DNA from: Bdellovibrionota bacterium
Lineage (GTDB): Bacteria; Bdellovibrionota_C; UBA2361; SZUA-149; CAZDWZ01
NCBI GenBank assembly: GCA_046328905.1
Contig: JAXLVP010000002.1
Location: forward strand, 197,499-261,498
DNA length: 64,000 bases
Direction: 5' to 3'
Shown: positions 1 through 64,000 of the stretch, one piece after another
Position numbering within the stretch: position 1 is the stretch's first letter
How the letters are laid out: every line of letters begins with the position of its first letter
Translations under genes and position numbers: made by a program
Notes under the pieces: model-generated
What the model was told of the DNA's origin: nothing
Database searches by the model: none
Seen by the model: the letters and a program-made list of their open reading frames with translations, nothing else

Positions 1-78
1 TTTCGTGAATTTCGCTCCGGCATAGCTGTTCTTTCCTATGATGAGGATATTTTCAGCCATACTCGTTGCCGACGAACC

Positions 79-912
79 CTATATCGGGTTCCCCCAATTA
101 ATCCATGTCGTCTCGTCGTTATGCTGCTCGCCTTTCTGAATTGGGAAGAACTGCAGAAGCCGAGGCTCGTGAATTTTCGGGTCGTACCCGTTTTTTGCAA
201 GCTCTTCCGGGAAATATCCCACGGCACAGGTCGAACGTGTGATGTTGTTTGGCACTTTCTTAACAACGACAGAAAGCTGACCATTGTAGGTCGCAATCGA
301 TGCGTTTCTGCAATCGAAGCCGGCACAGACGAGCTGATTGAGAAGCGTCCACTGATTGTAAAGATTGTGATGTCCGGACACGAATGAGTGAAGAGAAAGC
401 GCCGAGTTCATAAAAGGCACCGTCAAAGCCAGAACCCCGCCCTCACGCAGATCGTCATACACTTTGTCGAGAAACGCCCCCGGATTGCGAATATGCTCCA
501 GCACATGGCTGCACCAGATCGCATCGAACTTCCGGATGAATCTTACGTCCAGGAAGTCCACCTCGATATCCACTTCACGACATGGGAAATCAGGATGATT
601 TTGCCACGGCTTTGCTGGCTCGAGCGCCGCGACATCCTTCCCGAGTGCATCGAAGATGTAGCTCGCCATACCGTCGTTTGTCCCAAGGTCGAGCACAGTC
701 CTGAAATCGTAGTGCTTGATAAGCTTCAGCATCGCGAGATGCGCGTACCAGAGCGGTCGTCGGTATGTTTTTCCGCCGCGCGAGATCGCGAATTCCACGG
801 CGCAAGGCGTCCAGCGGAACGGTGGCAGCGGCCGCACTTCGATTCTCGGTTCGGCTCCCGGTGGATCGGAATATTCCCGCCCGACCTCTCGCGTCATAAA
901 GTCGCCGTTCAT
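79..912 (-). CDS. class I SAM-dependent methyltransferase
   Basis: 277-aa ORF with glycine-rich SAM-binding motif I (VLDLGTNDG) followed by an acidic residue; start overlaps the upstream gene stop by 4 nt (operon coupling). Confidence 0.7.
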   Translation of the reverse strand: MNGDFMTREVGREYSDPPGAEPRIEVRPLPPFRWTPCAVEFAISRGGKTYRRPLWYAHLAMLKLIKHYDFRTVLDLGTNDGMASYIFDALGKDVAALEPAKPWQNHPDFPCREVDIEVDFLDVRFIRKFDAIWCSHVLEHIRNPGAFLDKVYDDLREGGVLALTVPFMNSALSLHSFVSGHHNLYNQWTLLNQLVCAGFDCRNASIATYNGQLSVVVKKVPNNITRSTCAVGYFPEELAKNGYDPKIHEPRLLQFFPIQKGEQHNDETTWINWGNPI

Positions 913-1823
913 TTTCCGATCTCCTCGATAATCAACTTTCTGCTCAAACCATGCGCCTGCCGAAGCTCGGCGTGGCTACCATAAACGTGAACAAATTCAT
1001 CTTTCAGACTGAAGGTCTTTAAAGCACACGTGGCTTTCGTATCCCACGCAATCTGCTTCACTTGCGCGGCCAGCCCACCTACGCAGGAATGTTCTTCGAT
1101 TGTAACGACGAGTGAATGCGTCTTGAGAGCTTTTGCAATTCCCTCTCGGTCGATAGGCTTCATAGTATGGCAGGAGACGAGCGAAACGGATCGTCCCTGC
1201 CCCGCAAGCTCCTTGGCCACATCACCGGCAAGGTCCATGACATGTCCAAAAGCGAGCACGCACACGTCAGTCCCTTTGGTGATGTATCGAATCTTTCCGA
1301 ACTCGAACGGGTCCACCGCTTTGTCCGTAAAGTTCGGCTCTCCCGCCTTTCCAATTCGGAGATACACGGGTCCTGGTGACACCGCACAGTAGCGAATTGC
1401 CTCCGCGAGCTCGAGGGGGTCACACGGAGCAAGAATTGAGATATTCGGGATCGGACTCAGGATACCCACATCCTCTTGCGTAAGGTGCGTACCTCCGAGC
1501 GTCGAATAAATAATTCCCGCGCCCATTCCGACCACCGTGACTGGCAGATTCTGATAGCAGAGGTCGTCGCGAATCATCTCGAACGGACGATAAGCGCTAA
1601 ATGTGGCGATGGTGTAAGCGAATGGTCGAAATCCGCGAAGAGCCATGCCGGCGCACAAACCGATCATACCCTGCTCGGACACCCCAACATCGATGAACTT
1701 CTCCGGGAATTGTTTGCGAAACAGCTCCATGCTTCCGACGGGAGAGATATCAGCGACGACGCAGCAGATATTCGGATCTGCCATCCCCACTTCATAAAGG
1801 GTCTGGGCAAATAGATTTCTCAT
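909..1823 (-). CDS. transketolase, C-terminal (pyrimidine-binding) subunit
   Basis: 304-aa ORF resembling the pyrimidine-binding/C-terminal half of transketolase (IDVGVSEQGMIG, AGMALRGFRPFAYTIATF, VTVVGMGAGI); coupled to the N-terminal subunit gene immediately upstream. Confidence 0.8.
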   Translation of the reverse strand: MRNLFAQTLYEVGMADPNICCVVADISPVGSMELFRKQFPEKFIDVGVSEQGMIGLCAGMALRGFRPFAYTIATFSAYRPFEMIRDDLCYQNLPVTVVGMGAGIIYSTLGGTHLTQEDVGILSPIPNISILAPCDPLELAEAIRYCAVSPGPVYLRIGKAGEPNFTDKAVDPFEFGKIRYITKGTDVCVLAFGHVMDLAGDVAKELAGQGRSVSLVSCHTMKPIDREGIAKALKTHSLVVTIEEHSCVGGLAAQVKQIAWDTKATCALKTFSLKDEFVHVYGSHAELRQAHGLSRKLIIEEIGK

Positions 1824-2641
1824 CGCAGACCTCCTTCGAGCTCGGACAGCGCTTGCTTATATTCTTCGGCGTTCGGGGAACGATAGTGCCAGATCGGCAC
1901 GTTCTCCATGTAGCTTACACCTTTTCCCTTCGTCGTACGGCAAATAACGAACAGGGGCTTCTGACCTTTCCGCGACATAACCGCATCAAACATCGCCGCC
2001 GAATCGTGGCCGTTTTCGATCTCCTTCACTTCCCAACCGAATGCAGCCACTTTGTCGCCAACCGGATAAAATGTCGGATGCAGCTCGCTCGTGCGTCCAA
2101 GCGATTGAAAGTCGTTGAGGTCAAGGAACGCGACGAGATTTGTGATACCAAGCGAAGACGCAATCATCATGCCTTCCCAGGTCGAGCCTTCTTGCAGCTC
2201 GCCGTCGCTCAACACCGCATACACGTTTGCATCTTCATTTCGGATCTTATGTGCGTAGGCAATTCCGGCAGACATCGTCATGCCATGCCCGAGTGATCCG
2301 GTTGACGCCTCAATACCCGGATTCCCGTAGTCAGGGTGAGTCCCGAGAATCCCGTCCGGCTTGCAGTACCGGTCAAGATGCTTCGACTCCAAAACTCCGA
2401 GCTTTTCGAGCGCCATATACTGGGCCAAACATCCATGCCCTTTGGACATGACGAACGTGTCCGGGCTCGTTCCGTCCGGGTTCCGACGCATGAGCGAGAA
2501 GTAGCAAAGCTCGGTAATCTCCATACAGGAGTAGGCCGACGCGATATGGAGGGCCGAGACCGTTTGCGAGATATGGAGAATCCGCTTGCGGAACTCAAGG
2601 CAGCGAGCCTGCGATGCTGCGAGATCGAATTTTTTCGTCAT
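1820..2641 (-). CDS. transketolase, N-terminal (TPP-binding) subunit
   Basis: TPP-binding half of a split transketolase (SKGHGC, SLGHGMTMSAGIAYA, LSDGELQEGSTWE). Start set at ATG 2641, which has a GAGG RBS 7 nt upstream; the track ORF extends to 2680 (TTG). Confidence 0.8.
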   Translation of the reverse strand: MTKKFDLAASQARCLEFRKRILHISQTVSALHIASAYSCMEITELCYFSLMRRNPDGTSPDTFVMSKGHGCLAQYMALEKLGVLESKHLDRYCKPDGILGTHPDYGNPGIEASTGSLGHGMTMSAGIAYAHKIRNEDANVYAVLSDGELQEGSTWEGMMIASSLGITNLVAFLDLNDFQSLGRTSELHPTFYPVGDKVAAFGWEVKEIENGHDSAAMFDAVMSRKGQKPLFVICRTTKGKGVSYMENVPIWHYRSPNAEEYKQALSELEGGLR

Positions 2642-2661
2642 ATGAGCCTCGTCGCGGACCA

Positions 2662-3315
2662 TCAGTTGATGATCGTCCAATAATAATCGCCGGTGTAGCC
2701 GGCTTCATCGAAAATCTTCTTCCAGAAATCCGGATATCCGTGAGTCTTCGCGGTGAGCACCCACTTCGCAAAGATCTCCTCCTCTTCCTTTGTCCGATAG
2801 GAGTCGACCTGAATGAAGCCTTTGCCTGGTGCGATCCGCTGCATCTCCTTGATCGCCTGAATGCAAAGTGGCCGCTCGAGGTTGTGTAGCGTGTTCAGAG
2901 AGATCGCCGCCGTGAAGCTTTTGTCCGGAAAAGGAAGCTTGAGCGCGTTCCCGAGATGGAGGCGGCCGACGACTTCCGGCTCGCAGTGCATGAGCGCGTA
3001 CTCTGATATCTCAATCCCGTAAACTTCCAAGCCTGGACATACCTTCATGAGGTCCTTGACGAGAAAGCCCTTTGCGCAACCGATGTCGAGAACGCGATCG
3101 CCCGGCTTTAGCCCCCAATGCTCGACGAAAGTCTCGGCGACGGGGATCCAACGACCGTCGTAGCGGTAGCCGCCGTAGCCGTGGTTGCGACTCCCATCGA
3201 AGTAATCCTTCCCGTACTGCAATGCGATGCGTTTGTCCTCCTCGGACGCAGCGGCACGCTCGGTGAGGTTCCGTTTCGGCTTCGGAAGTTTGTGCAGGAG
3301 CTCGATCTCAGCCAT
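2662..3315 (-). CDS. class I SAM-dependent methyltransferase
   Basis: Motif I VLDIGCAKGFL; start placed at ATG 3315 (GAGGA RBS), 1 nt after the upstream stop; track ORF extends to 3348. Confidence 0.7.
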   Translation of the reverse strand: MAEIELLHKLPKPKRNLTERAAASEEDKRIALQYGKDYFDGSRNHGYGGYRYDGRWIPVAETFVEHWGLKPGDRVLDIGCAKGFLVKDLMKVCPGLEVYGIEISEYALMHCEPEVVGRLHLGNALKLPFPDKSFTAAISLNTLHNLERPLCIQAIKEMQRIAPGKGFIQVDSYRTKEEEEIFAKWVLTAKTHGYPDFWKKIFDEAGYTGDYYWTIIN

Positions 3316-3316
3316 T

Positions 3317-4189
3317 CTATCCTCGCGCCTTCTTGATACCTTCGCCAAACGGCGTCATGCGAAAAGCCGGAAAATTGCGTAGGAGCTCAGTGATATCAAA
3401 GTGACGGTGCGTTACCGGGCTTTGTCGCGGTTGATTGACAATTTTCACCTCGGTCATCAATCCCTTGATCGAAGCTGCGACTTCACCAAACGAGAGAGCA
3501 CTGCCCGAAGCGGCGTTGACAACTCCAGTCGCCTTACGAGAAACCAGCTCAGTAATGAGAGAGATGAGATCGTCGATGAACAGATGGTCTCGCTGTTCTT
3601 CGCCCTGACCGGTCAATGAGATCTCATTTTTCTCGAGAGCCGTCTTGAGAAAACGATTCGGGCCATAGCTGTTGTGAGTGTCTCCGGCTCCGTATATCGC
3701 GCAGGGACGAACAATGAGCAGGGGCGTTCCCGCCTTTTTGCAGGACTCCGCCAGCATTCTCTCCCGCGCGAGATGCATCACTCCGTGGAAGCTGCTCGGA
3801 TTACAGGCAGAGGTCTCACGCACCGGATGGGCAGCGTCATCGTAGACTGCATCCGAACTAATATAAACGACATGTGCACACGGATGAGCTTCAATAGCTT
3901 CACACACCGCGTCTGCCATCGCCAGATTCTTCAAGAGAGTCTTCCGGTCCCGCCCTTTGTCAGGCGTAAGGGCCGAAATGAAGACCAGGGTGTCTTCTGA
4001 ATTCAGCGCTTCGCCGAGCTTGGTTCCCGCGTCTTCGGAAAGGAGATCAAGGTCCCGAGATGAGAGCGCCTTCGTTGCCCAACCCAGCTCGCGAGTTTTC
4101 GCTTCTAGATTCTTCCCCACGAAACCACGTGAACCGAGTATTACCATTCGCGAAGGTGTCTTTCTTTCTGACGAACTGAGACTCAGCAT
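3317..4189 (-). CDS. NAD(P)-dependent epimerase/dehydratase family (SDR) sugar reductase/epimerase
   Basis: N-terminal Rossmann motif ILGSRGFVGKNL and SDR-like fold; start at ATG 4189 (GGAG RBS) 1 nt after upstream stop. Confidence 0.65.
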   Translation of the reverse strand: MLSLSSSERKTPSRMVILGSRGFVGKNLEAKTRELGWATKALSSRDLDLLSEDAGTKLGEALNSEDTLVFISALTPDKGRDRKTLLKNLAMADAVCEAIEAHPCAHVVYISSDAVYDDAAHPVRETSACNPSSFHGVMHLARERMLAESCKKAGTPLLIVRPCAIYGAGDTHNSYGPNRFLKTALEKNEISLTGQGEEQRDHLFIDDLISLITELVSRKATGVVNAASGSALSFGEVAASIKGLMTEVKIVNQPRQSPVTHRHFDITELLRNFPAFRMTPFGEGIKKARG

Positions 4190-4190
4190 T

Positions 4191-5483
4191 TCATTTCTCC
4201 GTCTTTTTCCCCAAAGTGTGCACGGTAAAGCCTGCCTGATCAAAATCGCGTGAGCTCAACGCGCCGAACGGATCAAGAACCACCCGCCCCTTCATCGCGT
4301 TGGCGACCTCGCCCGCAGGAATCTTCTTGAACTCTGACCACGGGGTTATGAGCACGAGCACGTCCGCTCCTTCACACGCATGGAGAGCGGATTCGGCTTG
4401 CACGACTCGATTCGCCGCGCGTTCACCGAGCTTCACCATCGGGTCATACGCTCGAACACGTTGAGCCTTCAGCGAATCGATCAGCGCAACGGACGGCGAA
4501 TTCTTGATTGAGTGAGTGTCCGGCTTGTAGGCGATTCCCCAGATTCCGATGAGTGGGTCATCTTGCTTTGAAAACACAACTGACGAAAGCTTCCTGAGTA
4601 CCCAGTCTCGTCGATAGACGGCATTGGAAAACCAAGCTTCGATTACCGAGCTATCTGTTCCATGCTCCCGCGCGAGCGACTGCACGGTCACCAGATCTCG
4701 TTCCAAGTTACCGCCCGCGATCCCAAGACCGGGCTGCAGATACGCATGCGGGCCGATTCTTTTATCAAGCCGAAGTGATGGGGCGATCTCGCCCCACTCT
4801 GCCCCTATCTCTTCGCAAAGCTCTGCGAGCGTGCTCGTCGTAATCACTGAGGAAACCAGAAACATGTTGATAGAGATCTTTGCAAGCTCCGCGCTCTCAT
4901 AGCGCATCGGCAGAACAGGACAATCAAAGAGCGAGAGCACCTTCTGATACGCATCCGGGAGCGGAGCCTTCGGGTCCTTGCAACCAACGATGTATCGCTC
5001 CGGGTTGAGCATGCGGCTCATTGCGATACCGAAGACCAGTGTCTCCACCTGGTAATACAGTTGAATGTTCCGATTCTCGCGTTCGACGAGGGCTCCGAGC
5101 GCTCGGGTGAATCCAGGCGACACCTGGCTGTGGATAACCAGCGTCGCGCCGGTTTTGAGCGACGGGAGAATTTTTTCGAAAAGCTCCAATATCGGCGTTG
5201 GGTCGCTGATATTCTTGTCCGAGGTCGGCACGTCGCGAGCAATGTAGAGCACTTCACATCCGCCGAGGTCAGCTTGGTTCGCGGTGAATCGCACTCGGCT
5301 CCCCGCTTCGTGCAAGAGCTCAGACAGATTCTCCTCGAACACAGGCAGCTCGAACCTCGCCAACTTCGCCACGAGCGACGCGTCCGTTTCGAAGCCGAGA
5401 ATGTTCGCACCGCGAGATGCCAGCCCCACGCCGGTTATGAGACCGAGGTGCGAAAGTCCGACAATACCAACGTTCAGGCTCAC
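4191..5483 (-). CDS. nucleotide-sugar 6-dehydrogenase (UDP-glucose/GDP-mannose dehydrogenase family)
   Basis: 430 aa; N-terminal NAD-binding VGIVGLSHLGL and C-terminal GIAYKPDTHSIKNSPS...YDP motif typical of this family. Confidence 0.8.
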   Translation of the reverse strand: MSLNVGIVGLSHLGLITGVGLASRGANILGFETDASLVAKLARFELPVFEENLSELLHEAGSRVRFTANQADLGGCEVLYIARDVPTSDKNISDPTPILELFEKILPSLKTGATLVIHSQVSPGFTRALGALVERENRNIQLYYQVETLVFGIAMSRMLNPERYIVGCKDPKAPLPDAYQKVLSLFDCPVLPMRYESAELAKISINMFLVSSVITTSTLAELCEEIGAEWGEIAPSLRLDKRIGPHAYLQPGLGIAGGNLERDLVTVQSLAREHGTDSSVIEAWFSNAVYRRDWVLRKLSSVVFSKQDDPLIGIWGIAYKPDTHSIKNSPSVALIDSLKAQRVRAYDPMVKLGERAANRVVQAESALHACEGADVLVLITPWSEFKKIPAGEVANAMKGRVVLDPFGALSSRDFDQAGFTVHTLGKKTEK

Positions 5484-6394
5484 TTCCCCTCCTCATACAG
5501 CTTGCGCAGCGTCCTGTTGATCCAAAGGTCGTTGTCGAGATTCGTACCGCCGCGTTTCGCATGCTCAACAAAATATTCGTATTCGAGCTTCCACGTGGGG
5601 TCGGCACACTCGAGCGTATCGGATGCTTCAGTCGGACGTCCGGATGGCAGAACCCGCTTGCGAACAGTGATCGTGCTCGGCCCCCATTTACACAGGCAGT
5701 TGACATGAAGCGATCCGGCATCTCCGATCACATCCAGCCGAAATGTGTTTCTCCACGACAGCAACGTCGCCTCGAGCTGGATGCGCGGCATCTCAGCTTG
5801 CGAGCCGAAAACAACGTGGTCATACGAATTATTTTCCAGCCGGTAGTAACTGAACGGCTTGAGGTCCGTTCGGTGCTCACCAAGCAAGAAATCGGTTGTA
5901 TCAAGCAGGTGAGAACCGAGGTCCGCCAGCACACCCATTCCTTTGTCTCGCCAGACAGAGTTACGAACTTCACGCGCCGTCCCGTTTCCGTAGAACATCT
6001 CGAGGGAAAGAACCTTCCCAATCTCCCCCGCCGTTATAATTTCGCGGGCGCGGACGAGAAACGGCTCGAAGCGATGGTTGTATGCGGTGTAACAAAACAC
6101 CCGCCGCTTCGCGGCCAGATCGCGAAGGCGCTCGATATCCCGGTCGTCCTCGCTCACGAGCGGTTTTTCGACTAGGACGTGCTTCCCGTTATCGAGGAGG
6201 TAGGAAAGAATCTCGATCTTTGCTTCGTCCGGAGTGCACACCAATGCCGCGTCATACGATTCGAGTGGAACGTCTTGCACTCGCGTAAACTGGGCGTCCG
6301 GCTTTACAGGATCAACCGTCGCAACAAGATCGCTGCCGGCGAACTTGCTGCGTTTCGCACCTTGAATCCCGAGCCCGGCGACGATGACTCTCAT
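5480..6394 (-). CDS. Gfo/Idh/MocA family NAD(P)-dependent oxidoreductase
   Basis: N-terminal Rossmann fold with the VLVEKPL (EKP) signature; translationally coupled on both sides. Confidence 0.75.
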   Translation of the reverse strand: MRVIVAGLGIQGAKRSKFAGSDLVATVDPVKPDAQFTRVQDVPLESYDAALVCTPDEAKIEILSYLLDNGKHVLVEKPLVSEDDRDIERLRDLAAKRRVFCYTAYNHRFEPFLVRAREIITAGEIGKVLSLEMFYGNGTAREVRNSVWRDKGMGVLADLGSHLLDTTDFLLGEHRTDLKPFSYYRLENNSYDHVVFGSQAEMPRIQLEATLLSWRNTFRLDVIGDAGSLHVNCLCKWGPSTITVRKRVLPSGRPTEASDTLECADPTWKLEYEYFVEHAKRGGTNLDNDLWINRTLRKLYEEGK

Positions 6395-7977
6395 CGGAGC
6401 AGGACTTTGCTGATCAGGTTCTTCGACATCTCGGTCATCTGCTCAACCGACTGGAGCTTCGCGATAACGTCATCCGGTGTTACGGGGTGATTTCCGTCTC
6501 TTTCACACGCGACCGCGGCTGCGGCCGAGCCGATGATTGTCGCGATAACCGCCGACTTGCTAGTGTAAAGAGAAAGAGAAGAATAGGAGAGCATCGCATC
6601 GCCCGCGCCGACAGCATCGACGACGTGGTCAACGAAGCTATCGACAATAAAAAACGCTGAGACCTCTTCCGGACTTCGATACGTGAGCACGCCTCGTTCG
6701 CCCATCGTCATCATCAGACATTTGCACTTCGCGCGCGTGAACAGCTCGCGGGCGAGCGGGCGTACGACTGAGTCCTGATCTCCGAGAGCGAAACGAACCT
6801 CGCGCTCGTTCGGCGTGATCAGATCACATCCTTGAAACTCGACGATGTTCCCCCATCGGCTGGCAACTTGGCTATCCGCAACCTTGAAGGTCCCCTCCGG
6901 CACCGCTTCGAGGAATGCCGGGATGGTGTTCCGATTGAAAATTCCGTGACGAAAATCTGAGAACACGACGATGTCGGCCGGAGTATTGACAATCGAGTCG
7001 AGCAGCTGAGCGCGAATACGTTCGGAGATGATCCGATTGTCGACCTTTCCAACTCGAAGGAGATGGTAGCCGCTTGCAAGAAAAGAGTTCTTCTGGGTGG
7101 TCGGGCGTGTTTTGTCGATGACAGCGTGATTGTGAATGCCCGATTCTTTCAGTTCCGACGCGACAAAGTCTTTCAGCGCATCATCGCCCATGACCGTCGA
7201 AAAGGTGACATCCGCGCCCGCTTTTTTGATGTGACGCGACACGACCGCTGCACCGCCTGCAAAGTCCACTTGACGGTCGAACTGCACCGTCATTGTCGGC
7301 GTTTTCACGGCGCCACCCTGCATGCGGCAATACGTGTAGGAATCTACAATCGTGTCGCCGATCACATGCACTTTCACGTCTTTGAATTTGTCGAGTGTTG
7401 AATAGAGGTCTTGGAACGTAATATTCTCGGACTCCATCAGGAGCACGAGCTTCGCCGCTCCCAAGCGAGGGGAGAATGCTTCCGAGTCCGAGCTCGTCGT
7501 ATACTCGGCATCCCCTGGGGTGAAGAGAACTTCGCCGCCGTAAGCCTCTACCGCTGTGACGTCTTCGCGCGCCTTCGCAGGACTGCCGCTCTCGAAATAA
7601 TCAAATCCTTTCGCGAAATAGTCCGGCTGAAGAATGCGGATATTGTCGAGCGGCTGCTCATTTCGATCGATGATGACGTAGTCTACAAACTCTAGCGCAG
7701 CGAGGTTTACCGCGCGAACATCTTCCGGAACCGAAGGTCGCAAGCTCGATCGTTCGATGTACTTGTCTGAGACGAGCGTCGCCACGAGAATATTGGCGCG
7801 CTCCTTCGCGTACATCAGATGGCGAAGATGGCCGGGATGCACGATATCGAACGAGCCGTGACACATCACGACGGACTTCGTCCGCGGATGCGGACCGACG
7901 AGGTCTCGCACCTCCTCCACCGTACGTATCTTGCGGCGGAAATCCTCCGCTTTGTGCTGCTTCTTCGCCTTCATCAT
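6391..7977 (-). CDS. bifunctional cytidylyltransferase-like nucleotidyltransferase / PfkB-family sugar kinase (HldE-like, reversed domain order)
   Basis: N-terminal CHGSFDIVHPGHL (HxGH nucleotidyltransferase motif); C-terminal PfkB kinase (VHVIGDTIVD ... DAVGAGDAM). Confidence 0.7.
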   Translation of the reverse strand: MMKAKKQHKAEDFRRKIRTVEEVRDLVGPHPRTKSVVMCHGSFDIVHPGHLRHLMYAKERANILVATLVSDKYIERSSLRPSVPEDVRAVNLAALEFVDYVIIDRNEQPLDNIRILQPDYFAKGFDYFESGSPAKAREDVTAVEAYGGEVLFTPGDAEYTTSSDSEAFSPRLGAAKLVLLMESENITFQDLYSTLDKFKDVKVHVIGDTIVDSYTYCRMQGGAVKTPTMTVQFDRQVDFAGGAAVVSRHIKKAGADVTFSTVMGDDALKDFVASELKESGIHNHAVIDKTRPTTQKNSFLASGYHLLRVGKVDNRIISERIRAQLLDSIVNTPADIVVFSDFRHGIFNRNTIPAFLEAVPEGTFKVADSQVASRWGNIVEFQGCDLITPNEREVRFALGDQDSVVRPLARELFTRAKCKCLMMTMGERGVLTYRSPEEVSAFFIVDSFVDHVVDAVGAGDAMLSYSSLSLYTSKSAVIATIIGSAAAAVACERDGNHPVTPDDVIAKLQSVEQMTEMSKNLISKVLLR

Positions 7978-8020
7978 CTCCTTGACCGAGGTCTGTGCGC
8001 ACTCCGACGCACTCCTCCGA

Positions 8021-9022
8021 TTAGGTCAATCCGATCTTCTTGATCATCTTCACGTTGAAGTAATGCGGGTCATCGAAGCTGTTCGGGAGCTTCCCGGCTT
8101 TGAACGCTTTACACAGTCCGCGAACGGCATCTTCGATACTGTATTTGGGCTCGAAGCCAAGCACTCGGGCTATTTTCGCCGACGAAACGTGGTATGACCG
8201 AAGGTCGTCGGACTCGGTGGTCACGATTTCAATCGGAGCGAGCTCCGGCATCTCTTCTTCCACGACGTTCTTCACGATAACGGCAAGATCGGCGAGCGTT
8301 CGGTTCTGGAATCCGGCATTGAATGTCTCACCCTGAATCTGTGCCGCCGGTGTCTCGAGCAAGCTCACGTAGAGATCGGTAATATCTTCGATATGAATAT
8401 TCGGCCGCTTCTGAGGTCCGCCGAACACGGTGATCTTGCGTTTATTCACGGCGTGATTCGTAAGAATATTCACCGAAAGGTCGAGACGAGTCCGGGGAGA
8501 GTAACCGCAAATAGTCGCAGGACGGATTACGACACAAACAAAGTCATCAGACTTGTGCTTCAGAAGAAGCGGCTCAGTCAGTCCTTTGTACTTATTGTAA
8601 TCAGTGATCGGCACCAAGGGATGCTCTTCGGTGACTTCCGGCGCATCGCTCACGCCGTAAACGGAGCTCGTCGAGGCGTAGATGAAGCGTTCTACACCCG
8701 CTTCCTTCGTAGCAACGACCATCGGCTCGAAGCAGTCGTAGTTGATAGCCTTGCTCAATCCGTCGTTCAGCTCGAAGCTGGGATCGTTCGAGATACAGGC
8801 GAGGTGGATGATCGAGTCGCAACCGGCAATCGATTTCGCGAAATACGGAGTATCGCGGATGTCGCCTTTGATAACTTTCAGATTTTGATGTTTCGGAATG
8901 CCCTGTTCGCCGTAGAGCATGAGGTCGTAAATCCGAACCTTATGTCCCAATGCGAGGAGCTTCGGAACAAGAACAGAGCCCACATAGCCCGCGCCGCCAG
9001 TTACAAATATTTCACGTTGCAT
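8021..9022 (-). CDS. NAD-dependent epimerase/dehydratase (extended SDR, UDP-sugar 4-epimerase-like)
   Basis: GGAGYVGS Rossmann motif and YNKYK (YxxxK) catalytic motif. Confidence 0.8.
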   Translation of the reverse strand: MQREIFVTGGAGYVGSVLVPKLLALGHKVRIYDLMLYGEQGIPKHQNLKVIKGDIRDTPYFAKSIAGCDSIIHLACISNDPSFELNDGLSKAINYDCFEPMVVATKEAGVERFIYASTSSVYGVSDAPEVTEEHPLVPITDYNKYKGLTEPLLLKHKSDDFVCVVIRPATICGYSPRTRLDLSVNILTNHAVNKRKITVFGGPQKRPNIHIEDITDLYVSLLETPAAQIQGETFNAGFQNRTLADLAVIVKNVVEEEMPELAPIEIVTTESDDLRSYHVSSAKIARVLGFEPKYSIEDAVRGLCKAFKAGKLPNSFDDPHYFNVKMIKKIGLT

Positions 9023-9192
9023 AACCCACCCTCTAAAGCCGTTCCGAACCCATAAAATACCGTAATTACATAATCTTTATGTCATATACGATGCGTGGTC
9101 CAGCCGAAAAGTAGCGGAATACCAAACCTGAAAACCCGCATCTTAAAGCTATGAAGGTAAAACGCCTTCTATCTTTTTGATGAGGTTTTCGC
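9023..9192. promoter_or_regulatory. divergent intergenic region (putative promoters for the 9022-to-79 minus-strand operon and for the SIS-transaldolase gene)
   Basis: 170-bp AT-richer gap between divergently oriented genes; no specific -35/-10 assignment made. Confidence 0.3.
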
Positions 9193-10569
9193 ATGTCATT
9201 TTCAGCCTCCTTCCTCCGTGAAGCGATGCAAATCGCCGACCAACTCGACGAGAGCGCTATCGAACGAGCTGTGCAGGTTCTCCGCCGGACACGAGACAAT
9301 CAGGGAAGGCTGTTTCTGATCGGATCTGGAGGCGGAGCCGGTCATGCATCGCATGCTACCTGCGATTTCCGGAAGCTCTGCAGCATGGAGGCCTACTGCC
9401 CCACCGATAACGTCTCAGAGCTGACCGCCCGAATCAACGACGAAGGATGGGATTCCTCCCTGGCAAACTGGCTCAAAACTTCTCGGTTAAATGGAAAAGA
9501 TTGCCTTTTTGTCTTTTCCGTTGGTGGCGGAAGCGAAGACAAGAACATCTCCGTGAATCTCGTCAACGCTATGAAGGCGGCGAAAGAGGTCGGCGCATCA
9601 ATCGTCGGCGTTGTCGGCCGAGATGGTGGATTTACAGCCAAAGTAGCGGATGCTGCGATAGTGGTGCCAACGGTCGATGCTTCCCGGGTCACTCCTCACA
9701 CAGAAGCCTTCCAAGCGCTCGTTTGGCATTTGATTGTCTCTCATCCGGCTCTCCAAACCGGCACGGCAAAATGGGAAGGAACACAGTCATTTGCCTCAAA
9801 GTCCGGACAAAAGGCGACTTCGATTCACCAGCTGCACGTGAAGGTGTTCGCCGACGGCGCGGAGCTCGCGGGAATGCTTGAAATGTATCGCAACCCCCTC
9901 ATCGCCGGCTTCACGACGAACCCGACGTTGATGAAGAAGGCCGGCATTGTGGACTACGCTGCCTTCGGCAAAGATGTTCTAACGCTCATAAAAGACAAGC
10001 CGATCTCATTCGAGGTGTTCTCCGACGACTTTGCGGAGATGGAAGCACAGGCGCTTACCATCGCTTCTTGGGGCGAGAACGTATATGTGAAGATCCCTAT
10101 CACCAACACCCGTGGTGAATCAGCAGTGCCGCTCGTGAAGCGACTCACCGCTGCTGGAGTCAAAGTAAACGTCACAGCGATTATGACCTTGGAGCAGATC
10201 GAAGAGGTCCTGCCGGCCTTAAAAAATACCGCGGGCGCATACGTCTCCGTGTTCGCGGGTCGAATAGCCGACACCGGCCGCGACCCACTACCGATGATGA
10301 AAGCCACGATGAAAATGCTCGCGGAGCATCCAGCCGTCGAGCTCATCTGGGCGAGCCCCCGTGAGCTGCTAAACATTTTCCAGGCGAACGAGATTGGCTG
10401 CCACGTCATCACGGTAACGAATGACGTCCTGAAGAAGCTCACGCTCGTCGGTAAGGATCTTTCCGAGTATTCGCTCGAGACTGTCCAGATGTTTCGGAAT
10501 GATGCTGTTTCGGCGGGATTTTCGCTTGAAGTGGATTCTGATGGAAAGGAGAGTCAGATAGCGGCGTGA
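9193..10569 (+). CDS. fusion protein: SIS-domain sugar-phosphate isomerase (GmhA-like) + transaldolase/fructose-6-phosphate aldolase-like domain
   Basis: N-terminal SIS motifs (LFLIGSGGGAGHASH; FVFSVGGGSEDKN ... VVGRDGG); C-terminal TalC/FSA-like motifs (GFTTNPTL, Schiff-base-type YVKIP, SVFAGRIAD). Confidence 0.75.
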   Translation: MSFSASFLREAMQIADQLDESAIERAVQVLRRTRDNQGRLFLIGSGGGAGHASHATCDFRKLCSMEAYCPTDNVSELTARINDEGWDSSLANWLKTSRLNGKDCLFVFSVGGGSEDKNISVNLVNAMKAAKEVGASIVGVVGRDGGFTAKVADAAIVVPTVDASRVTPHTEAFQALVWHLIVSHPALQTGTAKWEGTQSFASKSGQKATSIHQLHVKVFADGAELAGMLEMYRNPLIAGFTTNPTLMKKAGIVDYAAFGKDVLTLIKDKPISFEVFSDDFAEMEAQALTIASWGENVYVKIPITNTRGESAVPLVKRLTAAGVKVNVTAIMTLEQIEEVLPALKNTAGAYVSVFAGRIADTGRDPLPMMKATMKMLAEHPAVELIWASPRELLNIFQANEIGCHVITVTNDVLKKLTLVGKDLSEYSLETVQMFRNDAVSAGFSLEVDSDGKESQIAA

Positions 10570-10570
10570 G

Positions 10571-10604
10571 CTGCAGCGCAGCGCCGATAAGCGGCGCGCT
10601 GCAG
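10571..10604. terminator. GC-rich hairpin between convergent genes (possible bidirectional terminator)
   Basis: Perfect 9-bp stem CTGCAGCGC / GCGCTGCAG around a 16-nt loop; no U-tract on either side. Confidence 0.3.
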
Positions 10605-10609
10605 ACGTA

Positions 10610-11143
10610 CTAATGCACGCACCGGTCGTTGAACCCGGTATTCTCCTGACTGCTAGAATTCGCGAGCTCTCCGTTCGTTGCGACAGTGCAGCCTCCGTTA
10701 CCAACGAGCGGTGTCTCCATGGGGTTACCATTCGTGTGACCGTCAAAATGAGGATACGCGAAGTTGCTGCCCCACTCCCCGTCGTCTGTCATTTGAATGA
10801 GTCCTGCTCGGCTAAGCTGACACGCAATCTTAAACTCGGCTGGCTCGGGAAGCCGTTTGCCTGCTTCGGCACAACTCTGGTGACAATCTTCCCACGCTAT
10901 TCCTGCGCCTGAAAATTGGTCTTTATCCGCATAAATCCCGGTGGGACCAGCAGTTCCTTCCGATCCTATGGGAACGAAGACCTCACTTGCGCTGCGGATT
11001 TTCGCATGAGGATGAAATAAAACGTTCTTCGTCATTTCCTGATTCACGATCTCGGACCCGAGCGATTGCGCGATGGCGCTCGATGAGAACAAAACCGAAC
11101 CTGCGATGAGACATACGAGTGACGTGAGTGATTTTCTGGGCAC
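10610..11143 (-). CDS. small secreted Cys-containing protein, paralog A (possible DUF1566/Lcl-like lectin-fold domain)
   Basis: N-terminal signal peptide (LVCLIAGSVLFSSSAIAQ); W-E-D-C...KRLPEP.EF motif; clear paralog of the 30332-30880 gene; GTG start. Confidence 0.55.
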   Translation of the reverse strand: MPRKSLTSLVCLIAGSVLFSSSAIAQSLGSEIVNQEMTKNVLFHPHAKIRSASEVFVPIGSEGTAGPTGIYADKDQFSGAGIAWEDCHQSCAEAGKRLPEPAEFKIACQLSRAGLIQMTDDGEWGSNFAYPHFDGHTNGNPMETPLVGNGGCTVATNGELANSSSQENTGFNDRCVH

Positions 11144-11239
11144 CCCTCGTGTTTGCAGTGCGGTATTGACCGGGACCTCGGAACGATATCCGTCCGCCGA
11201 GCGTTAATCGAGTAGTTGAGCAAATTTTTTCTTGGATGC

Positions 11240-12487
11240 TTACTCAGGCGAATACCCAAGCCGCTCCATCAATTCTGGCGTCGCAATTGACCGTATCCGA
11301 GCCTTTTGAGATTCGCTGAAGGCGGAGCGCCACTCATCGTTCACGCCCTTGCGGAACGCATAATCGCCTGGCTTGCACTCGTATGGTTCGCCCCGAAATT
11401 CGCTCCGTGGAATTCCGTGGAAATCGACTATCGAACGAAAAAAATCTTCCGGCCGGCTTTTGAAATCTTCAAACTTGGTCCATTGGATCTCGAAGCTCCG
11501 AGACGGATCGGCTTCCGCATCCAACCATCCCTGGATCCATTCGATCTCCACACCGAGGTAGAACTCTATCGCCGCGTCGAGCTTTTCTGCCAACGTCTTC
11601 CGAAAATAGCCTTCTGGAAAATTACACTCGAGCATTGCCATCTCGTATCGCTGCATTTCTGGCGTACGTTGAGCCATCGTTCGCAACGCTTCTTCAACGT
11701 AGAGTATGGACGAATAGAACGCCTGGCGTGGATCGCGGAGGTGGACGTTCACCTTCCTTATACCGCTTAGGTTCAGGGCGAGGATGCTCCGTTTGCACGG
11801 GAACATGTGCGCGTGCAGTATTCCGCCATAGTGGAGAAAGCGTTCGAGCAGCTTCGGGATGATTGGTGCTCTATTTCCACCGTATTGGTCCGTGATCGGG
11901 TCGCGGTGGTCAAGCATACCGAGGCGCCTCGAAAGCTCGGCACAGATGAAGGTTCCGGCTGAATGCCCGATAGCTGCAAAAAGGATGGACTGATGGTTTC
12001 GGAAAGGCTCTCGTTGGGCTTCGAGGTCTAACTGTCTGATCGTATCGCGAAGAACATTGAAAACCTCCATGTTTCCGGGGTGAAATTGGAGGAGGGCGCG
12101 GAGCACCTTGACCGCATCCTCGTGCTGCTTGGACTCCACGAGCAGTCGAGCGAGCGGAAGACCATACTCTACAGCGTCCGGCCGGAAGCGCAGCGCACTC
12201 GTGTAGCTCTGGATAGCTTCTGCTCGGTACTGAAGTAGAGAGCAGAGCTCTGCATGGTGATGAAAGAAAACCGGATGCTTGTGCGGCTGAGAAATCGCCT
12301 TTCTGAGGACTTCGAGAGACTCGAGCGCCTTCCCGGAGCGAAGGAGAGCCACGCCCAACAGATCCAGAACGGACGCATTGTTCGGATCAGCGGCAAGCTC
12401 TGTCTCGAGAACCGAGCATGCCTCATCAATGCGACCCGCTTCCAGGTTCGCTAGCGCGTTCGGCGGATAATGGATCTCAGTCAGCAA
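11240..12487 (-). CDS. TPR-repeat protein with C-terminal sulfotransferase-fold domain
   Basis: N-terminal TPR-like repeats; C-terminal sulfotransferase-like motifs (LRDPRQAFYSS resembling the 3'-phosphate-binding region; FRKGVNDEWRSAFSE resembling the C-terminal RKG..GDWKN.F motif). Confidence 0.55.
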   Translation of the reverse strand: MLTEIHYPPNALANLEAGRIDEACSVLETELAADPNNASVLDLLGVALLRSGKALESLEVLRKAISQPHKHPVFFHHHAELCSLLQYRAEAIQSYTSALRFRPDAVEYGLPLARLLVESKQHEDAVKVLRALLQFHPGNMEVFNVLRDTIRQLDLEAQREPFRNHQSILFAAIGHSAGTFICAELSRRLGMLDHRDPITDQYGGNRAPIIPKLLERFLHYGGILHAHMFPCKRSILALNLSGIRKVNVHLRDPRQAFYSSILYVEEALRTMAQRTPEMQRYEMAMLECNFPEGYFRKTLAEKLDAAIEFYLGVEIEWIQGWLDAEADPSRSFEIQWTKFEDFKSRPEDFFRSIVDFHGIPRSEFRGEPYECKPGDYAFRKGVNDEWRSAFSESQKARIRSIATPELMERLGYSPE

Positions 12488-12624
12488 TTCCGTTCCCCTG
12501 TATTCGCACCTATTTTTGATGACATGTTGGTCGGCAAAGGCTCTTCGAATCGTCGATTGGCCGGTGATATTTCTTTACTGAATCCCCCAATTGATAGTAA
12601 TAATCCGACAAATCTGGAGACCTT

Positions 12625-13377
12625 ATGAAGACGGAATGGGATTACACCGACCTCGCGGACGCCTACCTCAAGCGCGCGCCCTATTCGGACCAAGCGCTCG
12701 ACGAGATGGTGCGGCTCGCAAGTTTAGATGCAGACTCTGTAATCTGCGATGTTGGAGCCGGCACCGCGCATCTCACACTGCCGATCGCGAAGCGGGGCTA
12801 TCGAGTCACTTCCGTGGAACCGAACGATGCAATGCGCGCAAACGGTATGCGTCTGACCTCCAATCTGCCCAACGTGAGCTGGATTGAGGGCACGGGCGAA
12901 GATACCAAGCAGCCCGTCTCTTCATTTGACATGGTCACTTTCGGCTCATCGTTCAACGTGACAGACCGACCGCGGGCACTCGTTGAAACTGCGCGAATTT
13001 TGAAAAACCGAGGATGGTTTGCATGCATGTGGAACCACCGCTCACTCGAAGATCCGATTCAACAAGGAATTGAATCTGTCATTCGAAAGCACATTCCGGA
13101 ATACGACTACGGTAGCCGCCGAGAGGACCAGACGGAAGTAATCAACGCCTCAGGTCTGTTTGGGAAAGTTCACAAGCTCGAAGGCCCGGTCAGCCATCGC
13201 CAATCAATTGATGATTGCGTCGAAGCTTGGCGCTCCCATGCCACTCTGCATAGGCAAGCTGGAAACAGCTTTCAAACGATCGTTGACGAGATCGAGAACT
13301 TTCTCCGAGCGAAGAACGTCGATTCAATCGACGTTCCTTACCAAACTCGAATCTGGTGTGCGCAGAAGAAGAGCTAG
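12625..13377 (+). CDS. class I SAM-dependent methyltransferase
   Basis: Motif I ICDVGAGTAHL with acidic residue at the end of beta2 (VEPND). Confidence 0.7.
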   Translation: MKTEWDYTDLADAYLKRAPYSDQALDEMVRLASLDADSVICDVGAGTAHLTLPIAKRGYRVTSVEPNDAMRANGMRLTSNLPNVSWIEGTGEDTKQPVSSFDMVTFGSSFNVTDRPRALVETARILKNRGWFACMWNHRSLEDPIQQGIESVIRKHIPEYDYGSRREDQTEVINASGLFGKVHKLEGPVSHRQSIDDCVEAWRSHATLHRQAGNSFQTIVDEIENFLRAKNVDSIDVPYQTRIWCAQKKS

Positions 13378-13378
13378 C

Positions 13379-15790
13379 TTAACTGCGCTCGGGTCCATTC
13401 GACGCGAGTACGCGAACTTTCCGATTTGCACAGTCGATCTGAAGATGACGAGCGCGAGACCACTCTGCGTAGTTCTGTTCCCCACAACCAATGACAGCCG
13501 GGATCCCAAGCTCAGCGCAGCGAATCGCCATGTGCGAGTTCACGCCTCCGTACATCGTCACAAGTGCACCGATTTTGCGAGAGAAGATCCAGTCGTGGCC
13601 CGGATCGGCGCTCCGAATGAAAACAATCTTCTGTGAAAGATCGATCTCGAATAAGTCTTCCTCGATGACGACGGTTTCGGCTATCGCACGTCGGGTGATG
13701 AAGTTCGGCTCAACCTCGCTGAGAAAAAAGTGTAGCGCGTCTGCATCGCGCTGGATCAGTTGCGGCAAACGGATTGCGCAGGCCACATCGTATCGCTGCT
13801 TATTCCGCTGGATGTCCGTCCGGAGAATCTCCGGAAGAGATTCATGGGTCAGGTTCGTATAGAGATGCCGCACTGTTTCGATATCGACGAACGCAAGGTC
13901 CTCACGAGCCATGCCGTGTTTCTCGCCGAGCTCCACCAGATACGAAAGTATCTGGCTGACATTCCGGCTAAACAAGAACTTCCCATATTCCCGTCCTTCG
14001 ACAGCTTCCCGGATGAACTGAAAAAACTCGTCGACGCTCGCGAGGAGTCCGTTTTCCTTCAGCGCGTCTGCAACACGCCCGTATTGTTCGGAAGTTAGGT
14101 GGAACTCACATTCTGCCGACTCGGTTACGCCGCACGACAGCCCTTGGAAGTATAATTCTGGAGCCTCATCGTAACGAAGCGACAGTATGTCGTACGTTCC
14201 AGGACGCAGATGACCATATCGTTGAAGGAACTCTTCCTTGCTGAGCGTTCCCACTTGCACTCGCTCCGTATCGTTCGCCAATCGCTTCGCAACCGTATTC
14301 AGCGATCCGAGAAAGCTCTGATAGTCCTCGTCGGAAAAAATTTTTAGGTCCACAAGAGATCGGAGCATCTGCACGGCGATAAAACCCGCGCGCGCGAGGC
14401 CAGCGAAAGGCAAAGTGCCGTATCGTTTTCCATCTTCGATGAGCCAATAGATTTTATCGATCGGGGACAACTCGCTCGCCACGATGCCGTCAAATCGGCT
14501 CGTCAGCTCATCGAGCTTTTTCAAATCTTCCTGATACAGACCCTTTGTTGTCGAAACCACTGTGTTTGTTAGATCCAGGAGAGCGTATTTCAGCCGGTCT
14601 AGCTCCAACTCAGTGAAGCCGTGACGCAGCAGCTTCTTGATGCGCGTGGCAAGATTCAAATCGTAGCATGAGTGGACGATTTCGAACTCTACCTTGTCAT
14701 GGTCGCTCGGGCGCTCTGTAAGCTGATCCATGTAGTAATTGACAAGCTTGTGAGCGAGCGCATTGTCGACTTTTTGCGGGACAAATGAGCTGAAGCTCGC
14801 TCGAATGTCGATATATGGAAGGCCCAAAAAATCGACCAAAAGCGGGCAACTGCGCACGTTCTTGTAGCCGTAATTGTTCCTTTGATATGCCCAGATATCG
14901 TCGGTGATAAGCTGTTGGTAGAGTGATCGCGCGAGCGCCTTCGGACGGAGGCCAATCATCTCAGCCGGATTCCAATCCGTCATGACGCTGTACATTCCGC
15001 GGTCACCGAAGAGATACGGGTGGGGCCGACTCAGCTTTTCCAGTTTTGAGCGGATGCGCACCAGATATTGAGCAAAGTCGTTTTCCGAGATTGACGAAGC
15101 TGTCGGGCGGGCGGCGATAGGCCGCACTTGAAATAAGATAAGCTCGTCAGAAGCGGTGAATGCAAACTCGATGTCGAGCCGATCGCATTCAAAAAGTGCT
15201 TCGAGCTCCTCGAGGCACCCGACAATGCGATCTAATCGCTTTTGCGGTGCCGGTTCTTTGGTTCCCCGAAACCGAATGTAAGTCTTTGTTTGATGGGTCC
15301 CTGCGGTTACGCTCGACGTTGAAGTTGTGGTGTCGTCGTAGTTGATGACATAGTACGGAGCGAGAGAATCGCCGTCTCGCGAGAATGCAACACCACTCAG
15401 GACTGCGTCGGAAAGATGCGGTTGCACAAAAAATTCGTCGGAAGATTCTTCTCGCCCGTATGATCGGATGACGCTATCAATAGCATCGACGACGGACTTT
15501 GTGTCCCCAGTAACCACGTTTCCGATCGAGCAGAACTCTCCCGCGTGAGACGCGCTCGCAGAGTCTTCAGCGGCGCAGGAGCTTCGCACAATGATCTGCG
15601 GTGAGGAAGAAAACTCGTCCTGAATAGTTCGAATGACATTCTCAGATTCCGTTCGCCACGTTTCGACTGTAAAACATCTTAGGGGAAGTACCGTCGATCG
15701 GCTCAGACGACCTTTCAATGCGAGTAACGTTTGGGCCTTCGTGCTGAAGTGGATTCGAGCCATTTTGAACCTTGCGGGTGAAACTGCCAC
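13379..15790 (-). CDS. PEP-utilising-enzyme family dikinase-like phosphotransferase (rifampin-phosphotransferase / glucan-water-dikinase-type architecture)
   Basis: N-terminal PPDK-type nucleotide-binding motif (RSSCAAEDSASASHAGEF); C-terminal swivel His domain (GGVNSHMAIRCAELGIPAVIGCG); no C-terminal TIM barrel, so not a canonical PEP synthase. Confidence 0.7.
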   Translation of the reverse strand: MAVSPARFKMARIHFSTKAQTLLALKGRLSRSTVLPLRCFTVETWRTESENVIRTIQDEFSSSPQIIVRSSCAAEDSASASHAGEFCSIGNVVTGDTKSVVDAIDSVIRSYGREESSDEFFVQPHLSDAVLSGVAFSRDGDSLAPYYVINYDDTTTSTSSVTAGTHQTKTYIRFRGTKEPAPQKRLDRIVGCLEELEALFECDRLDIEFAFTASDELILFQVRPIAARPTASSISENDFAQYLVRIRSKLEKLSRPHPYLFGDRGMYSVMTDWNPAEMIGLRPKALARSLYQQLITDDIWAYQRNNYGYKNVRSCPLLVDFLGLPYIDIRASFSSFVPQKVDNALAHKLVNYYMDQLTERPSDHDKVEFEIVHSCYDLNLATRIKKLLRHGFTELELDRLKYALLDLTNTVVSTTKGLYQEDLKKLDELTSRFDGIVASELSPIDKIYWLIEDGKRYGTLPFAGLARAGFIAVQMLRSLVDLKIFSDEDYQSFLGSLNTVAKRLANDTERVQVGTLSKEEFLQRYGHLRPGTYDILSLRYDEAPELYFQGLSCGVTESAECEFHLTSEQYGRVADALKENGLLASVDEFFQFIREAVEGREYGKFLFSRNVSQILSYLVELGEKHGMAREDLAFVDIETVRHLYTNLTHESLPEILRTDIQRNKQRYDVACAIRLPQLIQRDADALHFFLSEVEPNFITRRAIAETVVIEEDLFEIDLSQKIVFIRSADPGHDWIFSRKIGALVTMYGGVNSHMAIRCAELGIPAVIGCGEQNYAEWSRARHLQIDCANRKVRVLASNGPERS

Positions 15791-15882
15791 CAGACCTCAT
15801 AACCTCCCAATTTGATGTTTTTTCCTACTCCAAGATTCGAAAACTTGCGGGCCTTTTACCGGGCCTGTAGCTTCTAAACTGA

Positions 15883-16392
15883 ATGGACGATCAGTCGAAT
15901 AGCGCGCGAATTTTTTGGATTACTGGTTACCCCGGTGCCGGAAAAACCACACTCGCGAAAGAGGTAATGCTCGCCTTGGAGTCGCGGGGCACACCAGCGA
16001 TACTCGTCGACGGCGACGCTGTCAGGGCTATCTTCGGAAATGACTTAAGCTACGACGACGCAGGCAGAATTCAGAACGCTTGGCGCATCGCACGACTTTG
16101 CAAATTTGTCGCCGGCCAGAATATCGTGGTCGTTGCTGCTACTGTGTCTCTCTACGCGGAGGTGCGCGATTGGCTTCGCGGCGAATGTAGTGGATATCGG
16201 GAGGTCTTTGTTTCCGTAACGAAAGAAACGCTCCAGCAGAGAGACCAAAAAGGGCTCTATTCTTCCGGCGCCCCGGTTCCAGGCCTCACTCAGAGATCAG
16301 AAGAACCGCTGAATCCGCACTTGAGGATACAGAATGACGAACATCGAGAATCTTTCGCATCGCTCGCCGAGACGATTCTCGCTCTCCGGTGA
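15883..16392 (+). CDS. adenylylsulfate (APS) kinase family protein (CysC-like nucleotide 3'-kinase)
   Basis: P-loop GYPGAGKTT and LVDGDAVR motif typical of APS kinase; 169 aa. Confidence 0.75.
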   Translation: MDDQSNSARIFWITGYPGAGKTTLAKEVMLALESRGTPAILVDGDAVRAIFGNDLSYDDAGRIQNAWRIARLCKFVAGQNIVVVAATVSLYAEVRDWLRGECSGYREVFVSVTKETLQQRDQKGLYSSGAPVPGLTQRSEEPLNPHLRIQNDEHRESFASLAETILALR

Positions 16393-16399
16393 CTTGCCG

Positions 16400-17665
16400 T
16401 CAGAGTCGAGCTTGCGAGTGGTGCACGTGCTCGTCCTTCTTGGGCACTCCGATTCCCATCCCCCGCAAGATTCTTTGAATTCGCAGTGCTAAAACTTCCT
16501 GCCCTCGAGCGTTGTAGTGGTTCCAGTCGTGATAGACGGTCTCGTCGACGTCATCCAGCCACTCGCTCGCATCTTCTACATGCACCATACACCCGTCATG
16601 AAGGTCTTTTCGCAGCTCGAGGAACCGCGACCGAACCATGGCGAACCATTCTGGGACTAGCGTCGGCACAGGTGGCATGCGCGCAGCAATTTTTGCGAAG
16701 AGTGCGGACTCCTCGTCCGTTCGTTTTCGGCTACCCCACGCAAGTTGCGGCTGTAAGAGGTAGATTATCTTCGCGCCGTTGGCTCTGCTGAGCCCGATGG
16801 CACTGCGGACGTTTCGGATGTACCAGTCGACGGATTCGGGCTTGACCGACCAAGTCGAATAATCCATCTCTCCCCAAATCTTATTCGGCATCTCTACCTT
16901 CGTGGATGCCGTGTGTTGAAGTTCGTCAAAGAAAGTTTTTATTTTTGCTGCAAGCTTCGAGCTGAGGATTCTACGGCGGAGCTGATGGCTGAGCGAAGAA
17001 TAGCCCGATGCCTGAAGCACCATCTGCACAACGTCGTCCAGTGAGCGATGGGTATTTGGAATCCACCCACCCCGGAGCCCCTTATTACCCCATGTCGAGC
17101 TCAAGCAGTCATTGATTCCGTCCAGCACGACGATTACGTCGGGTTGATACCCAATCAACTCGAGCGACAAATAGCTCAGCTGTTGCCATGACATGTACGA
17201 TCCGACACCACAATTGAGCACTCTGATTTTCGGTGAGTCGGCTCGAAGGAATCTTTCTAATTGCGCGCTCAGCGTTTCAGAATTGCTGTTTACACCCATT
17301 CCCATCGCCGTAGATCCGCCCATGACGAAAACGCGTGTAAGCGACTTGTCGTCCGCATGGTAGTCGCGCGGCGTCGTGCCATTGTGAACGAAGCCATCTT
17401 GGTCGGTACCGAACCAGACGTTGTTCCATTCCCAGTGCGCGATTTCTCCCCCAGCGTAATTGCGGCCAAGTCGATGTCCGAGGCGCGGGTCCTTAATATA
17501 TCGACCAGGAACCGTTCGCCAATCGACAGTCAGTTTCCGCTCCTCTGCCATGCGCACCTGTTCTCTAGAAGAGCGGATAGATGTACTCTGCGGTTGGATC
17601 CTTCTGTTCCACCGCAGGTTGCCGAGCGAAGACGCCATAAACTGCGATGACCGGTAGCAAAACAA
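16400..17665 (-). CDS. SGNH/GDSL-family hydrolase (esterase or acyl-group-modifying enzyme); 5' end uncertain, possible frameshift
   Basis: GDS-type block VFVMGGSTAMG and C-terminal DxxH (YHDWNHY); an overlapping ORF in another frame (17565-17816) encodes a signal-anchor-like segment. Confidence 0.6.
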   Translation of the reverse strand: MFCYRSSQFMASSLGNLRWNRRIQPQSTSIRSSREQVRMAEERKLTVDWRTVPGRYIKDPRLGHRLGRNYAGGEIAHWEWNNVWFGTDQDGFVHNGTTPRDYHADDKSLTRVFVMGGSTAMGMGVNSNSETLSAQLERFLRADSPKIRVLNCGVGSYMSWQQLSYLSLELIGYQPDVIVVLDGINDCLSSTWGNKGLRGGWIPNTHRSLDDVVQMVLQASGYSSLSHQLRRRILSSKLAAKIKTFFDELQHTASTKVEMPNKIWGEMDYSTWSVKPESVDWYIRNVRSAIGLSRANGAKIIYLLQPQLAWGSRKRTDEESALFAKIAARMPPVPTLVPEWFAMVRSRFLELRKDLHDGCMVHVEDASEWLDDVDETVYHDWNHYNARGQEVLALRIQRILRGMGIGVPKKDEHVHHSQARL

Positions 17666-17941
17666 GAAACAATGGAAATGCGGCTGCTCGAGAAAGGAAA
17701 GACTTACGCTTTTGCACGATGAGAGTGTATGCGGCGCCGAGCAGGGCCGAGCAACGCGTACTCGTGCGCTGACCTGCAGGGCCTGACTTCGCGTGCGAGA
17801 TCTGTGGTTCCATCACTTACCTTCGGTTGCAATGATATGATTATGATGCAGGTTTGAAGGCTTCGGATCCCCGAAAAGATTCTCGAAATGATCAGACTCT
17901 TCAGCGAGTTACTCCCCCACGTCATGCAGCGAATGGAAACG

Positions 17942-19474
17942 TTACGCCGGAAGCAGCTCGCTATGCGCCCTCAGGAAATCTCGCGCTACGCGGCAGTTCA
18001 TCACACCAGACACTGATCGCAGGAGCGCTTCACGCCTGAAACGGGCCTGCAAGATCTCATCCCGCTCAGAATACAAGGATTTCCCATCCATCCGATCCAT
18101 CATCTCGATCGCCGCACCTTGAATTTCTTCAGGAGTATTCTCCAAGACACGCACCTTTTCCCGGGCATAGACGTGCATATTGACGCAGGAAGTGAATGGC
18201 GGTGACAGAGCTTCAGCAAAGGTTTGCAATCGACCGTCACGTTCAGAGTATTGAAGCTTCGGCAAGAAGAGATCCTCGCCGCCATACGGATAGAAGTCAG
18301 TGCCCACAATATTTGTCCAAATATTCGGTCTGCCCCAGGGCGAGGCGGCTCCGTTCGGACCCGACGCACTCGAAATAAAAAAACGACATTCGGCGGAACA
18401 ATAGATGTCGAGCCAATCCGTGGACGGTATCCGATGGGGAAGGTCGATGACAAACGGCATCGAAGGAAGCGGTGTCATATGCGGCGCTCCTATTCGTACA
18501 ACTGCTCCGCCTCTTTGGACGATCGATTCTATAGCTGGAATGTAGTTCTGAGCCGACGAGTTCATATAGGTCCAGAATGCTTCCTCCGTCGGATTTCCGG
18601 AACCGGCCAATTGCTCGCGGACATGGAGGGTAACAAACCACCGGTCTTTTGGAAGTCCGAGCGACTCGAGCAAGGCCCGACCCTGCTCCCGATGTTGTTC
18701 GTCGATCGAGAGGAGCGGGCGGCCCACCTCTCGATCCCACCGATCTTGCAGCTTCACCATCGCATGATGAAGGTGGAGCGGCTTGCCTTCTTTCACACGC
18801 AGCCAACACGAGTCGTACTCGAGATCTCGAGCGAGAGGTTGAAGCAATTGGCACAGCCCGGGATCAGTTACGACGCAGAGGTAACGCTTCCAGTACTCGA
18901 GTAGCGCCGGATTTGCTACCTTTCCGTTTGGTGCAAGAAGCACAGGCTGAAACCATTCTGGAAGCAGCCCGAGAACTTTCATTTTCAAAAAGAATTCCGG
19001 CTCGCTGACGAGATGGCCAAAATGCGTGAGCGTACCCGTGCGAGTTTGAAAAAAACGAAGTCCGCTCTTTCCAAGCGGGTGGGCGTTGATAAGGATGGCG
19101 CGTCTTTCGTGCGCTGACTCAATCCATCGATAACAGCTGTCTTGGTCCCCGGCGAAATGGTACAGAAATGCGGCGGAATAGCATGCTTCGATCGCGTCAG
19201 CAGAGATGTTGTCGGAGGCCAATTCGAGACCGTAAGCAAAATATCTTGCGACTTGGAAGAGAGCCTCGACCTGCATTTGACCCGTTGCCACGGGCATGAG
19301 CGTGCGCGCCAGCGAGACATACGCGTCCCCTAGCGCGCGACGATGGTCGTCATCCCACAGATCCTTCGGCGCGTCCTCGAGCCGGAAGATACCCTCCACG
19401 AAAGGTAGCGCCGGCGCAGTGCTCAGCGGGTCAATAGGTAGATTTTCATTCAGCGCGGCAGCAAGATTCGTCAC
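17942..19474 (-). CDS. conserved hypothetical protein, possible GT-B-fold glycosyltransferase (heptosyltransferase-like C-terminal motif)
   Basis: ISSASGPNGAASPWGRP resembles the GT9-type DSGP..H.A.A.G.P motif; start placed at GTG 19474 immediately after the upstream stop because the longer track ORF (to 19744) would overlap the upstream gene by about 270 nt. Confidence 0.4.
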   Translation of the reverse strand: MTNLAAALNENLPIDPLSTAPALPFVEGIFRLEDAPKDLWDDDHRRALGDAYVSLARTLMPVATGQMQVEALFQVARYFAYGLELASDNISADAIEACYSAAFLYHFAGDQDSCYRWIESAHERRAILINAHPLGKSGLRFFQTRTGTLTHFGHLVSEPEFFLKMKVLGLLPEWFQPVLLAPNGKVANPALLEYWKRYLCVVTDPGLCQLLQPLARDLEYDSCWLRVKEGKPLHLHHAMVKLQDRWDREVGRPLLSIDEQHREQGRALLESLGLPKDRWFVTLHVREQLAGSGNPTEEAFWTYMNSSAQNYIPAIESIVQRGGAVVRIGAPHMTPLPSMPFVIDLPHRIPSTDWLDIYCSAECRFFISSASGPNGAASPWGRPNIWTNIVGTDFYPYGGEDLFLPKLQYSERDGRLQTFAEALSPPFTSCVNMHVYAREKVRVLENTPEEIQGAAIEMMDRMDGKSLYSERDEILQARFRREALLRSVSGVMNCRVARDFLRAHSELLPA

Positions 19475-19476
19475 GT

Positions 19477-20265
19477 TCAATGTCCTTCCGTCTCGCGACC
19501 AGTCACTGTTCGAAACCGGCCGGAGGCGATATCCTGCTCGGCCCGTGCGATTCGATCGGGAGTGTCGATTCCAAGCTGATAAAATTTCGCCCCATCTACT
19601 GGAAACGCAAATATTTTTTTTGAAGAAGCGAGCACCTTCGGGAAAACATCCCGTGGAAGGTCGACGACAGGCGACCCTTCGTCCTTGGGGGAAACGAAGC
19701 TCAGTATCTCGGGAGAAAAAGCGTATACGCTTGAACTCACCCATTGCGAGACTATTTCGGAGTCAGTTTGAGGTCGTTCGACGAACCGGAGTATCTTTTT
19801 CGTCGACTCATCGAACAGAATCACTCCTGATTTTTTCAGCTGGTCGCGAGGGCGGAAGTAGCAGCACAAAGTAGCGATGCCTTCGCTCACCCTGTGCGCT
19901 TCAGCGACAGCTCGCAGATCGAAGTTCACCAGCATATCGGCGGACAACACAAAAAAAGGCTCGGAGAGAGCCATCGCCGCAGCAACCTTGCGCATCCCTC
20001 CTGCCGTACCGGTCAGCTCGTGCTCATCAACATACTCAAGCTTTAGACCAAAGCGAGATCCACCCCCAAAGTACGTTTTGATCTTCTCGGCGTGGTAGCT
20101 TACGTTCACGCCGATATGGTCGACGCCATGCGAGGCAAGAAGCTCGATACCATATTGCATCAGCGGCTTCCCGCTTATCGGAATGAGGGGCTTCGGCTGA
20201 TGATCGGTCAATGACCCCATCCGTTCACCCCGGCCGGCTGCAAGCAATATTGCTTTTCGGATCAT
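19477..20265 (-). CDS. sugar-phosphate nucleotidyltransferase (RmlA/HddC/mannose-1-P guanylyltransferase-like)
   Basis: N-terminal LLAAGRGERMGSLTDHQPKPL signature of NTP-transferase family; about 260 aa. Confidence 0.75.
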   Translation of the reverse strand: MIRKAILLAAGRGERMGSLTDHQPKPLIPISGKPLMQYGIELLASHGVDHIGVNVSYHAEKIKTYFGGGSRFGLKLEYVDEHELTGTAGGMRKVAAAMALSEPFFVLSADMLVNFDLRAVAEAHRVSEGIATLCCYFRPRDQLKKSGVILFDESTKKILRFVERPQTDSEIVSQWVSSSVYAFSPEILSFVSPKDEGSPVVDLPRDVFPKVLASSKKIFAFPVDGAKFYQLGIDTPDRIARAEQDIASGRFRTVTGRETEGH

Positions 20266-20840
20266 AAGACTGGCGCCGCGAGCAGTGGAATAAGCTCGGA
20301 AAAGCTTGTGATAGTGTTATCCGGTGTTATTCGGTGGAGAGAAAGGTACAAGTCCTGCGCCTGTCGCGGGTCGTAGAGCACGGTTCTTACACCGGCTGAC
20401 TCTCCAGCCTTAATATCCGAAGCACGATCTCCGACAATCAACGAAGAAGCAAGGTCAATATTCAGCTCATCGGCCGCATCAATCAACATTCCGGGTTTTG
20501 GCTTCCGGCACTCACATGAACCACTCAAGCCGCGGACAGTCCCTCTCTCGTGATGATAGCAGTAGCGAACGGCATCGAAAGATATTCCTTGGGTCTCGAG
20601 AAGGCGAACGAACGCCTGCTCTATCTCCATCCGAGTTTCAACTGTCACTTTGCCAAGTGCGACATCAGGCTGATTCGATACGACAACAAGAAGGTAGCCT
20701 GCACGACGTGCAGATTGTAGGACTTCAACGATGCCGGAGACGATCCGGAGTGAATCTGGCGAGCGAACAGCCTCACCGTCGATGTCGTGAACGATCACCC
20801 CATCCCGATCCAAAAAAAGTGCCGGGCGTGCGGTCTTCAT
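20262..20840 (-). CDS. HAD-IIIA family phosphatase (GmhB / histidinol-phosphatase-like)
   Basis: LFLDRDGVI motif I, VVSNQ motif II, CxCRKPKPGM and GDRASD motifs typical of heptose-bisphosphate phosphatase-like enzymes. Confidence 0.7.
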   Translation of the reverse strand: MKTARPALFLDRDGVIVHDIDGEAVRSPDSLRIVSGIVEVLQSARRAGYLLVVVSNQPDVALGKVTVETRMEIEQAFVRLLETQGISFDAVRYCYHHERGTVRGLSGSCECRKPKPGMLIDAADELNIDLASSLIVGDRASDIKAGESAGVRTVLYDPRQAQDLYLSLHRITPDNTITSFSELIPLLAAPVL

Positions 20841-20846
20841 GACGAA

Positions 20847-21962
20847 TCACGAAGCAAGCTTTTCGACAACACCCATCGCCTGCTCGATGGTGTCGTCGAT
20901 ATCAATACCGTACCGGTAGGCACCGGCACGACCTATCGAGAAGACGTTGTCAGGCATCATCGCGAAATACTTATCCGCTTTCGCCTGCTCGAACTTCGTC
21001 GGGAAAGGATAGTGCTTTCCGTTGTCTGACGGAATCTCCATACCGATCAATGTGGTCGGCGACTTGTGATGAGTGAATTTTTTGTACTCGACGAGCCGAG
21101 TGAATTTCTCGTTGTTCGCATAGTAGAGAAAGTAAACGTTCTCCGGGAAGCTGTGCTCCACTGGAAGCACGAACGTGTGCAGGTCACGACCAAGGTAGAA
21201 GAGCTCACCGTGACAATGTTCGAAAAGGATGTCGGGTGAAATCGTGTTGATAATGACATCGAACGTTTTTTTCTCGCCCTTGATTACGACAGTCTTATTC
21301 GGAATGTCGTAATGTTCAATCTTCGTTGAGAGCAGTACTTTCGCCTGAGCAGTGCTGATGTCGAAGTATTTATTGTAGCCGTCTTCCGCGTAGGGATACG
21401 CAGAAATCGCTGTATCCCACGCAGCCCGAGGACCCTCTTTGAGCGCTACCCCTTTCGGCGACCAACTGAACGTGTCGAGGATCTTGTTATCATCGATCTG
21501 CCACATCTTCTTGCTGTACTGATTGATGTACTTGTCATACAGCGTCTGACCAACAGATCCGACCCAATAATCTTCGATGTTTTGGGCGTTCGCAACACCC
21601 TTCACGGTTCTGAGCTCTTCCTTGATCTTATCACAGTCCGGCATCCGCTCGATGTCGTCAACGTGGATCGGGAAGTTGTAAAATGCGTTGTCACGTTCGA
21701 CGTAGGTCAGAAATTGGTGGTCGGCACAAAGACGAAGCGGGCAGAAATGGTTGAGAAAGTCGTAGACGCGTCTGTTCTGCGTCAAAAAGTGTCGCGGCCC
21801 GAACGTGTAGGGGTGCCCGCCGAACCAAAAGGTCCGGACGCCCGCACCGAGGAACGGCCCTGCCTCGACGATAGTTACGTCCCAATTTTTCCCTTGAAGC
21901 GCCAACTGATGTGCGCTCGTGCAGCCGGCAAATCCGCCACCAATAATCAGAACTTTTTTCAT
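20847..21962 (-). CDS. UDP-galactopyranose mutase-like FAD-dependent enzyme (pyranose-furanose mutase family)
   Basis: Start at ATG 21962 (MKKVLIIGGGFAG, GGAGG RBS); GPRHF...VYDF and C-terminal GRAGAYRY motifs resemble UGM; the first 46 codons of the track ORF were discarded. Confidence 0.65.
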   Translation of the reverse strand: MKKVLIIGGGFAGCTSAHQLALQGKNWDVTIVEAGPFLGAGVRTFWFGGHPYTFGPRHFLTQNRRVYDFLNHFCPLRLCADHQFLTYVERDNAFYNFPIHVDDIERMPDCDKIKEELRTVKGVANAQNIEDYWVGSVGQTLYDKYINQYSKKMWQIDDNKILDTFSWSPKGVALKEGPRAAWDTAISAYPYAEDGYNKYFDISTAQAKVLLSTKIEHYDIPNKTVVIKGEKKTFDVIINTISPDILFEHCHGELFYLGRDLHTFVLPVEHSFPENVYFLYYANNEKFTRLVEYKKFTHHKSPTTLIGMEIPSDNGKHYPFPTKFEQAKADKYFAMMPDNVFSIGRAGAYRYGIDIDDTIEQAMGVVEKLAS

Positions 21963-21987
21963 GCCACCTCCCAAAATCCGCTGCGCG

Positions 21988-22758
21988 CTAAACCTTGCAC
22001 GTAATGAATGACATACCGAAGCCGCCGATGGGCAGAAACTGAGCAAACGTGAATTCGCTCCGCTCTTGCAGCTCTTTGAAAGCCTTTCCCACCCCGGCAA
22101 ACGGCGAGCCTTTGTATCCGACGTGATAGTCGTCGATATAAATCAATGTTCCCGGCTGCAAAAACGGCTCAATGAATTTGAACACCGGAACAGCGCTTTC
22201 GTAGAGGTCGCAATCAACACAAATCATGCTGGCTCGAACACCCCGTTCGAAGAGCTCGGACTGCAACTGCGAGGTAAGGCTCTTTTGATAAAAACCTTTG
22301 TACGTGTGAATTTTGTCGGTGTAAACACCCAGGCTCGTCACCAGACGACGGAATTCTTCTTCGCTGGTAGCGAGCGCGCCGGGCGTGTAGTCCGACACTG
22401 ACACTTCGTCTTCGTTTTCGATGACCGGCAAACCCTCGAAGCTATCGAAGGCGTGGAACTTCATGAAATGCATGTTCTGCCGCCGCGCTTCGCTCACCGC
22501 CATCCGAAAGGTTCTCGCGCGGTGACACCCGAACTCCATGTAGTCCCCAACAATTTCGTTCGCGTAGAGCGAATCAAACGCCTGGATGTAAAAATTGCGT
22601 TTCGTTGTTTGGCGACGCAGCTGGTTGTAAGCAATCTGCTCTTTCTCACCCCAGTTCTCGAGCTCGGCTGCAGTTCCGAGCTCAACCCACGGTTCGCCCT
22701 GGATTCCTCTTGCGGCAAACTCTTCGACCGGAACGCGTTTGTCGGATCTCATCGTCAT
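21988..22758 (-). CDS. TylF/MycF-type SAM-dependent O-methyltransferase
   Basis: IVGDYMEFGCHRARTF and ICVDCDLYES motifs typical of macrocin-O-methyltransferase-like sugar O-methyltransferases. Confidence 0.65.
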   Translation of the reverse strand: MTMRSDKRVPVEEFAARGIQGEPWVELGTAAELENWGEKEQIAYNQLRRQTTKRNFYIQAFDSLYANEIVGDYMEFGCHRARTFRMAVSEARRQNMHFMKFHAFDSFEGLPVIENEDEVSVSDYTPGALATSEEEFRRLVTSLGVYTDKIHTYKGFYQKSLTSQLQSELFERGVRASMICVDCDLYESAVPVFKFIEPFLQPGTLIYIDDYHVGYKGSPFAGVGKAFKELQERSEFTFAQFLPIGGFGMSFITCKV

Positions 22759-22760
22759 AG

Positions 22761-23903
22761 TTAATCGTTCCTGATAAAACTCACGTATTGCTGGCCCCTT
22801 CCGAAGAAGGTTTTAAAATTGTCGAAGTCGTCGGCTCCGATTCGTTCTTCGAGAAAATCGGCGGCTTCAGTAAAGGCCAATTTGGTCTGCGGCATAAACT
22901 CGTTGATGTGGGAAAGCTCCCGAATCTTCGCTGCTGCTTCGCAGTTCAGCTGGGACGGTTCCGAACTGTCCTCAATCTGTTGCATAAGCTCAAAACAGTC
23001 CTGAGCAAGACGCAAAATTCGCGTTCCGGTTTCAGGAGAGTGTGCCGGCAACTCAAACCGGTAGTCTGTCAGGTTTGCGATGTTGCTCAAGTACTGCACT
23101 TTGAGACTCGCATTGGACGTGCGTTCATCTCCGTGGAGGTCCTTATACCACCTCCAATCTTGCATAAATCGCGGGGAGCTGCCGTAGAATGTCCATCCGT
23201 CACAAACCGAATCAATCGCGTCCGTGATAGAGAAGAAACCTGCAAAATACTTGATGATGATATTGTCCTGAACCCAGTCACGGGCAGGTCGATTCATTCC
23301 CTTGAGCGTTTTCAAATGCGAGGCAAAGAACGGTTCGAGTACCTTCACCCGGTCCTCCATCGGATCCGAGAACGGGCTGAGCTTCATGGCAATCAAGCGG
23401 CGGAGCGATTCTCCAAGAAACGACGCCGAGTCTATCGATGTGCCGACGACAATGCCGCCGGGTTTCGTGAATTGCGCCACATGTCGGAAAAATGCTTTTG
23501 AATCGAGTTGAAAGGGAACCACGCCTTCACACAACACGAGATCGAAGCGGTCGGCGGTGTCGAATCGCTCGATGAGAGAGCTCACGATCTCGATGCTTTC
23601 AAACGGAACGTTATATTCGTGAAAGTTCTTCGTGAGGGTCTGAATCGCCGTCGGATTTCCGTCCACGAGAACGTAACGTGCGAGATTGAGTGAAGCCGTG
23701 AAAAGCGCGTTGTAACCCGAGCCAGGGCCGAATTCGATCACCTCGCATCCACGAAGCAACCGTGATGGAATGCCGAGATGGCGATACAAGCTCTCGCGCC
23801 GTTCAAAGTGTTTCCTCAGCGCAGAGATATCTTGTCCGACGGGAGAGATCTTGTGCGTCGTGTAGAAGTCGAGATACGGCCGTTTTTCGTTATCGTTTTG
23901 CAT
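22761..23903 (-). CDS. class I SAM-dependent methyltransferase
   Basis: Motif I VIEFGPGSGYN; 380 aa with long C-terminal extension of unknown function. Confidence 0.6.
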   Translation of the reverse strand: MQNDNEKRPYLDFYTTHKISPVGQDISALRKHFERRESLYRHLGIPSRLLRGCEVIEFGPGSGYNALFTASLNLARYVLVDGNPTAIQTLTKNFHEYNVPFESIEIVSSLIERFDTADRFDLVLCEGVVPFQLDSKAFFRHVAQFTKPGGIVVGTSIDSASFLGESLRRLIAMKLSPFSDPMEDRVKVLEPFFASHLKTLKGMNRPARDWVQDNIIIKYFAGFFSITDAIDSVCDGWTFYGSSPRFMQDWRWYKDLHGDERTSNASLKVQYLSNIANLTDYRFELPAHSPETGTRILRLAQDCFELMQQIEDSSEPSQLNCEAAAKIRELSHINEFMPQTKLAFTEAADFLEERIGADDFDNFKTFFGRGQQYVSFIRND

Positions 23904-24286
23904 CGCGAAGCGGCATCGATTCTAGGGCAAACGTAATTCCATTTGCAGCACGCAGGTGTGCCGCCCTATTCGGATGTAGGAAATCAGCAGAGTGGTTCGA
24001 CAACCCATCAAGTGTCAATTCGATGACAGTACCGCAGATCGTCGATCTCAGGCTCGATCTTCTTTGAGCGAGACCGTAGGTCGTCCGTCTCGTCACACCG
24101 AGCGCGGAAATTGACCGTTGGTGTGCGGAATCGCCTCACTGGGTCGGTAATCGATCTTATCGTTCGATTCAGACGCTCCGGATACTCAACGCGAGGCCGA
24201 ACAAGCAAAGGTACGCCGAACCCAAGCCGCGCTTTCGCTCATCTTTTAAAGAGGATTAGTCCCGCAAAACTGGTGAGTTTTTTCGT
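23904..24286. promoter_or_regulatory. divergent intergenic region (putative promoters for the methyltransferase operon and the radical-SAM operon)
   Basis: 383-bp gap between divergently transcribed operons; no convincing small precursor-peptide ORF inside. Confidence 0.3.
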
Positions 24287-25450
24287 ATGGACGCAGTCGG
24301 CAACAGCAGCGTCACGCAGATGGATCAAGATATTTCCCCAGACAGACTGCGAGCGCTTCCGTCTCCACTCCCCGCGGACGGACGCGAAGCTTACACGCGT
24401 GAACGAGAGCTCGCGTTGGCGTATTCCTCGCGCCGTCGAGAGAACTACGAGCGCTATCTCGCCTCAAATCGTCGCAGCGCGACCGTCGACTACCTGCCCA
24501 TCGTGCTCGACATCGAAAACGTTTCGCGGTGCAATTTTCGCTGCATCATGTGCATCACGAACGATTTCAAGAAGGGCAAACGCGCCAGAGACATGTCCGT
24601 TGACGAGTTCAAGCGGCTGATCGACGAGCAGTATGGTTTGGTCGAAATCAAGCTGCACGGCATCGGAGAGCCGCTCTTACAAGGCGATGATTTCTTCGAA
24701 ATGGTTCGCTACGCACGTGCTCAGCATATCTGGGTGCGAACGGTAACGAATGCATCTCTTCTTCACCGCCGGGACAATTACAAAAAGCTTGTCGACAGCG
24801 ACATCAACGAGATTCAGATCTCAATCGACGGAGCGGACAAGGAAGTTTATGAGCGCATCCGCCGCCTGGCAGATTTTGAGCAGGTCACGGCCAACTGCAA
24901 ACTCATCAACCAATACAGCCGGAGCGCGGGCAAGCTTCGGACAAAGATGTGGACCGTAGTGCAGCGAGAGAACGTACACCAGCTCGAAGCTCTTGTTGAT
25001 CTCGCGCACGAGCTTGGATTCTCCAATCAAGTTTTTTCACTGCAGGTGCATGCGTGGGGATCGGAAGAGCTCGCGCAAAGGAACCACGACGCGCAGACAG
25101 ATGACATACTCAGCGAGCGTCGCTTGTTGGCCCTCGTGGATCGGGGACAGCGGCTCGGAGTCGACGTTCGATTTTGGAATATCACCAAGAAGTACAGCTC
25201 GGACGCTCCAGAGACACTTTGCCCTTGGCCCTTCGAACGCGCTTTTATCGGCTCTGATGGAAGAACAGTTCCCTGTTCGATGATTGCCAACCCGGATGTT
25301 TCAGAGATTGGTCGGGGGAAGAGCTTCCTCGAAAATTGGACCGGGGAGGAGTATCGCACGTTCCGCGAGGCTCATATCAAGGGAGATATCCCGTCCATCT
25401 GCAAAGAATGCTACCTCCACAATGAACGCACCAAGGAATCTGCGCAATGA
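24287..25450 (+). CDS. radical SAM enzyme with C-terminal SPASM-like Cys-rich domain
   Basis: CNFRCIMC (CxxxCxxC) radical-SAM cluster motif; C-terminal additional cysteines (CPWPF...GRTVPC...CKEC) consistent with auxiliary Fe-S clusters; an in-frame Met 11 codons downstream is an alternative start. Confidence 0.75.
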   Translation: MDAVGNSSVTQMDQDISPDRLRALPSPLPADGREAYTRERELALAYSSRRRENYERYLASNRRSATVDYLPIVLDIENVSRCNFRCIMCITNDFKKGKRARDMSVDEFKRLIDEQYGLVEIKLHGIGEPLLQGDDFFEMVRYARAQHIWVRTVTNASLLHRRDNYKKLVDSDINEIQISIDGADKEVYERIRRLADFEQVTANCKLINQYSRSAGKLRTKMWTVVQRENVHQLEALVDLAHELGFSNQVFSLQVHAWGSEELAQRNHDAQTDDILSERRLLALVDRGQRLGVDVRFWNITKKYSSDAPETLCPWPFERAFIGSDGRTVPCSMIANPDVSEIGRGKSFLENWTGEEYRTFREAHIKGDIPSICKECYLHNERTKESAQ

Positions 25451-26598
25451 CCCTCATCCCGATCGACGAATACAATCGCAGCGAGCAGGCCGCCCTGACG
25501 AGCGCGAGCAATCGATATCGTGAAGCTTTCGCTCCCTCTCACTTCAGCTCATTCGGATATCCGTCGCGCGTCGTAGACGAAAACGAGCTCTACAATTTTG
25601 TCGATGTAATGCAAGAGCGCCGCTTCGACTACTACTTCGATTCAGTCCTCGGTGCCCTCACGGAAGAGGAGTTTGAAAAGTACCGCTTTCTTTCCTCTGC
25701 GGTAGCCGAGCTCTGCAAGAAGCGTTTCGGGAAGCCGGGCTGCGGTAAGAGCGCCATCGCCCACAGCATCAACGTCTTACGACATATTCAGTTCGTGACG
25801 AACAATCAGTCCGCTCGCGTATTTGAGATAGGCCCCGGATGCGGATACCTCGGCGCGCTACTCACCGGCTCCAATTACCGATACATGAGCTACGATGTTA
25901 CTCAGGCATTCTATCTTTATCAGAACCGCCTGCTGTCTCATCTGTATGGTTCGCGGCTGGTCGAAGTCGCGACTGGGGGGCTTTCAGGAAAACATATTGA
26001 ACATCTCTTGAGTGGCGAGGCCGGCTTCTTACCAGCGATCCACCTTCCGTGGTGGGAGGCGATGCGCCTGCCGCAGGGCCATATTCCAACGGTGGATATC
26101 GTCACATGCAATCACGTCTTGTGCGAGATGCACTATATGAGCTTATCATTCATGGCGAAGCTCTGCCGCTTGATGCTCGAAGGGTCTTCGGGTCCTCGGC
26201 TCGTTGTCTTCGAAGGTTGGGGATGGCATGCAACGAATCGCCTCTCGACAGTAGTTGGGGAGCTTTACAGGCACGGATTCGTGCTCGCGCACCAGGACCC
26301 TCACATATCGGTTCTTGCCCTTCGCGCAGACGTAAATGCCGGGCAATTTCCGGAAGTCGGTGCCGCAGTTGATACGCACGGGATTAACTGGAGTGCCGGC
26401 AAGTGCTTCGTCGAAGAAGGCGTGAAGCCGTTTGACGGCCCCGCGATAGGTCGTAAGCTCGCCGAGTCTCGAGAGCGGCTGAGGAGTCGACAAACCGTTT
26501 CGAAAGAGATCGTCAGAAATCACCTGGTGTCGCTCGTCGGCGAAAATGGTCTCACGACCGAAGATGAGCATTTCTTAAACTTCATTGAGCACCCGTAA
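25447..26598 (+). CDS. putative SAM-dependent methyltransferase (class I-like)
   Basis: VFEIGPGCGYLG motif I, acidic post-I residue (YMSYD), DIVTCNHVL motif II; start overlaps upstream stop. Confidence 0.5.
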   Translation: MTLIPIDEYNRSEQAALTSASNRYREAFAPSHFSSFGYPSRVVDENELYNFVDVMQERRFDYYFDSVLGALTEEEFEKYRFLSSAVAELCKKRFGKPGCGKSAIAHSINVLRHIQFVTNNQSARVFEIGPGCGYLGALLTGSNYRYMSYDVTQAFYLYQNRLLSHLYGSRLVEVATGGLSGKHIEHLLSGEAGFLPAIHLPWWEAMRLPQGHIPTVDIVTCNHVLCEMHYMSLSFMAKLCRLMLEGSSGPRLVVFEGWGWHATNRLSTVVGELYRHGFVLAHQDPHISVLALRADVNAGQFPEVGAAVDTHGINWSAGKCFVEEGVKPFDGPAIGRKLAESRERLRSRQTVSKEIVRNHLVSLVGENGLTTEDEHFLNFIEHP

Positions 26599-26600
26599 GC

Positions 26601-27830
26601 ATGGCCACCGCTGCAAAGATCAAATCAGACGAGAAGCTTGCGATTCACGGCGGTACACCGGTTCGTTCGACCAAGATGCCCGCGCGCTTCGCTTTCGGGC
26701 CGGATGAAGAAGCGATGCTGATGGAATGCATCCGTTTCTATCGTGAGCGCGGCGAAGATCCCGGTTATCAATCGTTTTACGAAGATAAATACTGCGACGA
26801 GTTCGCTCGCTACCAGGGCGGCGGATATGCCGACGGCGTAAGCTGCGGCACTGCGGGTGTGTTCGTTGGGCTGAGAGCGCTCGATCTGCCACCGGGCAGC
26901 GAGGTCATCATATCTCCGGTGACCGACAGCGGTCCACTTGGCGCGATTATTCTTCAGGGATTCGTGCCAGTCGTCGCTGATGCGGCGGTGAACAGCTTCA
27001 ACATGGGCGTCGAACAGTTCCTTGCGCGAATCACTCCACGCACCTCTGCGCTCGTAGCAATTCATGCGGGAGGTGAGCCACTCGAGATCGATCGCATTGT
27101 CGAGGAAGCTCACAAACGCGGGATCAAAGTTCTCGAAGATTGCAGCCAGGCAACGGGCGGCTCTTGGAAAGGAAAGAAGGTCGGGACGTTTGGCGACATC
27201 GCGGCATTCTCGACCATGTATCGCAAGAACTTGGCCGCGGGCGGGAGCAGCGGAATTCTTTACACCACGGATCACGATCTTTACCAAAAGGCGCAGGGCC
27301 ATGCCGATCGCGGAAAGCCGGTATGGAAACGGCACGAGCTTGATCTGCGGAATCCGGGATATGCAGCATTTCCCGCTCTGAATTTCAACACGGACGAGTT
27401 CCGCTGCGCAGTCGGTCTCGCTTCGCTTCGCCGTCTCGACGAGTGCAACGAGAAACGGAAGGCGTTCCTCCGACGACTGCTTCCACGCATGAAAGAGGAA
27501 TGCAGCTCGCTCACCCCATTCAACTTCCACGAGGGCTTCTCGCCATTTTATTTCCCGATACTCGTTGACGAATCCCAACTGACCTGCACCAAGCTCGACT
27601 TTGCGAGAGCTGTGGCAGCGGAAGGGATCGGACTTGGAGACCACTACGGATGCCTGGTGAGCACCTGGCCCTGGGCGCAGGAGTATCTTTCCGACGACTT
27701 CGTCACGGTGAACGCTATCAGTGCACGCGATCGATCGTTCAATCTGTACGTGAACGAATGCTACGGCGAACAAGAGGTCGAGGATTGCATCGCCGCATTC
27801 TCGAAAGTAGAACGACATTATTCTAGGTAA
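26601..27830 (+). CDS. DegT/DnrJ/EryC1/StrS-family PLP-dependent sugar aminotransferase
   Basis: VLEDCSQATGG ... FGDIAAFSTMYRKNLAAGG block with the PLP lysine context typical of this family. Confidence 0.8.
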   Translation: MATAAKIKSDEKLAIHGGTPVRSTKMPARFAFGPDEEAMLMECIRFYRERGEDPGYQSFYEDKYCDEFARYQGGGYADGVSCGTAGVFVGLRALDLPPGSEVIISPVTDSGPLGAIILQGFVPVVADAAVNSFNMGVEQFLARITPRTSALVAIHAGGEPLEIDRIVEEAHKRGIKVLEDCSQATGGSWKGKKVGTFGDIAAFSTMYRKNLAAGGSSGILYTTDHDLYQKAQGHADRGKPVWKRHELDLRNPGYAAFPALNFNTDEFRCAVGLASLRRLDECNEKRKAFLRRLLPRMKEECSSLTPFNFHEGFSPFYFPILVDESQLTCTKLDFARAVAAEGIGLGDHYGCLVSTWPWAQEYLSDDFVTVNAISARDRSFNLYVNECYGEQEVEDCIAAFSKVERHYSR

Positions 27831-27849
27831 TTGCTGACAGGAGCGGGCT

Positions 27850-28674
27850 ATGTCGGTCTTCGAAACGTTCATTGATCCGAACGAAGAAGCGCTCGGAAAC
27901 AAATTTCTCACGCAGGGCTATCTCAATCACCCGGTAGACAATCGTTCGGCACTCGATGCGCTGCGACACGCAATTGTGGAGATTGTCGCTGAACATATCG
28001 GAGCGCCTCTTCCGAAGGACGAAGCGCATTTCTTGAACTTCGTTCATGAGCAGGTGCCGGTTGAAAAGCTGAACGATATGCGACTCAAGGTGTTCAGTAA
28101 GATGAACGCCATTCCGTGGTTCAAACCGACGTATTACGGCCTCGCCAAATCAGCGCTCGACGCCGTCGTGGGAAATGAGCTCGCGATGCAGAGCAGCGTC
28201 AACCTTTCGGTCCAATATCCGAATGACAGAAGCTCGCTCCTCAGCGTACATGCTGATACCTGGTCAGAAGAGTCTCCCTTCCAAGTCGTCGCTTGGCTCC
28301 CTCTCGTTGACGTCTACGACACCAAGGCGATGTATCTGCTCAGTCCGGAGAAGAATCGCACGGTGAACAAGCGACTTCGGGACATTTCAAAAACGGGCGG
28401 ATCGGACAAGCTCTTCGAAGCATATGAGAAGGATTTCGAATGGGTAAAGGTCCCGTACGGAAACGTGCTCGTGTTCTCACCGAACTTGCTTCACGGAAAC
28501 GTTGTGAACGTGACTCCTGAGACGCGCTGGTCGATGAACGTCCGCTTCAAAGGCCTTTTCACTCCGTACATGAGCGAAGAAAAGAAGCTGGGGGATTTCT
28601 ATCTCCCGATTACGACTAAGGTCGTCACTCGCGTCGGCATCAACTACAAAGTGCCGGAGGGATTCGATGAGTAG
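27850..28674 (+). CDS. PhyH-like Fe(II)/2-oxoglutarate-dependent oxygenase (putative)
   Basis: HxD (LSVHADTW) ... distal His (LLHGNVV) ... Arg (RWSMNVRF) arrangement compatible with the 2OG-oxygenase facial triad. Confidence 0.5.
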   Translation: MSVFETFIDPNEEALGNKFLTQGYLNHPVDNRSALDALRHAIVEIVAEHIGAPLPKDEAHFLNFVHEQVPVEKLNDMRLKVFSKMNAIPWFKPTYYGLAKSALDAVVGNELAMQSSVNLSVQYPNDRSSLLSVHADTWSEESPFQVVAWLPLVDVYDTKAMYLLSPEKNRTVNKRLRDISKTGGSDKLFEAYEKDFEWVKVPYGNVLVFSPNLLHGNVVNVTPETRWSMNVRFKGLFTPYMSEEKKLGDFYLPITTKVVTRVGINYKVPEGFDE

Positions 28675-29128
28675 TACAGCTTCAGCTCGAAACGTCCTTC
28701 AGGGCTATGTCGTGAACGTCGCGTTCGGCAATTTGCGCGTCCCGGCGCCGATGCAAAACCTCATGTTGCGTGACTACGCGGCGAAGAATAACCTGATGTT
28801 CAAGCTCTCTGTCGGCGAATACTCGTTCCCGGGGTGTTACCTCCAGCTTGAAGGGTTGTATCCCCTCCTTCGGACCATTGAAGGGATTGGGATGTGCAGC
28901 ATGTTCATGCTTCCCAAGCATGAAGAGCGACGACGTCTTGTCTACCAGAAATGTATCGAGGCTGGTGCTGCGATCCACCTACTCCTCGAGAAGGTCGTCA
29001 TCCGTGATTGGACGACCGTAGAGCGCGTCGAGGATGTGCTGCGGTTTCATCGGGCGATTGCACAGAGCCCGACGACGATTCCGACGGAGCTGTTGCCGAA
29101 ACTGCCAGTCCCTGATTGTTTCACCTGA
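28667..29128 (+). CDS. hypothetical protein (operon member, unknown function)
   Basis: 153-aa ORF whose start overlaps the upstream stop; no recognisable motif. Confidence 0.4.
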   Translation: MSSTASARNVLQGYVVNVAFGNLRVPAPMQNLMLRDYAAKNNLMFKLSVGEYSFPGCYLQLEGLYPLLRTIEGIGMCSMFMLPKHEERRRLVYQKCIEAGAAIHLLLEKVVIRDWTTVERVEDVLRFHRAIAQSPTTIPTELLPKLPVPDCFT

Positions 29129-29134
29129 GGAAGT

Positions 29135-29608
29135 ATGGTCACGGACGTTGTCACCCGCCTTGCAACCGCAGACGACCGCACCGCGTTGTGGGAATGGTAC
29201 CGCGACCCTGTTCGCTATTCTTTCTTCAAGACACAACCGGCCGTCACGAAAGATCAAAGCCGAACGTGGTTTAATCAGTTCCTAACGTCTAACCAGCGCA
29301 CTCGACTTTACGTTGTCCTTGTCGACATTATCCGCATTGGTTTTGTTCGACTGGAGCTGGTCCGTCCGGACGAATTTGAAGCAACAATCTTCATCCGCCC
29401 TCCCTATCTTGGGAAGGGTTTCGTCCCGAGAGCGTTAATCTCAGCGACATCGGAGTTAAGAAAGCATCGGCCCGGTGCACGCGTGTTTGCAAACGTTCGA
29501 CGATCGACTCCACAAGCCGAGCAGCTTTTCGCGAGCGATGAATTCTTCACTGAGCCGCACGGTGACAGCGCTTTTCGCGTAAATGTAATCCAAGGAGCCC
29601 TTCGATGA
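29135..29608 (+). CDS. GNAT-family N-acetyltransferase (putative)
   Basis: IFIRPPYLGKGFVPRAL resembles GNAT motif A (acetyl-CoA binding loop). Confidence 0.45.
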   Translation: MVTDVVTRLATADDRTALWEWYRDPVRYSFFKTQPAVTKDQSRTWFNQFLTSNQRTRLYVVLVDIIRIGFVRLELVRPDEFEATIFIRPPYLGKGFVPRALISATSELRKHRPGARVFANVRRSTPQAEQLFASDEFFTEPHGDSAFRVNVIQGALR

Positions 29609-30300
29609 AGATCCTTCTTTTGGGACCACTTTGGCGGAACGCTCCGATCCGCGACTTCTTGCAATCGAAGGGGAACGAAGTTGAGTGCACGGGCGAGCCG
29701 ATCACGCTAGACTTTGCTCAAAGCAAACACATTGAATTCATCATTAGCAGCGGTTACGGGCCGATCATTCGACCGGAAGTGGTTCACGCATTCCCGAGAA
29801 GAGTGATCAACCTGCATGCGACATATCTGCCCTACGGTAAGGGCATCGGCACTACGTTCTTTTCCGTTTTTGAAGGTACGCCGACGGGGGTGTCGATCCA
29901 CTACATCGACGAGAAGATTGATACCGGTGACGTGATTGTGCGGCGACTGGTTCCTTATTCATCTGGCGATACTCTGCGCACGTTCTACGGGAAGCTGCTT
30001 GCCGCAACTGAACAGCTCTTTCGAGACACCTGGGATCAAATTGCTGCGTCGACTAATCCGACGATTCCTCAACGGACGTTTGAGCTGTCGGTCCCCTATC
30101 GTAGCCGTGTCGACTCTGAGCGGTTCATGGACCTGCTTCCCCTTAAATGGGATACACCGCTCACAACCGTAGAGGCGATGGGGGCCGAGTTTTTCTGCTC
30201 TGAGAATTTTTGGTTGAGGTTCGAAGCGGATATTGTCCCTGCCGGAGCATCCGAAGCAACAGTATCCGCAAGCACCGACCGGCTCAAACCAGGGAGCTAA
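29605..30300 (+). CDS. formyltransferase-family protein (sugar N-formyltransferase-like)
   Basis: INLHATYLPYGKG (N-x-H ... LP) and IDTGDVI motifs match the Fmt/PurN-type formyltransferase catalytic core. Confidence 0.65.
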   Translation: MKILLLGPLWRNAPIRDFLQSKGNEVECTGEPITLDFAQSKHIEFIISSGYGPIIRPEVVHAFPRRVINLHATYLPYGKGIGTTFFSVFEGTPTGVSIHYIDEKIDTGDVIVRRLVPYSSGDTLRTFYGKLLAATEQLFRDTWDQIAASTNPTIPQRTFELSVPYRSRVDSERFMDLLPLKWDTPLTTVEAMGAEFFCSENFWLRFEADIVPAGASEATVSASTDRLKPGS

Positions 30301-30331
30301 CCCTGCCCCAACTGACGAAATCGGGGCAAGG

Positions 30332-30880
30332 TCAAACGAAAATATACTCGTGCACGCATCTGTACGCGATATTTGTGTTTTCGGCTGAGCTCGCATTGGC
30401 AAATTCACCGACACCCGCGTATAAACACGAACCGTTACCTACCACCGGCACTTGCATGTGCTGTGTGCCGGAGGCGCTGTCATATTCAAGTATTGAGAAA
30501 TTGCTAGCCCATTCAAAACCATTGGTCATATTAATGAGCCCGGTCGGAGATAGCTGACAGGCAATCTTAAATTCGACTGGCTCTGGAAGTCGCTTTCCCA
30601 GCGAAGCACAATTTTGACGGCAATCCTCCCAAGCAATACCCGATCCGGAACTTTCGTCCTTATCGATACAAAATCCCGTCGGACCACCCGTTCCTCCAGC
30701 GCCGACTGGAACAAACACTTCGGACGAAGCACAATTATTAATGTGCGGATGGAAAAGCCCGTTGTCCTTCATTTCTTGATTGATCATGTCCGAGCCAGCC
30801 GCTTGCGCCCAACTGCACGCAGGAACAACCAAACAAACCGCACCTATTAGAACTAAAGCTGCAAATGTCGTCCGTTTCAT
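30332..30880 (-). CDS. small secreted Cys-containing protein, paralog B (possible DUF1566/Lcl-like lectin-fold domain)
   Basis: Signal peptide (AALVLIGAVCLVVPACSWA), GGAGG RBS; conserved blocks shared with paralog A (GIAWEDC..C...GKRLPEP.EFKIACQLS). Confidence 0.65.
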   Translation of the reverse strand: MKRTTFAALVLIGAVCLVVPACSWAQAAGSDMINQEMKDNGLFHPHINNCASSEVFVPVGAGGTGGPTGFCIDKDESSGSGIAWEDCRQNCASLGKRLPEPVEFKIACQLSPTGLINMTNGFEWASNFSILEYDSASGTQHMQVPVVGNGSCLYAGVGEFANASSAENTNIAYRCVHEYIFV

Positions 30881-31017
30881 AGGTCCTCCATTGAATCGTA
30901 AAAAACTGCCCGCCGGGCCGAATTTAAATCACATATGCGGCTCGCCGCATGGCAAAAGTTTGCGACATTACCGATAATTACGACATCTAATGAGCTTATA
31001 ACCGACATTACCGACTT

Positions 31018-32982
31018 ATGCTCAGCTCCATCTACGACTACAAAACCCAGCTAACGAAACTCGCAGATGAGTTGCTTGCTCGCGGCGAGGTGACGGAAGC
31101 CGAGTTCATTTTGCGTCGAATGGTGGAACACTATCCTTCCCTTGGTGAAGGCTGGCGGCGCCTCGCGAACGTCTTGGTGAAGCTCGAGCGGTTCGACGAG
31201 GCAGAGGAGACTATCGCGCGCGCCTGTGCAATCGATCCTCATGATGCAGAATCGTACCTTGTAAAATGCTCTCTCGTGGAAAAGCTCCGCGGTGAACAGG
31301 AAGCTGAGAAGCTGCTCAGGGCTGGAGTTGCTGGTCGTGAGCAGTGGTGGAAAGTCCGAGTCGCCCTCGCACAGCTACTCGTTCGAACGGGGCGTGAGGC
31401 AGAGAGCGAATCGATTCTCCAGTCCCTGCTCGATGAGCAGTGGGACGCGGATATTGCTGCAGACCTTGCAGGCGTCAAGCTTCGCCTTGGCAAGCTTGCG
31501 GAAGCGCAAGCTCTCATCGTTCGATTCTCGAGTGAGGGCGCCGCGCCACAGAAACTATTCGATACCGCACGCGCGCTCGTCGAAGCAAAAGCTCACGATG
31601 CAGCATGGCAGTTCATTCAAGCCCTGCTTGGTGCAGGGATTATCGACGAACAGGTTTTCCAGTCGCTCGGTGAGCTGCTGACGCAGATTCACGGTCCCGA
31701 ATCAGGACTTCAGTTTTTTGAGAGCGTGCTCAAGCAAAGCAACAGCAAGAACTTGCGCGAGTCAGCGGTAAACGCCGCCGTTGAAACTCGCGCACCGGCG
31801 TTGATTTCGCTGAGCTCGAAGCGCCGCGCCGTCTTCGTGGCTGAGATTCCTAAGGTCCGAGAGACCAAGCTCGCGGCCGGACTACGCGCGTTCGGATGGG
31901 AGGTAATTCTCCTCTGCAAGAAGGCGCCCGACTACGATATCTCGCTTTATTTCGACGCGATGATTCCCTTCGGGACTGCGGAAGAAGCGCAGTATCTCGC
32001 TCGTCGTCTCCATGCGAGCATCTTTCATGTGTTCGCCTCCGCGGTTGATGAAACTGCTCTTTCGTTCATCAAAGACAAACCGGGGGTCACTTTGTTCGAC
32101 GTCACCGATGTGTTCGACGGCATGATCTACGAGCACCCGGCGCTCATGGAAGCGCAGCGCTATTGTTTCCTGAACGCAGACGGGCTTGTTTGCCGCGACC
32201 TCCAAACAAACTTGCCGCTCAAGCGCGCAGGTCTTTCGCGGCCGAAGCACACCCTGTTCTTTCCAGAATTCTGCTGGAACACGACTCCGAAAATCGTCGA
32301 CCGCCCGGGACCAGAGCTCCATATTGTCCAAGCGGGATGGATCGATCTTCAGGGAAAAACCGAACGTAAAGAAAGCAGCGCCTTTGACCTCTTCCAGGCG
32401 TTTGCTCAAGCCGGAATCCACGTACATCTCTACAAGCACATGCTCTTCGGCGATGCAGATCCTAGAACGCTGTACGGAGATTTGTACGAGCTACAGATGC
32501 AGTACGGCTGCGTCCACATCCACCAGACCGTACCGGTGAACCGTATCTGCAGCGAGCTGACGCAGTACCATATCGGGATGAACATCGCAGCACACACCGT
32601 CTTCATGAGCCGTGAGACGAAGCACTCCAAGAATGCGTATCACTTCTCGCTTTGCGGCTCCTCGCGAAATGTCGACTATTTGGAGGCCGGCCTTCCTGTC
32701 CTGCAAAGCGCAGACCTTACGTTCCAAAAGTTTATGCTCAAACGGATGGGAGTTGGATTCCCACTCAAGAAGCAACACCTGAACGATCTGAAAAACTATC
32801 TATCGCAGTATAATTCGCGTGAGGCTCGGGAGAAGATCTATTCTCGCAGGGAGAAATACTCGGTCGCATCACAGTCACATCGGCTGGCTTCGTTTTACGA
32901 CGCATGCTTGGGATATACCGAGCCGGTCAAGGAAAGGGCTTTCGACGTGAACGTTATCCCTTCATTCCCACCCTTCGCTTGA
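31018..32982 (+). CDS. TPR-repeat protein with C-terminal GT-B-like (glycosyltransferase-like) domain
   Basis: N-terminal about 250 aa with TPR-like helical repeats; C-terminal region with GT-B-like features (VDYLEAGLPVL); architecture reminiscent of TPR-glycosyltransferases. Confidence 0.45.
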   Translation: MLSSIYDYKTQLTKLADELLARGEVTEAEFILRRMVEHYPSLGEGWRRLANVLVKLERFDEAEETIARACAIDPHDAESYLVKCSLVEKLRGEQEAEKLLRAGVAGREQWWKVRVALAQLLVRTGREAESESILQSLLDEQWDADIAADLAGVKLRLGKLAEAQALIVRFSSEGAAPQKLFDTARALVEAKAHDAAWQFIQALLGAGIIDEQVFQSLGELLTQIHGPESGLQFFESVLKQSNSKNLRESAVNAAVETRAPALISLSSKRRAVFVAEIPKVRETKLAAGLRAFGWEVILLCKKAPDYDISLYFDAMIPFGTAEEAQYLARRLHASIFHVFASAVDETALSFIKDKPGVTLFDVTDVFDGMIYEHPALMEAQRYCFLNADGLVCRDLQTNLPLKRAGLSRPKHTLFFPEFCWNTTPKIVDRPGPELHIVQAGWIDLQGKTERKESSAFDLFQAFAQAGIHVHLYKHMLFGDADPRTLYGDLYELQMQYGCVHIHQTVPVNRICSELTQYHIGMNIAAHTVFMSRETKHSKNAYHFSLCGSSRNVDYLEAGLPVLQSADLTFQKFMLKRMGVGFPLKKQHLNDLKNYLSQYNSREAREKIYSRREKYSVASQSHRLASFYDACLGYTEPVKERAFDVNVIPSFPPFA

Positions 32983-33031
32983 AATCAGCGATTTCCCGCT
33001 CGGAGAAGCTAGAATAGGGCTAAAACCTTCG

Positions 33032-33907
33032 CTACACCCGCTCCAGGAGATACCCGGATACAATATGTCCAAGCATGCGGACGGTCACCTCGAAGTAGCC
33101 CCCGCGGCCGGCGCCTGAGGGAACGTATATGTGTTTCTGTGCCCGGACGTTTCCGGCGTCGGCACCTACGATGGCCACCGTTCTTGCGCCCTGCTTGTTC
33201 GCTTGATCGAGCGCTCTTCGAACGCTGTTCGATTTGCCTCGGGCAGATATTCCGATCACGAGGTCGTTCTGCTCGAGCTCCGCTTTGAGCTGCTTCACGA
33301 ACGCAAACTCGTACCCCGGATCTTCCACGCTTGGAGCTTGCTCTTCAACTTCGTCGTTGAGGCACGTTACGGTGAACGGGGCGGTGACCGCAGTGATGAG
33401 GTCATTCGTGAGAAGAGACGCGAGATGCGCACCCGAGGCGTCGCCGCAAATGAAGATGCGATTGCCGTTCTCCTTCGCGGTGGCGATTACTTGCGCGAGA
33501 GCGCCGATTTCAGACGCGCGAAGCCCGTGCAGTGCTTTGCCGATGCTGGAGAGGTAGCCGGTGAGATAGTCTTGGAACTTTCCTTCCGAGGCCGGCTTCT
33601 CTTTCGGTAGCTCTCGCTCGATGAGGGTAAGCGCAGCTCGGCGCTTCGAAATGCTTTTCACGTCTGCGTTGGACCGAACGAGCAGCACCTGCGCACCCGC
33701 CCTCTTCAGCTCGCGGAATGACGTTTCGAGCTCGCGCCGATCGGCGGAGCGTCGAACCAGGAGTGGCCCGTTATCGAAGATTCCGTCGAGCTCGAAGATG
33801 CGAGAGATGGCATGGCCACGAAGGGCTTTCGCAACCCTCTCCTTCGAATCCTCGGCATCATCGCGAACACCTTCCAATATCAGCTCAAAGCAATCGGAAC
33901 TCTTCAT
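33032..33907 (-). CDS. SIS-domain sugar-phosphate isomerase (GmhA-like) with about 100-aa N-terminal extension
   Basis: C-terminal SIS motifs (IFICGDASGAHLASL; LVIGISARGKSNSV; VAIVGADAGN); N-terminal domain unassigned. Confidence 0.6.
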   Translation of the reverse strand: MKSSDCFELILEGVRDDAEDSKERVAKALRGHAISRIFELDGIFDNGPLLVRRSADRRELETSFRELKRAGAQVLLVRSNADVKSISKRRAALTLIERELPKEKPASEGKFQDYLTGYLSSIGKALHGLRASEIGALAQVIATAKENGNRIFICGDASGAHLASLLTNDLITAVTAPFTVTCLNDEVEEQAPSVEDPGYEFAFVKQLKAELEQNDLVIGISARGKSNSVRRALDQANKQGARTVAIVGADAGNVRAQKHIYVPSGAGRGGYFEVTVRMLGHIVSGYLLERV

Positions 33908-34137
33908 GAGGCAACCTTGGGAAAACGTTTCTGAAACCAGCCAAGCTAAGAGGCTGAATGGTTTAGATGCACTGAAACCGTGCTCGAATTCCGATTATTT
34001 GCAGTGGCCGATTGAGGCTGAATCAAACTCGCCGGACATGCGAAAAAGCATACATACAGGGCCTGGATTTTAGCATCAGTATCAGACCTACGATAAAGTG
34101 GCGTCTGGAGGCGTTCTCCGCTAGGTAATCGGACACT
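33908..34137. promoter_or_regulatory. divergent intergenic region (putative promoters)
   Basis: 230-bp gap between the SIS gene (-) and wecB-like gene (+). Confidence 0.25.
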
Positions 34138-35241
34138 ATGCTGAAAGTAATCAATATCGTCGGCGCACGGCCGAACTTCATGAAAATTGCCCCGCTTGTC
34201 AGGGCATTTGGCGAAAGCCCCGTTTTTGAGCAGCGGCTGGTTCATACTGGGCAGCATTACGATCCAGGGCTGTCGGACATATTTTTTCAGGAGCTTGGCA
34301 TCCCGGCGCCGGACGTGGCGCTCGGCGTCGGCTCTTTTCCTCGAGAAGAGCAGATCGCAAAGATTGAAGAGCTCTTCGAACCGGTGCTCGTGAAAGAGCA
34401 GCCGGACCTCGTTCTCGTCGTCGGCGACGTGAATTCAACTGTCGCGTGCGCTCGTGTGGCCCGCAAACACGATGTGAAGGTCGCGCACGTCGAAGCAGGG
34501 TTGCGAAGCTTCGATCTCAGAATGCCGGAAGAGCACAATCGTATCGCAACCGACAAGATCTCGGATTTCCTCTACGTGACTGAGCAGGCCGGACTCGAGA
34601 ACTTGGCGCGAGAGCAAGTTCCCGGACGAGCGGAGCTCGTCGGCAACGTCATGATCGATACGCTCGTGTATCAACTCGAACGGGCACGAAAGACGACAAA
34701 GCTGTCCGAGCTTGGGCTTACGCCTGGCAGCTACATTGTTTCCACTTTCCATCGACCGAGCAATGTCGACTCGCGGGAGACTCTCGAGAAGCTACTCGAG
34801 ATTCTCGAGCTCGTGACTTCATTCGGCTCTCTCGTACTGCCTCTCCACCCGCGAACTCAGCACTCGATGGAGTCTTTCGGGCTGGCCGATCGGCTTCGCG
34901 GAATCGAGAATCTTCACCTGACACCTCCACTCGGCTACCTGGATTTCATCGGGTTGGTCGCGAGCGCGAAGGCCGTCGTGACTGACTCCGGCGGCATCCA
35001 AGAAGAGACGACGTATCTCGGTATTCCATGCCTAACGATGCGTGAGAATACCGAGCGCCCAGTCACTATCGACCTCGGCTCGAACATGCTCATCGGCTCG
35101 GACCTCAACAAGCTTCGCACCGAGCTCGAAAGGATTAAGTTGGGACGCTACAAGAAAGGTGCGATCCCTCCGCTCTGGGATGGCCACGCAGCAGAGCGGA
35201 TCGTCCGCGACCTCGCCGCACAGCTGAAGAAAAGGAACTAG
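34138..35241 (+). CDS. wecB: UDP-N-acetylglucosamine 2-epimerase (non-hydrolysing, WecB/MnaA family)
   Basis: Hallmark motifs GARPNFMKIAPL, HVEAGLRS, TDSGGIQEE; 367 aa. Confidence 0.85.
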   Translation: MLKVINIVGARPNFMKIAPLVRAFGESPVFEQRLVHTGQHYDPGLSDIFFQELGIPAPDVALGVGSFPREEQIAKIEELFEPVLVKEQPDLVLVVGDVNSTVACARVARKHDVKVAHVEAGLRSFDLRMPEEHNRIATDKISDFLYVTEQAGLENLAREQVPGRAELVGNVMIDTLVYQLERARKTTKLSELGLTPGSYIVSTFHRPSNVDSRETLEKLLEILELVTSFGSLVLPLHPRTQHSMESFGLADRLRGIENLHLTPPLGYLDFIGLVASAKAVVTDSGGIQEETTYLGIPCLTMRENTERPVTIDLGSNMLIGSDLNKLRTELERIKLGRYKKGAIPPLWDGHAAERIVRDLAAQLKKRN

Positions 35242-35242
35242 C

Positions 35243-36526
35243 ATGCCCCGCGTGCTGATGCTTTGCTACTACTACCCGCCGATTATTGCTTCCGGCGTGA
35301 CGAGAAGTCTCGCGTTCTCGGAGCATCTTCCCGAATTCGGCTGGGAACCGCTGATCCTGTCCGTGAACCGTTCGAAAGATCCCTGGGTGAAATCGGGAAG
35401 TGAAGTCCCCGATTGGGTCACTATCGAGCGCACCAACGAATGGAATTTTGCCGGCCTTTGCGACTTGCTTCACGCGGGCGCATGCGCCGCGTTTCGCCTC
35501 TTCAAGAAGGATCTGAAGACCAACTACTTTCGTGAATGGTTGGCGCTGCCGGACACTCAGATCGCATGGCTTTCGTCTGCGGCGGGAGTCAAGCTTGCCT
35601 CAACCTGCGACATCATTTACGCGAGCTGCTCTCCGTTCAGCTCAGCCCTGAGCGGTTGTATGATCGCCGGGCGGACCAGGAAACCGCTCGTCGTCGACTT
35701 TCGGGATGCTTGGAGCCTGAACCCTCACTCCCCGCACGGATGGCTGCACCAGACAGCAATCCGCATGATGGAGCAGAAAGTCGTGCGACAGGCCGATCGC
35801 GTGATCCTCAATACCAACGGAGCAGGCGAGCTATATAAAAAGACCTACCCGCAATATGCTCAGAAGTTCGTCGTCATCCCGAACGGCTACGACGAGCTTA
35901 CTCCGGTGAAGCCCAACACAGCGCCCGATGCTCCGTTTCGAATATTGCACCTCGGCAGCTTCTACGGTGAACGCTCTCCACGTGTGCTTCTGGAAGCATT
36001 AGCCGAGCTGCCGGAGCTGCCGATTGAATTCGTTCAGATCGGAGGGTCGTTTGACTGCGCTGACGAGTTCAAGAACCGGGTGAAGATGAGCATCTCGCCT
36101 GCGGTTCCCCGAGAGGAGGCGCTTCGGCGAATGACTCAGGCTTCGCTCCTCTACCTGAAACAGGGGTTCGAAAAAGGGGTGAGCCGAGATATTGCGGTGG
36201 CCGCGAAGACCTACGAGTATTTGGGGACCGGATTGCCGATCCTGGCCGAGCTCCCGCCTGGCGATAATTCCGACATCATCCAGAAGTACGCCGGCAAGGC
36301 ATTTATCATCAATTCACCCGACAAAGAGGCCCTGAAGCGGGCCGTTCGAGAGGCGTTCGAAGCTCGAAACTCGACTGAGCCGGCTGTAAGCCACGACTTC
36401 GTCCGCGATTTCAATCGTCGAGGCCTGACCAAGCGGCTTGCTGACATTTTCAACGAGCTCCGCGCAGTCAGCCCATCCCATCAGAGGACCGCTTTCACCG
36501 TTCCCAAGCCGAGACCTGAGTATTAG
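35243..36526 (+). CDS. GT4-family (GT-B) glycosyltransferase
   Basis: C-terminal E-x7-E-type region (KTYEYLGTGLPILA) typical of retaining GT4 enzymes; coupled to wecB. Confidence 0.8.
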   Translation: MPRVLMLCYYYPPIIASGVTRSLAFSEHLPEFGWEPLILSVNRSKDPWVKSGSEVPDWVTIERTNEWNFAGLCDLLHAGACAAFRLFKKDLKTNYFREWLALPDTQIAWLSSAAGVKLASTCDIIYASCSPFSSALSGCMIAGRTRKPLVVDFRDAWSLNPHSPHGWLHQTAIRMMEQKVVRQADRVILNTNGAGELYKKTYPQYAQKFVVIPNGYDELTPVKPNTAPDAPFRILHLGSFYGERSPRVLLEALAELPELPIEFVQIGGSFDCADEFKNRVKMSISPAVPREEALRRMTQASLLYLKQGFEKGVSRDIAVAAKTYEYLGTGLPILAELPPGDNSDIIQKYAGKAFIINSPDKEALKRAVREAFEARNSTEPAVSHDFVRDFNRRGLTKRLADIFNELRAVSPSHQRTAFTVPKPRPEY

Positions 36527-36634
36527 GGCCCGCCTGCCCTATGATCCAACTCATACCGCATGGGAGCTGAGCATCTATATTCGGGGCTTTACTTGCGTTA
36601 GTGCGTTTCGCACCCCCGGCACGGGTCTCCCCTC

Positions 36635-37225
36635 ATGGGCACTGGTTCACTCCGCTCGCTCCTCGAAGCTCAACTGAAGGATCTGTACAACATCGAGATC
36701 CAGATGCTCATCCAACTGCCTCGGTTGAAAAGTCGTTGCGCGTCTGACCAGCTCTATCGTGCGCTCGATGAGCATGAAGATGTCACCAACCTTCAGCTCA
36801 AACGGCTCGAAGAGATCGGCTTCACGTTGGCCGTGGAGCTCACGGGAAAAACGAGCACAGTGATGCAGTCCCTCATCGAGGAGGCAGAGGAGCTTCTCGA
36901 AGAAAACGCTCCAGCAACCGTTTATGACATTGCGACTGCAAGCTTCGCGCAGCGCATCATTCATCTGGAGATCGCCGCTTACAAGTCGGCTTCATCTCTG
37001 GCGGATCACCTTGGTTTGAGCCGCGTGTATAATATGCTGCTCGAGAGTCTCACGGAGGAGAACTCGATGAACGATCTCTTGGCTGAGATCCGAAAGAGCG
37101 AGCTATTCCCGAAAAACGATTGGGAGTGGAGCTCGACTCAGGAAGCATACAACGACCTACCGGGCGACCCAGCCTTCCTCACCGACTCCGACGTCGAAGA
37201 CGACTACCCGAGCGATATCTACTAG
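36635..37225 (+). CDS. ferritin-like domain protein (YciE/DUF892-like)
   Basis: N-terminal LKDLYNIEIQML pattern typical of the YciE/YciF ferritin-like family; acidic C-terminus. Confidence 0.45.
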   Translation: MGTGSLRSLLEAQLKDLYNIEIQMLIQLPRLKSRCASDQLYRALDEHEDVTNLQLKRLEEIGFTLAVELTGKTSTVMQSLIEEAEELLEENAPATVYDIATASFAQRIIHLEIAAYKSASSLADHLGLSRVYNMLLESLTEENSMNDLLAEIRKSELFPKNDWEWSSTQEAYNDLPGDPAFLTDSDVEDDYPSDIY

Positions 37226-37342
37226 CTCCACGACAGCACCTCGCTAAGCCCCGTATCTTCCTAGTCGTTGCAGTTGTACCTTGCCGCGCTCCACGACGTT
37301 CATGGTATGGGAGGGCGTTGCCACAACGCGAAAGGACCTCCG

Positions 37343-38353
37343 ATGCTTCCTAAAGAACCCTCTCCTGCCTTATTTTTCGAAACAATCAACGCTTACCATC
37401 GCACGGCGGCGCTGAAGGGCGCAGTTGAGCTTGGGATTTTCAGTGTGCTCGGCCAAGGAAGCACCGCGGCCGATATCGCGAAGTCGTGTAACGCGACCGA
37501 GCGAGGTATCAGAATTCTGTGCGATTATCTTACCATCGCCGGCTTCCTGAAGAAAAAAGGCGAGCGCTACAGCAACACGCCGGATAGCGAAGCGTTCCTC
37601 CGGAAGGATTCGCGCACGTACGTCGGAGGCACTCTCCAGTTTCTTCTGTCCGACCAACTCCAAGAGTCGTTTCGTGATGTCGCAGGTTGCGTCAAGCGCG
37701 GCGGTACTTTGCTGGAAGGAGCCGGCACAGTTGATCCAGACGACCCGGTGTGGGTGGACTTCGCGCAAGGGATGGCGCCCATGATGATGCCGGCGGCGCT
37801 CGATCTTGCGAGCCTCGTACCTCAAGCAGTCGATCAGCCGATTCGTGTGCTTGATATAGCTGCCGGCCACGGAATATTCGGCATCACCATCGCAAAGCGT
37901 TTCCCGAAGGCTGAGATCACGGCTGTCGACTGGCGCGCCGTTCTTGAAGTAGCCAAGGAAAATGCAAGGCGATTCGAGGTAGCGGATCGATACAAGACCA
38001 TCGCCGGCAGCGCTTTTGAGGCCGACTTCAGCGAAGGCTATGACGTTGTCCTACTCACCAACTTCCTTCATCACTTCAATCCCGCTCAGAACGAAGCGCT
38101 TCTCGGACGCGTGAAAAAAGCGCTCAAACCCGGCGGACGCGCACTTACGCTCGAGTTTGTTCCGAATGAAGACAGGGTCTCGCCGCCGTCTTCCGCAGCG
38201 TTCAGCATGGTAATGTTGTGCTCTACGCCTGAGGGTGACGCATACACATTTGCGGAGTTGGAGAAAATGTTCGAGCATGCCGGCTTCGCGAAATCGACGC
38301 TCGTCGAGCTTCCTTCGGGAATGCAGCGGGCTGTTGTAAGCGAGGTTGCCTAG
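37343..38353 (+). CDS. O-methyltransferase family 2 (dimerisation domain + SAM-MT domain)
   Basis: VLDIAAGHGIFG motif I and overall family-2 OMT layout; start set at ATG 37343 (AAGGA RBS). Confidence 0.7.
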   Translation: MLPKEPSPALFFETINAYHRTAALKGAVELGIFSVLGQGSTAADIAKSCNATERGIRILCDYLTIAGFLKKKGERYSNTPDSEAFLRKDSRTYVGGTLQFLLSDQLQESFRDVAGCVKRGGTLLEGAGTVDPDDPVWVDFAQGMAPMMMPAALDLASLVPQAVDQPIRVLDIAAGHGIFGITIAKRFPKAEITAVDWRAVLEVAKENARRFEVADRYKTIAGSAFEADFSEGYDVVLLTNFLHHFNPAQNEALLGRVKKALKPGGRALTLEFVPNEDRVSPPSSAAFSMVMLCSTPEGDAYTFAELEKMFEHAGFAKSTLVELPSGMQRAVVSEVA

Positions 38354-38470
38354 CAAGATTTCCGCTCCCTCCGACCGATAGCTGGCCTGACGGGGTATGT
38401 GGTCAGAGGAGAGAATGAGCGGAGCTCCGCCGCGCACGCCGGAAAAAGACGTGCGCGGCTTTTGGTCTGA

Positions 38471-39658
38471 CTACTGTTCGGCCACTGCTTGAAGTGCTTC
38501 GAGATCTAAGATCTTCATCACACCGGCTTTGGTCAGATCGAGCACGTTGTCACGTTCGAGAGCTTTCGTGAGACGGATCGCTGTTTCCGTCGTCGCTCCC
38601 GTGAGCTCTGCCAGCTCTTGCCGTGTCATGTCGATCTGCACGGGCTCCGACTCATTCGCGGTCCCGCAGAACTTCGGCACAAGCGAGCAAAGCGCGGACG
38701 CGATTCGGACTTCCGTCCGGTCGTGCGCCAGAGCACGCGACACGTCGTGCGCATTTCGCAGACGATCGAAGATCTCCTGCACAAACTTCCTGCTGAGATC
38801 CGGATATTTGTCGAGGATCGAAAGGACGACGTTTCTCGGGATCCACATGAGGCGCGTCTTGACCTGCGTGCGAACGTTCACTGGGTACGGTGCGCGGTCG
38901 ACCGTTGCCAGCAACCCGAACGGGTCACCCGGCGGAAGGAGCTCGACGATCAGGTCCTTGCCTGTCGCTGAGCTCTTGACCATGGCGATACGCCCTGTGA
39001 TGACCACGAAGCCGGAAACGTTCGCGTCACCTTCCGTCACAATGAATTCTCCGGAGCCGTGCGAGGAGAAACGAGTTGCCTTGGCCATTGCAACCAGGTT
39101 CGAACGGTCGATCTCGGAAAAATACTTCATGCGCTTGAGGTACGAGAGTGCTTCTTCCTCGGTCTCCGAGAGCGTGCCCTCCGGCGCGGTATCCTCAACC
39201 GGAGCTTCAGCGCCTTTACCCGTCTTTTCTACCGGCTTGCCCGGCGAAGCGGCCGTAGGTTGAGCGGCGCCTGAAGCTCCGCGAACCGAATGATTGTAAA
39301 GAGCGAGCTCAATGGCGGTGCGCAGCTCAATTTCCTTGAACGGCTTGAGCACGTATCCATACGGAGCCGTAATCTTCGCGCGTTCCAGAGTTGCCGCATC
39401 GGCATGAGCCGTGAGGTACACTACCGGAATTTGGAGCTTCTCGTTGATCTGTCCGGCCGCAGCGATACCGTCGATCTCACCCTTGAGAATGATGTCCATA
39501 AGTACCAAATTCGGGCGCAGCTCAGTAGCAAGCTCGATCGCGACAGCGCCGGAGCTTGCCGTCCCTACCACCGAGTAACCCAACTCAATGAGGCACTCCT
39601 TGATATCAGTAGCGACGATGCCCTGATCTTCTACAATGAGAATTTTTTCTCTAGCCAT
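38471..39658 (-). CDS. response regulator: CheY-like receiver + cNMP-binding + Crp/Fnr-type HTH
   Basis: Receiver (ILIVEDQ ... LVLMDI ... KP); C-terminal Crp-like HTH (RQELAELTGATTETAIRLTKAL). Confidence 0.8.
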   Translation of the reverse strand: MAREKILIVEDQGIVATDIKECLIELGYSVVGTASSGAVAIELATELRPNLVLMDIILKGEIDGIAAAGQINEKLQIPVVYLTAHADAATLERAKITAPYGYVLKPFKEIELRTAIELALYNHSVRGASGAAQPTAASPGKPVEKTGKGAEAPVEDTAPEGTLSETEEEALSYLKRMKYFSEIDRSNLVAMAKATRFSSHGSGEFIVTEGDANVSGFVVITGRIAMVKSSATGKDLIVELLPPGDPFGLLATVDRAPYPVNVRTQVKTRLMWIPRNVVLSILDKYPDLSRKFVQEIFDRLRNAHDVSRALAHDRTEVRIASALCSLVPKFCGTANESEPVQIDMTRQELAELTGATTETAIRLTKALERDNVLDLTKAGVMKILDLEALQAVAEQ

Positions 39659-39669
39659 GATGTATCCTG

Positions 39670-42348
39670 CTACGCCGAGAGTCCGGCAGTATTGTTACTA
39701 AAAGAAACCACAAACTCTGAGCCCTGGCGGTTGTGAACGTCCAAAGCTCCGTCGATCTGCGAACAAAGGATCTGGATAAGGCGCATCCCCAACGAGCGCG
39801 CAGAAGCGAAATCGAAACCTTCCGGCAGTCCCACTCCGTTATCTTTCACGGTGAGCGTCACAACATCGCCACTCTCGTCGAGCTCGATAGCAATGTGCGG
39901 TTGTTCTGCTGAACGGTAGTTCTCCGGAGTGAACGCATGTCTGATGGCATTGGTAGCCAACTCATTTACCATCAATCCACAAGGGATGGCAAAGTCGAGC
40001 GCGAGCACGACGTCATTCGCTTCTACCGACATCTCCACCTGATTTGCACCGGAAAGCGAGCGCTTGAGATTATTGACGATTTCTCGCAGGTAAGTCCCCA
40101 TATCGATCTGCGAAAAGTCGTCGCTCCGGTAAAGCGTCTCGTGCACGAGCGCAATCGATTGGATGCGGTTCTGGCTCTCCTCGAGCAGGGTGCAGATCTT
40201 CTGGTCCATGACCCTTCTGCTTTGCAGCCGGAAAAGGCTGGAGATAATCTGAAGATTATTTTTTACGCGATGGTGAACCTCACGGAGGAGGACCTCCTTT
40301 TCCTTCGCGGAATGACGAATCTTTTCCTCGGTTCGCTTGCGTTCGCTGATATCGTGTAACAACCCGAAACAGATCTCTTGGTCGTCGATGGTCGCAGCCT
40401 CAAACGACAGATCGACCGGGAACCGCGTGCCATCCTTACGCTGCCCCTCCCGTTCTCCAGCAGGAAGGAGTCGAAGCCCGGTCGAGCCACCGTTTGACGC
40501 GCTGTTTCCGTTGCTCCACAGGTTCAGCCCGGGAAGCAGCCGGTCGATCTTTTCGCCCGCCAGCTCATGCTCGGAATACCCAAAGATCTCTTCTGCCGCC
40601 GGACTGAAGCTGCAGATGCTTCCGTTCGCACAATAGAATGAGACAATTGCATCGTTCGTTTTCTGTGAGATCAGTCGCGCCTCCTTCTCTTTGCGCCGGG
40701 CCAGCCGCTCCGCACGCTCTCGCCGTCCCGACTCGCGCTGAAGGCTCCGGTCCGCCATAACGAGCTGACGTTTGAGCTGAAGGGTTTGGGCGATCAACTT
40801 TCTCGAGAAGAAGAGAAGCAGAGCGGTCGAAAGTGCAGCGAGAAGTGCCGCTGCAAGCAGCGAGTGGATGATCACTTTTCGGGAACGAGCAAGCAGCTCG
40901 CTCTGGGGCACAGAAAGATTGATCTGCCAGGGCGCCTGGACGAGCGGCGCGCGCAGAACATATGGCGCGTTCTCGGGATCGAGGCCCTCTGCAACATGCC
41001 GGCCCTGCCCGCCTGATTGAAACGACTCATCGGAGGAGCCTGCGTCGCGCGTGGCGATGTCCCCGTTCGAGACATAGAACTCATTACGAGCTTTCCCGGC
41101 GAGAGCAATCAGAGAGAGACGCGCTGCGCGACCAAACTCGCGGCTTCCCTGAATGGTCTCGCGAAGCGGTTTTGCATCGAGCACGAACACGTCGGTTCCG
41201 CTGCGGACACGCTCGTTGTCAACGACTGGATTCAACGCAAACAAATAGAACTGCCCATTCCGGGTGAACGGCCCGATGATTCGGAACGCGTCGACGTTAG
41301 TATAATTTGCTGCCTCTATGGCGAGGTCAGACTGCCGACCGGCGCCGGCAATAAGCTTTCCTTGCGCGTCGAACCGCGCCACCCCGAGAATCTCATCGTT
41401 CAGCGACGTTGTGTATTCCAGCGTAGGATTCATCGCGGCCCGATATTCTTCGGCAGGAACGGTTTGCTGACTGAGCTTTGCAAGAAGCTCTAGTGAGGCC
41501 GGATTATTCGATACCTCAGCCGCAAGCAGCCGATATTTGGCGAGAAAGTGATCCAGCTCCGATGCTTTCGCCAGCAAGCGCTCCTGAACCTGCGACCTGG
41601 ACGCTTGAAGCACGGTTTCGCTCAACCCCAATACTCCGAAGCCTGCACTCAGCAACGCCAAGGTAAACACTCCCACTGCAGTAAAAATGTAGGTCGCTCG
41701 TCCGAGGCTGGCGAGGCTTGCATGTTCGAGCTGCGCACGCGTCCAGCAGAGCCCGATGAGCGTTAGGCCGATCGCCGTAAAGCTGACTGATTCAACACGC
41801 GAGATTTTCGCAAAGAGCTGCCAGCTCTCTACGTCGCCGACGTTCATCGAGTAGCCAAGCATGGAGAGCGCACCGACCGAGAAGATAATCAGACCCAAGA
41901 TCGACGTCAGAATGATCCGTCCAAAGACGCTCTCCACGCTTTCAATTGCGAGGAGCGCAACGCCAATCATCGCGTACACCATCGCTTTATTGGCTTGCAT
42001 GGCCGGCGAATACGAAACGTCTCCACCGATCAAACGCAAGAGAGCATGACTCGAGTGGGGACCACGGGTCGAGAGAAGCGTATCGATGAGAATCACGAGA
42101 GCGACGAGACAGATAAACGCGCCGCACCCACGAGCCAGCCGCATGCGGTCCAACCCCGAACCGAGGATGCCGGTCGCAGCAGCGATGAGAAGAAAGCGAA
42201 ATGGGAGCTCCGCATCGGGAGCGTGGATTGGTTGGAACTGAAGCGCGGCAAGGACAAGTATCGACACCCCGACAATCGCACCGGTAAGGCGGCGGCACAG
42301 CAGAAGCTTATCCGCTGCGAAGAATGTGCGAAGCGAGAACGAATCCAC
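39670..42348 (-). CDS. membrane sensor histidine kinase (multi-TM sensor, PAS, HisKA_2-type, HATPase)
   Basis: N-terminal hydrophobic helices, PAS-like region, H-box HHRVKNNLQIISS, C-terminal ATPase motifs (NAIRHAF, DNGVGLP). Confidence 0.8.
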   Translation of the reverse strand: MDSFSLRTFFAADKLLLCRRLTGAIVGVSILVLAALQFQPIHAPDAELPFRFLLIAAATGILGSGLDRMRLARGCGAFICLVALVILIDTLLSTRGPHSSHALLRLIGGDVSYSPAMQANKAMVYAMIGVALLAIESVESVFGRIILTSILGLIIFSVGALSMLGYSMNVGDVESWQLFAKISRVESVSFTAIGLTLIGLCWTRAQLEHASLASLGRATYIFTAVGVFTLALLSAGFGVLGLSETVLQASRSQVQERLLAKASELDHFLAKYRLLAAEVSNNPASLELLAKLSQQTVPAEEYRAAMNPTLEYTTSLNDEILGVARFDAQGKLIAGAGRQSDLAIEAANYTNVDAFRIIGPFTRNGQFYLFALNPVVDNERVRSGTDVFVLDAKPLRETIQGSREFGRAARLSLIALAGKARNEFYVSNGDIATRDAGSSDESFQSGGQGRHVAEGLDPENAPYVLRAPLVQAPWQINLSVPQSELLARSRKVIIHSLLAAALLAALSTALLLFFSRKLIAQTLQLKRQLVMADRSLQRESGRRERAERLARRKEKEARLISQKTNDAIVSFYCANGSICSFSPAAEEIFGYSEHELAGEKIDRLLPGLNLWSNGNSASNGGSTGLRLLPAGEREGQRKDGTRFPVDLSFEAATIDDQEICFGLLHDISERKRTEEKIRHSAKEKEVLLREVHHRVKNNLQIISSLFRLQSRRVMDQKICTLLEESQNRIQSIALVHETLYRSDDFSQIDMGTYLREIVNNLKRSLSGANQVEMSVEANDVVLALDFAIPCGLMVNELATNAIRHAFTPENYRSAEQPHIAIELDESGDVVTLTVKDNGVGLPEGFDFASARSLGMRLIQILCSQIDGALDVHNRQGSEFVVSFSNNTAGLSA

Positions 42349-42486
42349 AAATAATTTCCGAGCGATTCAAGATCATGTGGTGGCCGATAGCGAACACGAA
42401 GCGGTCCCATAGGGATACCGCTGACCGGTCATGATAGAATTCACGGGGCGGACACGATATGCGCTGGATCAGATTGGCGGGGTAGG

Positions 42487-43170
42487 TCAGACGCGAATTA
42501 TAGCTTCGAATTCAGCGGGTTGGGGCAGTTTTTCCAGGATTACATCCGGCTCTGAGCTCAAGAGTTGCTCCATGCTGTATATCCCGGTCGATACAGCGAT
42601 AGTTCTTGCGCCGTTCGCTTTCCCGGCTTCGATGTCGTGCGGCGTGTCCCCGATGACGAATATTTCCGACCCAGACGGCCGGCTCCCAATCTTCTCCGCG
42701 GCACGGCCAATCGCTGCGCGAACGATTTCCTTCCGTTCTCGGTGGTCGCAGCCGAACCCACCGAACCGGAATAGATGATGAATACCACCGTGTTTTAGCT
42801 TGCAACCTGCGAAACGTTCCAGGTTGCCGGTCTGCAAACCAACGAGCAGGGAGTCGTCTGCTCCGAGAGCCTCACACAAATCCTTCGCACCCGGAAGCAA
42901 ACGGAACGATTGAGAGAGAACGAGCTCCTCGGCGAGATATTGATGTGCAAGAGCGCTGAGACCTTCCATCTCTTCCGGAAGCAGCTCGCGACCGAGCGCC
43001 AGTCCAGCAGCCTCCTGCATGATGGCTTGGTCACTTCTCCCGGCCTTCGGCACATCCTTCGAAGCATCCATCACTCCGAACCGTTCACCAAACGCGCGGT
43101 CGCACGCACGCCCTCCAGCGCCGCCGTCGAGGAGAAGCGTTCCATCAATATCAAAGAGAATAACCTTCAT
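42487..43170 (-). CDS. HAD-superfamily hydrolase (phosphoglycolate phosphatase-like)
   Basis: Motif I LFDIDGTL; C-terminal GDTPHD motif. Confidence 0.7.
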   Translation of the reverse strand: MKVILFDIDGTLLLDGGAGGRACDRAFGERFGVMDASKDVPKAGRSDQAIMQEAAGLALGRELLPEEMEGLSALAHQYLAEELVLSQSFRLLPGAKDLCEALGADDSLLVGLQTGNLERFAGCKLKHGGIHHLFRFGGFGCDHRERKEIVRAAIGRAAEKIGSRPSGSEIFVIGDTPHDIEAGKANGARTIAVSTGIYSMEQLLSSEPDVILEKLPQPAEFEAIIRV

Positions 43171-43173
43171 TGG

Positions 43174-43968
43174 TCAGCCTGTCGGGTCATCCGGCCCACT
43201 GTTGTAGAGCGTGCCCCCGGAGGCTACATACGGGATATAGAGCTCATCAATTACCTTCTGACTCTCCACCCCACACCTCACTTCAACTCCTCGGGCCCTG
43301 AGGTTTCCGGCCCAAGGCTCATCATCTGCGGGTCGAGCGTTCGGATCTCGGATGAGAGCTTCGATCTGGGCGGGCGTAAGTGCTTCATGCAGTCCAGCAA
43401 CGACGGCGCCGGACAACGGAGCGCCTCCGACAACATAGCGCGGAGCCGCCCACGTGAAGAATGATTCGCACATACCGCACGGCGCGCCCGTCGTCACTGC
43501 AAGAACAAACCGCTTCCACCAGTTTCGTCCCGTGCACGCACTGACCTGCATACCCAGAACCATCTCCGCGTGCAAAGCAGCGTTGTCGAAAACTTCGACG
43601 AGGTTGACTCCAATTGCGATCAACTTCCACGACTTTACGCTTGAGAGAGGGAGGCTCTGCTTGAGAGTCGCTTCGGGGGTGAGCGACGCGTACCAGGATG
43701 CAAAATCCAGCTCGTTCCCCTCTACGCAAATTCTTTGAGGGATGGCTCCCACCGCGCCGAATGGTCCTCCGCGCTTACCATCAATTCCCTCGAGACAGCT
43801 CTTCCGCGCCGCCGCAATCGCGATGCTCATCAGCTCTTCGACAGAACCGACGACCGTCGCCGCCGGGTTTTCGACTATTTCCCAAAGCTCACGGGGCAGT
43901 GAGAGCGACCGTACAGTCTGCGCTGTTGGATCAAAGTTAGGCTCGAGCGCTAGGAAAGTGGCAGCCAT
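43174..43968 (-). CDS. cytidine/deoxycytidylate-deaminase-fold zinc-dependent deaminase (putative)
   Basis: HAE ... (27 aa) ... PCGMC zinc-binding signature; unusually long insert before HAE. Confidence 0.5.
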   Translation of the reverse strand: MAATFLALEPNFDPTAQTVRSLSLPRELWEIVENPAATVVGSVEELMSIAIAAARKSCLEGIDGKRGGPFGAVGAIPQRICVEGNELDFASWYASLTPEATLKQSLPLSSVKSWKLIAIGVNLVEVFDNAALHAEMVLGMQVSACTGRNWWKRFVLAVTTGAPCGMCESFFTWAAPRYVVGGAPLSGAVVAGLHEALTPAQIEALIRDPNARPADDEPWAGNLRARGVEVRCGVESQKVIDELYIPYVASGGTLYNSGPDDPTG

Positions 43969-43972
43969 AGAT

Positions 43973-44698
43973 TTACCTGATCACCGGTTGATAGAGGTTC
44001 GGCTGTTCCATATGGAGCATATGCCCCGCCTCTCGGATAATCTCGAAGCGTGCGCCCGGAACCATGCGACGCAGCTCGTCCTGATAACTTGCGCCGAAAA
44101 TGTCATCTTCTGCTCCGGCGTGAAAATTGGCCTCGTCCGGGTCGAGCCGCGGGTAGTAGCTCGCTCCGTGAAAGGCGCGTAGCGCAGCAGTTTGGCGGCG
44201 GAGGGCTTTCTCGCTTTGTCGATTGCGTCCTGAGCTTCGATAGCGGACATAGTCGCTGAAACGTTCGGGATGCTGTTCTCGGAACTGCGGTGAGAAAAAC
44301 CTCCGCAGTGCGCGCTCGAACGACTGCTCATCACCGGGGTGAACGCTCCGCCACTCTTCGATGAATGCGTCGGGCACGGCGGGATTCTCATACGTATTCG
44401 CGGCCGCAGACAACAATCGAACTTCAAGCTTCGATGGCAGTTTTTCCCTTCGCTCGGTCGCAAGGATAGCCACTATCATCGCGCCCATACTGATACCGAT
44501 GAGGGTGAGCGACTCTGCATTTCGGGCGGAACGCCGAATCGTCTGCAGGTGCATGTCGGCAATGTCTTCAAGAGTATAGGTCGATCCGATCACGACTCCA
44601 TCGCCGATTTCCGGATTTTCGAGCGGGAACAGGCCTTCGACCGGAGGCAGCTCAGAAGCGGCCATCGCCAAACCTGGTATCGCGAATCCCCATGTCAC
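43973..44698 (-). CDS. alpha/beta-hydrolase-fold protein (putative esterase)
   Basis: GxSxG-like IGISMGA and C-terminal His (EAGHMLHMEQP); start placed at GTG 44698 with AGGAG RBS 9 nt upstream; longer track ORF would overlap the rodA 3' end. Confidence 0.5.
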   Translation of the reverse strand: MTWGFAIPGLAMAASELPPVEGLFPLENPEIGDGVVIGSTYTLEDIADMHLQTIRRSARNAESLTLIGISMGAMIVAILATERREKLPSKLEVRLLSAAANTYENPAVPDAFIEEWRSVHPGDEQSFERALRRFFSPQFREQHPERFSDYVRYRSSGRNRQSEKALRRQTAALRAFHGASYYPRLDPDEANFHAGAEDDIFGASYQDELRRMVPGARFEIIREAGHMLHMEQPNLYQPVIR

Positions 44699-44732
44699 TC
44701 GAATTCTCTCCTGTGGCGAATCCGATGCTGCG

Positions 44733-45848
44733 TCATGCGAATAGAAATCGCCGAATCGAGAAGCCCGCGACAATACCGAGCGCGGCCATCGCTGCGATGA
44801 CGGACGAGCCGCCATAACTCAGCAGCTTCAAGGTCACCCCGACGACCGGGACGACCCCGATCACCATTCCGATGTTGATGACGACGTGCCAGAACATCAT
44901 CGAAGCCACACCAAACGACACATAAGCGGAAAAGCTATCCTGACATTTTGAGCAGATGCTTAAAATCCGAAAGATGAGCAGAGTGTACAGCGCGAGCACC
45001 GTGATCGAGCCGAGAAATCCCCACTCCTCTGCGAGAACCGAAAAGATGAAGTCTGTTGTCTGCTCCGGAAGGAAACGGAGCTGAGTTTGGGTTCCCTTCA
45101 GGAACCCCTTGCCGGTCAATGCTCCGGATCCCACTGCAATCTTCGATTGGATTGCGTGATATCCGCTTCCGAGCGGATCCATCTCCGGAGAGAGGAAGTT
45201 GAGAACGCGCTTTCTCTGGTAGTCTTTCAGCATGCTCCAAGCCGGGACTGACATCAAAGCGCCCGCAAGCGCAATCCGCATCAGTGTTCCCCGCTGAATC
45301 CCCGCCATGAGCAACATCGAGCCTCCGATGACGAGGTGACATAGCGCCGTGCCAAGGTCGGGCTCTTTGGCGATGAGGATCGTCGGAATGATGAGGAGCA
45401 CGGTTGGAAAGATCAGTGTCGGAATTGTGTACCCCTCGCTTGGTGCGCTCTCGCTACTGAAGAGCCGTGCAAAAAGCATAATTAACCCGATCTTCATAAA
45501 CTCAGCGGGCTGCATCCGGAAGCCGCCGAACTCCAGCCACCGCCGCGCGCCGCCTGCGACGACCCCCTTGAGGAGGACAGCGAGGAGGAGCACGCAACCG
45601 GCGATATAGAGCGGCCAAGCGATCCGCCGCCAGAACGTCGGGTTGATAAAAATACAGACCGTAAAAAAGACCAGGCCAATCCCCATCGAGACAGCCTGTT
45701 TGATCATAGGCTTACTGGTTTCGAGCTGAGGGTCGTATCCTGCGCTGTAGATGACGACGAGCCCGATGCCGCACAGCAGCAGCATCGCGATCAGGAGTAA
45801 CCAGTCGAAGCTTGAAATCTGACGTTTGTCGACTCTGCGAAATACCAT
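44733..45848 (-). CDS. rodA: SEDS-family peptidoglycan polymerase RodA
   Basis: Multi-TM FtsW/RodA family immediately downstream of PBP2 (mrdA); start at ATG 45848, 1 nt after mrdA stop. Confidence 0.85.
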   Translation of the reverse strand: MVFRRVDKRQISSFDWLLLIAMLLLCGIGLVVIYSAGYDPQLETSKPMIKQAVSMGIGLVFFTVCIFINPTFWRRIAWPLYIAGCVLLLAVLLKGVVAGGARRWLEFGGFRMQPAEFMKIGLIMLFARLFSSESAPSEGYTIPTLIFPTVLLIIPTILIAKEPDLGTALCHLVIGGSMLLMAGIQRGTLMRIALAGALMSVPAWSMLKDYQRKRVLNFLSPEMDPLGSGYHAIQSKIAVGSGALTGKGFLKGTQTQLRFLPEQTTDFIFSVLAEEWGFLGSITVLALYTLLIFRILSICSKCQDSFSAYVSFGVASMMFWHVVINIGMVIGVVPVVGVTLKLLSYGGSSVIAAMAALGIVAGFSIRRFLFA

Positions 45849-45849
45849 A

Positions 45850-47811
45850 TTACTGCGCTCGCCCCCCTGCGTCTGCCGGGTGCTGCTGTTCGATCTCGGC
45901 CTCCTGGGCCTGGCTTGCAAAATCAATCGCGTCGTCGCCTTCGTCAGGCTCCGGCTCGACATCTTCAGGTGCAATCTTCTCAGGCGGTCCGATGGGCAGG
46001 TCCTGCGGAAGCATACCGATCTTCTTGAAGTACGTTTCCATCACCGCCTTCGAGATCGGAGCCGCGAACTCACCGCCATGCCCTGAGTTTTCCACGATGA
46101 TGGCCATCGCGATCTTGGGGTTTTCCGCCGGCGCAAAAGAGATAAACCACGCATGGTCTTTGAAGCGCTCGCCAAGACTTTCTTTGCCGAGCGCTCCCGT
46201 TTGCGCGGTACCAGTTTTTCCTCCGACAGTAATTCCCGGAATCGCTGCCCGTTTTCCGGTTCCATGAGGGTCATTCACAACGTCAATCGCGAACTTTCGG
46301 ATCGTATCGAAAACGCTCTTGTCGAAGTTGATTGTGTTTTGAACTTGAGGTGCGAACTCTCTTACCTCTCCGCTTACGTGGTCGACGACCTTCTTCACCA
46401 AGAAGGGTTTGTACACTGTTCCACCGTTCGCGAGCGCCGATATTGCAACAGCCATCTGAATTGGAGTGACGTTCAGGTATCCTTGCCCAATCGAAACGGG
46501 CAATGTATCGCCCGGGTACCATCGCTCCCCACGGACCTCTCGCTTCCAGGTGTCCGACGGAAGAATTCCAGGATCTTCTCCAGGCAACCCGATACCGGTC
46601 TGTCCGCCGAAGCCGAACGGCCGAGTGAATTTCTCGATGCCTTCAATGCCAAGTAGTTGACCAAGCTGATAGAAGTACACGTTGCACGAAACGGTGATCG
46701 CCTTTTCCATGGCCGTTGCACCGTGACCTTCGTGCTTGTGGCACTTATAGGGCCGGCCGCCGAACATGTAGTATCCGGGGCAGTTCAGCTCAGTGCTCGG
46801 GGAAATTTTCTTTGCAGCAAGGCCGGCCATTGCCATGAAGAGCTTGAACGTGGAACCGGCGGGATATTTGCTGGAGATGGCGCGGTTCGAGAGCGGCTTA
46901 TTCTTATCATTTGCCAGCTGCTCCCAATCTTGGGCGACCATCTTCCCGGAGAAGATGTTTAAGTCGAACGTGGGAGCAGATGCGAGGGCGAGGACTTCAC
47001 CATTGTTCGGATCCAGCGCAACGACGGCCCCTCGGTGACCGGCGAGACCCTCTTCCGCAACACGCTGCATGTCCGAGTCGATCGTAAGGAAGAGGTCATC
47101 GCCCATCTGGTCGTCGACAATGCCGAGCTCGCCTCTTCGATGACCCATGGCGTCAACTTCTACCTGGATGTAACCGCTCTTTCCGCGCAGTGATTCCTCC
47201 CACTGCTTCTCGATTCCGGACTGACCGATGAGGTCCCCGGTATGGTAGTCGCCGTTGCCCTGGAGCGCATCGAGCTGAGTCTTGTTAATCTCTCGCGCAT
47301 AGCCCAGAACCTGAGAGGAGAGCGTGTTCCCCGGATAGGCTCGCGCCGGAACGGTATTCACGATCACGCCCGGAAGTCGGTATGTGTTTACCTTGATCTT
47401 GGCAAGCTCTTCACGTGACACATCTGCCATGACAATTCGCGGTTCGAAGTGTCTTCCTTTGCCGGGAGACTGGAGCTGCTTCTGCAGCTGCGCGTATTCG
47501 CGGCCTGTAATCTCCGATAAGGTATGCAGGGTTTCGTTCACGTTCGGCGTATCTTCAAGGATGAGCGCTACATCGAAGGCCGGACGGTTTCGCACGAGCA
47601 CATGCTCGTTACGATCATAAATTGTGCCTCGCGGTGGCACAGTCCTGACCGTCCGCACTCGGTTGTTCTCCGACTGATCGCGGAAGAAGGCACCGTAGAC
47701 GACCTGAAGATACCATAGGCGTACGATAAGCAAGCCGAACATCAGACAGAGGAACGTGGACGCCGCTACGATTCGGCGAGTGAAGACTGACTGTTCGATC
47801 TTCTCACCCAT
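45850..47811 (-). CDS. mrdA: penicillin-binding protein 2 (elongasome transpeptidase)
   Basis: N-terminal membrane anchor, PBP dimerisation and transpeptidase domains (STFK-like GSTFK, SxN, KTG-type KTGTAQ). Confidence 0.85.
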   Translation of the reverse strand: MGEKIEQSVFTRRIVAASTFLCLMFGLLIVRLWYLQVVYGAFFRDQSENNRVRTVRTVPPRGTIYDRNEHVLVRNRPAFDVALILEDTPNVNETLHTLSEITGREYAQLQKQLQSPGKGRHFEPRIVMADVSREELAKIKVNTYRLPGVIVNTVPARAYPGNTLSSQVLGYAREINKTQLDALQGNGDYHTGDLIGQSGIEKQWEESLRGKSGYIQVEVDAMGHRRGELGIVDDQMGDDLFLTIDSDMQRVAEEGLAGHRGAVVALDPNNGEVLALASAPTFDLNIFSGKMVAQDWEQLANDKNKPLSNRAISSKYPAGSTFKLFMAMAGLAAKKISPSTELNCPGYYMFGGRPYKCHKHEGHGATAMEKAITVSCNVYFYQLGQLLGIEGIEKFTRPFGFGGQTGIGLPGEDPGILPSDTWKREVRGERWYPGDTLPVSIGQGYLNVTPIQMAVAISALANGGTVYKPFLVKKVVDHVSGEVREFAPQVQNTINFDKSVFDTIRKFAIDVVNDPHGTGKRAAIPGITVGGKTGTAQTGALGKESLGERFKDHAWFISFAPAENPKIAMAIIVENSGHGGEFAAPISKAVMETYFKKIGMLPQDLPIGPPEKIAPEDVEPEPDEGDDAIDFASQAQEAEIEQQHPADAGGRAQ

Positions 47812-48342
47812 TTAATTCGACCAGCGAAAAATCGGTGCACCCTGCGTTTTTCCGGAAGAGGTGTGCGGAGCAGCGCGACGGCCCAAGGTCCGCAACACAA
47901 AGGGAGCGAGCAGCGCGCTCAAAAACGCTTCCCAAGAGGCTGATCCAAAGATTCCATCCGGCACGATGAAGCCATCGACATAGAGGTAATACAGCAGAAG
48001 CAAGGTCGCTGACTTCGCAATTGAGCAAACAAAAGTAATGATGGTAATCGCGATCCCTTTGTCTGCATAGACGCGGTTCGCAATCAAACCGACCAAACAA
48101 AAAGCGGCGACACAGCCGGCGGCATTCGGACCGAGGTAGTCGGCTGAGGCAAAGTCAGCAAAAAGACCGAGACAGAACGCACCGAGCGCTCCCCAAGCCG
48201 TGTGGTAATAGAGCGATACCGCGACTGTGAGAATGACAATGAAGTCTGGAGCGACCGCAGCAGGGAACGACGCATGGATCAGCGTCGCCTGAATCAGGAG
48301 GCCAATCAAACCGGCGACGAGGAATACAAAGAATACGCGCAT
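47812..48342 (-). CDS. mreD: rod shape-determining protein MreD
   Basis: Small polytopic membrane protein between mreC and mrdA. Confidence 0.7.
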   Translation of the reverse strand: MRVFFVFLVAGLIGLLIQATLIHASFPAAVAPDFIVILTVAVSLYYHTAWGALGAFCLGLFADFASADYLGPNAAGCVAAFCLVGLIANRVYADKGIAITIITFVCSIAKSATLLLLYYLYVDGFIVPDGIFGSASWEAFLSALLAPFVLRTLGRRAAPHTSSGKTQGAPIFRWSN

Positions 48343-48345
48343 AGG

Positions 48346-49323
48346 TTAATGAGTTTTGCTCTCCGACGTCGCTGCAGGCCGGCTCGCTTCTTCTGCAGTT
48401 TGCAGGCCTTCTGCTGCCGGGATTGACTTTCCTGAAGCTGCGGTTTGTTGACCTTGCGTCGGCGAGCTTCCGTCGTCGAGCTGTCCAGTGGCGTGGCTGA
48501 GCTCAGGAATCACTATCAGCACGTTTTCCAAGCGATAAACATCCACGCTCGGCTCAACGGTGATCTCTTGGAACAAGCCGCTGCTGTTGGGATTGACCTT
48601 CGACACGACTCCAATCAGCGAACCTTTCGGGAAGACTCCGTCCATACCGGAGGCAATGACGCGCTCCCCAATGTTCACCTGAAACTCCTTGATCTTGAGC
48701 ACGTAACGCAGACGCAATGATTCGCGACCGAACCCACCCTCGGCGGTGCCTGCCGCGCGACTCGTCTGCGCGAGAGCGTCGATTGCGCTGCTATTATCGG
48801 TCAGAAGCAGCACGCGGGCGGAGTGAGCGTTGACGGCGGTGGTCTGACCGACGATCGCATTTCCGTCGACGACTGCGAGTCCCGGCCGCAAGCCGTCTGC
48901 TGTGCCGCGATCAATCGTCACGCTTTTCACCCAGTTTGACGGATCGCGCCCCACGACGGAGGCGACAACTCCGTTGTACCCGGAGTATTCCGCGAAGTTC
49001 AGAATGCTGCGCAGCCGTTTGTTCTCGCTGTCATATTCGAGCAGCCGTGAGTTGAGCGCTTCCAGCTCGCGCACCCGTTTGTCGAGCTCATTGCGCTGCG
49101 CTTCGACGTTCAAGAGATAAAAATAGTGGTTCCACACGTATTTCCCCGATTGGAGAACCTCGTGATAGCCCTTCTCGAGAGGTACGAGAACCGAGTCGAT
49201 GAATTTGATCCCTGAGTGAGAGAGGGAGCGGTTGGAGACGCTCAAGCTCATGAGCTGCATCGAGCACAGGAACAGCGCGATTGCCGTAAGCATCAAACTG
49301 TGCCGGCGCAGAAACTCAGCCAT
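48346..49323 (-). CDS. mreC: rod shape-determining protein MreC
   Basis: N-terminal TM helix, coiled-coil, beta-rich periplasmic domain; Ser/Thr/Pro-rich C-terminal tail. Confidence 0.8.
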   Translation of the reverse strand: MAEFLRRHSLMLTAIALFLCSMQLMSLSVSNRSLSHSGIKFIDSVLVPLEKGYHEVLQSGKYVWNHYFYLLNVEAQRNELDKRVRELEALNSRLLEYDSENKRLRSILNFAEYSGYNGVVASVVGRDPSNWVKSVTIDRGTADGLRPGLAVVDGNAIVGQTTAVNAHSARVLLLTDNSSAIDALAQTSRAAGTAEGGFGRESLRLRYVLKIKEFQVNIGERVIASGMDGVFPKGSLIGVVSKVNPNSSGLFQEITVEPSVDVYRLENVLIVIPELSHATGQLDDGSSPTQGQQTAASGKSIPAAEGLQTAEEASRPAATSESKTH

Positions 49324-49488
49324 GGAAATTAGTCACCTCGTAGAATCAGTCCGCCCTATGTGCTCTCGTATTCGACGGGCCACCGTGAAGCTCTTCGCGG
49401 GAGTAAGGGAGCTCCTCGCGATTGAACGGACGCTGCAAACTTCGAACGCAGAGACAGGATGCGTTAGGGAATCGATTCGTTTTACCGT

Positions 49489-49503
49489 GGTCACATTGTG
49501 ACC
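49489..49503. promoter_or_regulatory. perfect inverted repeat GGTCACA-T-TGTGACC in the mreB-mreC intergenic region (candidate operator)
   Basis: 7-bp arms with 1-nt spacer, located in the unusually long (about 410 bp) mreB-mreC gap. Confidence 0.2.
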
Positions 49504-49733
49504 GCAACCGCAAAGGACCGCAGTTGGGCGATTGAATTTGAAAATTTTTTGCGAGTGAAAATGAAACGCTGAGACACTGACGTCAGAAGCCGAACATCGC
49601 GTCGCTCTTCAGAAAGAGATCTCGCCCGATGCAGGGAAAGCCCGATTGAAGCAGGACGACCGAAACACGCGCCGGAGGCCGTTGTGAGCAGCAAGCCGGG
49701 CAGCTCCAAGTGCGAGCGTCCCGGCTTTCCGCG

Positions 49734-50798
<1,065 letters not shown>

Positions 50799-50880
50799 CT
50801 AACGTAAAGAACCGCCTCGATGGATCGATAGGTGTAGCAATTTTCAGAACTAAAGTCACACCTGCGGGACGATAAAAATC

Positions 50881-51246
50881 ATGCTCACGCAAAATTTTCG
50901 GATCGCACTCTGGTTGACATTTTCAATTGTTTCCGCGGCTGACGTTCGTGCCGATTCACGCGTAGAGGTGAGCACAATTAACGGCCAAGTTTTGTACGGG
51001 AAGCTTTGTGCGAAGTGCCATGGAGTGAACGGTCGTCCTGACGATACGGCGCTCAAATTGCTCGATCCTTCGCCGAGCGATCTTACGGCAAAATCGTACC
51101 GCTTCGGAGATCGCCGTGAAGATCTCATCCGAGTGATCCGCTACGGCTCCGGCCGCAACATGATTCACTACCAGGACCGGCTCTCCGACGAGCAGGCAGG
51201 TGCGCTCGCCGATTATGTGCTCAAGCTGAAAGCCGGCTCTGAGTAA
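50881..51246 (+). CDS. c-type cytochrome (class I, mono-haem)
   Basis: Signal peptide followed by CAKCHG (CxxCH haem-binding motif). Confidence 0.7.
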   Translation: MLTQNFRIALWLTFSIVSAADVRADSRVEVSTINGQVLYGKLCAKCHGVNGRPDDTALKLLDPSPSDLTAKSYRFGDRREDLIRVIRYGSGRNMIHYQDRLSDEQAGALADYVLKLKAGSE

Positions 51247-51395
51247 TAGCTCGCACCAAAGACACGGTAGGCGAGCTGAATAGCCGATTTGTGTTTTCGC
51301 TGACTATCTCGTCTGTATTAGGTGCGCAGCTCAACGACCAACATGCGAGGGACGTCCGAGCGTTGTGGGGCGAACCGCAGGTTGGAGTGTGTTGG

Positions 51396-51740
51396 TTAAG
51401 CAGCGTGCTGCGTCGGTGCCGGAGCGGGCGACTTCCGAAGACGCACAAGCTCTCGATTCGTTGCCGAAAGAGCGCTGAGCTCTTCATCGGCAACGTCGAA
51501 AGGCGCATCAATTAAGTGCTCCATCAACACAGTCAACTGCTGCTCTGCTGACAACCGCCGGTCAACGAAGATGAGCTTTGAACCGGAGAGCAGGCACTCG
51601 CCACTTTTCACTTTGAAAGCAGGACCCGCACAGAGCTTCTCACGCCGGACCGAGATCCCCCTCGCACGAAATACGTGCTCGAGCGAGCGGACTTGACGTT
51701 CGGATTCGAGATCTCGGGATTGTCCTTTTTTCTGAGCCAT
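51396..51740 (-). CDS. hypothetical protein
   Basis: 114-aa ORF from ATG 51740 (AAGGA-like RBS); no recognisable motif. Confidence 0.3.
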   Translation of the reverse strand: MAQKKGQSRDLESERQVRSLEHVFRARGISVRREKLCAGPAFKVKSGECLLSGSKLIFVDRRLSAEQQLTVLMEHLIDAPFDVADEELSALSATNRELVRLRKSPAPAPTQHAA

Positions 51741-52006
51741 AGTCCTTCGGTTGCCGGGTTGGAAGCCAGAGAGTCCTTTAAATACTGAAAATGTCAGCTG
51801 TCGGCAATCGCCCAATTGACCGCTCATCGGACGATCCTGCACCGCGGCCCATTCTTCTCGCTATAAAAAAGTCTGGTATCGCGACGGGTTAGCAGGTCAG
51901 CGTGCGCCCCCCGCAGAAGCATCAGTTCTGCTCGGTTCGTGAATAACATCCTTTGAGGATCCGCCTTCGTGTAGAGCGGGTATTTCCAACCTCTAGAGGC
52001 TACGGA

Positions 52007-53137
52007 ATGCGACAGTTTCAGGCACGGCTACAGCAGAATCGAGGGGTGGTGTTCACCGCGGGCGCCATGGTCGTGCTGAGCGCGGTTTTCTCCATGTTCT
52101 CGTGCAACAAAGGTGCGGCGACTAGGGTCGCAAGCAACGCGGCGCCGCGGCCGATTGAACAGAAGGCACCCGGCGTTCAGTCCCCGGCGCTGCCTGAAAT
52201 CACAGTGTCTGCGGATCCGCTGGAGCGCGTTGCGCAGAAGCTCGCGCGAGAGAAGGCGGCCGCCGCTAGCCGGGAGCCGGTGACTGGTCAGACCGATGTG
52301 GCTCCGCCTCCACCGTCGGCGACAGACACGAACCCCACTGAGGAAGCAAATCAGGCCGGAATCGATCCGTCGGTGCCGCGTTGCCCCGAAGGCTCAGTAC
52401 CCGTGGGCGCCCCTCCGCCGAAAGGCAATCTATTCTGGTGCTCTGCGAAGACTACTCTCGGGACTGGAGAAAAGAACGGTCCGTACCTGAAATGGGACAA
52501 CGATGGAAACAAACGCTTCGAAGCTTACTATGTGAACGGGCAGCCGCATGGACGAATGATCTCGTATTTTGCAGACGAGCGGGAAGAGGAGCTCAAAGAA
52601 TTTTCAAATGGGGTCCTGAACGGGAAGTGGATCCAGTGGAATCGCGAAGGCGATAAGGTCGCTGAAGGTGTCTTCGTGAACGGTAAAAAGAACGGGAAGT
52701 TCAGCTACTGGGATCGACACGGTGCGCTGACATCGGAGGGCACCTATAAGAACAACCTCGAGTTCGGTGTGTGGACGACCTTTTACCCGGACGGCGAGAT
52801 ACAAACGAGAATCACGTATCGAGACGGAAAGAAAAACGGAAAGGCCGAGACCTTCTTCACAAGCGGACGTCTGTCTTCGACCGGCGCGTATCGCGACAAC
52901 AAGCTCGAAGGTGAATGGGTGTACTACAACGAGGACGGGCGCCTGAAGGTTCGGGGCGCATACGCAGACGGCAGAAAGAACGGTCCGTGGTCGACATACA
53001 AGCCCGACGGCCAGCTTGCCGATACAACTATGTACGACAACGGCCACGCTATCCGGGAGAGAAATCGACAGCAGCTCGGCAGCCGCACCCAATCGGCTCG
53101 CTCCCCCGATAATAGCCAACGCTGGGTCGAGATGTAG
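52007..53137 (+). CDS. lipoprotein with MORN-variant (YwqK-like) repeats
   Basis: Lipobox-like signal (SAVFSMFSC), then repeated G.W..Y...G...EG.Y.NGKK.G.W units; start at ATG 52007 with GAGG RBS. Confidence 0.6.
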   Translation: MRQFQARLQQNRGVVFTAGAMVVLSAVFSMFSCNKGAATRVASNAAPRPIEQKAPGVQSPALPEITVSADPLERVAQKLAREKAAAASREPVTGQTDVAPPPPSATDTNPTEEANQAGIDPSVPRCPEGSVPVGAPPPKGNLFWCSAKTTLGTGEKNGPYLKWDNDGNKRFEAYYVNGQPHGRMISYFADEREEELKEFSNGVLNGKWIQWNREGDKVAEGVFVNGKKNGKFSYWDRHGALTSEGTYKNNLEFGVWTTFYPDGEIQTRITYRDGKKNGKAETFFTSGRLSSTGAYRDNKLEGEWVYYNEDGRLKVRGAYADGRKNGPWSTYKPDGQLADTTMYDNGHAIRERNRQQLGSRTQSARSPDNSQRWVEM

Positions 53138-53499
53138 TTTCCGCAAAAACATCTCAAGAATCCACTTTCCCTCGACGATACAACATCTGAATCAGGAAGT
53201 TCGCCGTACCACGGAGGTAACCCCGCGTGACTATTAGTGACACCGCGCCCGTCGCAAGTGTTCCCACCGAGTTCAACGTCAAAGTCGCAAAAGGTCAGGA
53301 CCAGCAGCACGAGACTGTTGTGAACGAGCTGCTGCAGAGCGTCCGGCAAAACGTGAACGCCGAGAATGGCGTAGGGCAACAAGTAAACGTCGCCGCATAA
53401 CGAAAGCGAACTGTTCCGTCGTCGACCAGATTGACGCGCTCGCGGCAACCGTCGGGAGCGTCGCTTGCTTCGCAAAGAGCGCGTACATACAATGGCGCC

Positions 53500-54813
53500 A
53501 TGAATGAACGTGTCGCCGCGCTCGACGCCAGCTTTTTCACTCTCGACTCTGACACCACGCAGCAGGTCATCGCGTCGTACTCTCCGCTCGATCGAATTCC
53601 CGATCTCGAGCGTGCCCGGCAAAGTGTATTGCGGCAGATTGAAGCGTTTCCAAAGATGCGCAAAAGGATCGTCGAACACGGCGGTCTACGTTGGTCGGAG
53701 GACACGTCCTTCGATATCAAGCGCCATGTGCGTTTCGAATGTGTACCGCTCGCGCGCACCGAGCGCGATCTCATGCGGCGAGCGGAGCAGATCTTCAGCT
53801 CGCATCTCGACCTCGAACACCCGCCTTGGGAGTATGTTGTTCTCAGCAGCCGCGAGCAGCCGGAGCCCGACGCCCTCGTCGGATTGCTTTTCAGGATCCA
53901 TCATGGCCTCGCCGACGGGCTCGGTGCGCTGGAGTTTTTCCATCGTGCATGCGATCTACACCCGAGCGGGGCTGAGCTGGAAGCGGTCTCAGCACGCTCT
54001 CACCGTCACGCCGGACAAACCGGCGCCGGCCCGAAAGCGGGCAAATGGCGTTTGCGTCAGAGTATTGCAAAGCTTCTCACCGAAGCACGCGAACGGGTCG
54101 TGAAGAACCCGCTCAACGGCGAAAATTCCGCGGAGCGCAGATTTGCCCATATCGAGTTCCCGCTCCACGACTTGAAGTCGCTCCGGAGAAAATATCGGAC
54201 GTCACTCAATGACCTGCTCCTCGCGCTGGTCACCGGCGCCGTTCGCAGATATCAGCTTTCCGTGAGCTTCTCACCGATTAATGTCAAAGCGCTCGTGCCG
54301 TTCAATTTGCGACCGAAGACCAACCTCACAACGCTTGGGAATCAGCTCACCGGCGTCGGCGTTCCACTTCCCGCAGCGATCGCCGACCCTGTCGAACGGC
54401 TAAAGACCATTCAGACCTGTTTCAACAGAATCAAGTCGGACGGCTCTTTCGGTGCCTATCGCATCGTAGGCATTTTAAATAGCTACCTCCCTCGACGTCT
54501 TCAGCGCCGTTTGAGCGAAGCCGCGGCGAGACGCTCGAATTTTATCTGCACAAACATGCCCGGCCCGGACAAACCGCTCTACTTCGGCGGCGCAAAGCTG
54601 CTGGGACAGTACGGCTTCGCCGCGTTGATGCACGAGCAGGGCATCGCGTTTGCGTTCATGACCTACGCCGGTAAAGCATGCGTCTCGGTAGTGAGCGACC
54701 CTGCGGTCGTCCCCGACCCCTGGCAGATCGTGAGCTACGTAAAAGAGGCGTTCGAGGAACTGGCCTGCACAGACGCGGGCACTCCCCTCCCCCGGGCGGC
54801 AGGATCGGCGTAG
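53500..54813 (+). CDS. wax ester synthase / diacylglycerol acyltransferase (WS/DGAT) family acyltransferase
   Basis: Catalytic HHGLADG (HHxxxDG) motif and N-terminal LDASFF block. Confidence 0.75.
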   Translation: MNERVAALDASFFTLDSDTTQQVIASYSPLDRIPDLERARQSVLRQIEAFPKMRKRIVEHGGLRWSEDTSFDIKRHVRFECVPLARTERDLMRRAEQIFSSHLDLEHPPWEYVVLSSREQPEPDALVGLLFRIHHGLADGLGALEFFHRACDLHPSGAELEAVSARSHRHAGQTGAGPKAGKWRLRQSIAKLLTEARERVVKNPLNGENSAERRFAHIEFPLHDLKSLRRKYRTSLNDLLLALVTGAVRRYQLSVSFSPINVKALVPFNLRPKTNLTTLGNQLTGVGVPLPAAIADPVERLKTIQTCFNRIKSDGSFGAYRIVGILNSYLPRRLQRRLSEAAARRSNFICTNMPGPDKPLYFGGAKLLGQYGFAALMHEQGIAFAFMTYAGKACVSVVSDPAVVPDPWQIVSYVKEAFEELACTDAGTPLPRAAGSA

Positions 54814-54825
54814 CCCACCGAGCGG

Positions 54826-54908
54826 TCGTTGGCGAAGTATCCCCCTTCGTTGGCGAAGTATCCCCCTTACTTTTCTCCCTAGCGCAGAGTATCCCCCTTA
54901 CTTCGTAG
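54826..54908. repeat. short tandem direct repeat (two perfect 21-bp units TCGTTGGCGAAGTATCCCCCT plus a degenerate third copy)
   Basis: Units at 54826-54846 and 54847-54867 are identical; AGTATCCCCCTTAC recurs at 54888. Confidence 0.7.
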
Positions 54909-55077
54909 TGATGCGGACAAGTTTGCCGGCAACGAGACGGTCAACAATTGGTTTCACCGCGACAACCAGCCACTAGTCGCGACGGGTGTCACCGCATCGA
55001 ACGACAAGCTGTATGTCTTCACGGGCTACTCGGGTCTCGACTACGTCCTTCCTGCGAACGTAACGCACAATGATCGA

Positions 55078-55563
55078 TTGGAGATCAAATGGGCTGACTA
55101 CACGTTCGGCGGCAAAGGCGGAAGCGACAAACCTGGGCTGCTTGGGACCGGACATTCGGGCTCAATTCGCGAGGAAGGTGGCCAGACGTTTGTCGACGTC
55201 GCCGACCGCGCGCACTTCCAACGCGAGCGTTTCACGCTCGATGGGAAGCACGTAGCAACGCTGCAGCTCCCTGAGGGCAGCCTGGTGTGTAACATCTTCT
55301 ATGACGGCGACTGGGCCGTCGCATCGTGTCTGGACGGTCCAGATCGATCGAAGGGCGCTCCTATCTACATCATGTATAAGGACAAGATCGTCCACACTCT
55401 CATCGCTCGCGAAGAATTTGGGCTTTCGAACTTTACTCACATCCATGGCGCAGCAATCCGTATCGTTGAACAGACGCCGGGGAAGATTGTCCTCGCACTA
55501 CGTGCGCAGGCGTGGAATCCCGGCGGAGTGGCGGGTTGGAAGCTCACAGCAACTGTGAAGTAG
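55078..55563 (+). CDS. hypothetical protein (possibly a 5'-truncated or start-less gene remnant)
   Basis: 161-aa ORF using TTG; the frame is open upstream to 54883 without any ATG/GTG. Confidence 0.3.
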   Translation: MEIKWADYTFGGKGGSDKPGLLGTGHSGSIREEGGQTFVDVADRAHFQRERFTLDGKHVATLQLPEGSLVCNIFYDGDWAVASCLDGPDRSKGAPIYIMYKDKIVHTLIAREEFGLSNFTHIHGAAIRIVEQTPGKIVLALRAQAWNPGGVAGWKLTATVK

Positions 55564-55925
55564 GTCTAGAAGCAACCGAATGAGCATGACCGGCAGGGTG
55601 GACCTTTCCTCCCTGCCGGCGGCTCGCGGTTCAGCAATGTTACGGCTCGTGAGGCTTCGCCATCGCACTCCTCTCCTTTCAGCTCGGAGAAAACGGCTTG
55701 GGGCAGCGCAGCTCCGGGCGTCACAATCCCCGCGCATGCATGTGGTTGATACCCTCGTGTCACCGCGCATCTCCGCTCGAACGAAAGGACGAGCTTCGAA
55801 CCCGCGAGGTTGGGCTGTTCACTATTCGTTCATTCGCCAGCCGAGGCTTTAATAGCCACAGCGGCGATAGGTCCAAGCATAATTTGAGTACATAACCTTA
55901 CGATAATGCTCCCAATCGTAACCCA

Positions 55926-55969
55926 GGGGGGTGTTGAGACCGGCCAGTCTCGACATCCCCCATTTTTTT
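55926..55969 (+). terminator. Rho-independent terminator
   Basis: GGGGGTGTTGAGAC-loop-GTCTCGACATCCCCC hairpin followed by a T7 tract. Confidence 0.6.
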
Positions 55970-56219
55970 CGCTGCTACGCACATTTTTCGTTCCCTCCAG
56001 GCGTCCGCGCAGCGCTCGCCTAGACCAACCTCAACCGTTAAGCCCCTAATTTCTCTAGCCTTTCAAGAAATGCGCAATTTTGTACAACAGGGTGAACAAA
56101 AAGCTTAAGTTTTGGCCGTATGTGGCCGTTTGAACATTTGGGACGCGGTGGACGTTCAATTTTGAACATCAGGGAGCCGCGCTATTAGAAACTGTATTCG
56201 GTCGGATGTGGTATCAGCT

Positions 56220-56465
56220 ATGAACAATGCAGAGTTAGATAAATTCAGTCGGTTAGTGAACCTCACGGAACACAAAGCAGAGGAACAAGCCAAAAGACGT
56301 CCTCGCGCGATGACCACGCTGAAGCTGCAGTGGCTCGCTGAGCGTCTGCGCAAGACCGAGCAGATCAAAAAGGCGGTCGCCGCCGGAACATACCGAGTCG
56401 AGTCGAAGCTCGTCGCTCAGGCGCTCCTCGGTATCAATGTCGATCTCACAAAAGACAACATCTGA
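56220..56465 (+). CDS. flgM: anti-sigma-28 factor FlgM-like protein
   Basis: C-terminal KKAVAAGTYRVESKLVAQALL matches the FlgM sigma-28-binding helix pattern; small size (81 aa). Confidence 0.55.
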   Translation: MNNAELDKFSRLVNLTEHKAEEQAKRRPRAMTTLKLQWLAERLRKTEQIKKAVAAGTYRVESKLVAQALLGINVDLTKDNI

Positions 56466-56530
56466 TCTCTCTCACAGAGTGCGGGGGCAGGCCCGCGTTC
56501 TGATCTCTCGGCGCAACTACTCACTGTCTA

Positions 56531-56556
56531 GCGGGGTTCCCACCCCGCTTTTTTTT
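56531..56556 (+). terminator. Rho-independent terminator downstream of flgM
   Basis: GCGGGGT-TCCC-ACCCCGC hairpin followed by T8. Confidence 0.65.
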
Positions 56557-56887
56557 GGCTGAGCGGATGACTGTCTCCGCGGCTGCAACACTTCTGTCCG
56601 GAGCGCTTCGATACATCCCGCGTCAGCAAACTTCCGCGCATTCGACTCAGCGTAAGACCGTAGCCCCCGCGCTACCCGCTTCGGTAACAGTGGCAACAAC
56701 TGCCGAGGCGAAGGTCCGCAAACACTTCAGAGCCCGTTGCTGCGCAGAATCGCGCAGCTGGAGCCTCGTAAACACGCTTCCGCCACAGAACTCTGCTGTT
56801 TCTTCTCGCAGAAGATTATAGTAGCGTTTCGCTGCCGGTCATCGGGCCGGGCGGTAATTATTGGCAAAACTCATTTCGGATAGTTTT

Positions 56888-57328
56888 ATGAAAGTATCGT
56901 CTCGCCACTGTCTTCTCGCCCTCGGCGCATCGCTTCTTTTCGTATCGTCGGCCACCAGCGCATTCGCCGGAAAACCGGAGCGCGATCGCGCGGATGACAT
57001 CAAGCCGAAGCAGGAAGAAGTGCAAAAGAAATTCAAAGAAACCTGCGGATGCGATGTGCATGTAAACGTCAAGTTTGAATCGTACGCTACGGTCGACGAC
57101 ATGGCTTACATCGACCAAAGTCTCGATTCGCTTTCGTCCGCAGCTTCCGCGTACTGCGAAAAGGAAGCCGACAAAAAAGCTCTGTGCGAATCTCTGACTG
57201 AAGTGGAGTTCTCGTTTGCCAAGGACGAGTCGACGGCAAAGCTCGAAGGAAAGAAGATCAGCGTTACGACTGGGCCGCATAGCTATGCGAGCGATACGGC
57301 CTTCTCAACGATCTTGAACAAATTCTAA
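56888..57328 (+). CDS. secreted hypothetical protein
   Basis: Signal peptide MKVSSRHCLLALGASLLFVSSATSAFA; Lys/Glu-rich mature part with 4 Cys. Confidence 0.5.
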   Translation: MKVSSRHCLLALGASLLFVSSATSAFAGKPERDRADDIKPKQEEVQKKFKETCGCDVHVNVKFESYATVDDMAYIDQSLDSLSSAASAYCEKEADKKALCESLTEVEFSFAKDESTAKLEGKKISVTTGPHSYASDTAFSTILNKF

Positions 57329-57348
57329 CCAGCGTTTGTCCGCTCGGA

Positions 57349-57383
57349 GGCGGCGGGATTACTTTTCCTCGCCGCCTTTTTTT
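57349..57383 (+). terminator. putative Rho-independent terminator (overlaps the 3' end of the convergent ClC gene)
   Basis: GGCGGCG ... CGCCGCC stem followed by T7. Confidence 0.45.
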
Positions 57384-58888
57384 CCATCCACCCGCTTTCT
57401 CAATCGCTTACGAACCGAAGAAACTCGCTTCGTCAGACTTCCCTCTCTTACACGCATCGAACCGATCGTAACCTCTCCGATAGGCACGTCGAGATCGAAC
57501 TCGAGTCCGGCGGACTTCGCAAATCCGATTCGTTGACTCGGATACACACTCCGGTGGCCGACGATGAGATACGCCGCGCACACGGAAAGCGCAGCGTACA
57601 CTCCGACCGGTCCGGGAAGAATTTCCATTCCCATCACCGCGGCGGCGATTGGTGTGTTGGTGCTCGCACCAAGTAGCGAGATGAATCCGAAGGCCGAAAC
57701 GAGGCTGATTGGAAGGCCGCAGAGCTGCGCTATCGCGGCTCCGACCGTCGTTCCAATGAAGAACAGCGGAGTCAGAATCCCCCCGCTGCCTCCGACCTCC
57801 AACGTGACGGCGGTAGCGAGCATCTTCAGCAATCCGGCAGCAATAGGGGCATTACCGCCGTGAAGCACCGCCTCGATTGTCTCGACTCCGAGACCCGAAT
57901 AGAGCGCGCCGAAGATGAAAAAGAAAATAACCAGCAATGCGCCACCGAAGCAGGCGACTTGGTAGGGGTGACTTCGGTAGTGATGCAATCGCGCTTCAAT
58001 GAGCTCGGTAAGCTCGATGAAAAGGAGAGCAACCAACCCGAAAATGACTCCAAGTCCCAGCGTCAATAAGACAAAGACGAACTGTCCAGAGACGATCGTG
58101 CTCGGCGGCACATTTACGACAGGCGGCGACACGTCGCAAACCAGGTGCGCCATAATCCCGGCGAGAAGACTTGGAAACAGTACCGAGTATTCGATCCGAC
58201 CAAGATAGAGCACTTCGATCCCGAAGAGCGCCCCCGAGACGGGAGTTCCAAACACAGCCGCGAATCCGGCGCTGATTCCACAGATCACCAATCGCCTTCG
58301 GTCTGCGTCTGCGAGCCGAAGCACGTCAGCGAACAGGCTGGACACCGCAGCGCCGATCTGTGCGCACGGTCCCTCTTTTCCGACAGATCCGCCCGTGGCA
58401 AGCGTGAGAATCGTAGCAAGCAACTTGACCGGCGCGACCTTCCAAGAAATTCGGCCTGAGCGCTGATGCACCGCCTCGATCACTGCTTCCGTTCCGTGCC
58501 CCTGGGCTTCTGGTGCGAAGGTTCGAATGAGAAATACACAAAGTGGAAGAGAAAGAGGCAGCCACAGATAGGGAGGCACGCGATTTCCTGTTTCCGTCGC
58601 AAGCCATGCGGACGCTTCGGCAAGAGACCAGAGGAAGAACTTGGTCCCGATCCCGACGCACAGGCCGGAGATCGTCCCTAAGATAGCCCATTTCGTGGTA
58701 GTGACGAAGAGGGCGGTATGTTCGATATACCATTTCGATCGCGGCTCGCTGGCGACCTTTTGAGATTCCTGCTGAACACGTTCTTCGACGGGTGCGAGGG
58801 ACGGCCCGACTTCCGAGGCTTCCGTTGGAGAAGCACCTTCATCATCCATAGCTCCGACTCTAACCTTTGTGTGCGTAGACGCGACCAT
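57359..58888 (-). CDS. ClC-family chloride channel / H+-Cl- antiporter
   Basis: Selectivity-filter motifs GSVGKEGP and GTPVSGALFGIE; multi-TM; alternative start ATG 58849. Confidence 0.8.
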   Translation of the reverse strand: MVASTHTKVRVGAMDDEGASPTEASEVGPSLAPVEERVQQESQKVASEPRSKWYIEHTALFVTTTKWAILGTISGLCVGIGTKFFLWSLAEASAWLATETGNRVPPYLWLPLSLPLCVFLIRTFAPEAQGHGTEAVIEAVHQRSGRISWKVAPVKLLATILTLATGGSVGKEGPCAQIGAAVSSLFADVLRLADADRRRLVICGISAGFAAVFGTPVSGALFGIEVLYLGRIEYSVLFPSLLAGIMAHLVCDVSPPVVNVPPSTIVSGQFVFVLLTLGLGVIFGLVALLFIELTELIEARLHHYRSHPYQVACFGGALLVIFFFIFGALYSGLGVETIEAVLHGGNAPIAAGLLKMLATAVTLEVGGSGGILTPLFFIGTTVGAAIAQLCGLPISLVSAFGFISLLGASTNTPIAAAVMGMEILPGPVGVYAALSVCAAYLIVGHRSVYPSQRIGFAKSAGLEFDLDVPIGEVTIGSMRVREGSLTKRVSSVRKRLRKRVDGKKGGEEK

Positions 58889-59122
58889 CGATCAGCGGCG
58901 CCACTGCGCTGCGGTCGATTCGATGCTCGGTTTGTGGATCTCATTTCAACGGATGTCAACAAACGTAAAGTGCGTTCTAGGCGATGAACATCCGAAGTGT
59001 ATAGAATTATTCACGATACCGTCGGACGAGAAACGGCAACCGCAACAGCGCTTCGCCGTTCCAATTCATTGAGCGAGAGAACAGCAAACCGCTCGCAAGT
59101 GATAGGACGAGCGTCAACGACG

Positions 59123-59464
59123 TTATTTGGAGGGAACGATATAGTACGGGTAAGGTTGCCCGTCCTTGAAGTCATAGTACGGTTTCGCGTTTGAACCGAC
59201 AATCGGATTTGAGCCGTTTGCCGGACCGTTTTTTGTCAGCGCACCCCAAGTGAAGTCGTTCGCCGTCAACTGGCGGTCCGGCATGTTCACGTTGACCGGT
59301 GGATTGCCGAGCATGAAGCGCGCCTCGTCAGCATTCGCGATACGCCCTTCGCCCTGCTCCGCAGGAGTATTCTCGGTGTTCGGCAAAGAATCAGCAGATG
59401 CTGCCGACACAGCAAAACAGACGGCAAGAAAAGGCAGCGCTACCGCAACTTTCACACGTCTCAT
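59123..59464 (-). CDS. small secreted hypothetical protein
   Basis: Signal peptide MRRVKVAVALPFLAVCFAVSAASA; about 114 aa. Confidence 0.45.
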   Translation of the reverse strand: MRRVKVAVALPFLAVCFAVSAASADSLPNTENTPAEQGEGRIANADEARFMLGNPPVNVNMPDRQLTANDFTWGALTKNGPANGSNPIVGSNAKPYYDFKDGQPYPYYIVPSK

Positions 59465-59631
59465 GACAACGCACTCCATCACAATCGTTCACCCCTTGTT
59501 ATGCGGCTCAACACTCATGGTGTCGCGCTTAGCCCGCCAATTCACTACTGAAATTACTTGCCGATAAGCTCAGGATTAAACCATAATACACCGACACCGA
59601 CACATACGTATAACATCCTTCTAGCCGTGCC

Positions 59632-61251
59632 ATGAGCGTCATCTCCTCCCAGCTCAAAACCTCTCTTCCTGAGTTCAAACAACGGGCGAGTGAATACACG
59701 AAGCTTACCGAGGAGCTTCAAGCACTGCTCGGACGCGCTGCCCAACCTGCGGACGAGTCTGCAAGGGCTCTCGCACGAGAGCGCGGAAAGCTCCTCACCG
59801 AAGAGCGTGTCGAAGCACTGATCGACGTCGGCTCGCCGGTTCTCGATATCGCACCGCTTGCAGGCCTAGGTGTCGATGGGAGCACCGAGCCGGGCGCGGG
59901 AATCACGACCTGCATTGCCCAGGTCTCCGGTCGAAGCTGCATGATTGTCGCCAACAATCCTGCGGTGAAGGGGGGAACCTATTTCCCAACTACGGTAAAA
60001 AAGCATCTCCGTGCGCAAGACATCGCGCTGGAGAATGGGCTCCCGTGCATCTACCTCGTAGATAGCGGGGGGGCATTTCTTCCTCTCCAAGATCAGGTGT
60101 TTCCCGATCGTTTTCACTTCGGTCGCATCTTCTACAACCAAGCAATCATGAGCGCTCATGGGATACCCCAGATCTCCCTCGTTCTCGGCTCGTCTACCGC
60201 GGGCGGAGCGTACGTGCCGGCCATGAGCGACGAAACGATCATGGTTCGCGGAAACGCAACGATCTTCCTGGGCGGACCGCCGCTCGTCAAAGCGGCAACA
60301 GGCGAAGAGGTCACTCCCGAAGAGCTCGGCGGTGCGGAAGTCCACACCAAAGTCAGCGGCGTTGCTGACCATCTTGCCGAAAACGAGCTGCACGGCATCC
60401 AGCTTGCTCGCGATGCCGTCCGCGCACTTGGGCCGGAACGTACACAACTGGTACATCGTCTCACGAGAACACAAGCGCCTGAGCCACCTCTGTATCCTGT
60501 CGAAGAAATTTACGGAATTGTCGGTGGCGACCTGAAGAAAAGCTTCGCAATGCGTGAGGTCTTGGCTCGACTCCTGGACGGCTCACGGCTGCATGAGTTC
60601 AAAGCGGAATACGGCAAGACGATTATCTGCGGATTCGCTCACATCGATGGCTATTCTGTGGGGGTCATCGCCAATGATGGAATTCTGTTCAGTGAGTCTG
60701 CACTGAAAGCTACTCATTTCATTGAGCTCTGCAACCAGAGAGGGATACCCCTTCTCTTCGTTCAGAACATCGTAGGCTTCATGGTCGGTAAGTCTTACGA
60801 GAACGAAGGCATCGCGAAGCACGGAGCGAAAATGGTCTCCGCGGTGGCCACTTCTCGCGTCCCTAAATTCACCCTCGTCGTCGGCGGCTCGTTCGGCGCG
60901 GGAAACTACGGGATGTGTGGAAGAGCCTACGAGCCTCGCTTTCTCTTTACTTGGCCCAGCTCTCGAATTTCAGTCATGGGAGGCACTCAAGCAGCGCGAG
61001 TGCTGACTGATATCAAGCTGGCCGCGGGAAAACGGAAAGGCGCTGCGGTCGACAAAGAAGAGCTCGAACGATACCACAGCTCCATCCTGGAAAAGTACGA
61101 AACCGAGGGAAGCCCGTATTACGCCACGGCTCGGCTGTGGGACGACGGCGTCGTCGATCCGATTGATACTCGGCAGATTCTCTCCCTCGCTTTCGCTGCG
61201 ACCAAATTCGATCCGTCGACCTCATATCATCCCGGCGTGTTTCGGATGTAA
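59632..61251 (+). CDS. acyl-CoA carboxylase carboxyltransferase (beta) subunit, methylcrotonyl-CoA carboxylase-like
   Basis: 539 aa with the two carboxyltransferase half-domains. Confidence 0.8.
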   Translation: MSVISSQLKTSLPEFKQRASEYTKLTEELQALLGRAAQPADESARALARERGKLLTEERVEALIDVGSPVLDIAPLAGLGVDGSTEPGAGITTCIAQVSGRSCMIVANNPAVKGGTYFPTTVKKHLRAQDIALENGLPCIYLVDSGGAFLPLQDQVFPDRFHFGRIFYNQAIMSAHGIPQISLVLGSSTAGGAYVPAMSDETIMVRGNATIFLGGPPLVKAATGEEVTPEELGGAEVHTKVSGVADHLAENELHGIQLARDAVRALGPERTQLVHRLTRTQAPEPPLYPVEEIYGIVGGDLKKSFAMREVLARLLDGSRLHEFKAEYGKTIICGFAHIDGYSVGVIANDGILFSESALKATHFIELCNQRGIPLLFVQNIVGFMVGKSYENEGIAKHGAKMVSAVATSRVPKFTLVVGGSFGAGNYGMCGRAYEPRFLFTWPSSRISVMGGTQAARVLTDIKLAAGKRKGAAVDKEELERYHSSILEKYETEGSPYYATARLWDDGVVDPIDTRQILSLAFAATKFDPSTSYHPGVFRM

Positions 61252-61281
61252 TCCGGTATCCACGGCCCATGTAAGGTCCCT

Positions 61282-63354
61282 GTGGCAAAGAAACAAACAG
61301 CTCCTTCCATGAAACGAGTTTTGATCGCGAATCGCGGTGAGATCGCCGCACGCGTGCTTCGCGCCTGCAAGAAGCTGGGCCTTGAGACCGTTGCGGTGTA
61401 TTCCGACGCCGACAGCGCCGCACCATATCTGGCACTAGCTGACGCGAAAGCTCATCTCGGGCCGGCCGCTGCCTCAGAGTCGTATCTCAGAATCGACAAA
61501 TTGATTGCGGCGGCGAAAGCGAATAGCGCTGATGCTGTCCACCCCGGTTACGGATTTCTCGCAGAGAGCCCAGAATTCGCAGACGCTGTGGAAAACGCAG
61601 GGCTAATTTTTGTCGGGCCGAGCGCAACCGTGATGAAGCGGGCCGGCCACAAGGACTCTGCCCGAAAAGCAGCCGCCGCTGTTGGACTGCCGATTCCACC
61701 CGGATACGATGCCCTAGACCAATCCGAGAACACCCTTGTCGAAGCGGCTCGCGGAATCGGAGTTCCGCTGCTGGTCAAAGCCGCAGCGGGTGGCGGCGGG
61801 AGGGGGATGCGTCTCGTTCGAGATCTGAGCACGCTCGACGATTCAATCGTGAGCGCGGCTCGGGAGGCCAAAGCGTTCTTCGGCGACGGCCGTTTGATTC
61901 TCGAACGGTACATCGCGCCTGCGCGTCACATCGAAGTACAGCTCATTGCCGACCGTTTCGGGTCCATCTGCCACCTCTTTGAGCGTGATTGCTCGCTCCA
62001 GCGCCGATACCAGAAAGTGATCGAAATCGGTCCCGCGCCCGCTCTGCCGAATGCTATTCGGAGCGCTCTGTTCGAAGCTTCGCTGAAGCTCGGTCAATCG
62101 CTGCAGCTCGTAGGAGCAGCCACGGTAGAATTCTTGGTCCCGTCGGCCCCGCAGGCCGGCGAACCGCCATTTTACTTTCTTGAGATCAATCCTCGGGTGC
62201 AGGTCGAGCATCCCGTCACAGAGCTCATCACCGGCATGGACATCGTGGAGCTTCAGCTTCGGGTGGCCCGTGGAGAAAGGCTGGCGTTCGCTCAGTCGGA
62301 TGTCGGCTGCAGCGGTGCCGCAATCGAGGCTCGTATTTGCGCCGAAGTACCGAGCGAACAGTTCCGCCCAAGCGGAGGAACAATCGGAACGCTCACGCTC
62401 CCGCAAGCATCTTCCAACCTCCGCCTGGACCACGCTCTCGCTGAAGGGCTCGAGATTGCGTCGCACTATGATTCGCTTCTGCTCAAGCTCATTGCGTACG
62501 GGGGCGACCATGCGTCAGCCCGCCAAACTCTGATTGAAGCGCTCGCTCGCGTCAGCATCGGAGGGCTGGAGACGAACCAACGGTTCCTGATCAGGCTTCT
62601 CGAGTCATCTCCCGAGCTCCACTACCACACGACGTTCATCGATTCTCAGATTAGCGAGCTCAGCTCAGCTTCTCGCGAGGAATCGGAATTCTTTGCCTCG
62701 GCCGCGGTTGCCGCAAGCTTAGGTTTCGCGTATCGGAGCGCAGCCACCTCCGACGCGCTTCGTTTTTTTCGGATGAATCGTGCTGCAGACGGAACAAGGT
62801 GCATTTTCGCTCCTTCCCGTCTGTATCGAGTCGAATCATCGCTCGTCGACAGCTCTGTCAGCGTGGAAGCGCGTGTGATTGGTTGGCGAGATGGGGCACT
62901 CTCGCTTGTCACCAATGGGCAAATTTTGAACGTTACTGCGGAGTCAGATTTTTCAGTCGCCGTCGAAAGCGGCTCCAAGAAGATTCGAGCGACGCTCGTT
63001 GAGCGAAAAGGCGCCGATGGCGACGAAGTGCTGAAGCTTCAGATGCTTGGTTCGGTCGCGCGCGTCCAGATGGCACCACTCGTTCAGTTGGCGGTTGGTC
63101 AGGAGGAGTCTACCGGTAAGATTTTATCTCCGCTCCCCGGGCGAGTGCTCAGCCTCCCATTCGCTGCCGGTTCAGAGGTTCTGAGCGGAGACTGCGTCGC
63201 TGTCATCGAGTCTATGAAGATGGAGCACTCATTGAACGCGAAGTCTTCCGGCACGGTGAAAGAGGTTCTCACGAAAGTCGGCGACTCCGTGAAAGCCGGG
63301 GACATTATCGTTCTCCTAGAACCAACGGAATTAGTGCAATCGTCCGGCTCATAA
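61282..63354 (+). CDS. acyl-CoA carboxylase biotin-carboxylase/biotin-carrier (alpha) subunit, methylcrotonyl-CoA carboxylase-like
   Basis: Biotin carboxylase ATP-grasp N-terminus (KRVLIANRGEIA) and C-terminal biotinyl domain with IESMKMEH (biotinylation lysine); GTG start with AAGG RBS. Confidence 0.85.
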   Translation: MAKKQTAPSMKRVLIANRGEIAARVLRACKKLGLETVAVYSDADSAAPYLALADAKAHLGPAAASESYLRIDKLIAAAKANSADAVHPGYGFLAESPEFADAVENAGLIFVGPSATVMKRAGHKDSARKAAAAVGLPIPPGYDALDQSENTLVEAARGIGVPLLVKAAAGGGGRGMRLVRDLSTLDDSIVSAAREAKAFFGDGRLILERYIAPARHIEVQLIADRFGSICHLFERDCSLQRRYQKVIEIGPAPALPNAIRSALFEASLKLGQSLQLVGAATVEFLVPSAPQAGEPPFYFLEINPRVQVEHPVTELITGMDIVELQLRVARGERLAFAQSDVGCSGAAIEARICAEVPSEQFRPSGGTIGTLTLPQASSNLRLDHALAEGLEIASHYDSLLLKLIAYGGDHASARQTLIEALARVSIGGLETNQRFLIRLLESSPELHYHTTFIDSQISELSSASREESEFFASAAVAASLGFAYRSAATSDALRFFRMNRAADGTRCIFAPSRLYRVESSLVDSSVSVEARVIGWRDGALSLVTNGQILNVTAESDFSVAVESGSKKIRATLVERKGADGDEVLKLQMLGSVARVQMAPLVQLAVGQEESTGKILSPLPGRVLSLPFAAGSEVLSGDCVAVIESMKMEHSLNAKSSGTVKEVLTKVGDSVKAGDIIVLLEPTELVQSSGS

Positions 63355-63433
63355 ACGCCGTCGGTACCCAAGCCGAACGGCTCGAGACGAAGCTCAGCGA
63401 CTGATTGTTCCAGCGACGCGCAAAAAGAAAAGT

Positions 63434-63991
63434 CTAGAACGGAGACACCGGCCGATTGAACGGATTCGTTTCCGGGGTCGGTGAAGCCTCCGGCGCAGCT
63501 CCCCCCTGGTCAGCCTTGGGACGGCGCGGCCTCGGCTTCTTAATCGGAGCCGGTTTTCCGACAACGATCTTCGGCGTCGGCGCAGCCTCTGCGGCACCGG
63601 TATCCGCGCTTGGCGCGGCGTCAGGCGTGTCTTCGATCGTTTCCTCCTCGAGCTCGGGAAGCGCACCCTGCTCGACGTGTATCTTCGGTTCGTCAGGAAT
63701 GATGGCCTCGGAGGGCACGTAAAGCCAGCATTTCATTTCGGAGATCTGCGTTGAGAGACACTTCCCGATCCTTTGATTGCAATCCTTTCGCACCGAGTTC
63801 ATGACGAGCTGACGACTGGTAAAGTCCATGGTGGGAAAGCTTCCCGATACGTTCGAGAGCTTCTTGAGTACGCATCCCGATTTGCTTTGGTGATCTCCAC
63901 GGCAAGCATCGATCGCCTGCGCCTGAACGGAGGCCAAGCGTGCATTCAACTTCGCTTTGATGTCTTCAACCAGACTTCCCTGCTCGCTCAC
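63434..63991 (-). CDS. hypothetical protein with Pro/Ala-rich C-terminal tail (may extend beyond the window edge)
   Basis: ORF reaches within 9 nt of the window end; first in-frame start is GTG. Confidence 0.3.
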   Translation of the reverse strand: MSEQGSLVEDIKAKLNARLASVQAQAIDACRGDHQSKSGCVLKKLSNVSGSFPTMDFTSRQLVMNSVRKDCNQRIGKCLSTQISEMKCWLYVPSEAIIPDEPKIHVEQGALPELEEETIEDTPDAAPSADTGAAEAAPTPKIVVGKPAPIKKPRPRRPKADQGGAAPEASPTPETNPFNRPVSPF

Positions 63992-64000
63992 GGTCGCGTA

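Follow-up and report, generated by a model that had tools for sequence, protein, structure and literature searches.

What would a single polypeptide make if it carried both a sugar-phosphate isomerase of the SIS type and a transaldolase (TAL), and is such a polypeptide genuine? One gene of the window, a 64,000-nt stretch of a Bdellovibrionota contig, raises both questions. It lies beside a set of sugar-nucleotide genes (Table 1), and its structure, its relatives in other genomes and its neighbors were compared with characterized enzymes.

One gene, two domains

One gene was confirmed to join a GmhA-like SIS isomerase to a complete transaldolase. The ORF is preceded by a GAGG Shine-Dalgarno-like motif about 9 nt 5′ of its ATG, and in the homologue search its product is a 100% match to P0001, “MAG: transaldolase [Bdellovibrionota bacterium].” Pfam places SIS_2 at aa 10–142 (E 1.5e-7) and TAL_FSA at aa 218–438 (E 1.2e-41), with 143 bits for PF00923 against a cut-off of 27; the NCBIfam model TIGR02134 (“transaldolase”) covers aa 212–445 at 351 bits, against 281.95. 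The domain HMM check thus bears out the combination of SIS and TalC/FSA-type transaldolase domains that a preliminary description of the region had read from the sequence.

The AlphaFold2 model (mean pLDDT 89) has two compact domains and a low-confidence linker at aa 198–210. The linker columns are gapped and unconserved in the homologue alignment, and stand-alone SIS proteins terminate at “...KWES,” immediately before the point where the linker of the fusion starts. No inter-domain interface is confidently predicted in this model (pTM 0.52). Homologues of the TAL half are decamers, and those of GmhA tetramers. With a flexible linker, no confident interface and both domain orders occurring among homologues, the direct channeling of pentose-phosphate carbon into a heptose pathway that had been proposed for the fusion is without structural support.

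The gene is monocistronic and divergent from a minus-strand sugar operon, a layout also seen in the syntenic locus L001 and in the P0006 contig. A promoter scan found no sigma-70 consensus match in the intergenic region between them. A GC-rich hairpin directly 3′ of the stop codon, between convergent genes, may be a terminator; the T-run terminator scan did not detect it.

The source is a metagenome-assembled genome, and elsewhere the two parts mostly occur as separate genes, in some cases with only one in-frame stop between them, as might be expected if an assembly error or frameshift had artificially joined two genes here. However, the search found about 65 fused homologue clusters from independent assemblies and sources, 45–74% identical over their full length, and L001 carries the same SIS-TAL fusion. 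These exclude a sequencing frameshift. GC content does not shift across the junction (0.53–0.57), the linker has no in-frame stop, and the end point of stand-alone SIS proteins coincides with its start. A chimera is ruled out on the same grounds, and the chance of any artefact is vanishingly small.

The transaldolase and isomerase halves

The motifs GFTTNPTL (aa 239–246) and YVKIP (aa 298–302) are both present in the transaldolase half. Lys300 (nt 10090–10092, in NVYVKIPIT) aligns to the Schiff-base Lys86 on beta-strand 4 of the Thermoplasma acidophilum transaldolase, and is invariant in two alignments of 47 and 32 homologues. The full set of key residues (D221, T241/T242/N243, S272/E274, K300, N326/T328, S352/F354/R357, and S388/R390) is invariant in the 32-sequence alignment; D221, N243, S272/E274, N326/T328, S352/R357, and S388/R390 align to Asp6, Asn28, Ser58/Glu60, Asn108/Thr110, Ser130/Arg135, and Ser167/Arg169. 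The model shows a complete (beta/alpha)8 barrel, with eight strand/helix alternations and pLDDT mostly above 90 over aa 211–449. Foldseek gives TM scores of 0.80–0.87, normalized to the short decameric transaldolases, for 1vpx (T. maritima), 3s0c (T. acidophilum), and 3r8r (B. subtilis), and 4xz9 is also among the structure matches. The fusion shares the catalytic and phosphate-binding residues of these solved enzymes, but is only about 25–31% identical to them and differs in being joined to an isomerase.

F354 aligns to F132, the TAL-type Phe rather than the FSA-type Tyr; position 132 reportedly separates transaldolases (Phe) from fructose-6-P aldolases (Tyr), according to F132Y work on TacTAL. 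The discriminating Phe is shared with the three solved enzymes, and models for fructose-6-P aldolase score just 56–88 bits against cut-offs of 214–246, so that an aldolase identity was rejected. The C-terminal half is an intact TAL-type transaldolase in which all catalytic residues checked are kept, supporting the earlier description of it as complete. Its family, TIGR02134 (“transald_staph”), is one whose cut-off it passes, but it sits in a glycan operon rather than a pentose-phosphate context. A precedent for joining a transaldolase to a sugar-phosphate aldose-ketose isomerase exists in the bifunctional transaldolase/phosphoglucose isomerase PRK09533. That protein, however, combines a long classical transaldolase with PGI in about 950 aa and belongs to central metabolism, and membership of the fusion in this Tal-Pgi family was rejected (19.6 bits vs. 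712, matching aa 284–342 only).

The SIS half is less easily named. All of its 13 best PDB matches are phosphoheptose isomerases (best E 5e-15), followed by DiaA (E 2e-6), and hhalign pairs it with E. coli GmhA at 97.4% probability. Its scores against the gmhA profiles are nevertheless all far below cut-off: 48.7 bits vs. 209.45 for TIGR00441, 46.5 vs. 320 for PRK13938, 42.6 vs. 276 for PRK13936, and 38.7 vs. 265 for PRK00414. A stand-alone SIS orthologue from Rhodoblastus likewise falls below the GmhA cut-offs.

The invariant residues of the SIS half include H54, D58, K61, D72, N82, D83, S109, S120, N122, T167, E171, and H179; 27–32 diverse sequences show no change at H54, D58, E171, H179, or the ND motif. 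H54, D58, N82/D83, S109, and S120 are the equivalents of GmhA H61, E65, N93/D94, S119, and S124, with hhalign pairing H54/D58 with His61/Glu65 and a conservative Glu to Asp change at D58. Profile alignments to GmhA stop near aa 162–167, before the C-terminal helix, and the placement of E171/H179 under E. coli Q172/H180 (a conservative Gln to Glu change) comes from MAFFT and an equal 8-residue spacing only. His61, Glu65, Gln172, and His180 (E. coli numbering) are reported as catalytic or metal-site residues in the GmhA structural studies of Taylor in 2008 and Harmer in 2010. The phosphate loop differs more. It reads S109-V110-G111-G112-G113, then a 6-aa insertion and S120, where GmhA has S119-T120-S121-G-N-S124; the flanking serines are kept, but T120/S121 are replaced by V/G (SVGGGS vs. 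STSGNS).

Compared with GmhA proteins of known structure (E. coli 2i22, B. pseudomallei 2x3y, C. jejuni 1tk9), then, the SIS half has the same fold, gives its best sequence and profile matches to them, appears to keep two His, an acidic, the ND, and the Ser positions, and is linked to a heptose-type kinase, phosphatase, and nucleotidyltransferase. It is, however, only 27–31% identical, carries the changes E65 to D, Q172 to E, and T120/S121 to V/G besides the loop insertion, and belongs to a set of proteins which, unlike GmhA, nearly always adjoin a transaldolase. Members of that set are 54–73% identical to one another across phyla and 27–37% identical to GmhA-like proteins. By curated thresholds the SIS half is not a bona fide GmhA; it belongs to a separate, highly conserved TAL-linked clade. 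The GmhA-like label given to it earlier holds as to its closest relatives, but not as family membership, and because it lies in this distinct clade, a conversion of sedoheptulose-7-P to heptose-7-P by this domain is presumptive. In two loci, L020 and L021, the TAL-linked SIS adjoins another GmhA-like gene or gene set of more canonical type, so that the two products are probably not redundant.

The window encodes a second SIS protein (33032–33907), which was rejected as a canonical GmhA: it scores 47.9 bits and has no equivalents of the His and Asp.

Table 1. Positions of the fusion gene, its domains, and other features of the window.
Feature	Position (nt)	Strand	Basis or remark
Split transketolase, C half	909–1823	−	within 909–3348
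Split transketolase, N half	1820–2680	−	within 909–3348
Methyltransferase	2662–3348	−	within 909–3348
SDR	3317–4243	−	within 3317–6394 gene set
NDP-sugar dehydrogenase	4191–5483	−	within 3317–6394 gene set
GFO/IDH/MocA oxidoreductase	5480–6394	−	within 3317–6394 gene set
HldE-like bifunctional enzyme, swapped domain order	6391–7977	−	Pfam; rfaE_dom_I and rfaE_dom_II scores
SDR epimerase/dehydratase “EPI2,” first gene of divergent operon	8021–9022	−	Pfam Epimerase, E 1.4e-32
Divergent intergenic region, fusion gene/minus-strand operon	9023–9192	.	170 bp
Fusion gene, SIS isomerase + transaldolase	9193–10569	+	458 aa, uninterrupted ORF, ATG start
SIS domain, GmhA-like, aa 1–197	9193–9783	+	PDB matches, hhalign, HMM scores
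Inter-domain linker, aa 198–210	9784–9822	+	pLDDT <50; length and sequence vary among homologues
Transaldolase TIM-barrel domain, aa 211–449	9823–10539	+	TIGR02134, alignment to 3s0c/1vpx, Foldseek
GC-rich hairpin, possible terminator without T-run	10571–10604	.	14-nt arms, 6-nt loop
NTP-transferase	19477–20265	−	within 19477–22100
GmhB-like HAD phosphatase	20262–20840	−	GmhB PRK08942, 132.9 vs. 178
UDP-galactopyranose-mutase-like flavoenzyme (GLF)	20847–22100	−	within 19477–22100

Neighbors in the window and in other genomes

SIS lies next to TAL, usually as a separate gene, in 68 of the 80 top-scoring GTDB loci (more than 12 phyla); the usual arrangement is SIS-HAD-TAL, in two conserved operon types, and SIS adjacency persists beside TALs of only 40–44% identity. 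Fusions occur as SIS-TAL, TAL-SIS, SIS-HAD-TAL, and HAD-TAL, some fused homologues also carrying the GmhB-like phosphatase. (Long match spans gave an impression that most GTDB matches were triple fusions, which was rejected when stop-to-stop ORFs proved to be mostly separate adjacent genes.) A homologue search seeded with a Solirubrobacterales SIS returned only near-identical soil proteins among its top 120. In a Pelagibacteraceae locus just TAA-AAT-ATG, in frame, lies between SIS and TAL, indicating that fusion arises easily. The fusion is the common layout of adjacent genes with a stop codon lost, and gives co-expression and proximity. The remark that it is unusual for a glycan locus holds for the fusion itself, which is uncommon, but not for the SIS-(HAD)-TAL module, which is widespread; carriers of the operon include Acidobacteriota, Planctomycetota, Lachnospiraceae, Pelagibacteraceae, and cultured Rhodoblastus (R. 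sphagnicola DSM 16996) and Bradyrhizobium (B. manausense).

Fusions in several orders and SIS/TAL adjacency argue for functional coupling of the two enzymes. The alternative is an accidental fusion, in which a housekeeping pentose-phosphate transaldolase carries an independent SIS domain, or one that is non-catalytic or regulatory, like DiaA. TIGR02134 carries the annotation of a housekeeping transaldolase family, one distant family member stands alone among genes for hypothetical proteins, and the PDB matches include DiaA, a GmhA homologue that is not an enzyme. But the DiaA matches are much weaker than those to GmhA, the putative catalytic residues are invariant as described above, and the linkage recurs in several permutations, each time in the company of sugar-activating genes. 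It is therefore very unlikely that the two activities are independent or that the SIS domain is inactive.

Two types of operon were compared, type A (n = 10), with an HldE-like activator as in the window, and type B (n = 43), with a GHMP kinase and an NTP-transferase; the type-B gene set is EPI, NDP-DH, SDR, GFO, GHMP kinase, NTP-transferase, SIS, HAD, and TAL. EPI2 follows TAL in all type-A loci (49–74% identity), and the HldE-like enzyme is also kept there (47–60%). HldE (RfaE), heptose-7-P kinase/heptose-1-P adenylyltransferase, is itself a fusion of consecutive heptose-activation enzymes. The window protein matches both of its halves, but in reversed order, with a cytidylyltransferase-like N-terminal half and a PfkB kinase C-terminal half, both below cut-off (rfaE_dom_I 157 vs. 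345, rfaE_dom_II 82 vs. 181), and it is separate from the SIS-TAL protein. The three genes that follow, likely for NDP-sugar tailoring enzymes, have the same order in type-A loci, and the DH/GFO/SDR set is found in type-B loci too. Farther away, the HAD protein at 20262–20840 is likely the missing phosphatase of the pathway; in Bradyrhizobium manausense (L007) a HAD-GLF pair immediately precedes SIS-TAL, and its GLF is 70% identical. Across both operon types, the best family matches are HldE, HddA, HddC, and GmhB (HldE and GmhB in the window; HddA, HddC, and GmhB in the 43 type-B loci), but with GmhA at 44–49 of the 209–320 bits needed, HddA at 173 of the 600 bits needed, HddC at 89 of 300, and GmhB at 108–133 of 178, only TAL reaches its cut-off.

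The split transketolase, whose C half matches the C. hydrogenoformans split transketolase (6yaj, E 4e-49), had been taken together with the fusion to make the locus self-sufficient for C7 sugar. It is found in 0 of 43 type-B operons and is missing from about 4 of the 10 type-A loci (L040, L043, L052, L070), where the sequence continues beyond the methyltransferase. It was rejected as an obligatory partner, and is an accessory rather than a conserved supply partner. Self-sufficient C7 supply is therefore not a conserved design.

Heptose, octose, or another higher sugar

Since its neighbors include HldE-like, GmhB-like, and sugar-nucleotide-modifying genes, the fusion gene most likely feeds a nucleotide-activated higher-sugar pathway, as a bifunctional entry enzyme that would supply a C7 or C8 sugar phosphate. 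We infer both activities, the chain length of the substrate, and the order of steps as follows. The class-I transaldolase half would take up the dihydroxyacetone unit of fructose-6-P as a Schiff base on Lys300 and pass it to an aldose phosphate, yielding a longer ketose phosphate, which the GmhA-like SIS half would isomerize to an aldose phosphate. The domain-swapped HldE-like neighbor would phosphorylate this at C1 and nucleotidylate it, the GmhB-like HAD phosphatase having taken off the terminal phosphate; SDR, NDP-sugar dehydrogenase, GFO, and methyltransferase would then tailor the NDP-sugar, and the product would go into a surface glycan.

In the heptose version, erythrose-4-P and fructose-6-P would give sedoheptulose-7-P and then heptose-7-P. 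Sedoheptulose-7-P is the canonical transaldolase product, and the named families that match best all belong to heptose pathways. Against this, the module enzymes other than TAL are below the curated heptose-pathway cut-offs, the SIS phosphate loop is remodeled relative to GmhA, sedoheptulose-7-P is an ordinary metabolite, we know of no characterized heptose locus that carries a transaldolase, and the one characterized transaldolase-bearing cluster found (Lmb/Ccb) makes an octulose. The heptose reading is plausible and the likeliest of those considered, at a little short of an even chance.

The Lmb/Ccb cluster suggests instead an octose module, in which TAL would move the C3 unit of fructose-6-P or sedoheptulose-7-P to ribose-5-P, giving octulose-8-P, and SIS would convert this to octose-8-P; kinase, phosphatase, and nucleotidyltransferase would lead to an NDP-octose, to be tailored by NDP-sugar dehydrogenase, GFO, and SDR (compare LmbL, LmbZ, and LmbM). 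In lincomycin and celesticetin synthesis the transaldolase LmbR makes D-glycero-D-altro-octulose-8-P, which the GmhA-like LmbN isomerizes to octose-8-P, so that a transaldolase and then an isomerase give a higher aldose phosphate, as proposed for the fusion. They work with LmbP kinase, LmbK phosphatase (HAD), LmbO nucleotidyltransferase, LmbL dehydrogenase, LmbM epimerase, and LmbZ NAD(P) oxidoreductase.

LmbR and LmbN are the only characterized pair of transaldolase and GmhA-like isomerase found in the literature searched, and type-B operons hold the same enzyme classes as Lmb/Ccb. The operon always includes a TAL of its own even though sedoheptulose-7-P is readily at hand in metabolism, all of the enzymes lie far below the heptose equivalog cut-offs, and in L021 and L020 the TAL-linked set stands beside the second, more GmhA-like one. 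The likeness to Lmb concerns enzyme classes only, however, and there are differences: the Streptomyces LmbR and LmbN are separate proteins, LmbN being joined to a carrier protein, and belong to an antibiotic cluster with an aminotransferase, whereas in the window SIS and TAL are fused, in a surface-glycan locus with an HldE-like activator rather than the GHMP kinase/NT pair of Lmb. Precursor-supply genes in clusters are often not strictly required, and to our knowledge linear octoses are almost unknown in bacterial glycans, Kdo-type acids aside, whereas heptoses are common there. The octose reading is a possibility to be taken seriously, if less probable than the heptose one.

The acceptor could also be a different aldose phosphate (e.g., arabinose-5-P or a hexose-6-P), or the product a non-manno epimer, and in type-A operons the split transketolase could lengthen the chain further. 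Transaldolases take aldose phosphates of several lengths, and the altered SIS phosphate loop would be consistent with another substrate. The type-A operon of the window adds the split transketolase and methyltransferases, and from the alignment ranges the transketolase C half seems to be without an N-terminal Arg equivalent to human R318. But nothing points to any particular alternative substrate, and the transketolase, missing from many type-A and all type-B operons, cannot belong to the core chemistry. Such a product appears unlikely.

The component enzymes are known, and the fusion is a new variant; neither a TAL-GmhA fusion nor a widespread octose pathway was found described in the literature searches. 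The fusion serves as a “Rosetta stone,” tying a SIS clade with poor annotation (its members are labeled “SIS domain-containing protein” or, through transfer, “sedoheptulose-7-P isomerase”) to a transaldolase annotated as a housekeeping pentose-phosphate enzyme, and the link exposes a conserved operon that would build and activate a sugar of at least seven carbons. If the sugar is a heptose, the operon would be a version of a known pathway that supplies itself, and a caveat should be added to the annotation of TIGR02134. Tentatively, SIS-(HAD)-TAL with kinase and nucleotidyltransferase may instead correspond, in primary metabolism, to the octose pathway of the lincosamides, making NDP-octose for surface glycans in at least 12 phyla. 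An octose would reveal a class of glycan precursors that is new, and with it where the lincosamide sugar came from in evolution. Octoses or longer linear sugars would be widespread but overlooked building blocks of glycans; in some operons of the window type the split transketolase could lengthen them by two carbons, and the sugar pathway of lincomycin would have been taken over as a whole from such an operon.

The fused protein and its two halves

The fusion gene is one uninterrupted ORF of 458 aa with an ATG start, the sole plus-strand gene between two minus-strand blocks and divergent from the operon at 79-9022. Its stop-to-stop frame opens only at 9184, so a start codon upstream of 9193 is impossible; the ATG is preceded, at about 9 nt, by a GAGG motif, and GC content is flat across the SIS/transaldolase (TAL) junction. 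By Pfam, aa 10-142 match SIS_2 (E 1.5e-7) and aa 218-438 match TAL_FSA (E 1.2e-41), bearing out the preliminary description of both domains in one polypeptide. An NCBI entry on a 1.87-Mb contig of a Bdellovibrionota MAG matches the protein at 100% identity; its annotation reads simply "transaldolase." The same fusion was also sought elsewhere, and about 65 further clusters (45-74% identity, full length), from independent assemblies in ENA, JGI, Logan, and NCBI, carry both Pfam domains. These speak against joining by an assembly or frameshift error, a possibility raised earlier and now extremely improbable.

An AlphaFold2 model built from an alignment of 32 fused homologues (mean pLDDT 89) has compact domains at aa 1-197 and 211-449, with a connecting linker of pLDDT <50; because pTM is 0.52, their predicted relative orientation is undefined. 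The C-terminal half scores 351 bits against NCBIfam TIGR02134 "transaldolase" (cut-off 282), and its barrel matches short decameric transaldolases (Foldseek TM 0.80-0.87). In alignments with the Thermoplasma (TacTAL, 3s0c) and Thermotoga (1vpx) enzymes, all catalytic and phosphate-binding positions checked are retained: D221 (TacTAL D6), N243 (N28), S272 and E274 (S58, E60), the Schiff-base K300 (K86), N326 and T328 (N108, T110), S352, F354, and R357 (S130, F132, R135), and S388 and R390 (S167, R169). All are invariant in the 32 fused homologues. Phe at TacTAL position 132 marks a transaldolase as opposed to a fructose-6-phosphate aldolase, from F132Y work. With every tested feature in agreement, this half is a transaldolase family member, complete with its lysine as first proposed. 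The protein does not belong to the Tal-Pgi fusion family.

For the N-terminal half, every one of the 12-13 top PDB matches is a phosphoheptose isomerase, DiaA ranking well lower, and hhalign gives its profile 97.4% probability against E. coli GmhA (reference sequence checked against 2i22). The hhalign equivalences are H54 (GmhA H61), D58 (E65), N82 and D83 (N93, D94), S109 (S119), and S120 (S124); E171 (Q172) and H179 (H180) are matched by MAFFT and equal spacing only. GmhA T120/S121 are replaced by V/G, and the phosphate loop has six inserted residues. The putative catalytic set is invariant among homologues, and it is very unlikely that the two domains are independent or inactive. Against four NCBIfam GmhA models, however, this half scores only 39-49 bits (cut-offs 209-320). 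The earlier GmhA-like assignment thus holds for nearest relatives and residue set but not for curated family scores: judged by sequence, the domain is GmhA-like with a plausible catalytic set, outside GmhA by curated criteria, and would resemble GmhA in its working, although membership is not demonstrable.

Permutations and gene pairs

Both domain orders occur among the aligned fused homologues. TAL-SIS examples from the protein search are P0051, P0054, P0057, P0061, P0063, and P0116, the last with a canonical-looking GmhA module. There are also triple proteins with a GmhB-like HAD phosphatase between SIS and TAL (P0018, P0042, P0049), HAD-TAL proteins, NTP-transferase-SIS and SIS-HAD ORFs among the comparison loci, and, from an exhaustive search, some longer chains in which one end matches SIS or TAL. 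One HAD + TAL protein (P0048, 554 aa) is from a eukaryote protein set (eukprot s1_g1457.t1); either contamination or horizontal acquisition of the module by a eukaryote could account for it.

A GTDB scan with one genome per species yielded 596 or more related stretches, of which the best 80 were examined. Long matches were ruled out as triple fusions, the stop-to-stop ORFs being mostly separate: SIS, HAD, and TAL are generally adjoining genes, arranged as SIS-HAD-TAL or SIS-TAL. TAL and SIS share a locus in 68 of these 80 genomes. Such loci occur in Acidobacteriota, Planctomycetota, Elusimicrobia, Omnitrophota, Chloroflexota, Ignavibacteria, Chlorobium, Bacteroidales, Lachnospiraceae, Melainabacteria, Pelagibacteraceae, Holosporaceae, Legionellales, and Myxococcota, with Bradyrhizobium manausense and Rhodoblastus sphagnicola as cultured carriers. 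Of three distant TALs picked at random (40-44% identity), two have SIS directly 5' and the third is solitary.

In a Pelagibacteraceae single-cell genome (L006, 10580-10592), TAA-AAT-ATG alone separates SIS from TAL, in frame, and stand-alone SIS proteins terminate at "...KWES," precisely where the window's linker starts. From this spacing and end point, the fusion is a stop-loss variant of a common SIS/TAL gene pair. A single base change in the L006 junction would recreate it. Public names are "transaldolase" for the fusion and "SIS domain-containing protein" or "D-sedoheptulose 7-phosphate isomerase" for the stand-alone SIS; no description of the fusion or operon was found in the part of the literature covered.

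Operon types and the glycan locus

Two operon types were distinguished. Type A (the window, 10 of 82 comparison loci, and the contig of the homologue P0006) runs SIS-(HAD)-TAL, SDR, SDR, HldE-like with reversed halves, GFO/IDH/MocA oxidoreductase (GFO), NDP-sugar dehydrogenase, SDR, methyltransferase, sometimes followed by a split transketolase. Type B (43 loci, Rhodoblastus among them) runs SDR, NDP-sugar dehydrogenase, SDR, GFO, GHMP kinase, NTP-transferase, SIS, HAD, TAL. The top NCBIfam matches of the activating enzymes in both are heptose-pathway families, at scores far under cut-off (HldE kinase half 157 bits against 345, HldE transferase half 82 against 181, HddA 173 against 600, HddC 89 against 300, GmhB 108-133 against 178).

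The window's phosphatase gene does not adjoin the fusion gene; it lies beside NTP-transferase and UDP-galactopyranose-mutase-like (GLF) genes. In B. manausense (L007) a HAD-GLF pair is directly upstream of SIS-TAL (upstream of 10001), and the two GLF proteins are 70% identical. The pairing hints at conversion of the activated sugar to a furanose form.

Features of the window
Feature	Position	Strand	Remarks
C-terminal transketolase subunit	909-1823	-	start aligns just past human transketolase phosphate-binding Arg R318
HldE-like bifunctional enzyme	6391-7977	-	nucleotidyltransferase N-terminal, PfkB kinase C-terminal (reversed halves); both under curated HldE cut-offs; 47-60% identity throughout type-A operons
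SIS-TAL fusion gene	9193..10569	+	
GC-rich hairpin	10571-10604		3' of fusion-gene stop codon
ORF, 177 aa	10610-11143		convergent with fusion gene; no Pfam match
TPR-repeat protein	11240-12487	-	inside glycan locus
PEP-utiliser/PPDK-like protein	13379-16392		803 aa; NCBIfam PRK05849 "hypothetical protein," 970 bits
GmhB-like phosphatase	20262-20840		
GLF flavoenzyme	20847-22100	-	paired with GmhB-like phosphatase, as in L007
Five-gene block	24287-30300	+	radical-SAM/SPASM enzyme, unknown protein, DegT aminotransferase, 2OG-Fe(II) oxygenase, formyltransferase
TPR-repeat protein	31018-32982	+	inside glycan locus
Second SIS_2 protein	33032-33907	-	291 aa, ~120-aa N-terminal extension

Elsewhere in the locus, the PPDK-like gene adjoins an adenylyl-sulfate-kinase-like gene (133 bits). 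The pair is similar to Campylobacter Cj1418 and Cj1415, from the O-methyl-phosphoramidate pathway, so the glycan may bear a phosphoramidate-type modification. The five-gene block, whose oxygenase matches TIGR04324 "sporadic carbohydrate cluster" (319 bits), looks like a second, amino-sugar branch. The large C-terminal regions of both TPR proteins have no family match. The second SIS_2 protein shares 28% identity with the fused SIS domain, has no His54 and Asp58 equivalents, and adjoins UDP-GlcNAc 2-epimerase and GT4 glycosyltransferase genes.

Sugar supply and chain length of the product

The window's transketolase halves are real, the C half matching the C. hydrogenoformans split transketolase (E 4e-49). 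The subunit at 909-1823 may, from its aligned start, lack an R318-equivalent Arg, which bears on use of ordinary sugar phosphates. Transketolase and TAL together could convert two F6P to S7P and Xu5P, so the self-supply proposed for this locus is biochemically coherent. Halves lie 3' of the methyltransferase in the window, its syntenic locus L001, L006, L007, L039, and the P0006 contig, but are absent from all 43 type-B operons and from four type-A loci (L040, L043, L052, L070; 1.4-2.6 kb of sequence beyond the methyltransferase). Transketolase is an accessory, a supply booster or tailoring enzyme, and not a conserved partner.

A shared logic very probably underlies these operons. With F6P and an aldose phosphate as substrates, TAL would make a ketose phosphate of greater chain length, SIS would isomerise it, the kinase, phosphatase, and nucleotidyltransferase would activate the isomerised sugar phosphate, and tailoring of the activated sugar would fall to the SDR, dehydrogenase, GFO, and methyltransferase. 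The product could well be a C7 sugar, at slightly under an even chance, because the nearest named families are all heptose enzymes; S7P is the canonical transaldolase product, and heptoses are common among bacterial glycans. An acceptor other than those of the C7 reading and of the C8 reading below is unlikely.

More tentatively, the product may be a C8 sugar, by analogy with the lincomycin/celesticetin (Lmb/Ccb) octose pathway, where LmbR forms octulose-8-P from ribose-5-P and LmbN then isomerises it. Lmb/Ccb is the only characterised cluster found with a comparable set (transaldolase, GmhA-like isomerase, kinase, HAD phosphatase, nucleotidyltransferase, dehydrogenase, epimerase, NAD(P) oxidoreductase), although the likeness extends only to enzyme classes. 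The operon invariably includes a dedicated transaldolase even though S7P is an ordinary metabolite, and SIS proteins linked to TAL group in a tight clade (54-73% identity across phyla, only 27-37% to GmhA-like proteins). In Ignavibacteriaceae (L021, 3726-15219) and Anaerolineales (L020, 2997-12362) loci, the TAL-linked set also lies within a few kb of a second, more canonical GmhA-like gene (103-114 bits), accompanied in L021 by an HddA-like kinase and an NTP-transferase of its own, so that paralogous "heptose-type" pathways, two in number, stand side by side. An octose product, if true, would make the fusion of greater interest.

Follow-up and report, generated by a model that had tools for sequence, protein, structure and literature searches.

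In a Bdellovibrionota genome, two genes at the ends of a 19-kb block, inside a sugar-nucleotide and modification locus of about 36 kb, encode anciently diverged, lineage-specific paralogues (hereafter copies A and B) of a bacterial protein family that we predict to carry a C-type-lectin-like domain (CTLD). As a whole, the account we favor has a somewhat better than even chance of being right: A and B would be old paralogues within an exported CTLD family, would act as ligand binders, and would stand at the block ends as a matter of transcription units. Their family consists of uncharacterised small exported bacterial proteins that neither Pfam nor NCBIfam catches at threshold, and the pair is a modest find and no new system. 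The window referred to below is the whole stretch of DNA that was analysed, 64 kb in length.

Two Paralogous Genes and Their Divergence

The two genes and the conserved core of each are as follows.

10610..11143, minus strand: copy A, putatively exported C-type-lectin-like protein of 177 aa (open reading frame with translation, GTG start, stop codon included)
30332..30880, minus strand: copy B, putatively exported C-type-lectin-like protein of 182 aa (ATG start preceded by GGAGG)
10788..10984, minus strand: conserved core of copy A, codons ~54-119 (blastn)
30525..30721, minus strand: conserved core of copy B, counterpart of 10788-10984 (blastn)

An earlier note on this DNA had placed two related reading frames on a common strand at the block edges, and both are present there, on the minus strand. 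NCBI annotates no more than 60 aa of copy A (U0136_15080, residues 118-177), which we correct here to 177 aa, and the protein scores 161.6 bits against the family HMM; copy B is U0136_15180, annotated as “hypothetical protein.” Read by eye, each N-terminus shows a K/R n-region, a hydrophobic core and an A-x-A-type site, with putative cleavage at AIA|Q in A and SWA|Q in B, and relatives have hydrophobic N-termini as well. These features suggest export via Sec, which would leave mature parts of about 151 aa (A, pI 4.85) and 156 aa (B, pI 4.58).

Pairwise alignment bore out the paralogy that the note had proposed, with BLASTP aligning A and B over their full length without a gap, 95 of 177 residues being identical (54%, E 1e-59), and the motifs FHPH, SEVFVP.G and GIAWEDC..C...GKRLPEP.EFKIACQLS were found in both. 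The nucleotide-level similarity also claimed exists but does not reach far: A and B agree at 56% of positions overall and at 34% of third codon positions, and the only part that blastn can align is the coding core, 199 nt at 71%. This core is at the same time the sole repeat within the 64-kb window at E<=1e-4, and the window holds no third copy or remnant of the gene. Both proteins are under purifying selection; because dS is saturated between A and B, and likewise between B and its orthologue P0003, no dN/dS ratio can be computed and the comparison is confined to dN values.

The Ends of the 19-kb Block

Each copy is convergent with the end of an operon and adjoins a gene for a TPR protein, and each of the spacers toward the convergent gene holds a GC-rich hairpin.

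10566..10614, minus strand: GC-rich hairpin within the 40 nt that separate copy A from the convergent SIS-transaldolase gene (-24.6 kcal/mol, z -2.98)
30296..30336, minus strand: GC-rich hairpin within the 31 nt that separate copy B from the convergent formyltransferase gene (-25.8 kcal/mol, z -6.0)

The hairpins are probably bidirectional terminators; consensus scans for sigma-70 promoters and terminators gave no informative signal. The position of A and B at the two ends of the block would reflect the ends of transcription units, and the block would not owe its origin to a duplication. The earlier note, which saw the two copies on one strand at the block edges, had suggested remnants of a duplication, and copies in one orientation with such neighbours could also be boundary remnants of a mobile element that put together or brought in the 19 kb. 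We regard this as very improbable. Nucleotide alignment is confined to the 199-nt core and dS is saturated. The flanks of the copies show no relationship, nor do the two TPR proteins outside their TPR region, and the C-terminal domains of these proteins match nothing in PDB, Pfam or NCBIfam. GC content stays flat at 0.52-0.56 through the block and the remaining sugar locus and climbs to 0.55-0.585 past about 34 kb, and neither integrase nor transposase was found among the approximately 50 genes scanned (79-45974). Moreover, B is nearer to orthologues of other organisms than to A. For the glycan locus, this means that A and B mark no duplication-built cassette; a functional link of the two proteins to the glycan is hypothetical.

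Members of the same fold, such as Mtd or TvpA, are variable proteins of diversity-generating retroelements, and that A and B belong to such a system is the least credible of the readings considered here, being effectively refuted for the window by the lack of a template repeat: no further copy of the 3′ region of either gene occurs, and the divergence of A and B extends over all codon positions and is not adenine-specific. Pfam searches of the approximately 50 window ORFs scanned (79-45974) gave no reverse-transcriptase family, nor do the called-gene tables of the homologue loci list one, and mobile or defence genes lie near family members in just two loci with called-gene tables (integrase and AbiE in L035, a large helicase in L020). 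A and B are also much smaller than Mtd and TvpA.

A Predicted C-Type-Lectin-Like Fold

In the predicted models, the two-helix, two-sheet fold of a CTLD is recognisable by structure comparison, and on this basis we take a C-type-lectin-like fold for A and B as established. The earlier idea of a DUF1566/Lcl-like domain is thereby upheld in part, since the models resemble the C-terminal domain of Lcl but neither A nor B matches PF07603 at E<=10, nor does any of 63 relatives at E<=0.1, and we accordingly reject membership in DUF1566. The canonical Ca2+/carbohydrate motifs (EPN/QPD, WND) are absent from A, B and the family consensus, and the sequence therefore gives no grounds to infer sugar binding; the “EP” of LPEPxE is part of a helix-2 motif shared with the formylglycine-generating enzyme (FGE). 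A and B are members of the CTLD fold and not classical Ca-dependent lectins. An N-M-T stretch was discarded as an N-glycosylation sequon because it aligns with the structural FGE motif G-L-x-(N/D)-M-x-G-N-x-W-E-W.

We propose that A and B belong to the bacterial CLec branch that includes FGE, DUF1566/Lcl, the Bd2740 tip and Mtd, and that each mature protein would be a bare “head” domain, in which a family-specific N-terminal helix and beta-hairpin (G-x-D-M-W...L-F-x-P-H...C...E-x-F-V...G-F-C) pack on the CTLD core. Their likeliest role is Ca-independent, non-enzymatic binding of an extracytoplasmic glycan or protein through variable C-terminal loops, with a specificity that probably differs between A and B. 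The family has six conserved cysteines, which may form disulfides. A and B each have an odd count of mature cysteines; A lacks the family pair Cys50/Cys71, and the A/B clade has an additional Cys87, one helical turn from the invariant Cys91. In the N-terminal extension the polar residues D31, H46 and E54 are nearly invariant. Conservation to this extent speaks against the proposed role, since it would be expected of a fixed functional site more than of an adhesin under diversification.

The nearest known systems differ from A and B in several respects. Bd2740, a MAT fibre protein of Bdellovibrio bacteriovorus, is a 627-aa trimeric fibre that bears the domain at its tip (PDB 8oks; PMC10769870), whereas A and B are stand-alone proteins of about 150 aa when mature, encoded as a signal peptide (by eye) plus the domain only, with no stalk, anchor or long trimeric fibre, but with the N-terminal extension and conserved cysteines of their family; no sequence-family relationship to the Bd2740 tip is detectable. 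Lcl-CTD of Legionella pneumophila has no disulfides and a basic surface that binds sulfated glycosaminoglycans (DUF1566, PF07603; PDB 8q4e; PMC11162425), unlike mature A and B, which hold 5-7 cysteines and are acidic (pI 4.6-4.9). The family could represent a compact stand-alone head domain, putatively disulfide-bonded, related to Bdellovibrio prey-recognition fibre tips and to Legionella Lcl.

Relation to FGE Enzymes

The sole Pfam similarity of the two copies is to FGE-sulfatase (PF03781), and together with the conserved polar residues it raises the question of whether A and B are small FGE-superfamily enzymes, for example periplasmic oxidative or thiol-dependent modifiers, and not binders. 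The match is seen at E<=0.1 in 37 of 63 family members (best E 4e-6), the family profile matches FGE at E 4e-7, there is little or no variation at H46, E54, E100, E103, E123 and N127, and Cys87 near Cys91 could be read in the same direction. However, A and B score only 19.0 and 17.7 bits, below the gathering cut-off of 23.3 bits, over profile positions 95-132 of 255, and are about half the size of FGE or pFGE. The catalytic cysteines of FGE lie five residues apart, just upstream of an R-C motif (C336/C341 in the human enzyme), and have no counterpart in the last 40 residues of the present proteins, which hold only C152 and C175, 23 apart. By structure, the closest matches are adhesin heads without enzymatic activity, and in some distant homologues the domain caps a collagen-like or fibre-like stalk. 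Size, incomplete profile coverage and the absent catalytic cysteines lead us to reject an identity as FGE enzymes, and we consider an enzymatic role in the wider sense unlikely.

Family Distribution and the Glycan Locus

Of the earlier reading, then, the lectin-like fold stands and the duplication origin does not, while its link to the locus glycan survives as one rival: A and B could be dedicated lectins, exported to the periplasm or the cell surface, that bind the heptose/amino-sugar glycan of their own locus, so as to anchor, organise or sense it, with each paralogue recognising a differently modified form. In addition to the fold and the location of both genes, this is consistent with three homologues. 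The 73%-identical orthologue P0003 retains the same neighbours (SpoChoClust_1 at 66% identity and GNAT, followed by the convergent lectin-fold gene), P0005 (49% identity) lies among DegT, CTP_transf_3, epimerase and methyltransferase genes, and P0160 adjoins a TylF-type sugar methyltransferase. Yet the collinearity of L034 may be plain common ancestry of close relatives, none of the 32 window locus proteins has a homologue in the further related loci retrieved (36 altogether, partly redundant), and A and B lack a carbohydrate-binding motif. In most other bacteria the family is not linked to sugar genes: the commonest neighbour families are parC, lepB, recO, rnc and era, and other members adjoin nuo/rimP-nusA or unknown genes. 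A methyltransferase adjoins the family gene repeatedly (L001, L011/L020, L035), but these enzymes are not orthologous to each other and thus form no conserved gene pair. We therefore see dedicated lectins of the locus as a possible but doubtful alternative. Its more specific form, a soluble periplasmic or surface pair whose members would tell apart modification states of the heptose/amino-sugar polymer, each reading its own, seems improbable; if true, the “sporadic carbohydrate cluster” glycan pathway would have a module for recognition or quality control built into it, and in a Bdellovibrionota organism the pair could serve discrimination between self and prey surfaces.

A scan of metagenomes yielded no closely orthologous locus with extended context. 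Viral collections contain no relatives by sequence, and their fold-level matches are limited to weak ones with herpesvirus C-type lectins; PHROGs match neither copy. Under the account of old, ligand-binding paralogues that we prefer, the family could become a tractable model for how a CLec scaffold diversifies ligand specificity via arrays of paralogues.

Two paralogous genes and their annotation

Both open reading frames proposed in the earlier note exist where it placed them, and both lie on the minus strand:

10610-11143, minus strand: copy A, 177 aa, GTG start
30332-30880, minus strand: copy B, 182 aa, ATG start with GGAGG ahead of it

The two proteins align without gaps over their full length (95/177 identical, E 1e-59), with a nucleotide identity of 56% and just 34% at third codon positions. 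Their sole blastn stretch (199 nt, 71%, 10788-10984 versus 30525-30721) is the only repeat inside the window at E<=1e-4, and a family HMM run over all frames of the window detected neither a third copy nor a remnant. Read by eye, the N-termini resemble Sec signal peptides, MPRKSLTSLVCLIAGSVLFSSSAIA/Q and MKRTTFAALVLIGAVCLVVPACSWA/Q. In NCBI, this Bdellovibrionota MAG carries copy B as U0136_15180, 'hypothetical protein', and copy A solely as a 60-aa fragment (U0136_15080, MFN8391610.1) equal to residues 118-177. Because the 177-aa protein can be aligned from end to end with B and relatives and keeps nearly all invariant or near-invariant family residues (it differs at D31, replaced by E, and has lost the C50/C71 pair), we consider the public annotation of A truncated; judged from its sequence, the true gene is likely the GTG-initiated ORF, which encodes the signal peptide and the complete family domain.

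An unclassified family with a lectin-like fold

Pfam returned FGE-sulfatase (formylglycine-generating enzyme, FGE) alone for A and B, sub-threshold (19.0 and 17.7 bits, cut-off 23.3) and over profile positions 95-132 of 255; DUF1566 gave no Pfam match to either even at E<=10, and NCBIfam nothing meaningful. When 1.84 billion cluster representatives were searched exhaustively, 180 relatives scored E<=1e-3 and 71 scored E<=1e-10; the majority are stand-alone proteins of 165-190 aa with a hydrophobic N-terminus. A 5.8-billion-protein collection returned 32, most of them unnamed, and the only name in any source is 'hypothetical protein'. The distribution is patchy (Alphaproteobacteria, Planctomycetota, Bacteroidota, Oligoflexia/Bdellovibrionota and Acidobacteriota MAGs), with no member in the viral collections searched. 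Six cysteines are conserved, and the consensus, in three consecutive parts, reads:

G-x-D-M-W-T..M...G-L-F-x-P-H..x-C...T-E-x-F-V......G-F-C-I-E-K-x-E-R-x-A..
W-E-x-A-R..C...G-K-R-L-P-E-P-x-E-x-K-x-A-C.....
G-L-x-N-M-T...E-W-A-S-N-F......G-x-G-x-C......F-R-C-V-R

A 63-member profile matches human FGE/SUMF1 (E 4e-7) over the helix motif W-x-x-A-x-x-C...G-K-R-L-P...E, with weaker matches at G-L-x-N-M...E-W and R-C. Of the 63 members, 37 match Pfam FGE-sulfatase and none DUF1566. As modelled, it is the predicted structure that is decisive for the fold: AlphaFold2 gave a poor model with 7 sequences (pLDDT 57.7) and a good deal better one with 33 (pLDDT 82.2, pTM 0.74), for which Foldseek ranked 8oks first (E 1.5e-4). 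This is Bd2740 of Bdellovibrio bacteriovorus, a Ca-independent C-type-lectin variant that caps a prey-recognition fibre (PMC10769870). The C-terminal domain of Legionella pneumophila Lcl, a DUF1566 domain with a C-type-lectin-like fold, has no disulfides; it forms a trimeric head atop a collagen-like stalk and has sulfated glycosaminoglycans as ligand (PMC11162425). The suggestion of a DUF1566/Lcl-like domain therefore holds at the level of fold but not of family, and A and B belong to an unclassified family inside the bacterial C-type-lectin-like (FGE/DUF1566/Mtd) superfamily. The result serves annotation and family definition, and would not surprise a specialist.

Binding head or enzyme

An enzymatic role appears improbable, since A and B are half the size of FGE and its catalytic cysteine pair has no counterpart in them; near the family C-terminus the only conserved cysteines are C152 and C175, which lie 23 residues from each other. 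Also missing from A and B are EPN/QPD and WND, the motifs that mark Ca-dependent lectins. Where homologues carry the domain at the C-terminus of a longer protein, it begins exactly at the G-x-D-M motif, preceded in one (P0105, 353 aa) by a collagen stretch of G-P-P repeats about 100 residues long and by short stalks with a T-K-x-Y-V-D motif in three others (P0018, P0022, P0066), the stalk of P0022 (219 aa) matching a PHROG tail-fibre family. Collectins, Lcl and fibre tips are built in this way, which favours a ligand-binding head. We predict that A and B are most likely, with moderate confidence, exported, disulfide-bonded, non-enzymatic binding heads. The N-terminal extension holds nearly invariant polar residues (D31, H46, E54), which would count against a purely diversifying adhesin; that A and B are targets of a diversity-generating retroelement is extremely unlikely.

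Age and maintenance of the pair

Neighbour-joining of 43 family members places A, B and the homologues P0002 and P0003 in one clade in 100/100 bootstraps, and B, P0002 and P0003 in one in 89/100, so that the duplication is lineage-specific yet older than the split of B from orthologues of 73-76% identity in other samples. Synonymous sites are saturated between A and B and between B and P0003, and dN/dS is therefore not computable; dN is 0.41 overall, 0.25 over residues 40-127 and 0.60 over the loop-rich C-terminal part (128-177). Both copies are intact and constrained, and they are old, selectively maintained paralogues. In copy A, C50 is replaced by R and C71 by Y, a correlated loss suggesting that these two cysteines may pair; the A/B clade has an extra Cys87.

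Independent paralogue expansions are common, including two copies separated by 3 kb in an Oligoflexia MAG and tandem triplets in several Rhodospirillaceae MAGs. In the tree, the middle members of the triplets group into one tight clade with short branches; the outer members are far more divergent:

Tandem triplets in Rhodospirillaceae-type genomes
L021, 6662-8555; parC on one side, recO-era-rnc-lepB on the other
L022, 4405-6320; same flanks
L024, 9884-11735
L004, 6108-7966
L009, 9857-11719

The surrounding sugar locus

Positions ~79 to 36526 form a single large sugar-nucleotide and modification locus.

Features of the locus and its surroundings (window coordinates)
909-2680, minus: transketolase split into two genes, one for the N and one for the C half
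6391-7977, minus: HldE-like bifunctional heptose enzyme, reversed domain order
9193-10569, plus: GmhA-like SIS domain fused to transaldolase (TIGR02134, 351 bits)
11240-12487, minus: TPR-N-terminal protein adjoining A
13379-15790, minus: PEP-utiliser/PPDK-like protein, 803 aa (NCBIfam PRK05849, 970 bits)
15883-16392, plus: APS-kinase-like partner (PRK05541 subfamily), divergent from the PRK05849 gene
24287-29128, plus: operon of radical-SAM/SPASM, 383-aa protein without family, DegT aminotransferase, TIGR04324, TIGR04323
31018-32982, plus: TPR-N-terminal protein adjoining B
Within ~79-36526: UDP-glucose dehydrogenase and epimerases; GmhB and GmhA-like SIS proteins; sugar-1-phosphate nucleotidyltransferase and UDP-galactopyranose mutase; several methyltransferases, one TylF type; TIGR04372 and GT4 glycosyltransferases; GNAT, formyltransferase and UDP-GlcNAc 2-epimerase

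In the HldE-like protein the nucleotidyltransferase domain (32-162) comes before the PfkB kinase (195-508), the reverse of the order in the NF008454 HldE model. The SIS-transaldolase and split transketolase suggest that the locus has its own supply of a precursor, either a 7-carbon or another ketose phosphate. The 803-aa protein matches no solved structure; the PRK05849/PRK05541 pair resembles, we presume, the Campylobacter jejuni O-methyl-phosphoramidate genes Cj1418/Cj1415, and if this likeness holds the module would serve phosphoramidate, not sulfate. The operon at 24287-29128, with TIGR04324 (sporadic carbohydrate cluster 2OG-Fe(II) oxygenase) and TIGR04323 (LIC12192 family), is the poorly characterised 'sporadic carbohydrate cluster'. 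As listed, a 600-aa ORF with a C-terminal TIGR04372 domain (17942-19744, minus) overlaps the upstream nucleotidyltransferase gene (19477-20265, minus) by 268 nt; its true start probably lies further downstream.

A and B each terminate a transcription unit, convergent with the end of a plus-strand operon, across spacers of 31-40 nt with strong GC-rich hairpins (-24.6 and -25.8 kcal/mol; z -3.0 and -6.0). The adjoining TPR proteins are unrelated outside the TPR region, and their C-terminal domains (250-400 aa) match nothing in Pfam, NCBIfam or PDB; the one at 11240-12487 contains an R-D-P-R-x-x-F-Y-S stretch, presumably reminiscent of sulfotransferase 3'-PB motifs.

The two copies had also been proposed as remnants of a duplication that assembled the 19-kb block between them. 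We rejected this: the flanks of A and B are dissimilar, the window holds no further repeat, GC is flat over the block and remaining sugar locus (0.52-0.56) and somewhat higher past ~34 kb (0.55-0.585), and no integrase or transposase family was matched among ~50 ORFs scanned from 79 to 45974. That the pair is a duplication scar is thus very unlikely.

Relation of the family to glycan loci

Among 36 related loci, some redundant (L004=L012, L015=L018, L013=L031, L011=L020, L005=L023), BLASTP with 32 proteins of the window locus found matches in three only. L034 is collinear with the window, with SpoChoClust_1 (66% identity), GNAT and a convergent B orthologue in turn; L001 has DegT, epimerase, CTP_transf_3 and methyltransferases, and L035 a TylF methyltransferase with an integrase and AbiE pair adjoining. 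Other members lie between nuo and rimP-nusA-infB, in tandem arrays between parC and recO-era-rnc-lepB, among large unknown proteins, among small unknown genes or beside a large helicase. When 100 neighbour proteins of 12 further loci were pooled and scanned with Pfam, housekeeping families ranked at the top, and none of the 25 commonest families was one of glycan biosynthesis. The family is mostly not tied to glycan loci; the lectin-like fold is present, and members are largely scattered irrespective of such loci. The earlier idea that A and B bind the glycan of their own locus is doubtful. With L034 as its one example, a link between the A/B clade and the sporadic carbohydrate cluster, confined to this lineage, is possible. 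In L035 (225-5334), the family member P0160 directly follows the TylF-type methyltransferase, at the edge of a mobile/defence patch (phage integrase, AbiEi/AbiEii).

Follow-up and report, generated by a model that had tools for sequence, protein, structure and literature searches.

A dikinase, a short P-loop kinase, a methyltransferase and a TPR-sulfotransferase-fold protein are encoded next to one another in a Bdellovibrionota MAG with 55% GC, within a 64-kb stretch of DNA that was analysed as a whole and is referred to below as the window. This region may well be a rearranged, partial copy of a widespread phosphoramidate-donor module of the Campylobacter MeOPN type, situated in a heptose, galactofuranose and amino-sugar glycan locus. 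The initial annotation of the region had raised such a donor pathway as one of two readings, with which the dikinase, the kinase and the methyltransferase agree, while the nucleotidyltransferase is a sugar-1-phosphate enzyme rather than the expected cytidylyltransferase and no amidotransferase is found in the 64 kb. The methyl-phosphoramidate decoration has been described in reviews as restricted to Campylobacter (PMC6429109) and the glutamine kinase as specific to C. jejuni (PMC9561416). What is new here is that the donor genes form a conserved module that is not confined to Campylobacter: several hundred species or more carry it, among them cultured Pseudomonas, Pseudoalteromonas, Balneatrix, Anaerotruncus and Paenibacillus. 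More tentatively, we suggest that the sulfotransferase-fold proteins could be the phosphoramidate transferases of this MeOPN-type pathway of more than 15 phyla, in which 3'-phospho-CDP-amidate would serve as a PAPS look-alike; the version in the window would be TPR-tethered, with His for Lys in the PSB loop, and would possibly operate without a dedicated amidotransferase.

Gene content and organization of the locus

The genes of the region and those of its immediate context are:

11240-12487, minus strand: TPR region (residues ~10-160) followed by a sulfotransferase-fold domain (~165-415), 415 aa, candidate group transferase (Pfam TPR, profile search, AF2/Foldseek)
12625-13377, plus strand: SAM methyltransferase of a module-linked family, Cj1419 position (Pfam Methyltransf_11)
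13379-15790, minus strand: dikinase assigned to the L-glutamine-kinase family, 803-aa ORF (NF004508, Pfam domains)
15883-16392, plus strand: short APS-kinase-fold P-loop kinase of the dikinase-linked clade, 169 aa (Pfam APS_kinase, NF004041)
16400-17665, minus strand: SGNH/GDSL hydrolase, context only (Pfam Lipase_GDSL_2)
17942-19744, minus strand: putative glycosyltransferase of the TIGR04372 family, context, probable start 19297 (NCBIfam TIGR04372, 166 bits)
19477-20265, minus strand: sugar-1-phosphate nucleotidyltransferase, 262 aa (Pfam NTP_transferase, 118.6 bits, and NCBIfam)
20262-20840: GmhB-like phosphatase, with a 4-bp overlap with the nucleotidyltransferase gene
21988-23903: two further methyltransferases, beyond the region covered by the initial annotation

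The dikinase, kinase, methyltransferase and TPR-sulfotransferase genes are on alternating strands and do not form a single operon, which counts against the phosphoramidate-donor reading; the kinase gene is divergent from that of the dikinase and lies 92 bp from the dikinase start. No frameshift or stop codon is present within the module genes, which are flanked by glf and heptose genes. Several methyltransferases had been counted within these ~9 kb, but only that at 12625-13377 lies inside them, the other two being those at 21988-23903. The SGNH hydrolase and TIGR04372-family genes, both absent from the initial annotation, are found between the kinase and nucleotidyltransferase genes. The TIGR04372 family HMM covers residues 162-599 of the product of 17942-19744, for which Pfam and PDB sequence searches returned no match and a single-sequence AF2 model had a pLDDT of 34.5; relatives of this protein are also found near the dikinase in three related loci (L004, L042 and L061). 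The SGNH hydrolase possesses an intact catalytic motif and was rejected as a module member because its family is found in only 1 of 85 loci, and so were a TylF methyltransferase and a 380-aa methyltransferase, each found in only 1-2 loci. A promoter and terminator scan gave results at or below chance, and a CCCAAT(T)TGAT element common to the two divergent intergenic regions was not significant.

The dikinase and the short kinase

The dikinase matches NF004508 with 970.4 bits (cutoff 501) over residues 8-795 of 803. In Pfam, residues 51-113 match PPDK_N and residues 720-787 the PEP-utilizers swivel domain, which puts the His domain at the C-terminus, as originally described. The same domain order, an N-terminal PPDK_N-like ATP-binding region and a C-terminal phosphohistidine swivel domain, is shared with the rifampin phosphotransferase type, but models of rifampin phosphotransferase and PEP synthase give only weak, partial matches of 26-46 bits, as opposed to 970 for NF004508. 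Translation probably starts at 15763, giving a protein of 794 aa (P0001), and the predicted catalytic His in the motif GGVNSH is His753 of the ORF, or His744 of P0001 (codon 13532-13534). The His of GGxNSH is invariant in the family alignment (A1), and every family-invariant residue is retained by the window dikinase. Orthology was examined with the dikinase of Campylobacter sp. W0018 (L082) rather than with Cj1418 of C. jejuni: the two proteins are 42% identical over residues 10-795, and the Campylobacter protein also contains GGxNSH, with His738 of 780. The catalytic His of Cj1418 is presumably His-737. In L082 the dikinase is found in the order methyltransferase-methyltransferase-dikinase-amidotransferase-nucleotidyltransferase, like that of Cj1420-Cj1419-Cj1418-Cj1417-Cj1416, and homologues 47% identical to the window dikinase are named 'glutamine kinase' by JGI. 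The comparison with glutamine kinase drawn at the outset thus stands on the NF004508 match, the GGxNSH motif and the full-length identity to the Campylobacter homologue, and we assign the window dikinase to the L-glutamine-kinase family (Cj1418 type, NF004508/PRK05849), with ATP-dependent N-phosphorylation of L-glutamine as its predicted reaction.

The APS-kinase-like P-loop kinase reported at 15883-16392 is confirmed by Pfam APS_kinase, albeit at 101 bits; true bifunctional enzymes encoded in loci of this kind reach 189-230 bits. It passes NF004041 (133.1 bits, cutoff 127) and fails TIGR00455, the model for bona fide APS kinases (98.6 bits, cutoff 138.7). Module-linked kinases share 36-50% identity with it (118-146 bits), whereas the domains of true CysNC and Sat-CysC give 58-82 bits, and it carries the P-loop together with the clade-specific consensus residues of the dikinase-linked kinases. 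Fusions of such a kinase with the dikinase are found in P0031, P0045, P0279 and P0292, and JGI gives the name 'cytidine diphosphoramidate kinase' to some of its homologues. Thus, the kinase shares its APS-kinase fold and P-loop with PAPS synthesis systems but differs from CysC by its score below the equivalog cutoff, a shortened lid and its clade-specific residues. In the proposed comparison of CysC with cytidine diphosphoramidate kinase, these models and residues favour the latter: the window kinase is placed in the dikinase-linked, Cj1415-type clade (cytidine-diphosphoramidate-kinase type) and is predicted to prefer CDP-amidate to APS.

The methyltransferase, the nucleotidyltransferase and the amidotransferase

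The methyltransferase at 12625-13377 is 54% identical to the copy in the canonical locus L001 and 57% to that in L005. Two methyltransferase genes precede that of the Campylobacter dikinase, and the window protein is 40% (Cj1419 position) and 32% identical to their products. It is presumed to be the O-methylase of the phosphoramidate.

A sugar-phosphate-type nucleotidyltransferase is present as annotated, and its best PDB match is UTP-glucose-1-P uridylyltransferase. Its proposed role as the pathway cytidylyltransferase was not upheld, and it was rejected as a Cj1416 orthologue: its resemblance to the module-type enzymes is confined to ~60 residues at the N-terminus, whereas those enzymes share ~50% identity with each other even between phyla. 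We consider it to be a sugar-1-phosphate enzyme coupled to the GmhB-like phosphatase, on the basis of sequence comparison.

The glutamine-amidotransferase-type hydrolase that such a pathway was expected to include is likewise missing: a C26 amidotransferase (Cj1417 type) was absent from the 64 kb in tblastn, family HMM (E<=10) and Pfam searches, and the 64 kb together with another ~4.8 kb of upstream sequence yielded neither a Peptidase_C26 amidotransferase nor a module-type nucleotidyltransferase. In the loci of the closest dikinase relatives (L005, L006, L090 and L091), the amidotransferase and the nucleotidyltransferase both adjoin the dikinase. The window copy of the module is an atypical, incomplete example, which limits what the window alone can show.

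Distribution of the module in related loci

For comparison, 84 related loci of more than 15 phyla were collected from species representatives, among which the MAG of the window is not included. The conserved order is kinase, methyltransferase, dikinase, C26 amidotransferase and dedicated nucleotidyltransferase, with the amidotransferase found in 73-76 of the 84 loci and the family of the window methyltransferase in 56-61. Fusions of the dikinase are common (50 among the 150 best representative dikinases), with the nucleotidyltransferase in 42 cases, the kinase in three and the amidotransferase in two. The most frequent companions of the module are sulfotransferase-fold genes, which belong to at least four lineages and are found near it in ~41 of the 84 loci. 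They are often translationally coupled to the kinase; in 27 loci a sulfotransferase-fold gene is within 60 bp of a core gene on the same strand, which in 17 of them is the kinase. This linkage supports the proposed use of a PAPS-like 3'-phospho-CDP-amidate by the sulfotransferase fold. The absence of the amidotransferase is also not unique to the window: L004, L046 and L062 likewise have none within 10 kb. For instance, L004 has a kinase-dikinase fusion, two sulfotransferase-fold genes, a module-type nucleotidyltransferase and a TIGR04372 relative, but no amidotransferase.

The TPR-sulfotransferase-fold protein

The C-terminus of the TPR protein had been read as sulfotransferase-fold, and this assignment holds, although the isolated domain, with 17.5 bits, does not reach the PF00685 gathering cutoff of 22. 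Its nearest homologues carry PF00685, and the domain profile retrieved 46 PDB chains at E<=1, which are only sulfotransferases and the sulfotransferase-fold retinol dehydratase. The best match is SULT2B1 (4e-8), in an alignment that spans the PSB loop, the SHLP-type His, RxPxxxxxS and RKGxxxxW. In the AF2 model (pLDDT 77, pTM 0.80), the top 46 Foldseek matches are all sulfotransferases with a probability of 1.0. The motifs identified are a PSB-like loop (G174-H175-S-A-G-T), a catalytic-type His227, R251-D-P-R-Q...S259 and R379-K-G...W386. Thus, the domain shares with SULT-type enzymes the fold, the 3'-phosphate-binding and RKGxxxxW motifs and the catalytic His, and differs from them by its score below the Pfam gathering cutoff and by His in place of Lys/Arg in the PSB loop, which reads AAIGHSAGTF in the window and LPKSGS or LPRSGT in homologues. 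The change to His is not a diagnostic sign of a non-PAPS donor and was rejected as such, since Arg is kept (GRSGS) in many of the sulfotransferase-like proteins linked to the module.

The nearest relatives of the domain, from Microcoleus and others, are 35% identical to it and weigh against the phosphoramidate-donor reading, since they have the canonical PSB Lys/Arg and are in loci without the module. Among them, P0122 and P0123 of Microcoleus, encoded in cyanobacterial glycan loci, share the TPR plus Sulfotransfer_1 architecture with the window protein but have the LPKSGS or LPRSGT loop and no adjoining dikinase/kinase module. The suggestion that a sulfotransferase-fold protein uses a PAPS analogue gains comparative support from the ~41 loci, while for the window domain itself the closest relatives lie outside modules. 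No membrane segments are predicted in the sulfotransferase-fold proteins of the window.

Proposed pathway and alternative explanations

Based on the MeOPN pathway, in which the donor is 3'-phospho-CDP-amidate (PMC11800397), we propose that the same donor may be made here. Judging from its family, the dikinase would supply the substrate that a cytidylyltransferase and a C26 amidotransferase, both missing from the window and presumably encoded elsewhere, would turn into cytidine diphosphoramidate. The short kinase is predicted from its clade, its adjacency and the fusions to phosphorylate the 3'-OH, giving a PAPS-like donor. The TPR-tethered sulfotransferase-fold protein, given its fold, its retained 3'-phosphate-binding motifs and the comparative linkage, may then move the terminal phosphoramidate to a sugar hydroxyl with release of 3',5'-CDP, after which the adjacent methyltransferase would O-methylate the phosphoramidate. 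MeOPN is placed on GalfNAc and heptose in C. jejuni (PMC11800397), and the glf and heptose genes that flank the module in the window are a parallel that we count in favour of this donor reading.

With no amidotransferase, a nucleotidyltransferase of the sugar-1-phosphate type and sulfotransferase relatives outside modules, PAPS-dependent glycan sulfation, the other reading given initially, has to be considered. The TPR-sulfotransferase would then be a chance neighbour of the dikinase and the kinase, and PAPS would be made elsewhere or the short kinase would act on APS. This is consistent with the presence of all PAP-binding motifs of cytosolic sulfotransferases (RDPxxxxxS, RKGxxxxW and the catalytic His), with the ordinary-looking closest homologues of the domain, which have PF00685 and the PSB Lys/Arg in loci without a dikinase, with the 101 bits that the kinase still scores on Pfam APS_kinase, and with the true CysNC or Sat-CysC genes beside the module in some related loci. 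Nevertheless, Pfam scans found no ATP sulfurylase in the 64-kb window, a difference from PAPS systems that weakens this reading; the kinase is under the APS-kinase equivalog cutoff and in a dikinase-linked clade, the PSB-loop Lys/Arg is His in the window protein, and an intact dikinase and a module methyltransferase would be left without a role. We regard sulfation as unlikely.

The region could also be an orphaned or repurposed remnant, in which a rearrangement lost the amidotransferase and the cytidylyltransferase, so that no phosphoramidate donor is made and what is left of the module is in decay or takes part in a different phosphorylation. Both partner genes, adjacent in the nearest relatives, are indeed missing from the 64 kb, and the gene arrangement is scrambled over both strands. 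A remnant of this kind is quite unlikely, however, given a full-length dikinase with all family-invariant residues, a kinase with its P-loop and clade residues, a methyltransferase 54-57% identical to module copies and genes free of frameshifts and stop codons, and L004, L046 and L062 also do without a nearby amidotransferase. An amidotransferase-independent chemistry, in which a general nucleotidyltransferase (e.g., that at 19477-20265) activates N-phospho-glutamine and the 3'-phosphorylated nucleotide-glutamine adduct is either used directly, leaving an N-phosphoglutamine-type group on the sugar, or trimmed by another hydrolase, would suit L004 and the SGNH hydrolase that adjoins the window kinase. 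We consider it very unlikely, because it is without precedent, the nucleotidyltransferase is translationally coupled to the GmhB-like phosphatase and groups with sugar-1-P enzymes, and the SGNH family is found in only one locus.

Comparison with the MeOPN locus of C. jejuni

Returning to the phosphoramidate-donor reading, the window and Cj1415-Cj1422 of C. jejuni have in common a Cj1418-type dikinase, a Cj1415-type kinase and a Cj1419/Cj1420-type Methyltransf_11 methyltransferase, and both are glycan loci in which heptose and UDP-galactopyranose-mutase genes are present. They also share the proposed donor. Unlike C. jejuni, the window lacks both a Cj1417-type amidotransferase and a Cj1416-type cytidylyltransferase, its genes are on alternating strands, its host is a member of the Bdellovibrionota, and a TPR-sulfotransferase-fold protein is found where the Cj1421/Cj1422-type DUF2972 transferase would be. 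None of the scanned ORFs of the window matched DUF2972, a domain that does occur in Campylobacter (L082) and Helicobacteraceae (L040). As of 2025, neither the transfer nor the methylation had been reconstituted (PMC12409886). If the sulfotransferase-fold proteins are the transferases, a familiar fold would have been put to use in moving a P-N group from a PAPS analogue, and the route by which the group reaches the sugar would become testable with the sulfotransferase-fold enzymes of cultivable strains, such as those of Pseudoalteromonas piscicida (L058, 14961-16121), Anaerotruncus colihominis DSM 17241 (L076, 5762-9212) and Balneatrix alpica (L057, 7357-8442). The Campylobacter Cj1421-like protein (DUF2972 family) was itself not confirmed as a sulfotransferase-fold protein, with hhalign probabilities of 10% or less and negative HMM searches, which counts against the phosphoramidate-donor reading; by eye it has the suggestive motifs ITCHHTGSVAL and LLRDPIEILRS, which are a lead only.

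Gene content of the glycan locus

A glycan-biosynthesis locus of soluble enzymes spans positions ~1-36.5 kb of the window, which derives from a Bdellovibrionota MAG; transporters and polymerase-like membrane proteins were not observed. The locus encodes a split transketolase, a SIS-transaldolase fusion, an HldE-like kinase/nucleotidyltransferase and a GmhB-like phosphatase; a UDP-galactopyranose mutase, a UDP-glucose dehydrogenase and epimerases; a DegT aminotransferase, a radical-SAM/SPASM enzyme, a GNAT and a formyltransferase; and, besides several methyltransferases, a UDP-GlcNAc 2-epimerase and a GT4 glycosyltransferase. ORF assignments recovered all components named by the initial annotation in the following stretch, which contains one methyltransferase rather than several.

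Genes of the putative donor region
11240-12487, minus strand: TPR protein with C-terminal domain, 415 aa
12625-13377, plus strand: Methyltransf_11 methyltransferase, 250 aa
13379-15790, minus strand: dikinase, PPDK_N and C-terminal PEP-utilizers domains, 803 aa
15883-16392, plus strand: APS_kinase, 169 aa
16400-17665, minus strand: SGNH, 421 aa
17942-19744, minus strand: TIGR04372 family, up to 600 aa
19477-20265, minus strand: NTP_transferase, 262 aa

The 600-aa TIGR04372 ORF (17942-19744, minus strand) shares ~270 bp with the nucleotidyltransferase gene. The family HMM does not extend to the ORF's Arg-rich first ~150 residues, and the protein probably starts at Met150 (position 19297).

A widespread dikinase module

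The window dikinase, 100% identical to database entry P0001, scores 970 bits over its whole length on NCBIfam NF004508 (PRK05849), an equivalog whose name is still 'hypothetical protein', vs only 26-46 bits on models for PEP synthase and rifampin phosphotransferase. When 1.84 billion representative proteins were searched exhaustively, 1591 clusters reached E<=1e-30, the best 150 of which each score at least 536 bits, nearly all in end-to-end matches and a few in shorter or split ones. Relatives with 46-54% identity are abundant, some JGI-named 'glutamine kinase', and the swivel-domain motif GG(A/V)NSH is invariant. Scanning one genome per GTDB species by pattern yielded at least 557 relatives, found among the first 600 hits; the 80 best of them (42-53% identity) are from CPR bacteria, Bacteroidota, Spirochaetota, Planctomycetota, Acidobacteriota, Nitrospinota, Verrucomicrobiota, Firmicutes, many Proteobacteria and Campylobacterales, with Pseudomonas, Pseudoalteromonas, Balneatrix, Anaerotruncus colihominis, Paenibacillus and Campylobacter sp. 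W0018 among cultured hosts. The W0018 gene is 42% identical to the window dikinase (residues 10-795) and has two methyltransferase genes before it and the C26 amidotransferase and nucleotidyltransferase genes, in that order, after it, an arrangement matching cj1420 to cj1416.

At 84 non-redundant loci, ORFs were called, family HMMs were built iteratively and every ORF within 8 kb of the dikinase was clustered label-free. Nucleotidyltransferases were found in 77-80 loci, C26 amidotransferases in 73-76, short APS-kinase-fold kinases in 66-75 and Methyltransf_11 methyltransferases in 56-61, usually in the order kinase, methyltransferase, dikinase, amidotransferase, nucleotidyltransferase. The module dikinase, amidotransferase, nucleotidyltransferase and short kinase correspond to Cj1415-Cj1418, which jointly convert glutamine, ATP and CTP to CDP-phosphoramidate 3'-phosphate (PMC11800397). 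One third of the best 150 representative dikinases (50/150) are fusions of at least 900 aa, whose partner is an N-terminal nucleotidyltransferase domain in 42, a kinase in 3 and an amidotransferase in 2.

In about a quarter of the best representatives (P0338-P0416) the dikinase is fused to an N-terminal nucleotidyltransferase domain, giving proteins of ~1000 aa, and one combines amidotransferase, nucleotidyltransferase and dikinase in a single protein. In the W0018 locus (L082), phosphonate genes (13806-17366; a cytidylyltransferase-PEP mutase fusion, a TPP decarboxylase-like gene and an Fe-alcohol dehydrogenase) directly follow the MeOPN-type genes; a Cj1415-type kinase was not found there within 10 kb.

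The CysC-like kinase

The initial annotation had weighed a PAPS-type against a phosphoramidate-type donor. Compared with bona fide APS kinases, the window kinase sides by model scores and clade residues with module-linked kinases. It exceeds the cutoff of subfamily model NF004041 (133 vs 127 bits) and falls below that of the APS-kinase equivalog TIGR00455 (98.6 vs 138.7 bits). It is 36-50% identical to module-linked kinases (118-146 bits), among them the kinases of Arcobacter, Sulfuricurvum and Helicobacteraceae, vs 58-82 bits with true CysN/CysC or Sat/CysC domains and at most 70 bits with the best solved APS kinases. Both it and the module-linked kinases differ from solved APS kinases in VFGxDLxY, RLC and RDQKGLYS, the last preceding a shorter lid. 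Some homologues are JGI-named 'cytidine diphosphoramidate kinase'.

In three related loci (L039, 3430-5121; L059, 2826-4652; L070, 4419-6251) the short kinase is accompanied by a true bifunctional gene, Sat-CysC or CysN-CysC, no more than 8 kb from the dikinase module, so sulfation and phosphoramidation may coexist in some glycan loci.

Sulfotransferase-fold proteins

The sulfotransferase fold proposed for the C-terminus of the TPR protein is borne out by profile search and structure prediction. Alone, the domain scores 17.5 bits on PF00685 (cutoff 22), which is present in its closest homologues. A profile built from the domain together with five homologues matched only sulfotransferase-fold chains in the PDB (best 4e-8), across the 5'-phosphosulfate-binding (PSB) loop, catalytic His, RxPxxxxxS and RKGxxxxW, and the top 46 Foldseek matches of its AF2 model (pLDDT 77, pTM 0.80) are sulfotransferases. 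His175 occupies the position of Lys or Arg in relatives.

No other genes accompany the module core as often as those of the sulfotransferase fold (~41/84 loci). One family (~400-870 aa; 29 loci) reaches Pfam Sulfotransfer_3 (47 bits for a Pseudoalteromonas member, 41 bits for that of locus L072), and members of at least three other lineages are present in 13 loci. In 27 loci a sulfotransferase-fold gene lies within 60 bp of a core gene on the same strand, the kinase in 17 of them. Because the donor 3'-phospho-CDP-amidate is laid out like PAPS, a sulfotransferase scaffold would be natural for terminal phosphoramidate transfer; no link between the two was found in the literature searched. The wider value of the analysis is this comparative result, a widespread module recurrently paired with sulfotransferase-fold genes.

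A second TPR-headed protein (31018-32982, plus strand; 654 aa) with a ~380-aa C-terminal domain parallels the TPR-sulfotransferase in design, as does a row of TPR-enzyme proteins in Microcoleus (L088). In L082, a Cj1421/Cj1422-like gene (6853-8181), interrupted by a stop at an A/T homopolymer, has PSB-loop-like and RDPxxxxxS-like motifs, without statistical support, just ahead of its DUF2972 region.

Interpretation of the window

Of the proposed donor pathway, the 64-kb window holds the dikinase, kinase and methyltransferase; neither a C26 amidotransferase nor a module-type nucleotidyltransferase was found in it. Module-type nucleotidyltransferases are ~50% identical mutually from Campylobacter to Bdellovibrionales; the likeness of the window enzyme (19477-20265) to them is confined to ~60 N-terminal residues, its best matches are sugar-1-phosphate enzymes and its gene overlaps the GmhB-like phosphatase gene by 4 bp. 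In the nearest relatives of the dikinase, two Bdellovibrionota MAGs among them, both missing genes adjoin the dikinase gene, and the window arrangement, with the TPR-sulfotransferase, methyltransferase, dikinase and kinase genes on alternating strands, is therefore exceptional. Also at odds with the proposed pathway, the closest relatives of the sulfotransferase domain belong to loci, in Microcoleus and elsewhere, that lack the module.

We favor, with moderate confidence, a functional phosphoramidate-donor module in which the amidotransferase and cytidylyltransferase would be supplied from elsewhere in the genome, the TPR-sulfotransferase-fold protein would transfer the phosphoramidate group and the adjacent methyltransferase would be the O-methylase. 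PAPS sulfation by the TPR protein ranks next and is unlikely. An orphaned remnant of the module, third in rank, is quite doubtful, and an amidotransferase-independent variant, ranked last, is improbable.

Other features

CCCAAT(T)TGAT occurs in both divergent intergenic regions, sulfotransferase/methyltransferase (12587-12597) and dikinase/kinase (15806-15817); its occurrence was not shown to exceed chance in a pattern search. The heptose-supply genes (9193-10569, plus; 6391-7977 and 909-2680, minus) show three unusual features, namely a SIS (GmhA-like) domain fused to the transaldolase, a cytidylyltransferase-like domain N-terminal to the PfkB kinase (reversed HldE order) and a split transketolase close by; the locus may make its own sedoheptulose-7-phosphate. 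Two small paralogues (10610-11143, 177 aa, and 30332-30880, 182 aa; both minus strand), 53% identical over their full length, each with an N-terminal hydrophobic segment and a weak, partial FGE-sulfatase match, flank the glycan-modification region on both sides.
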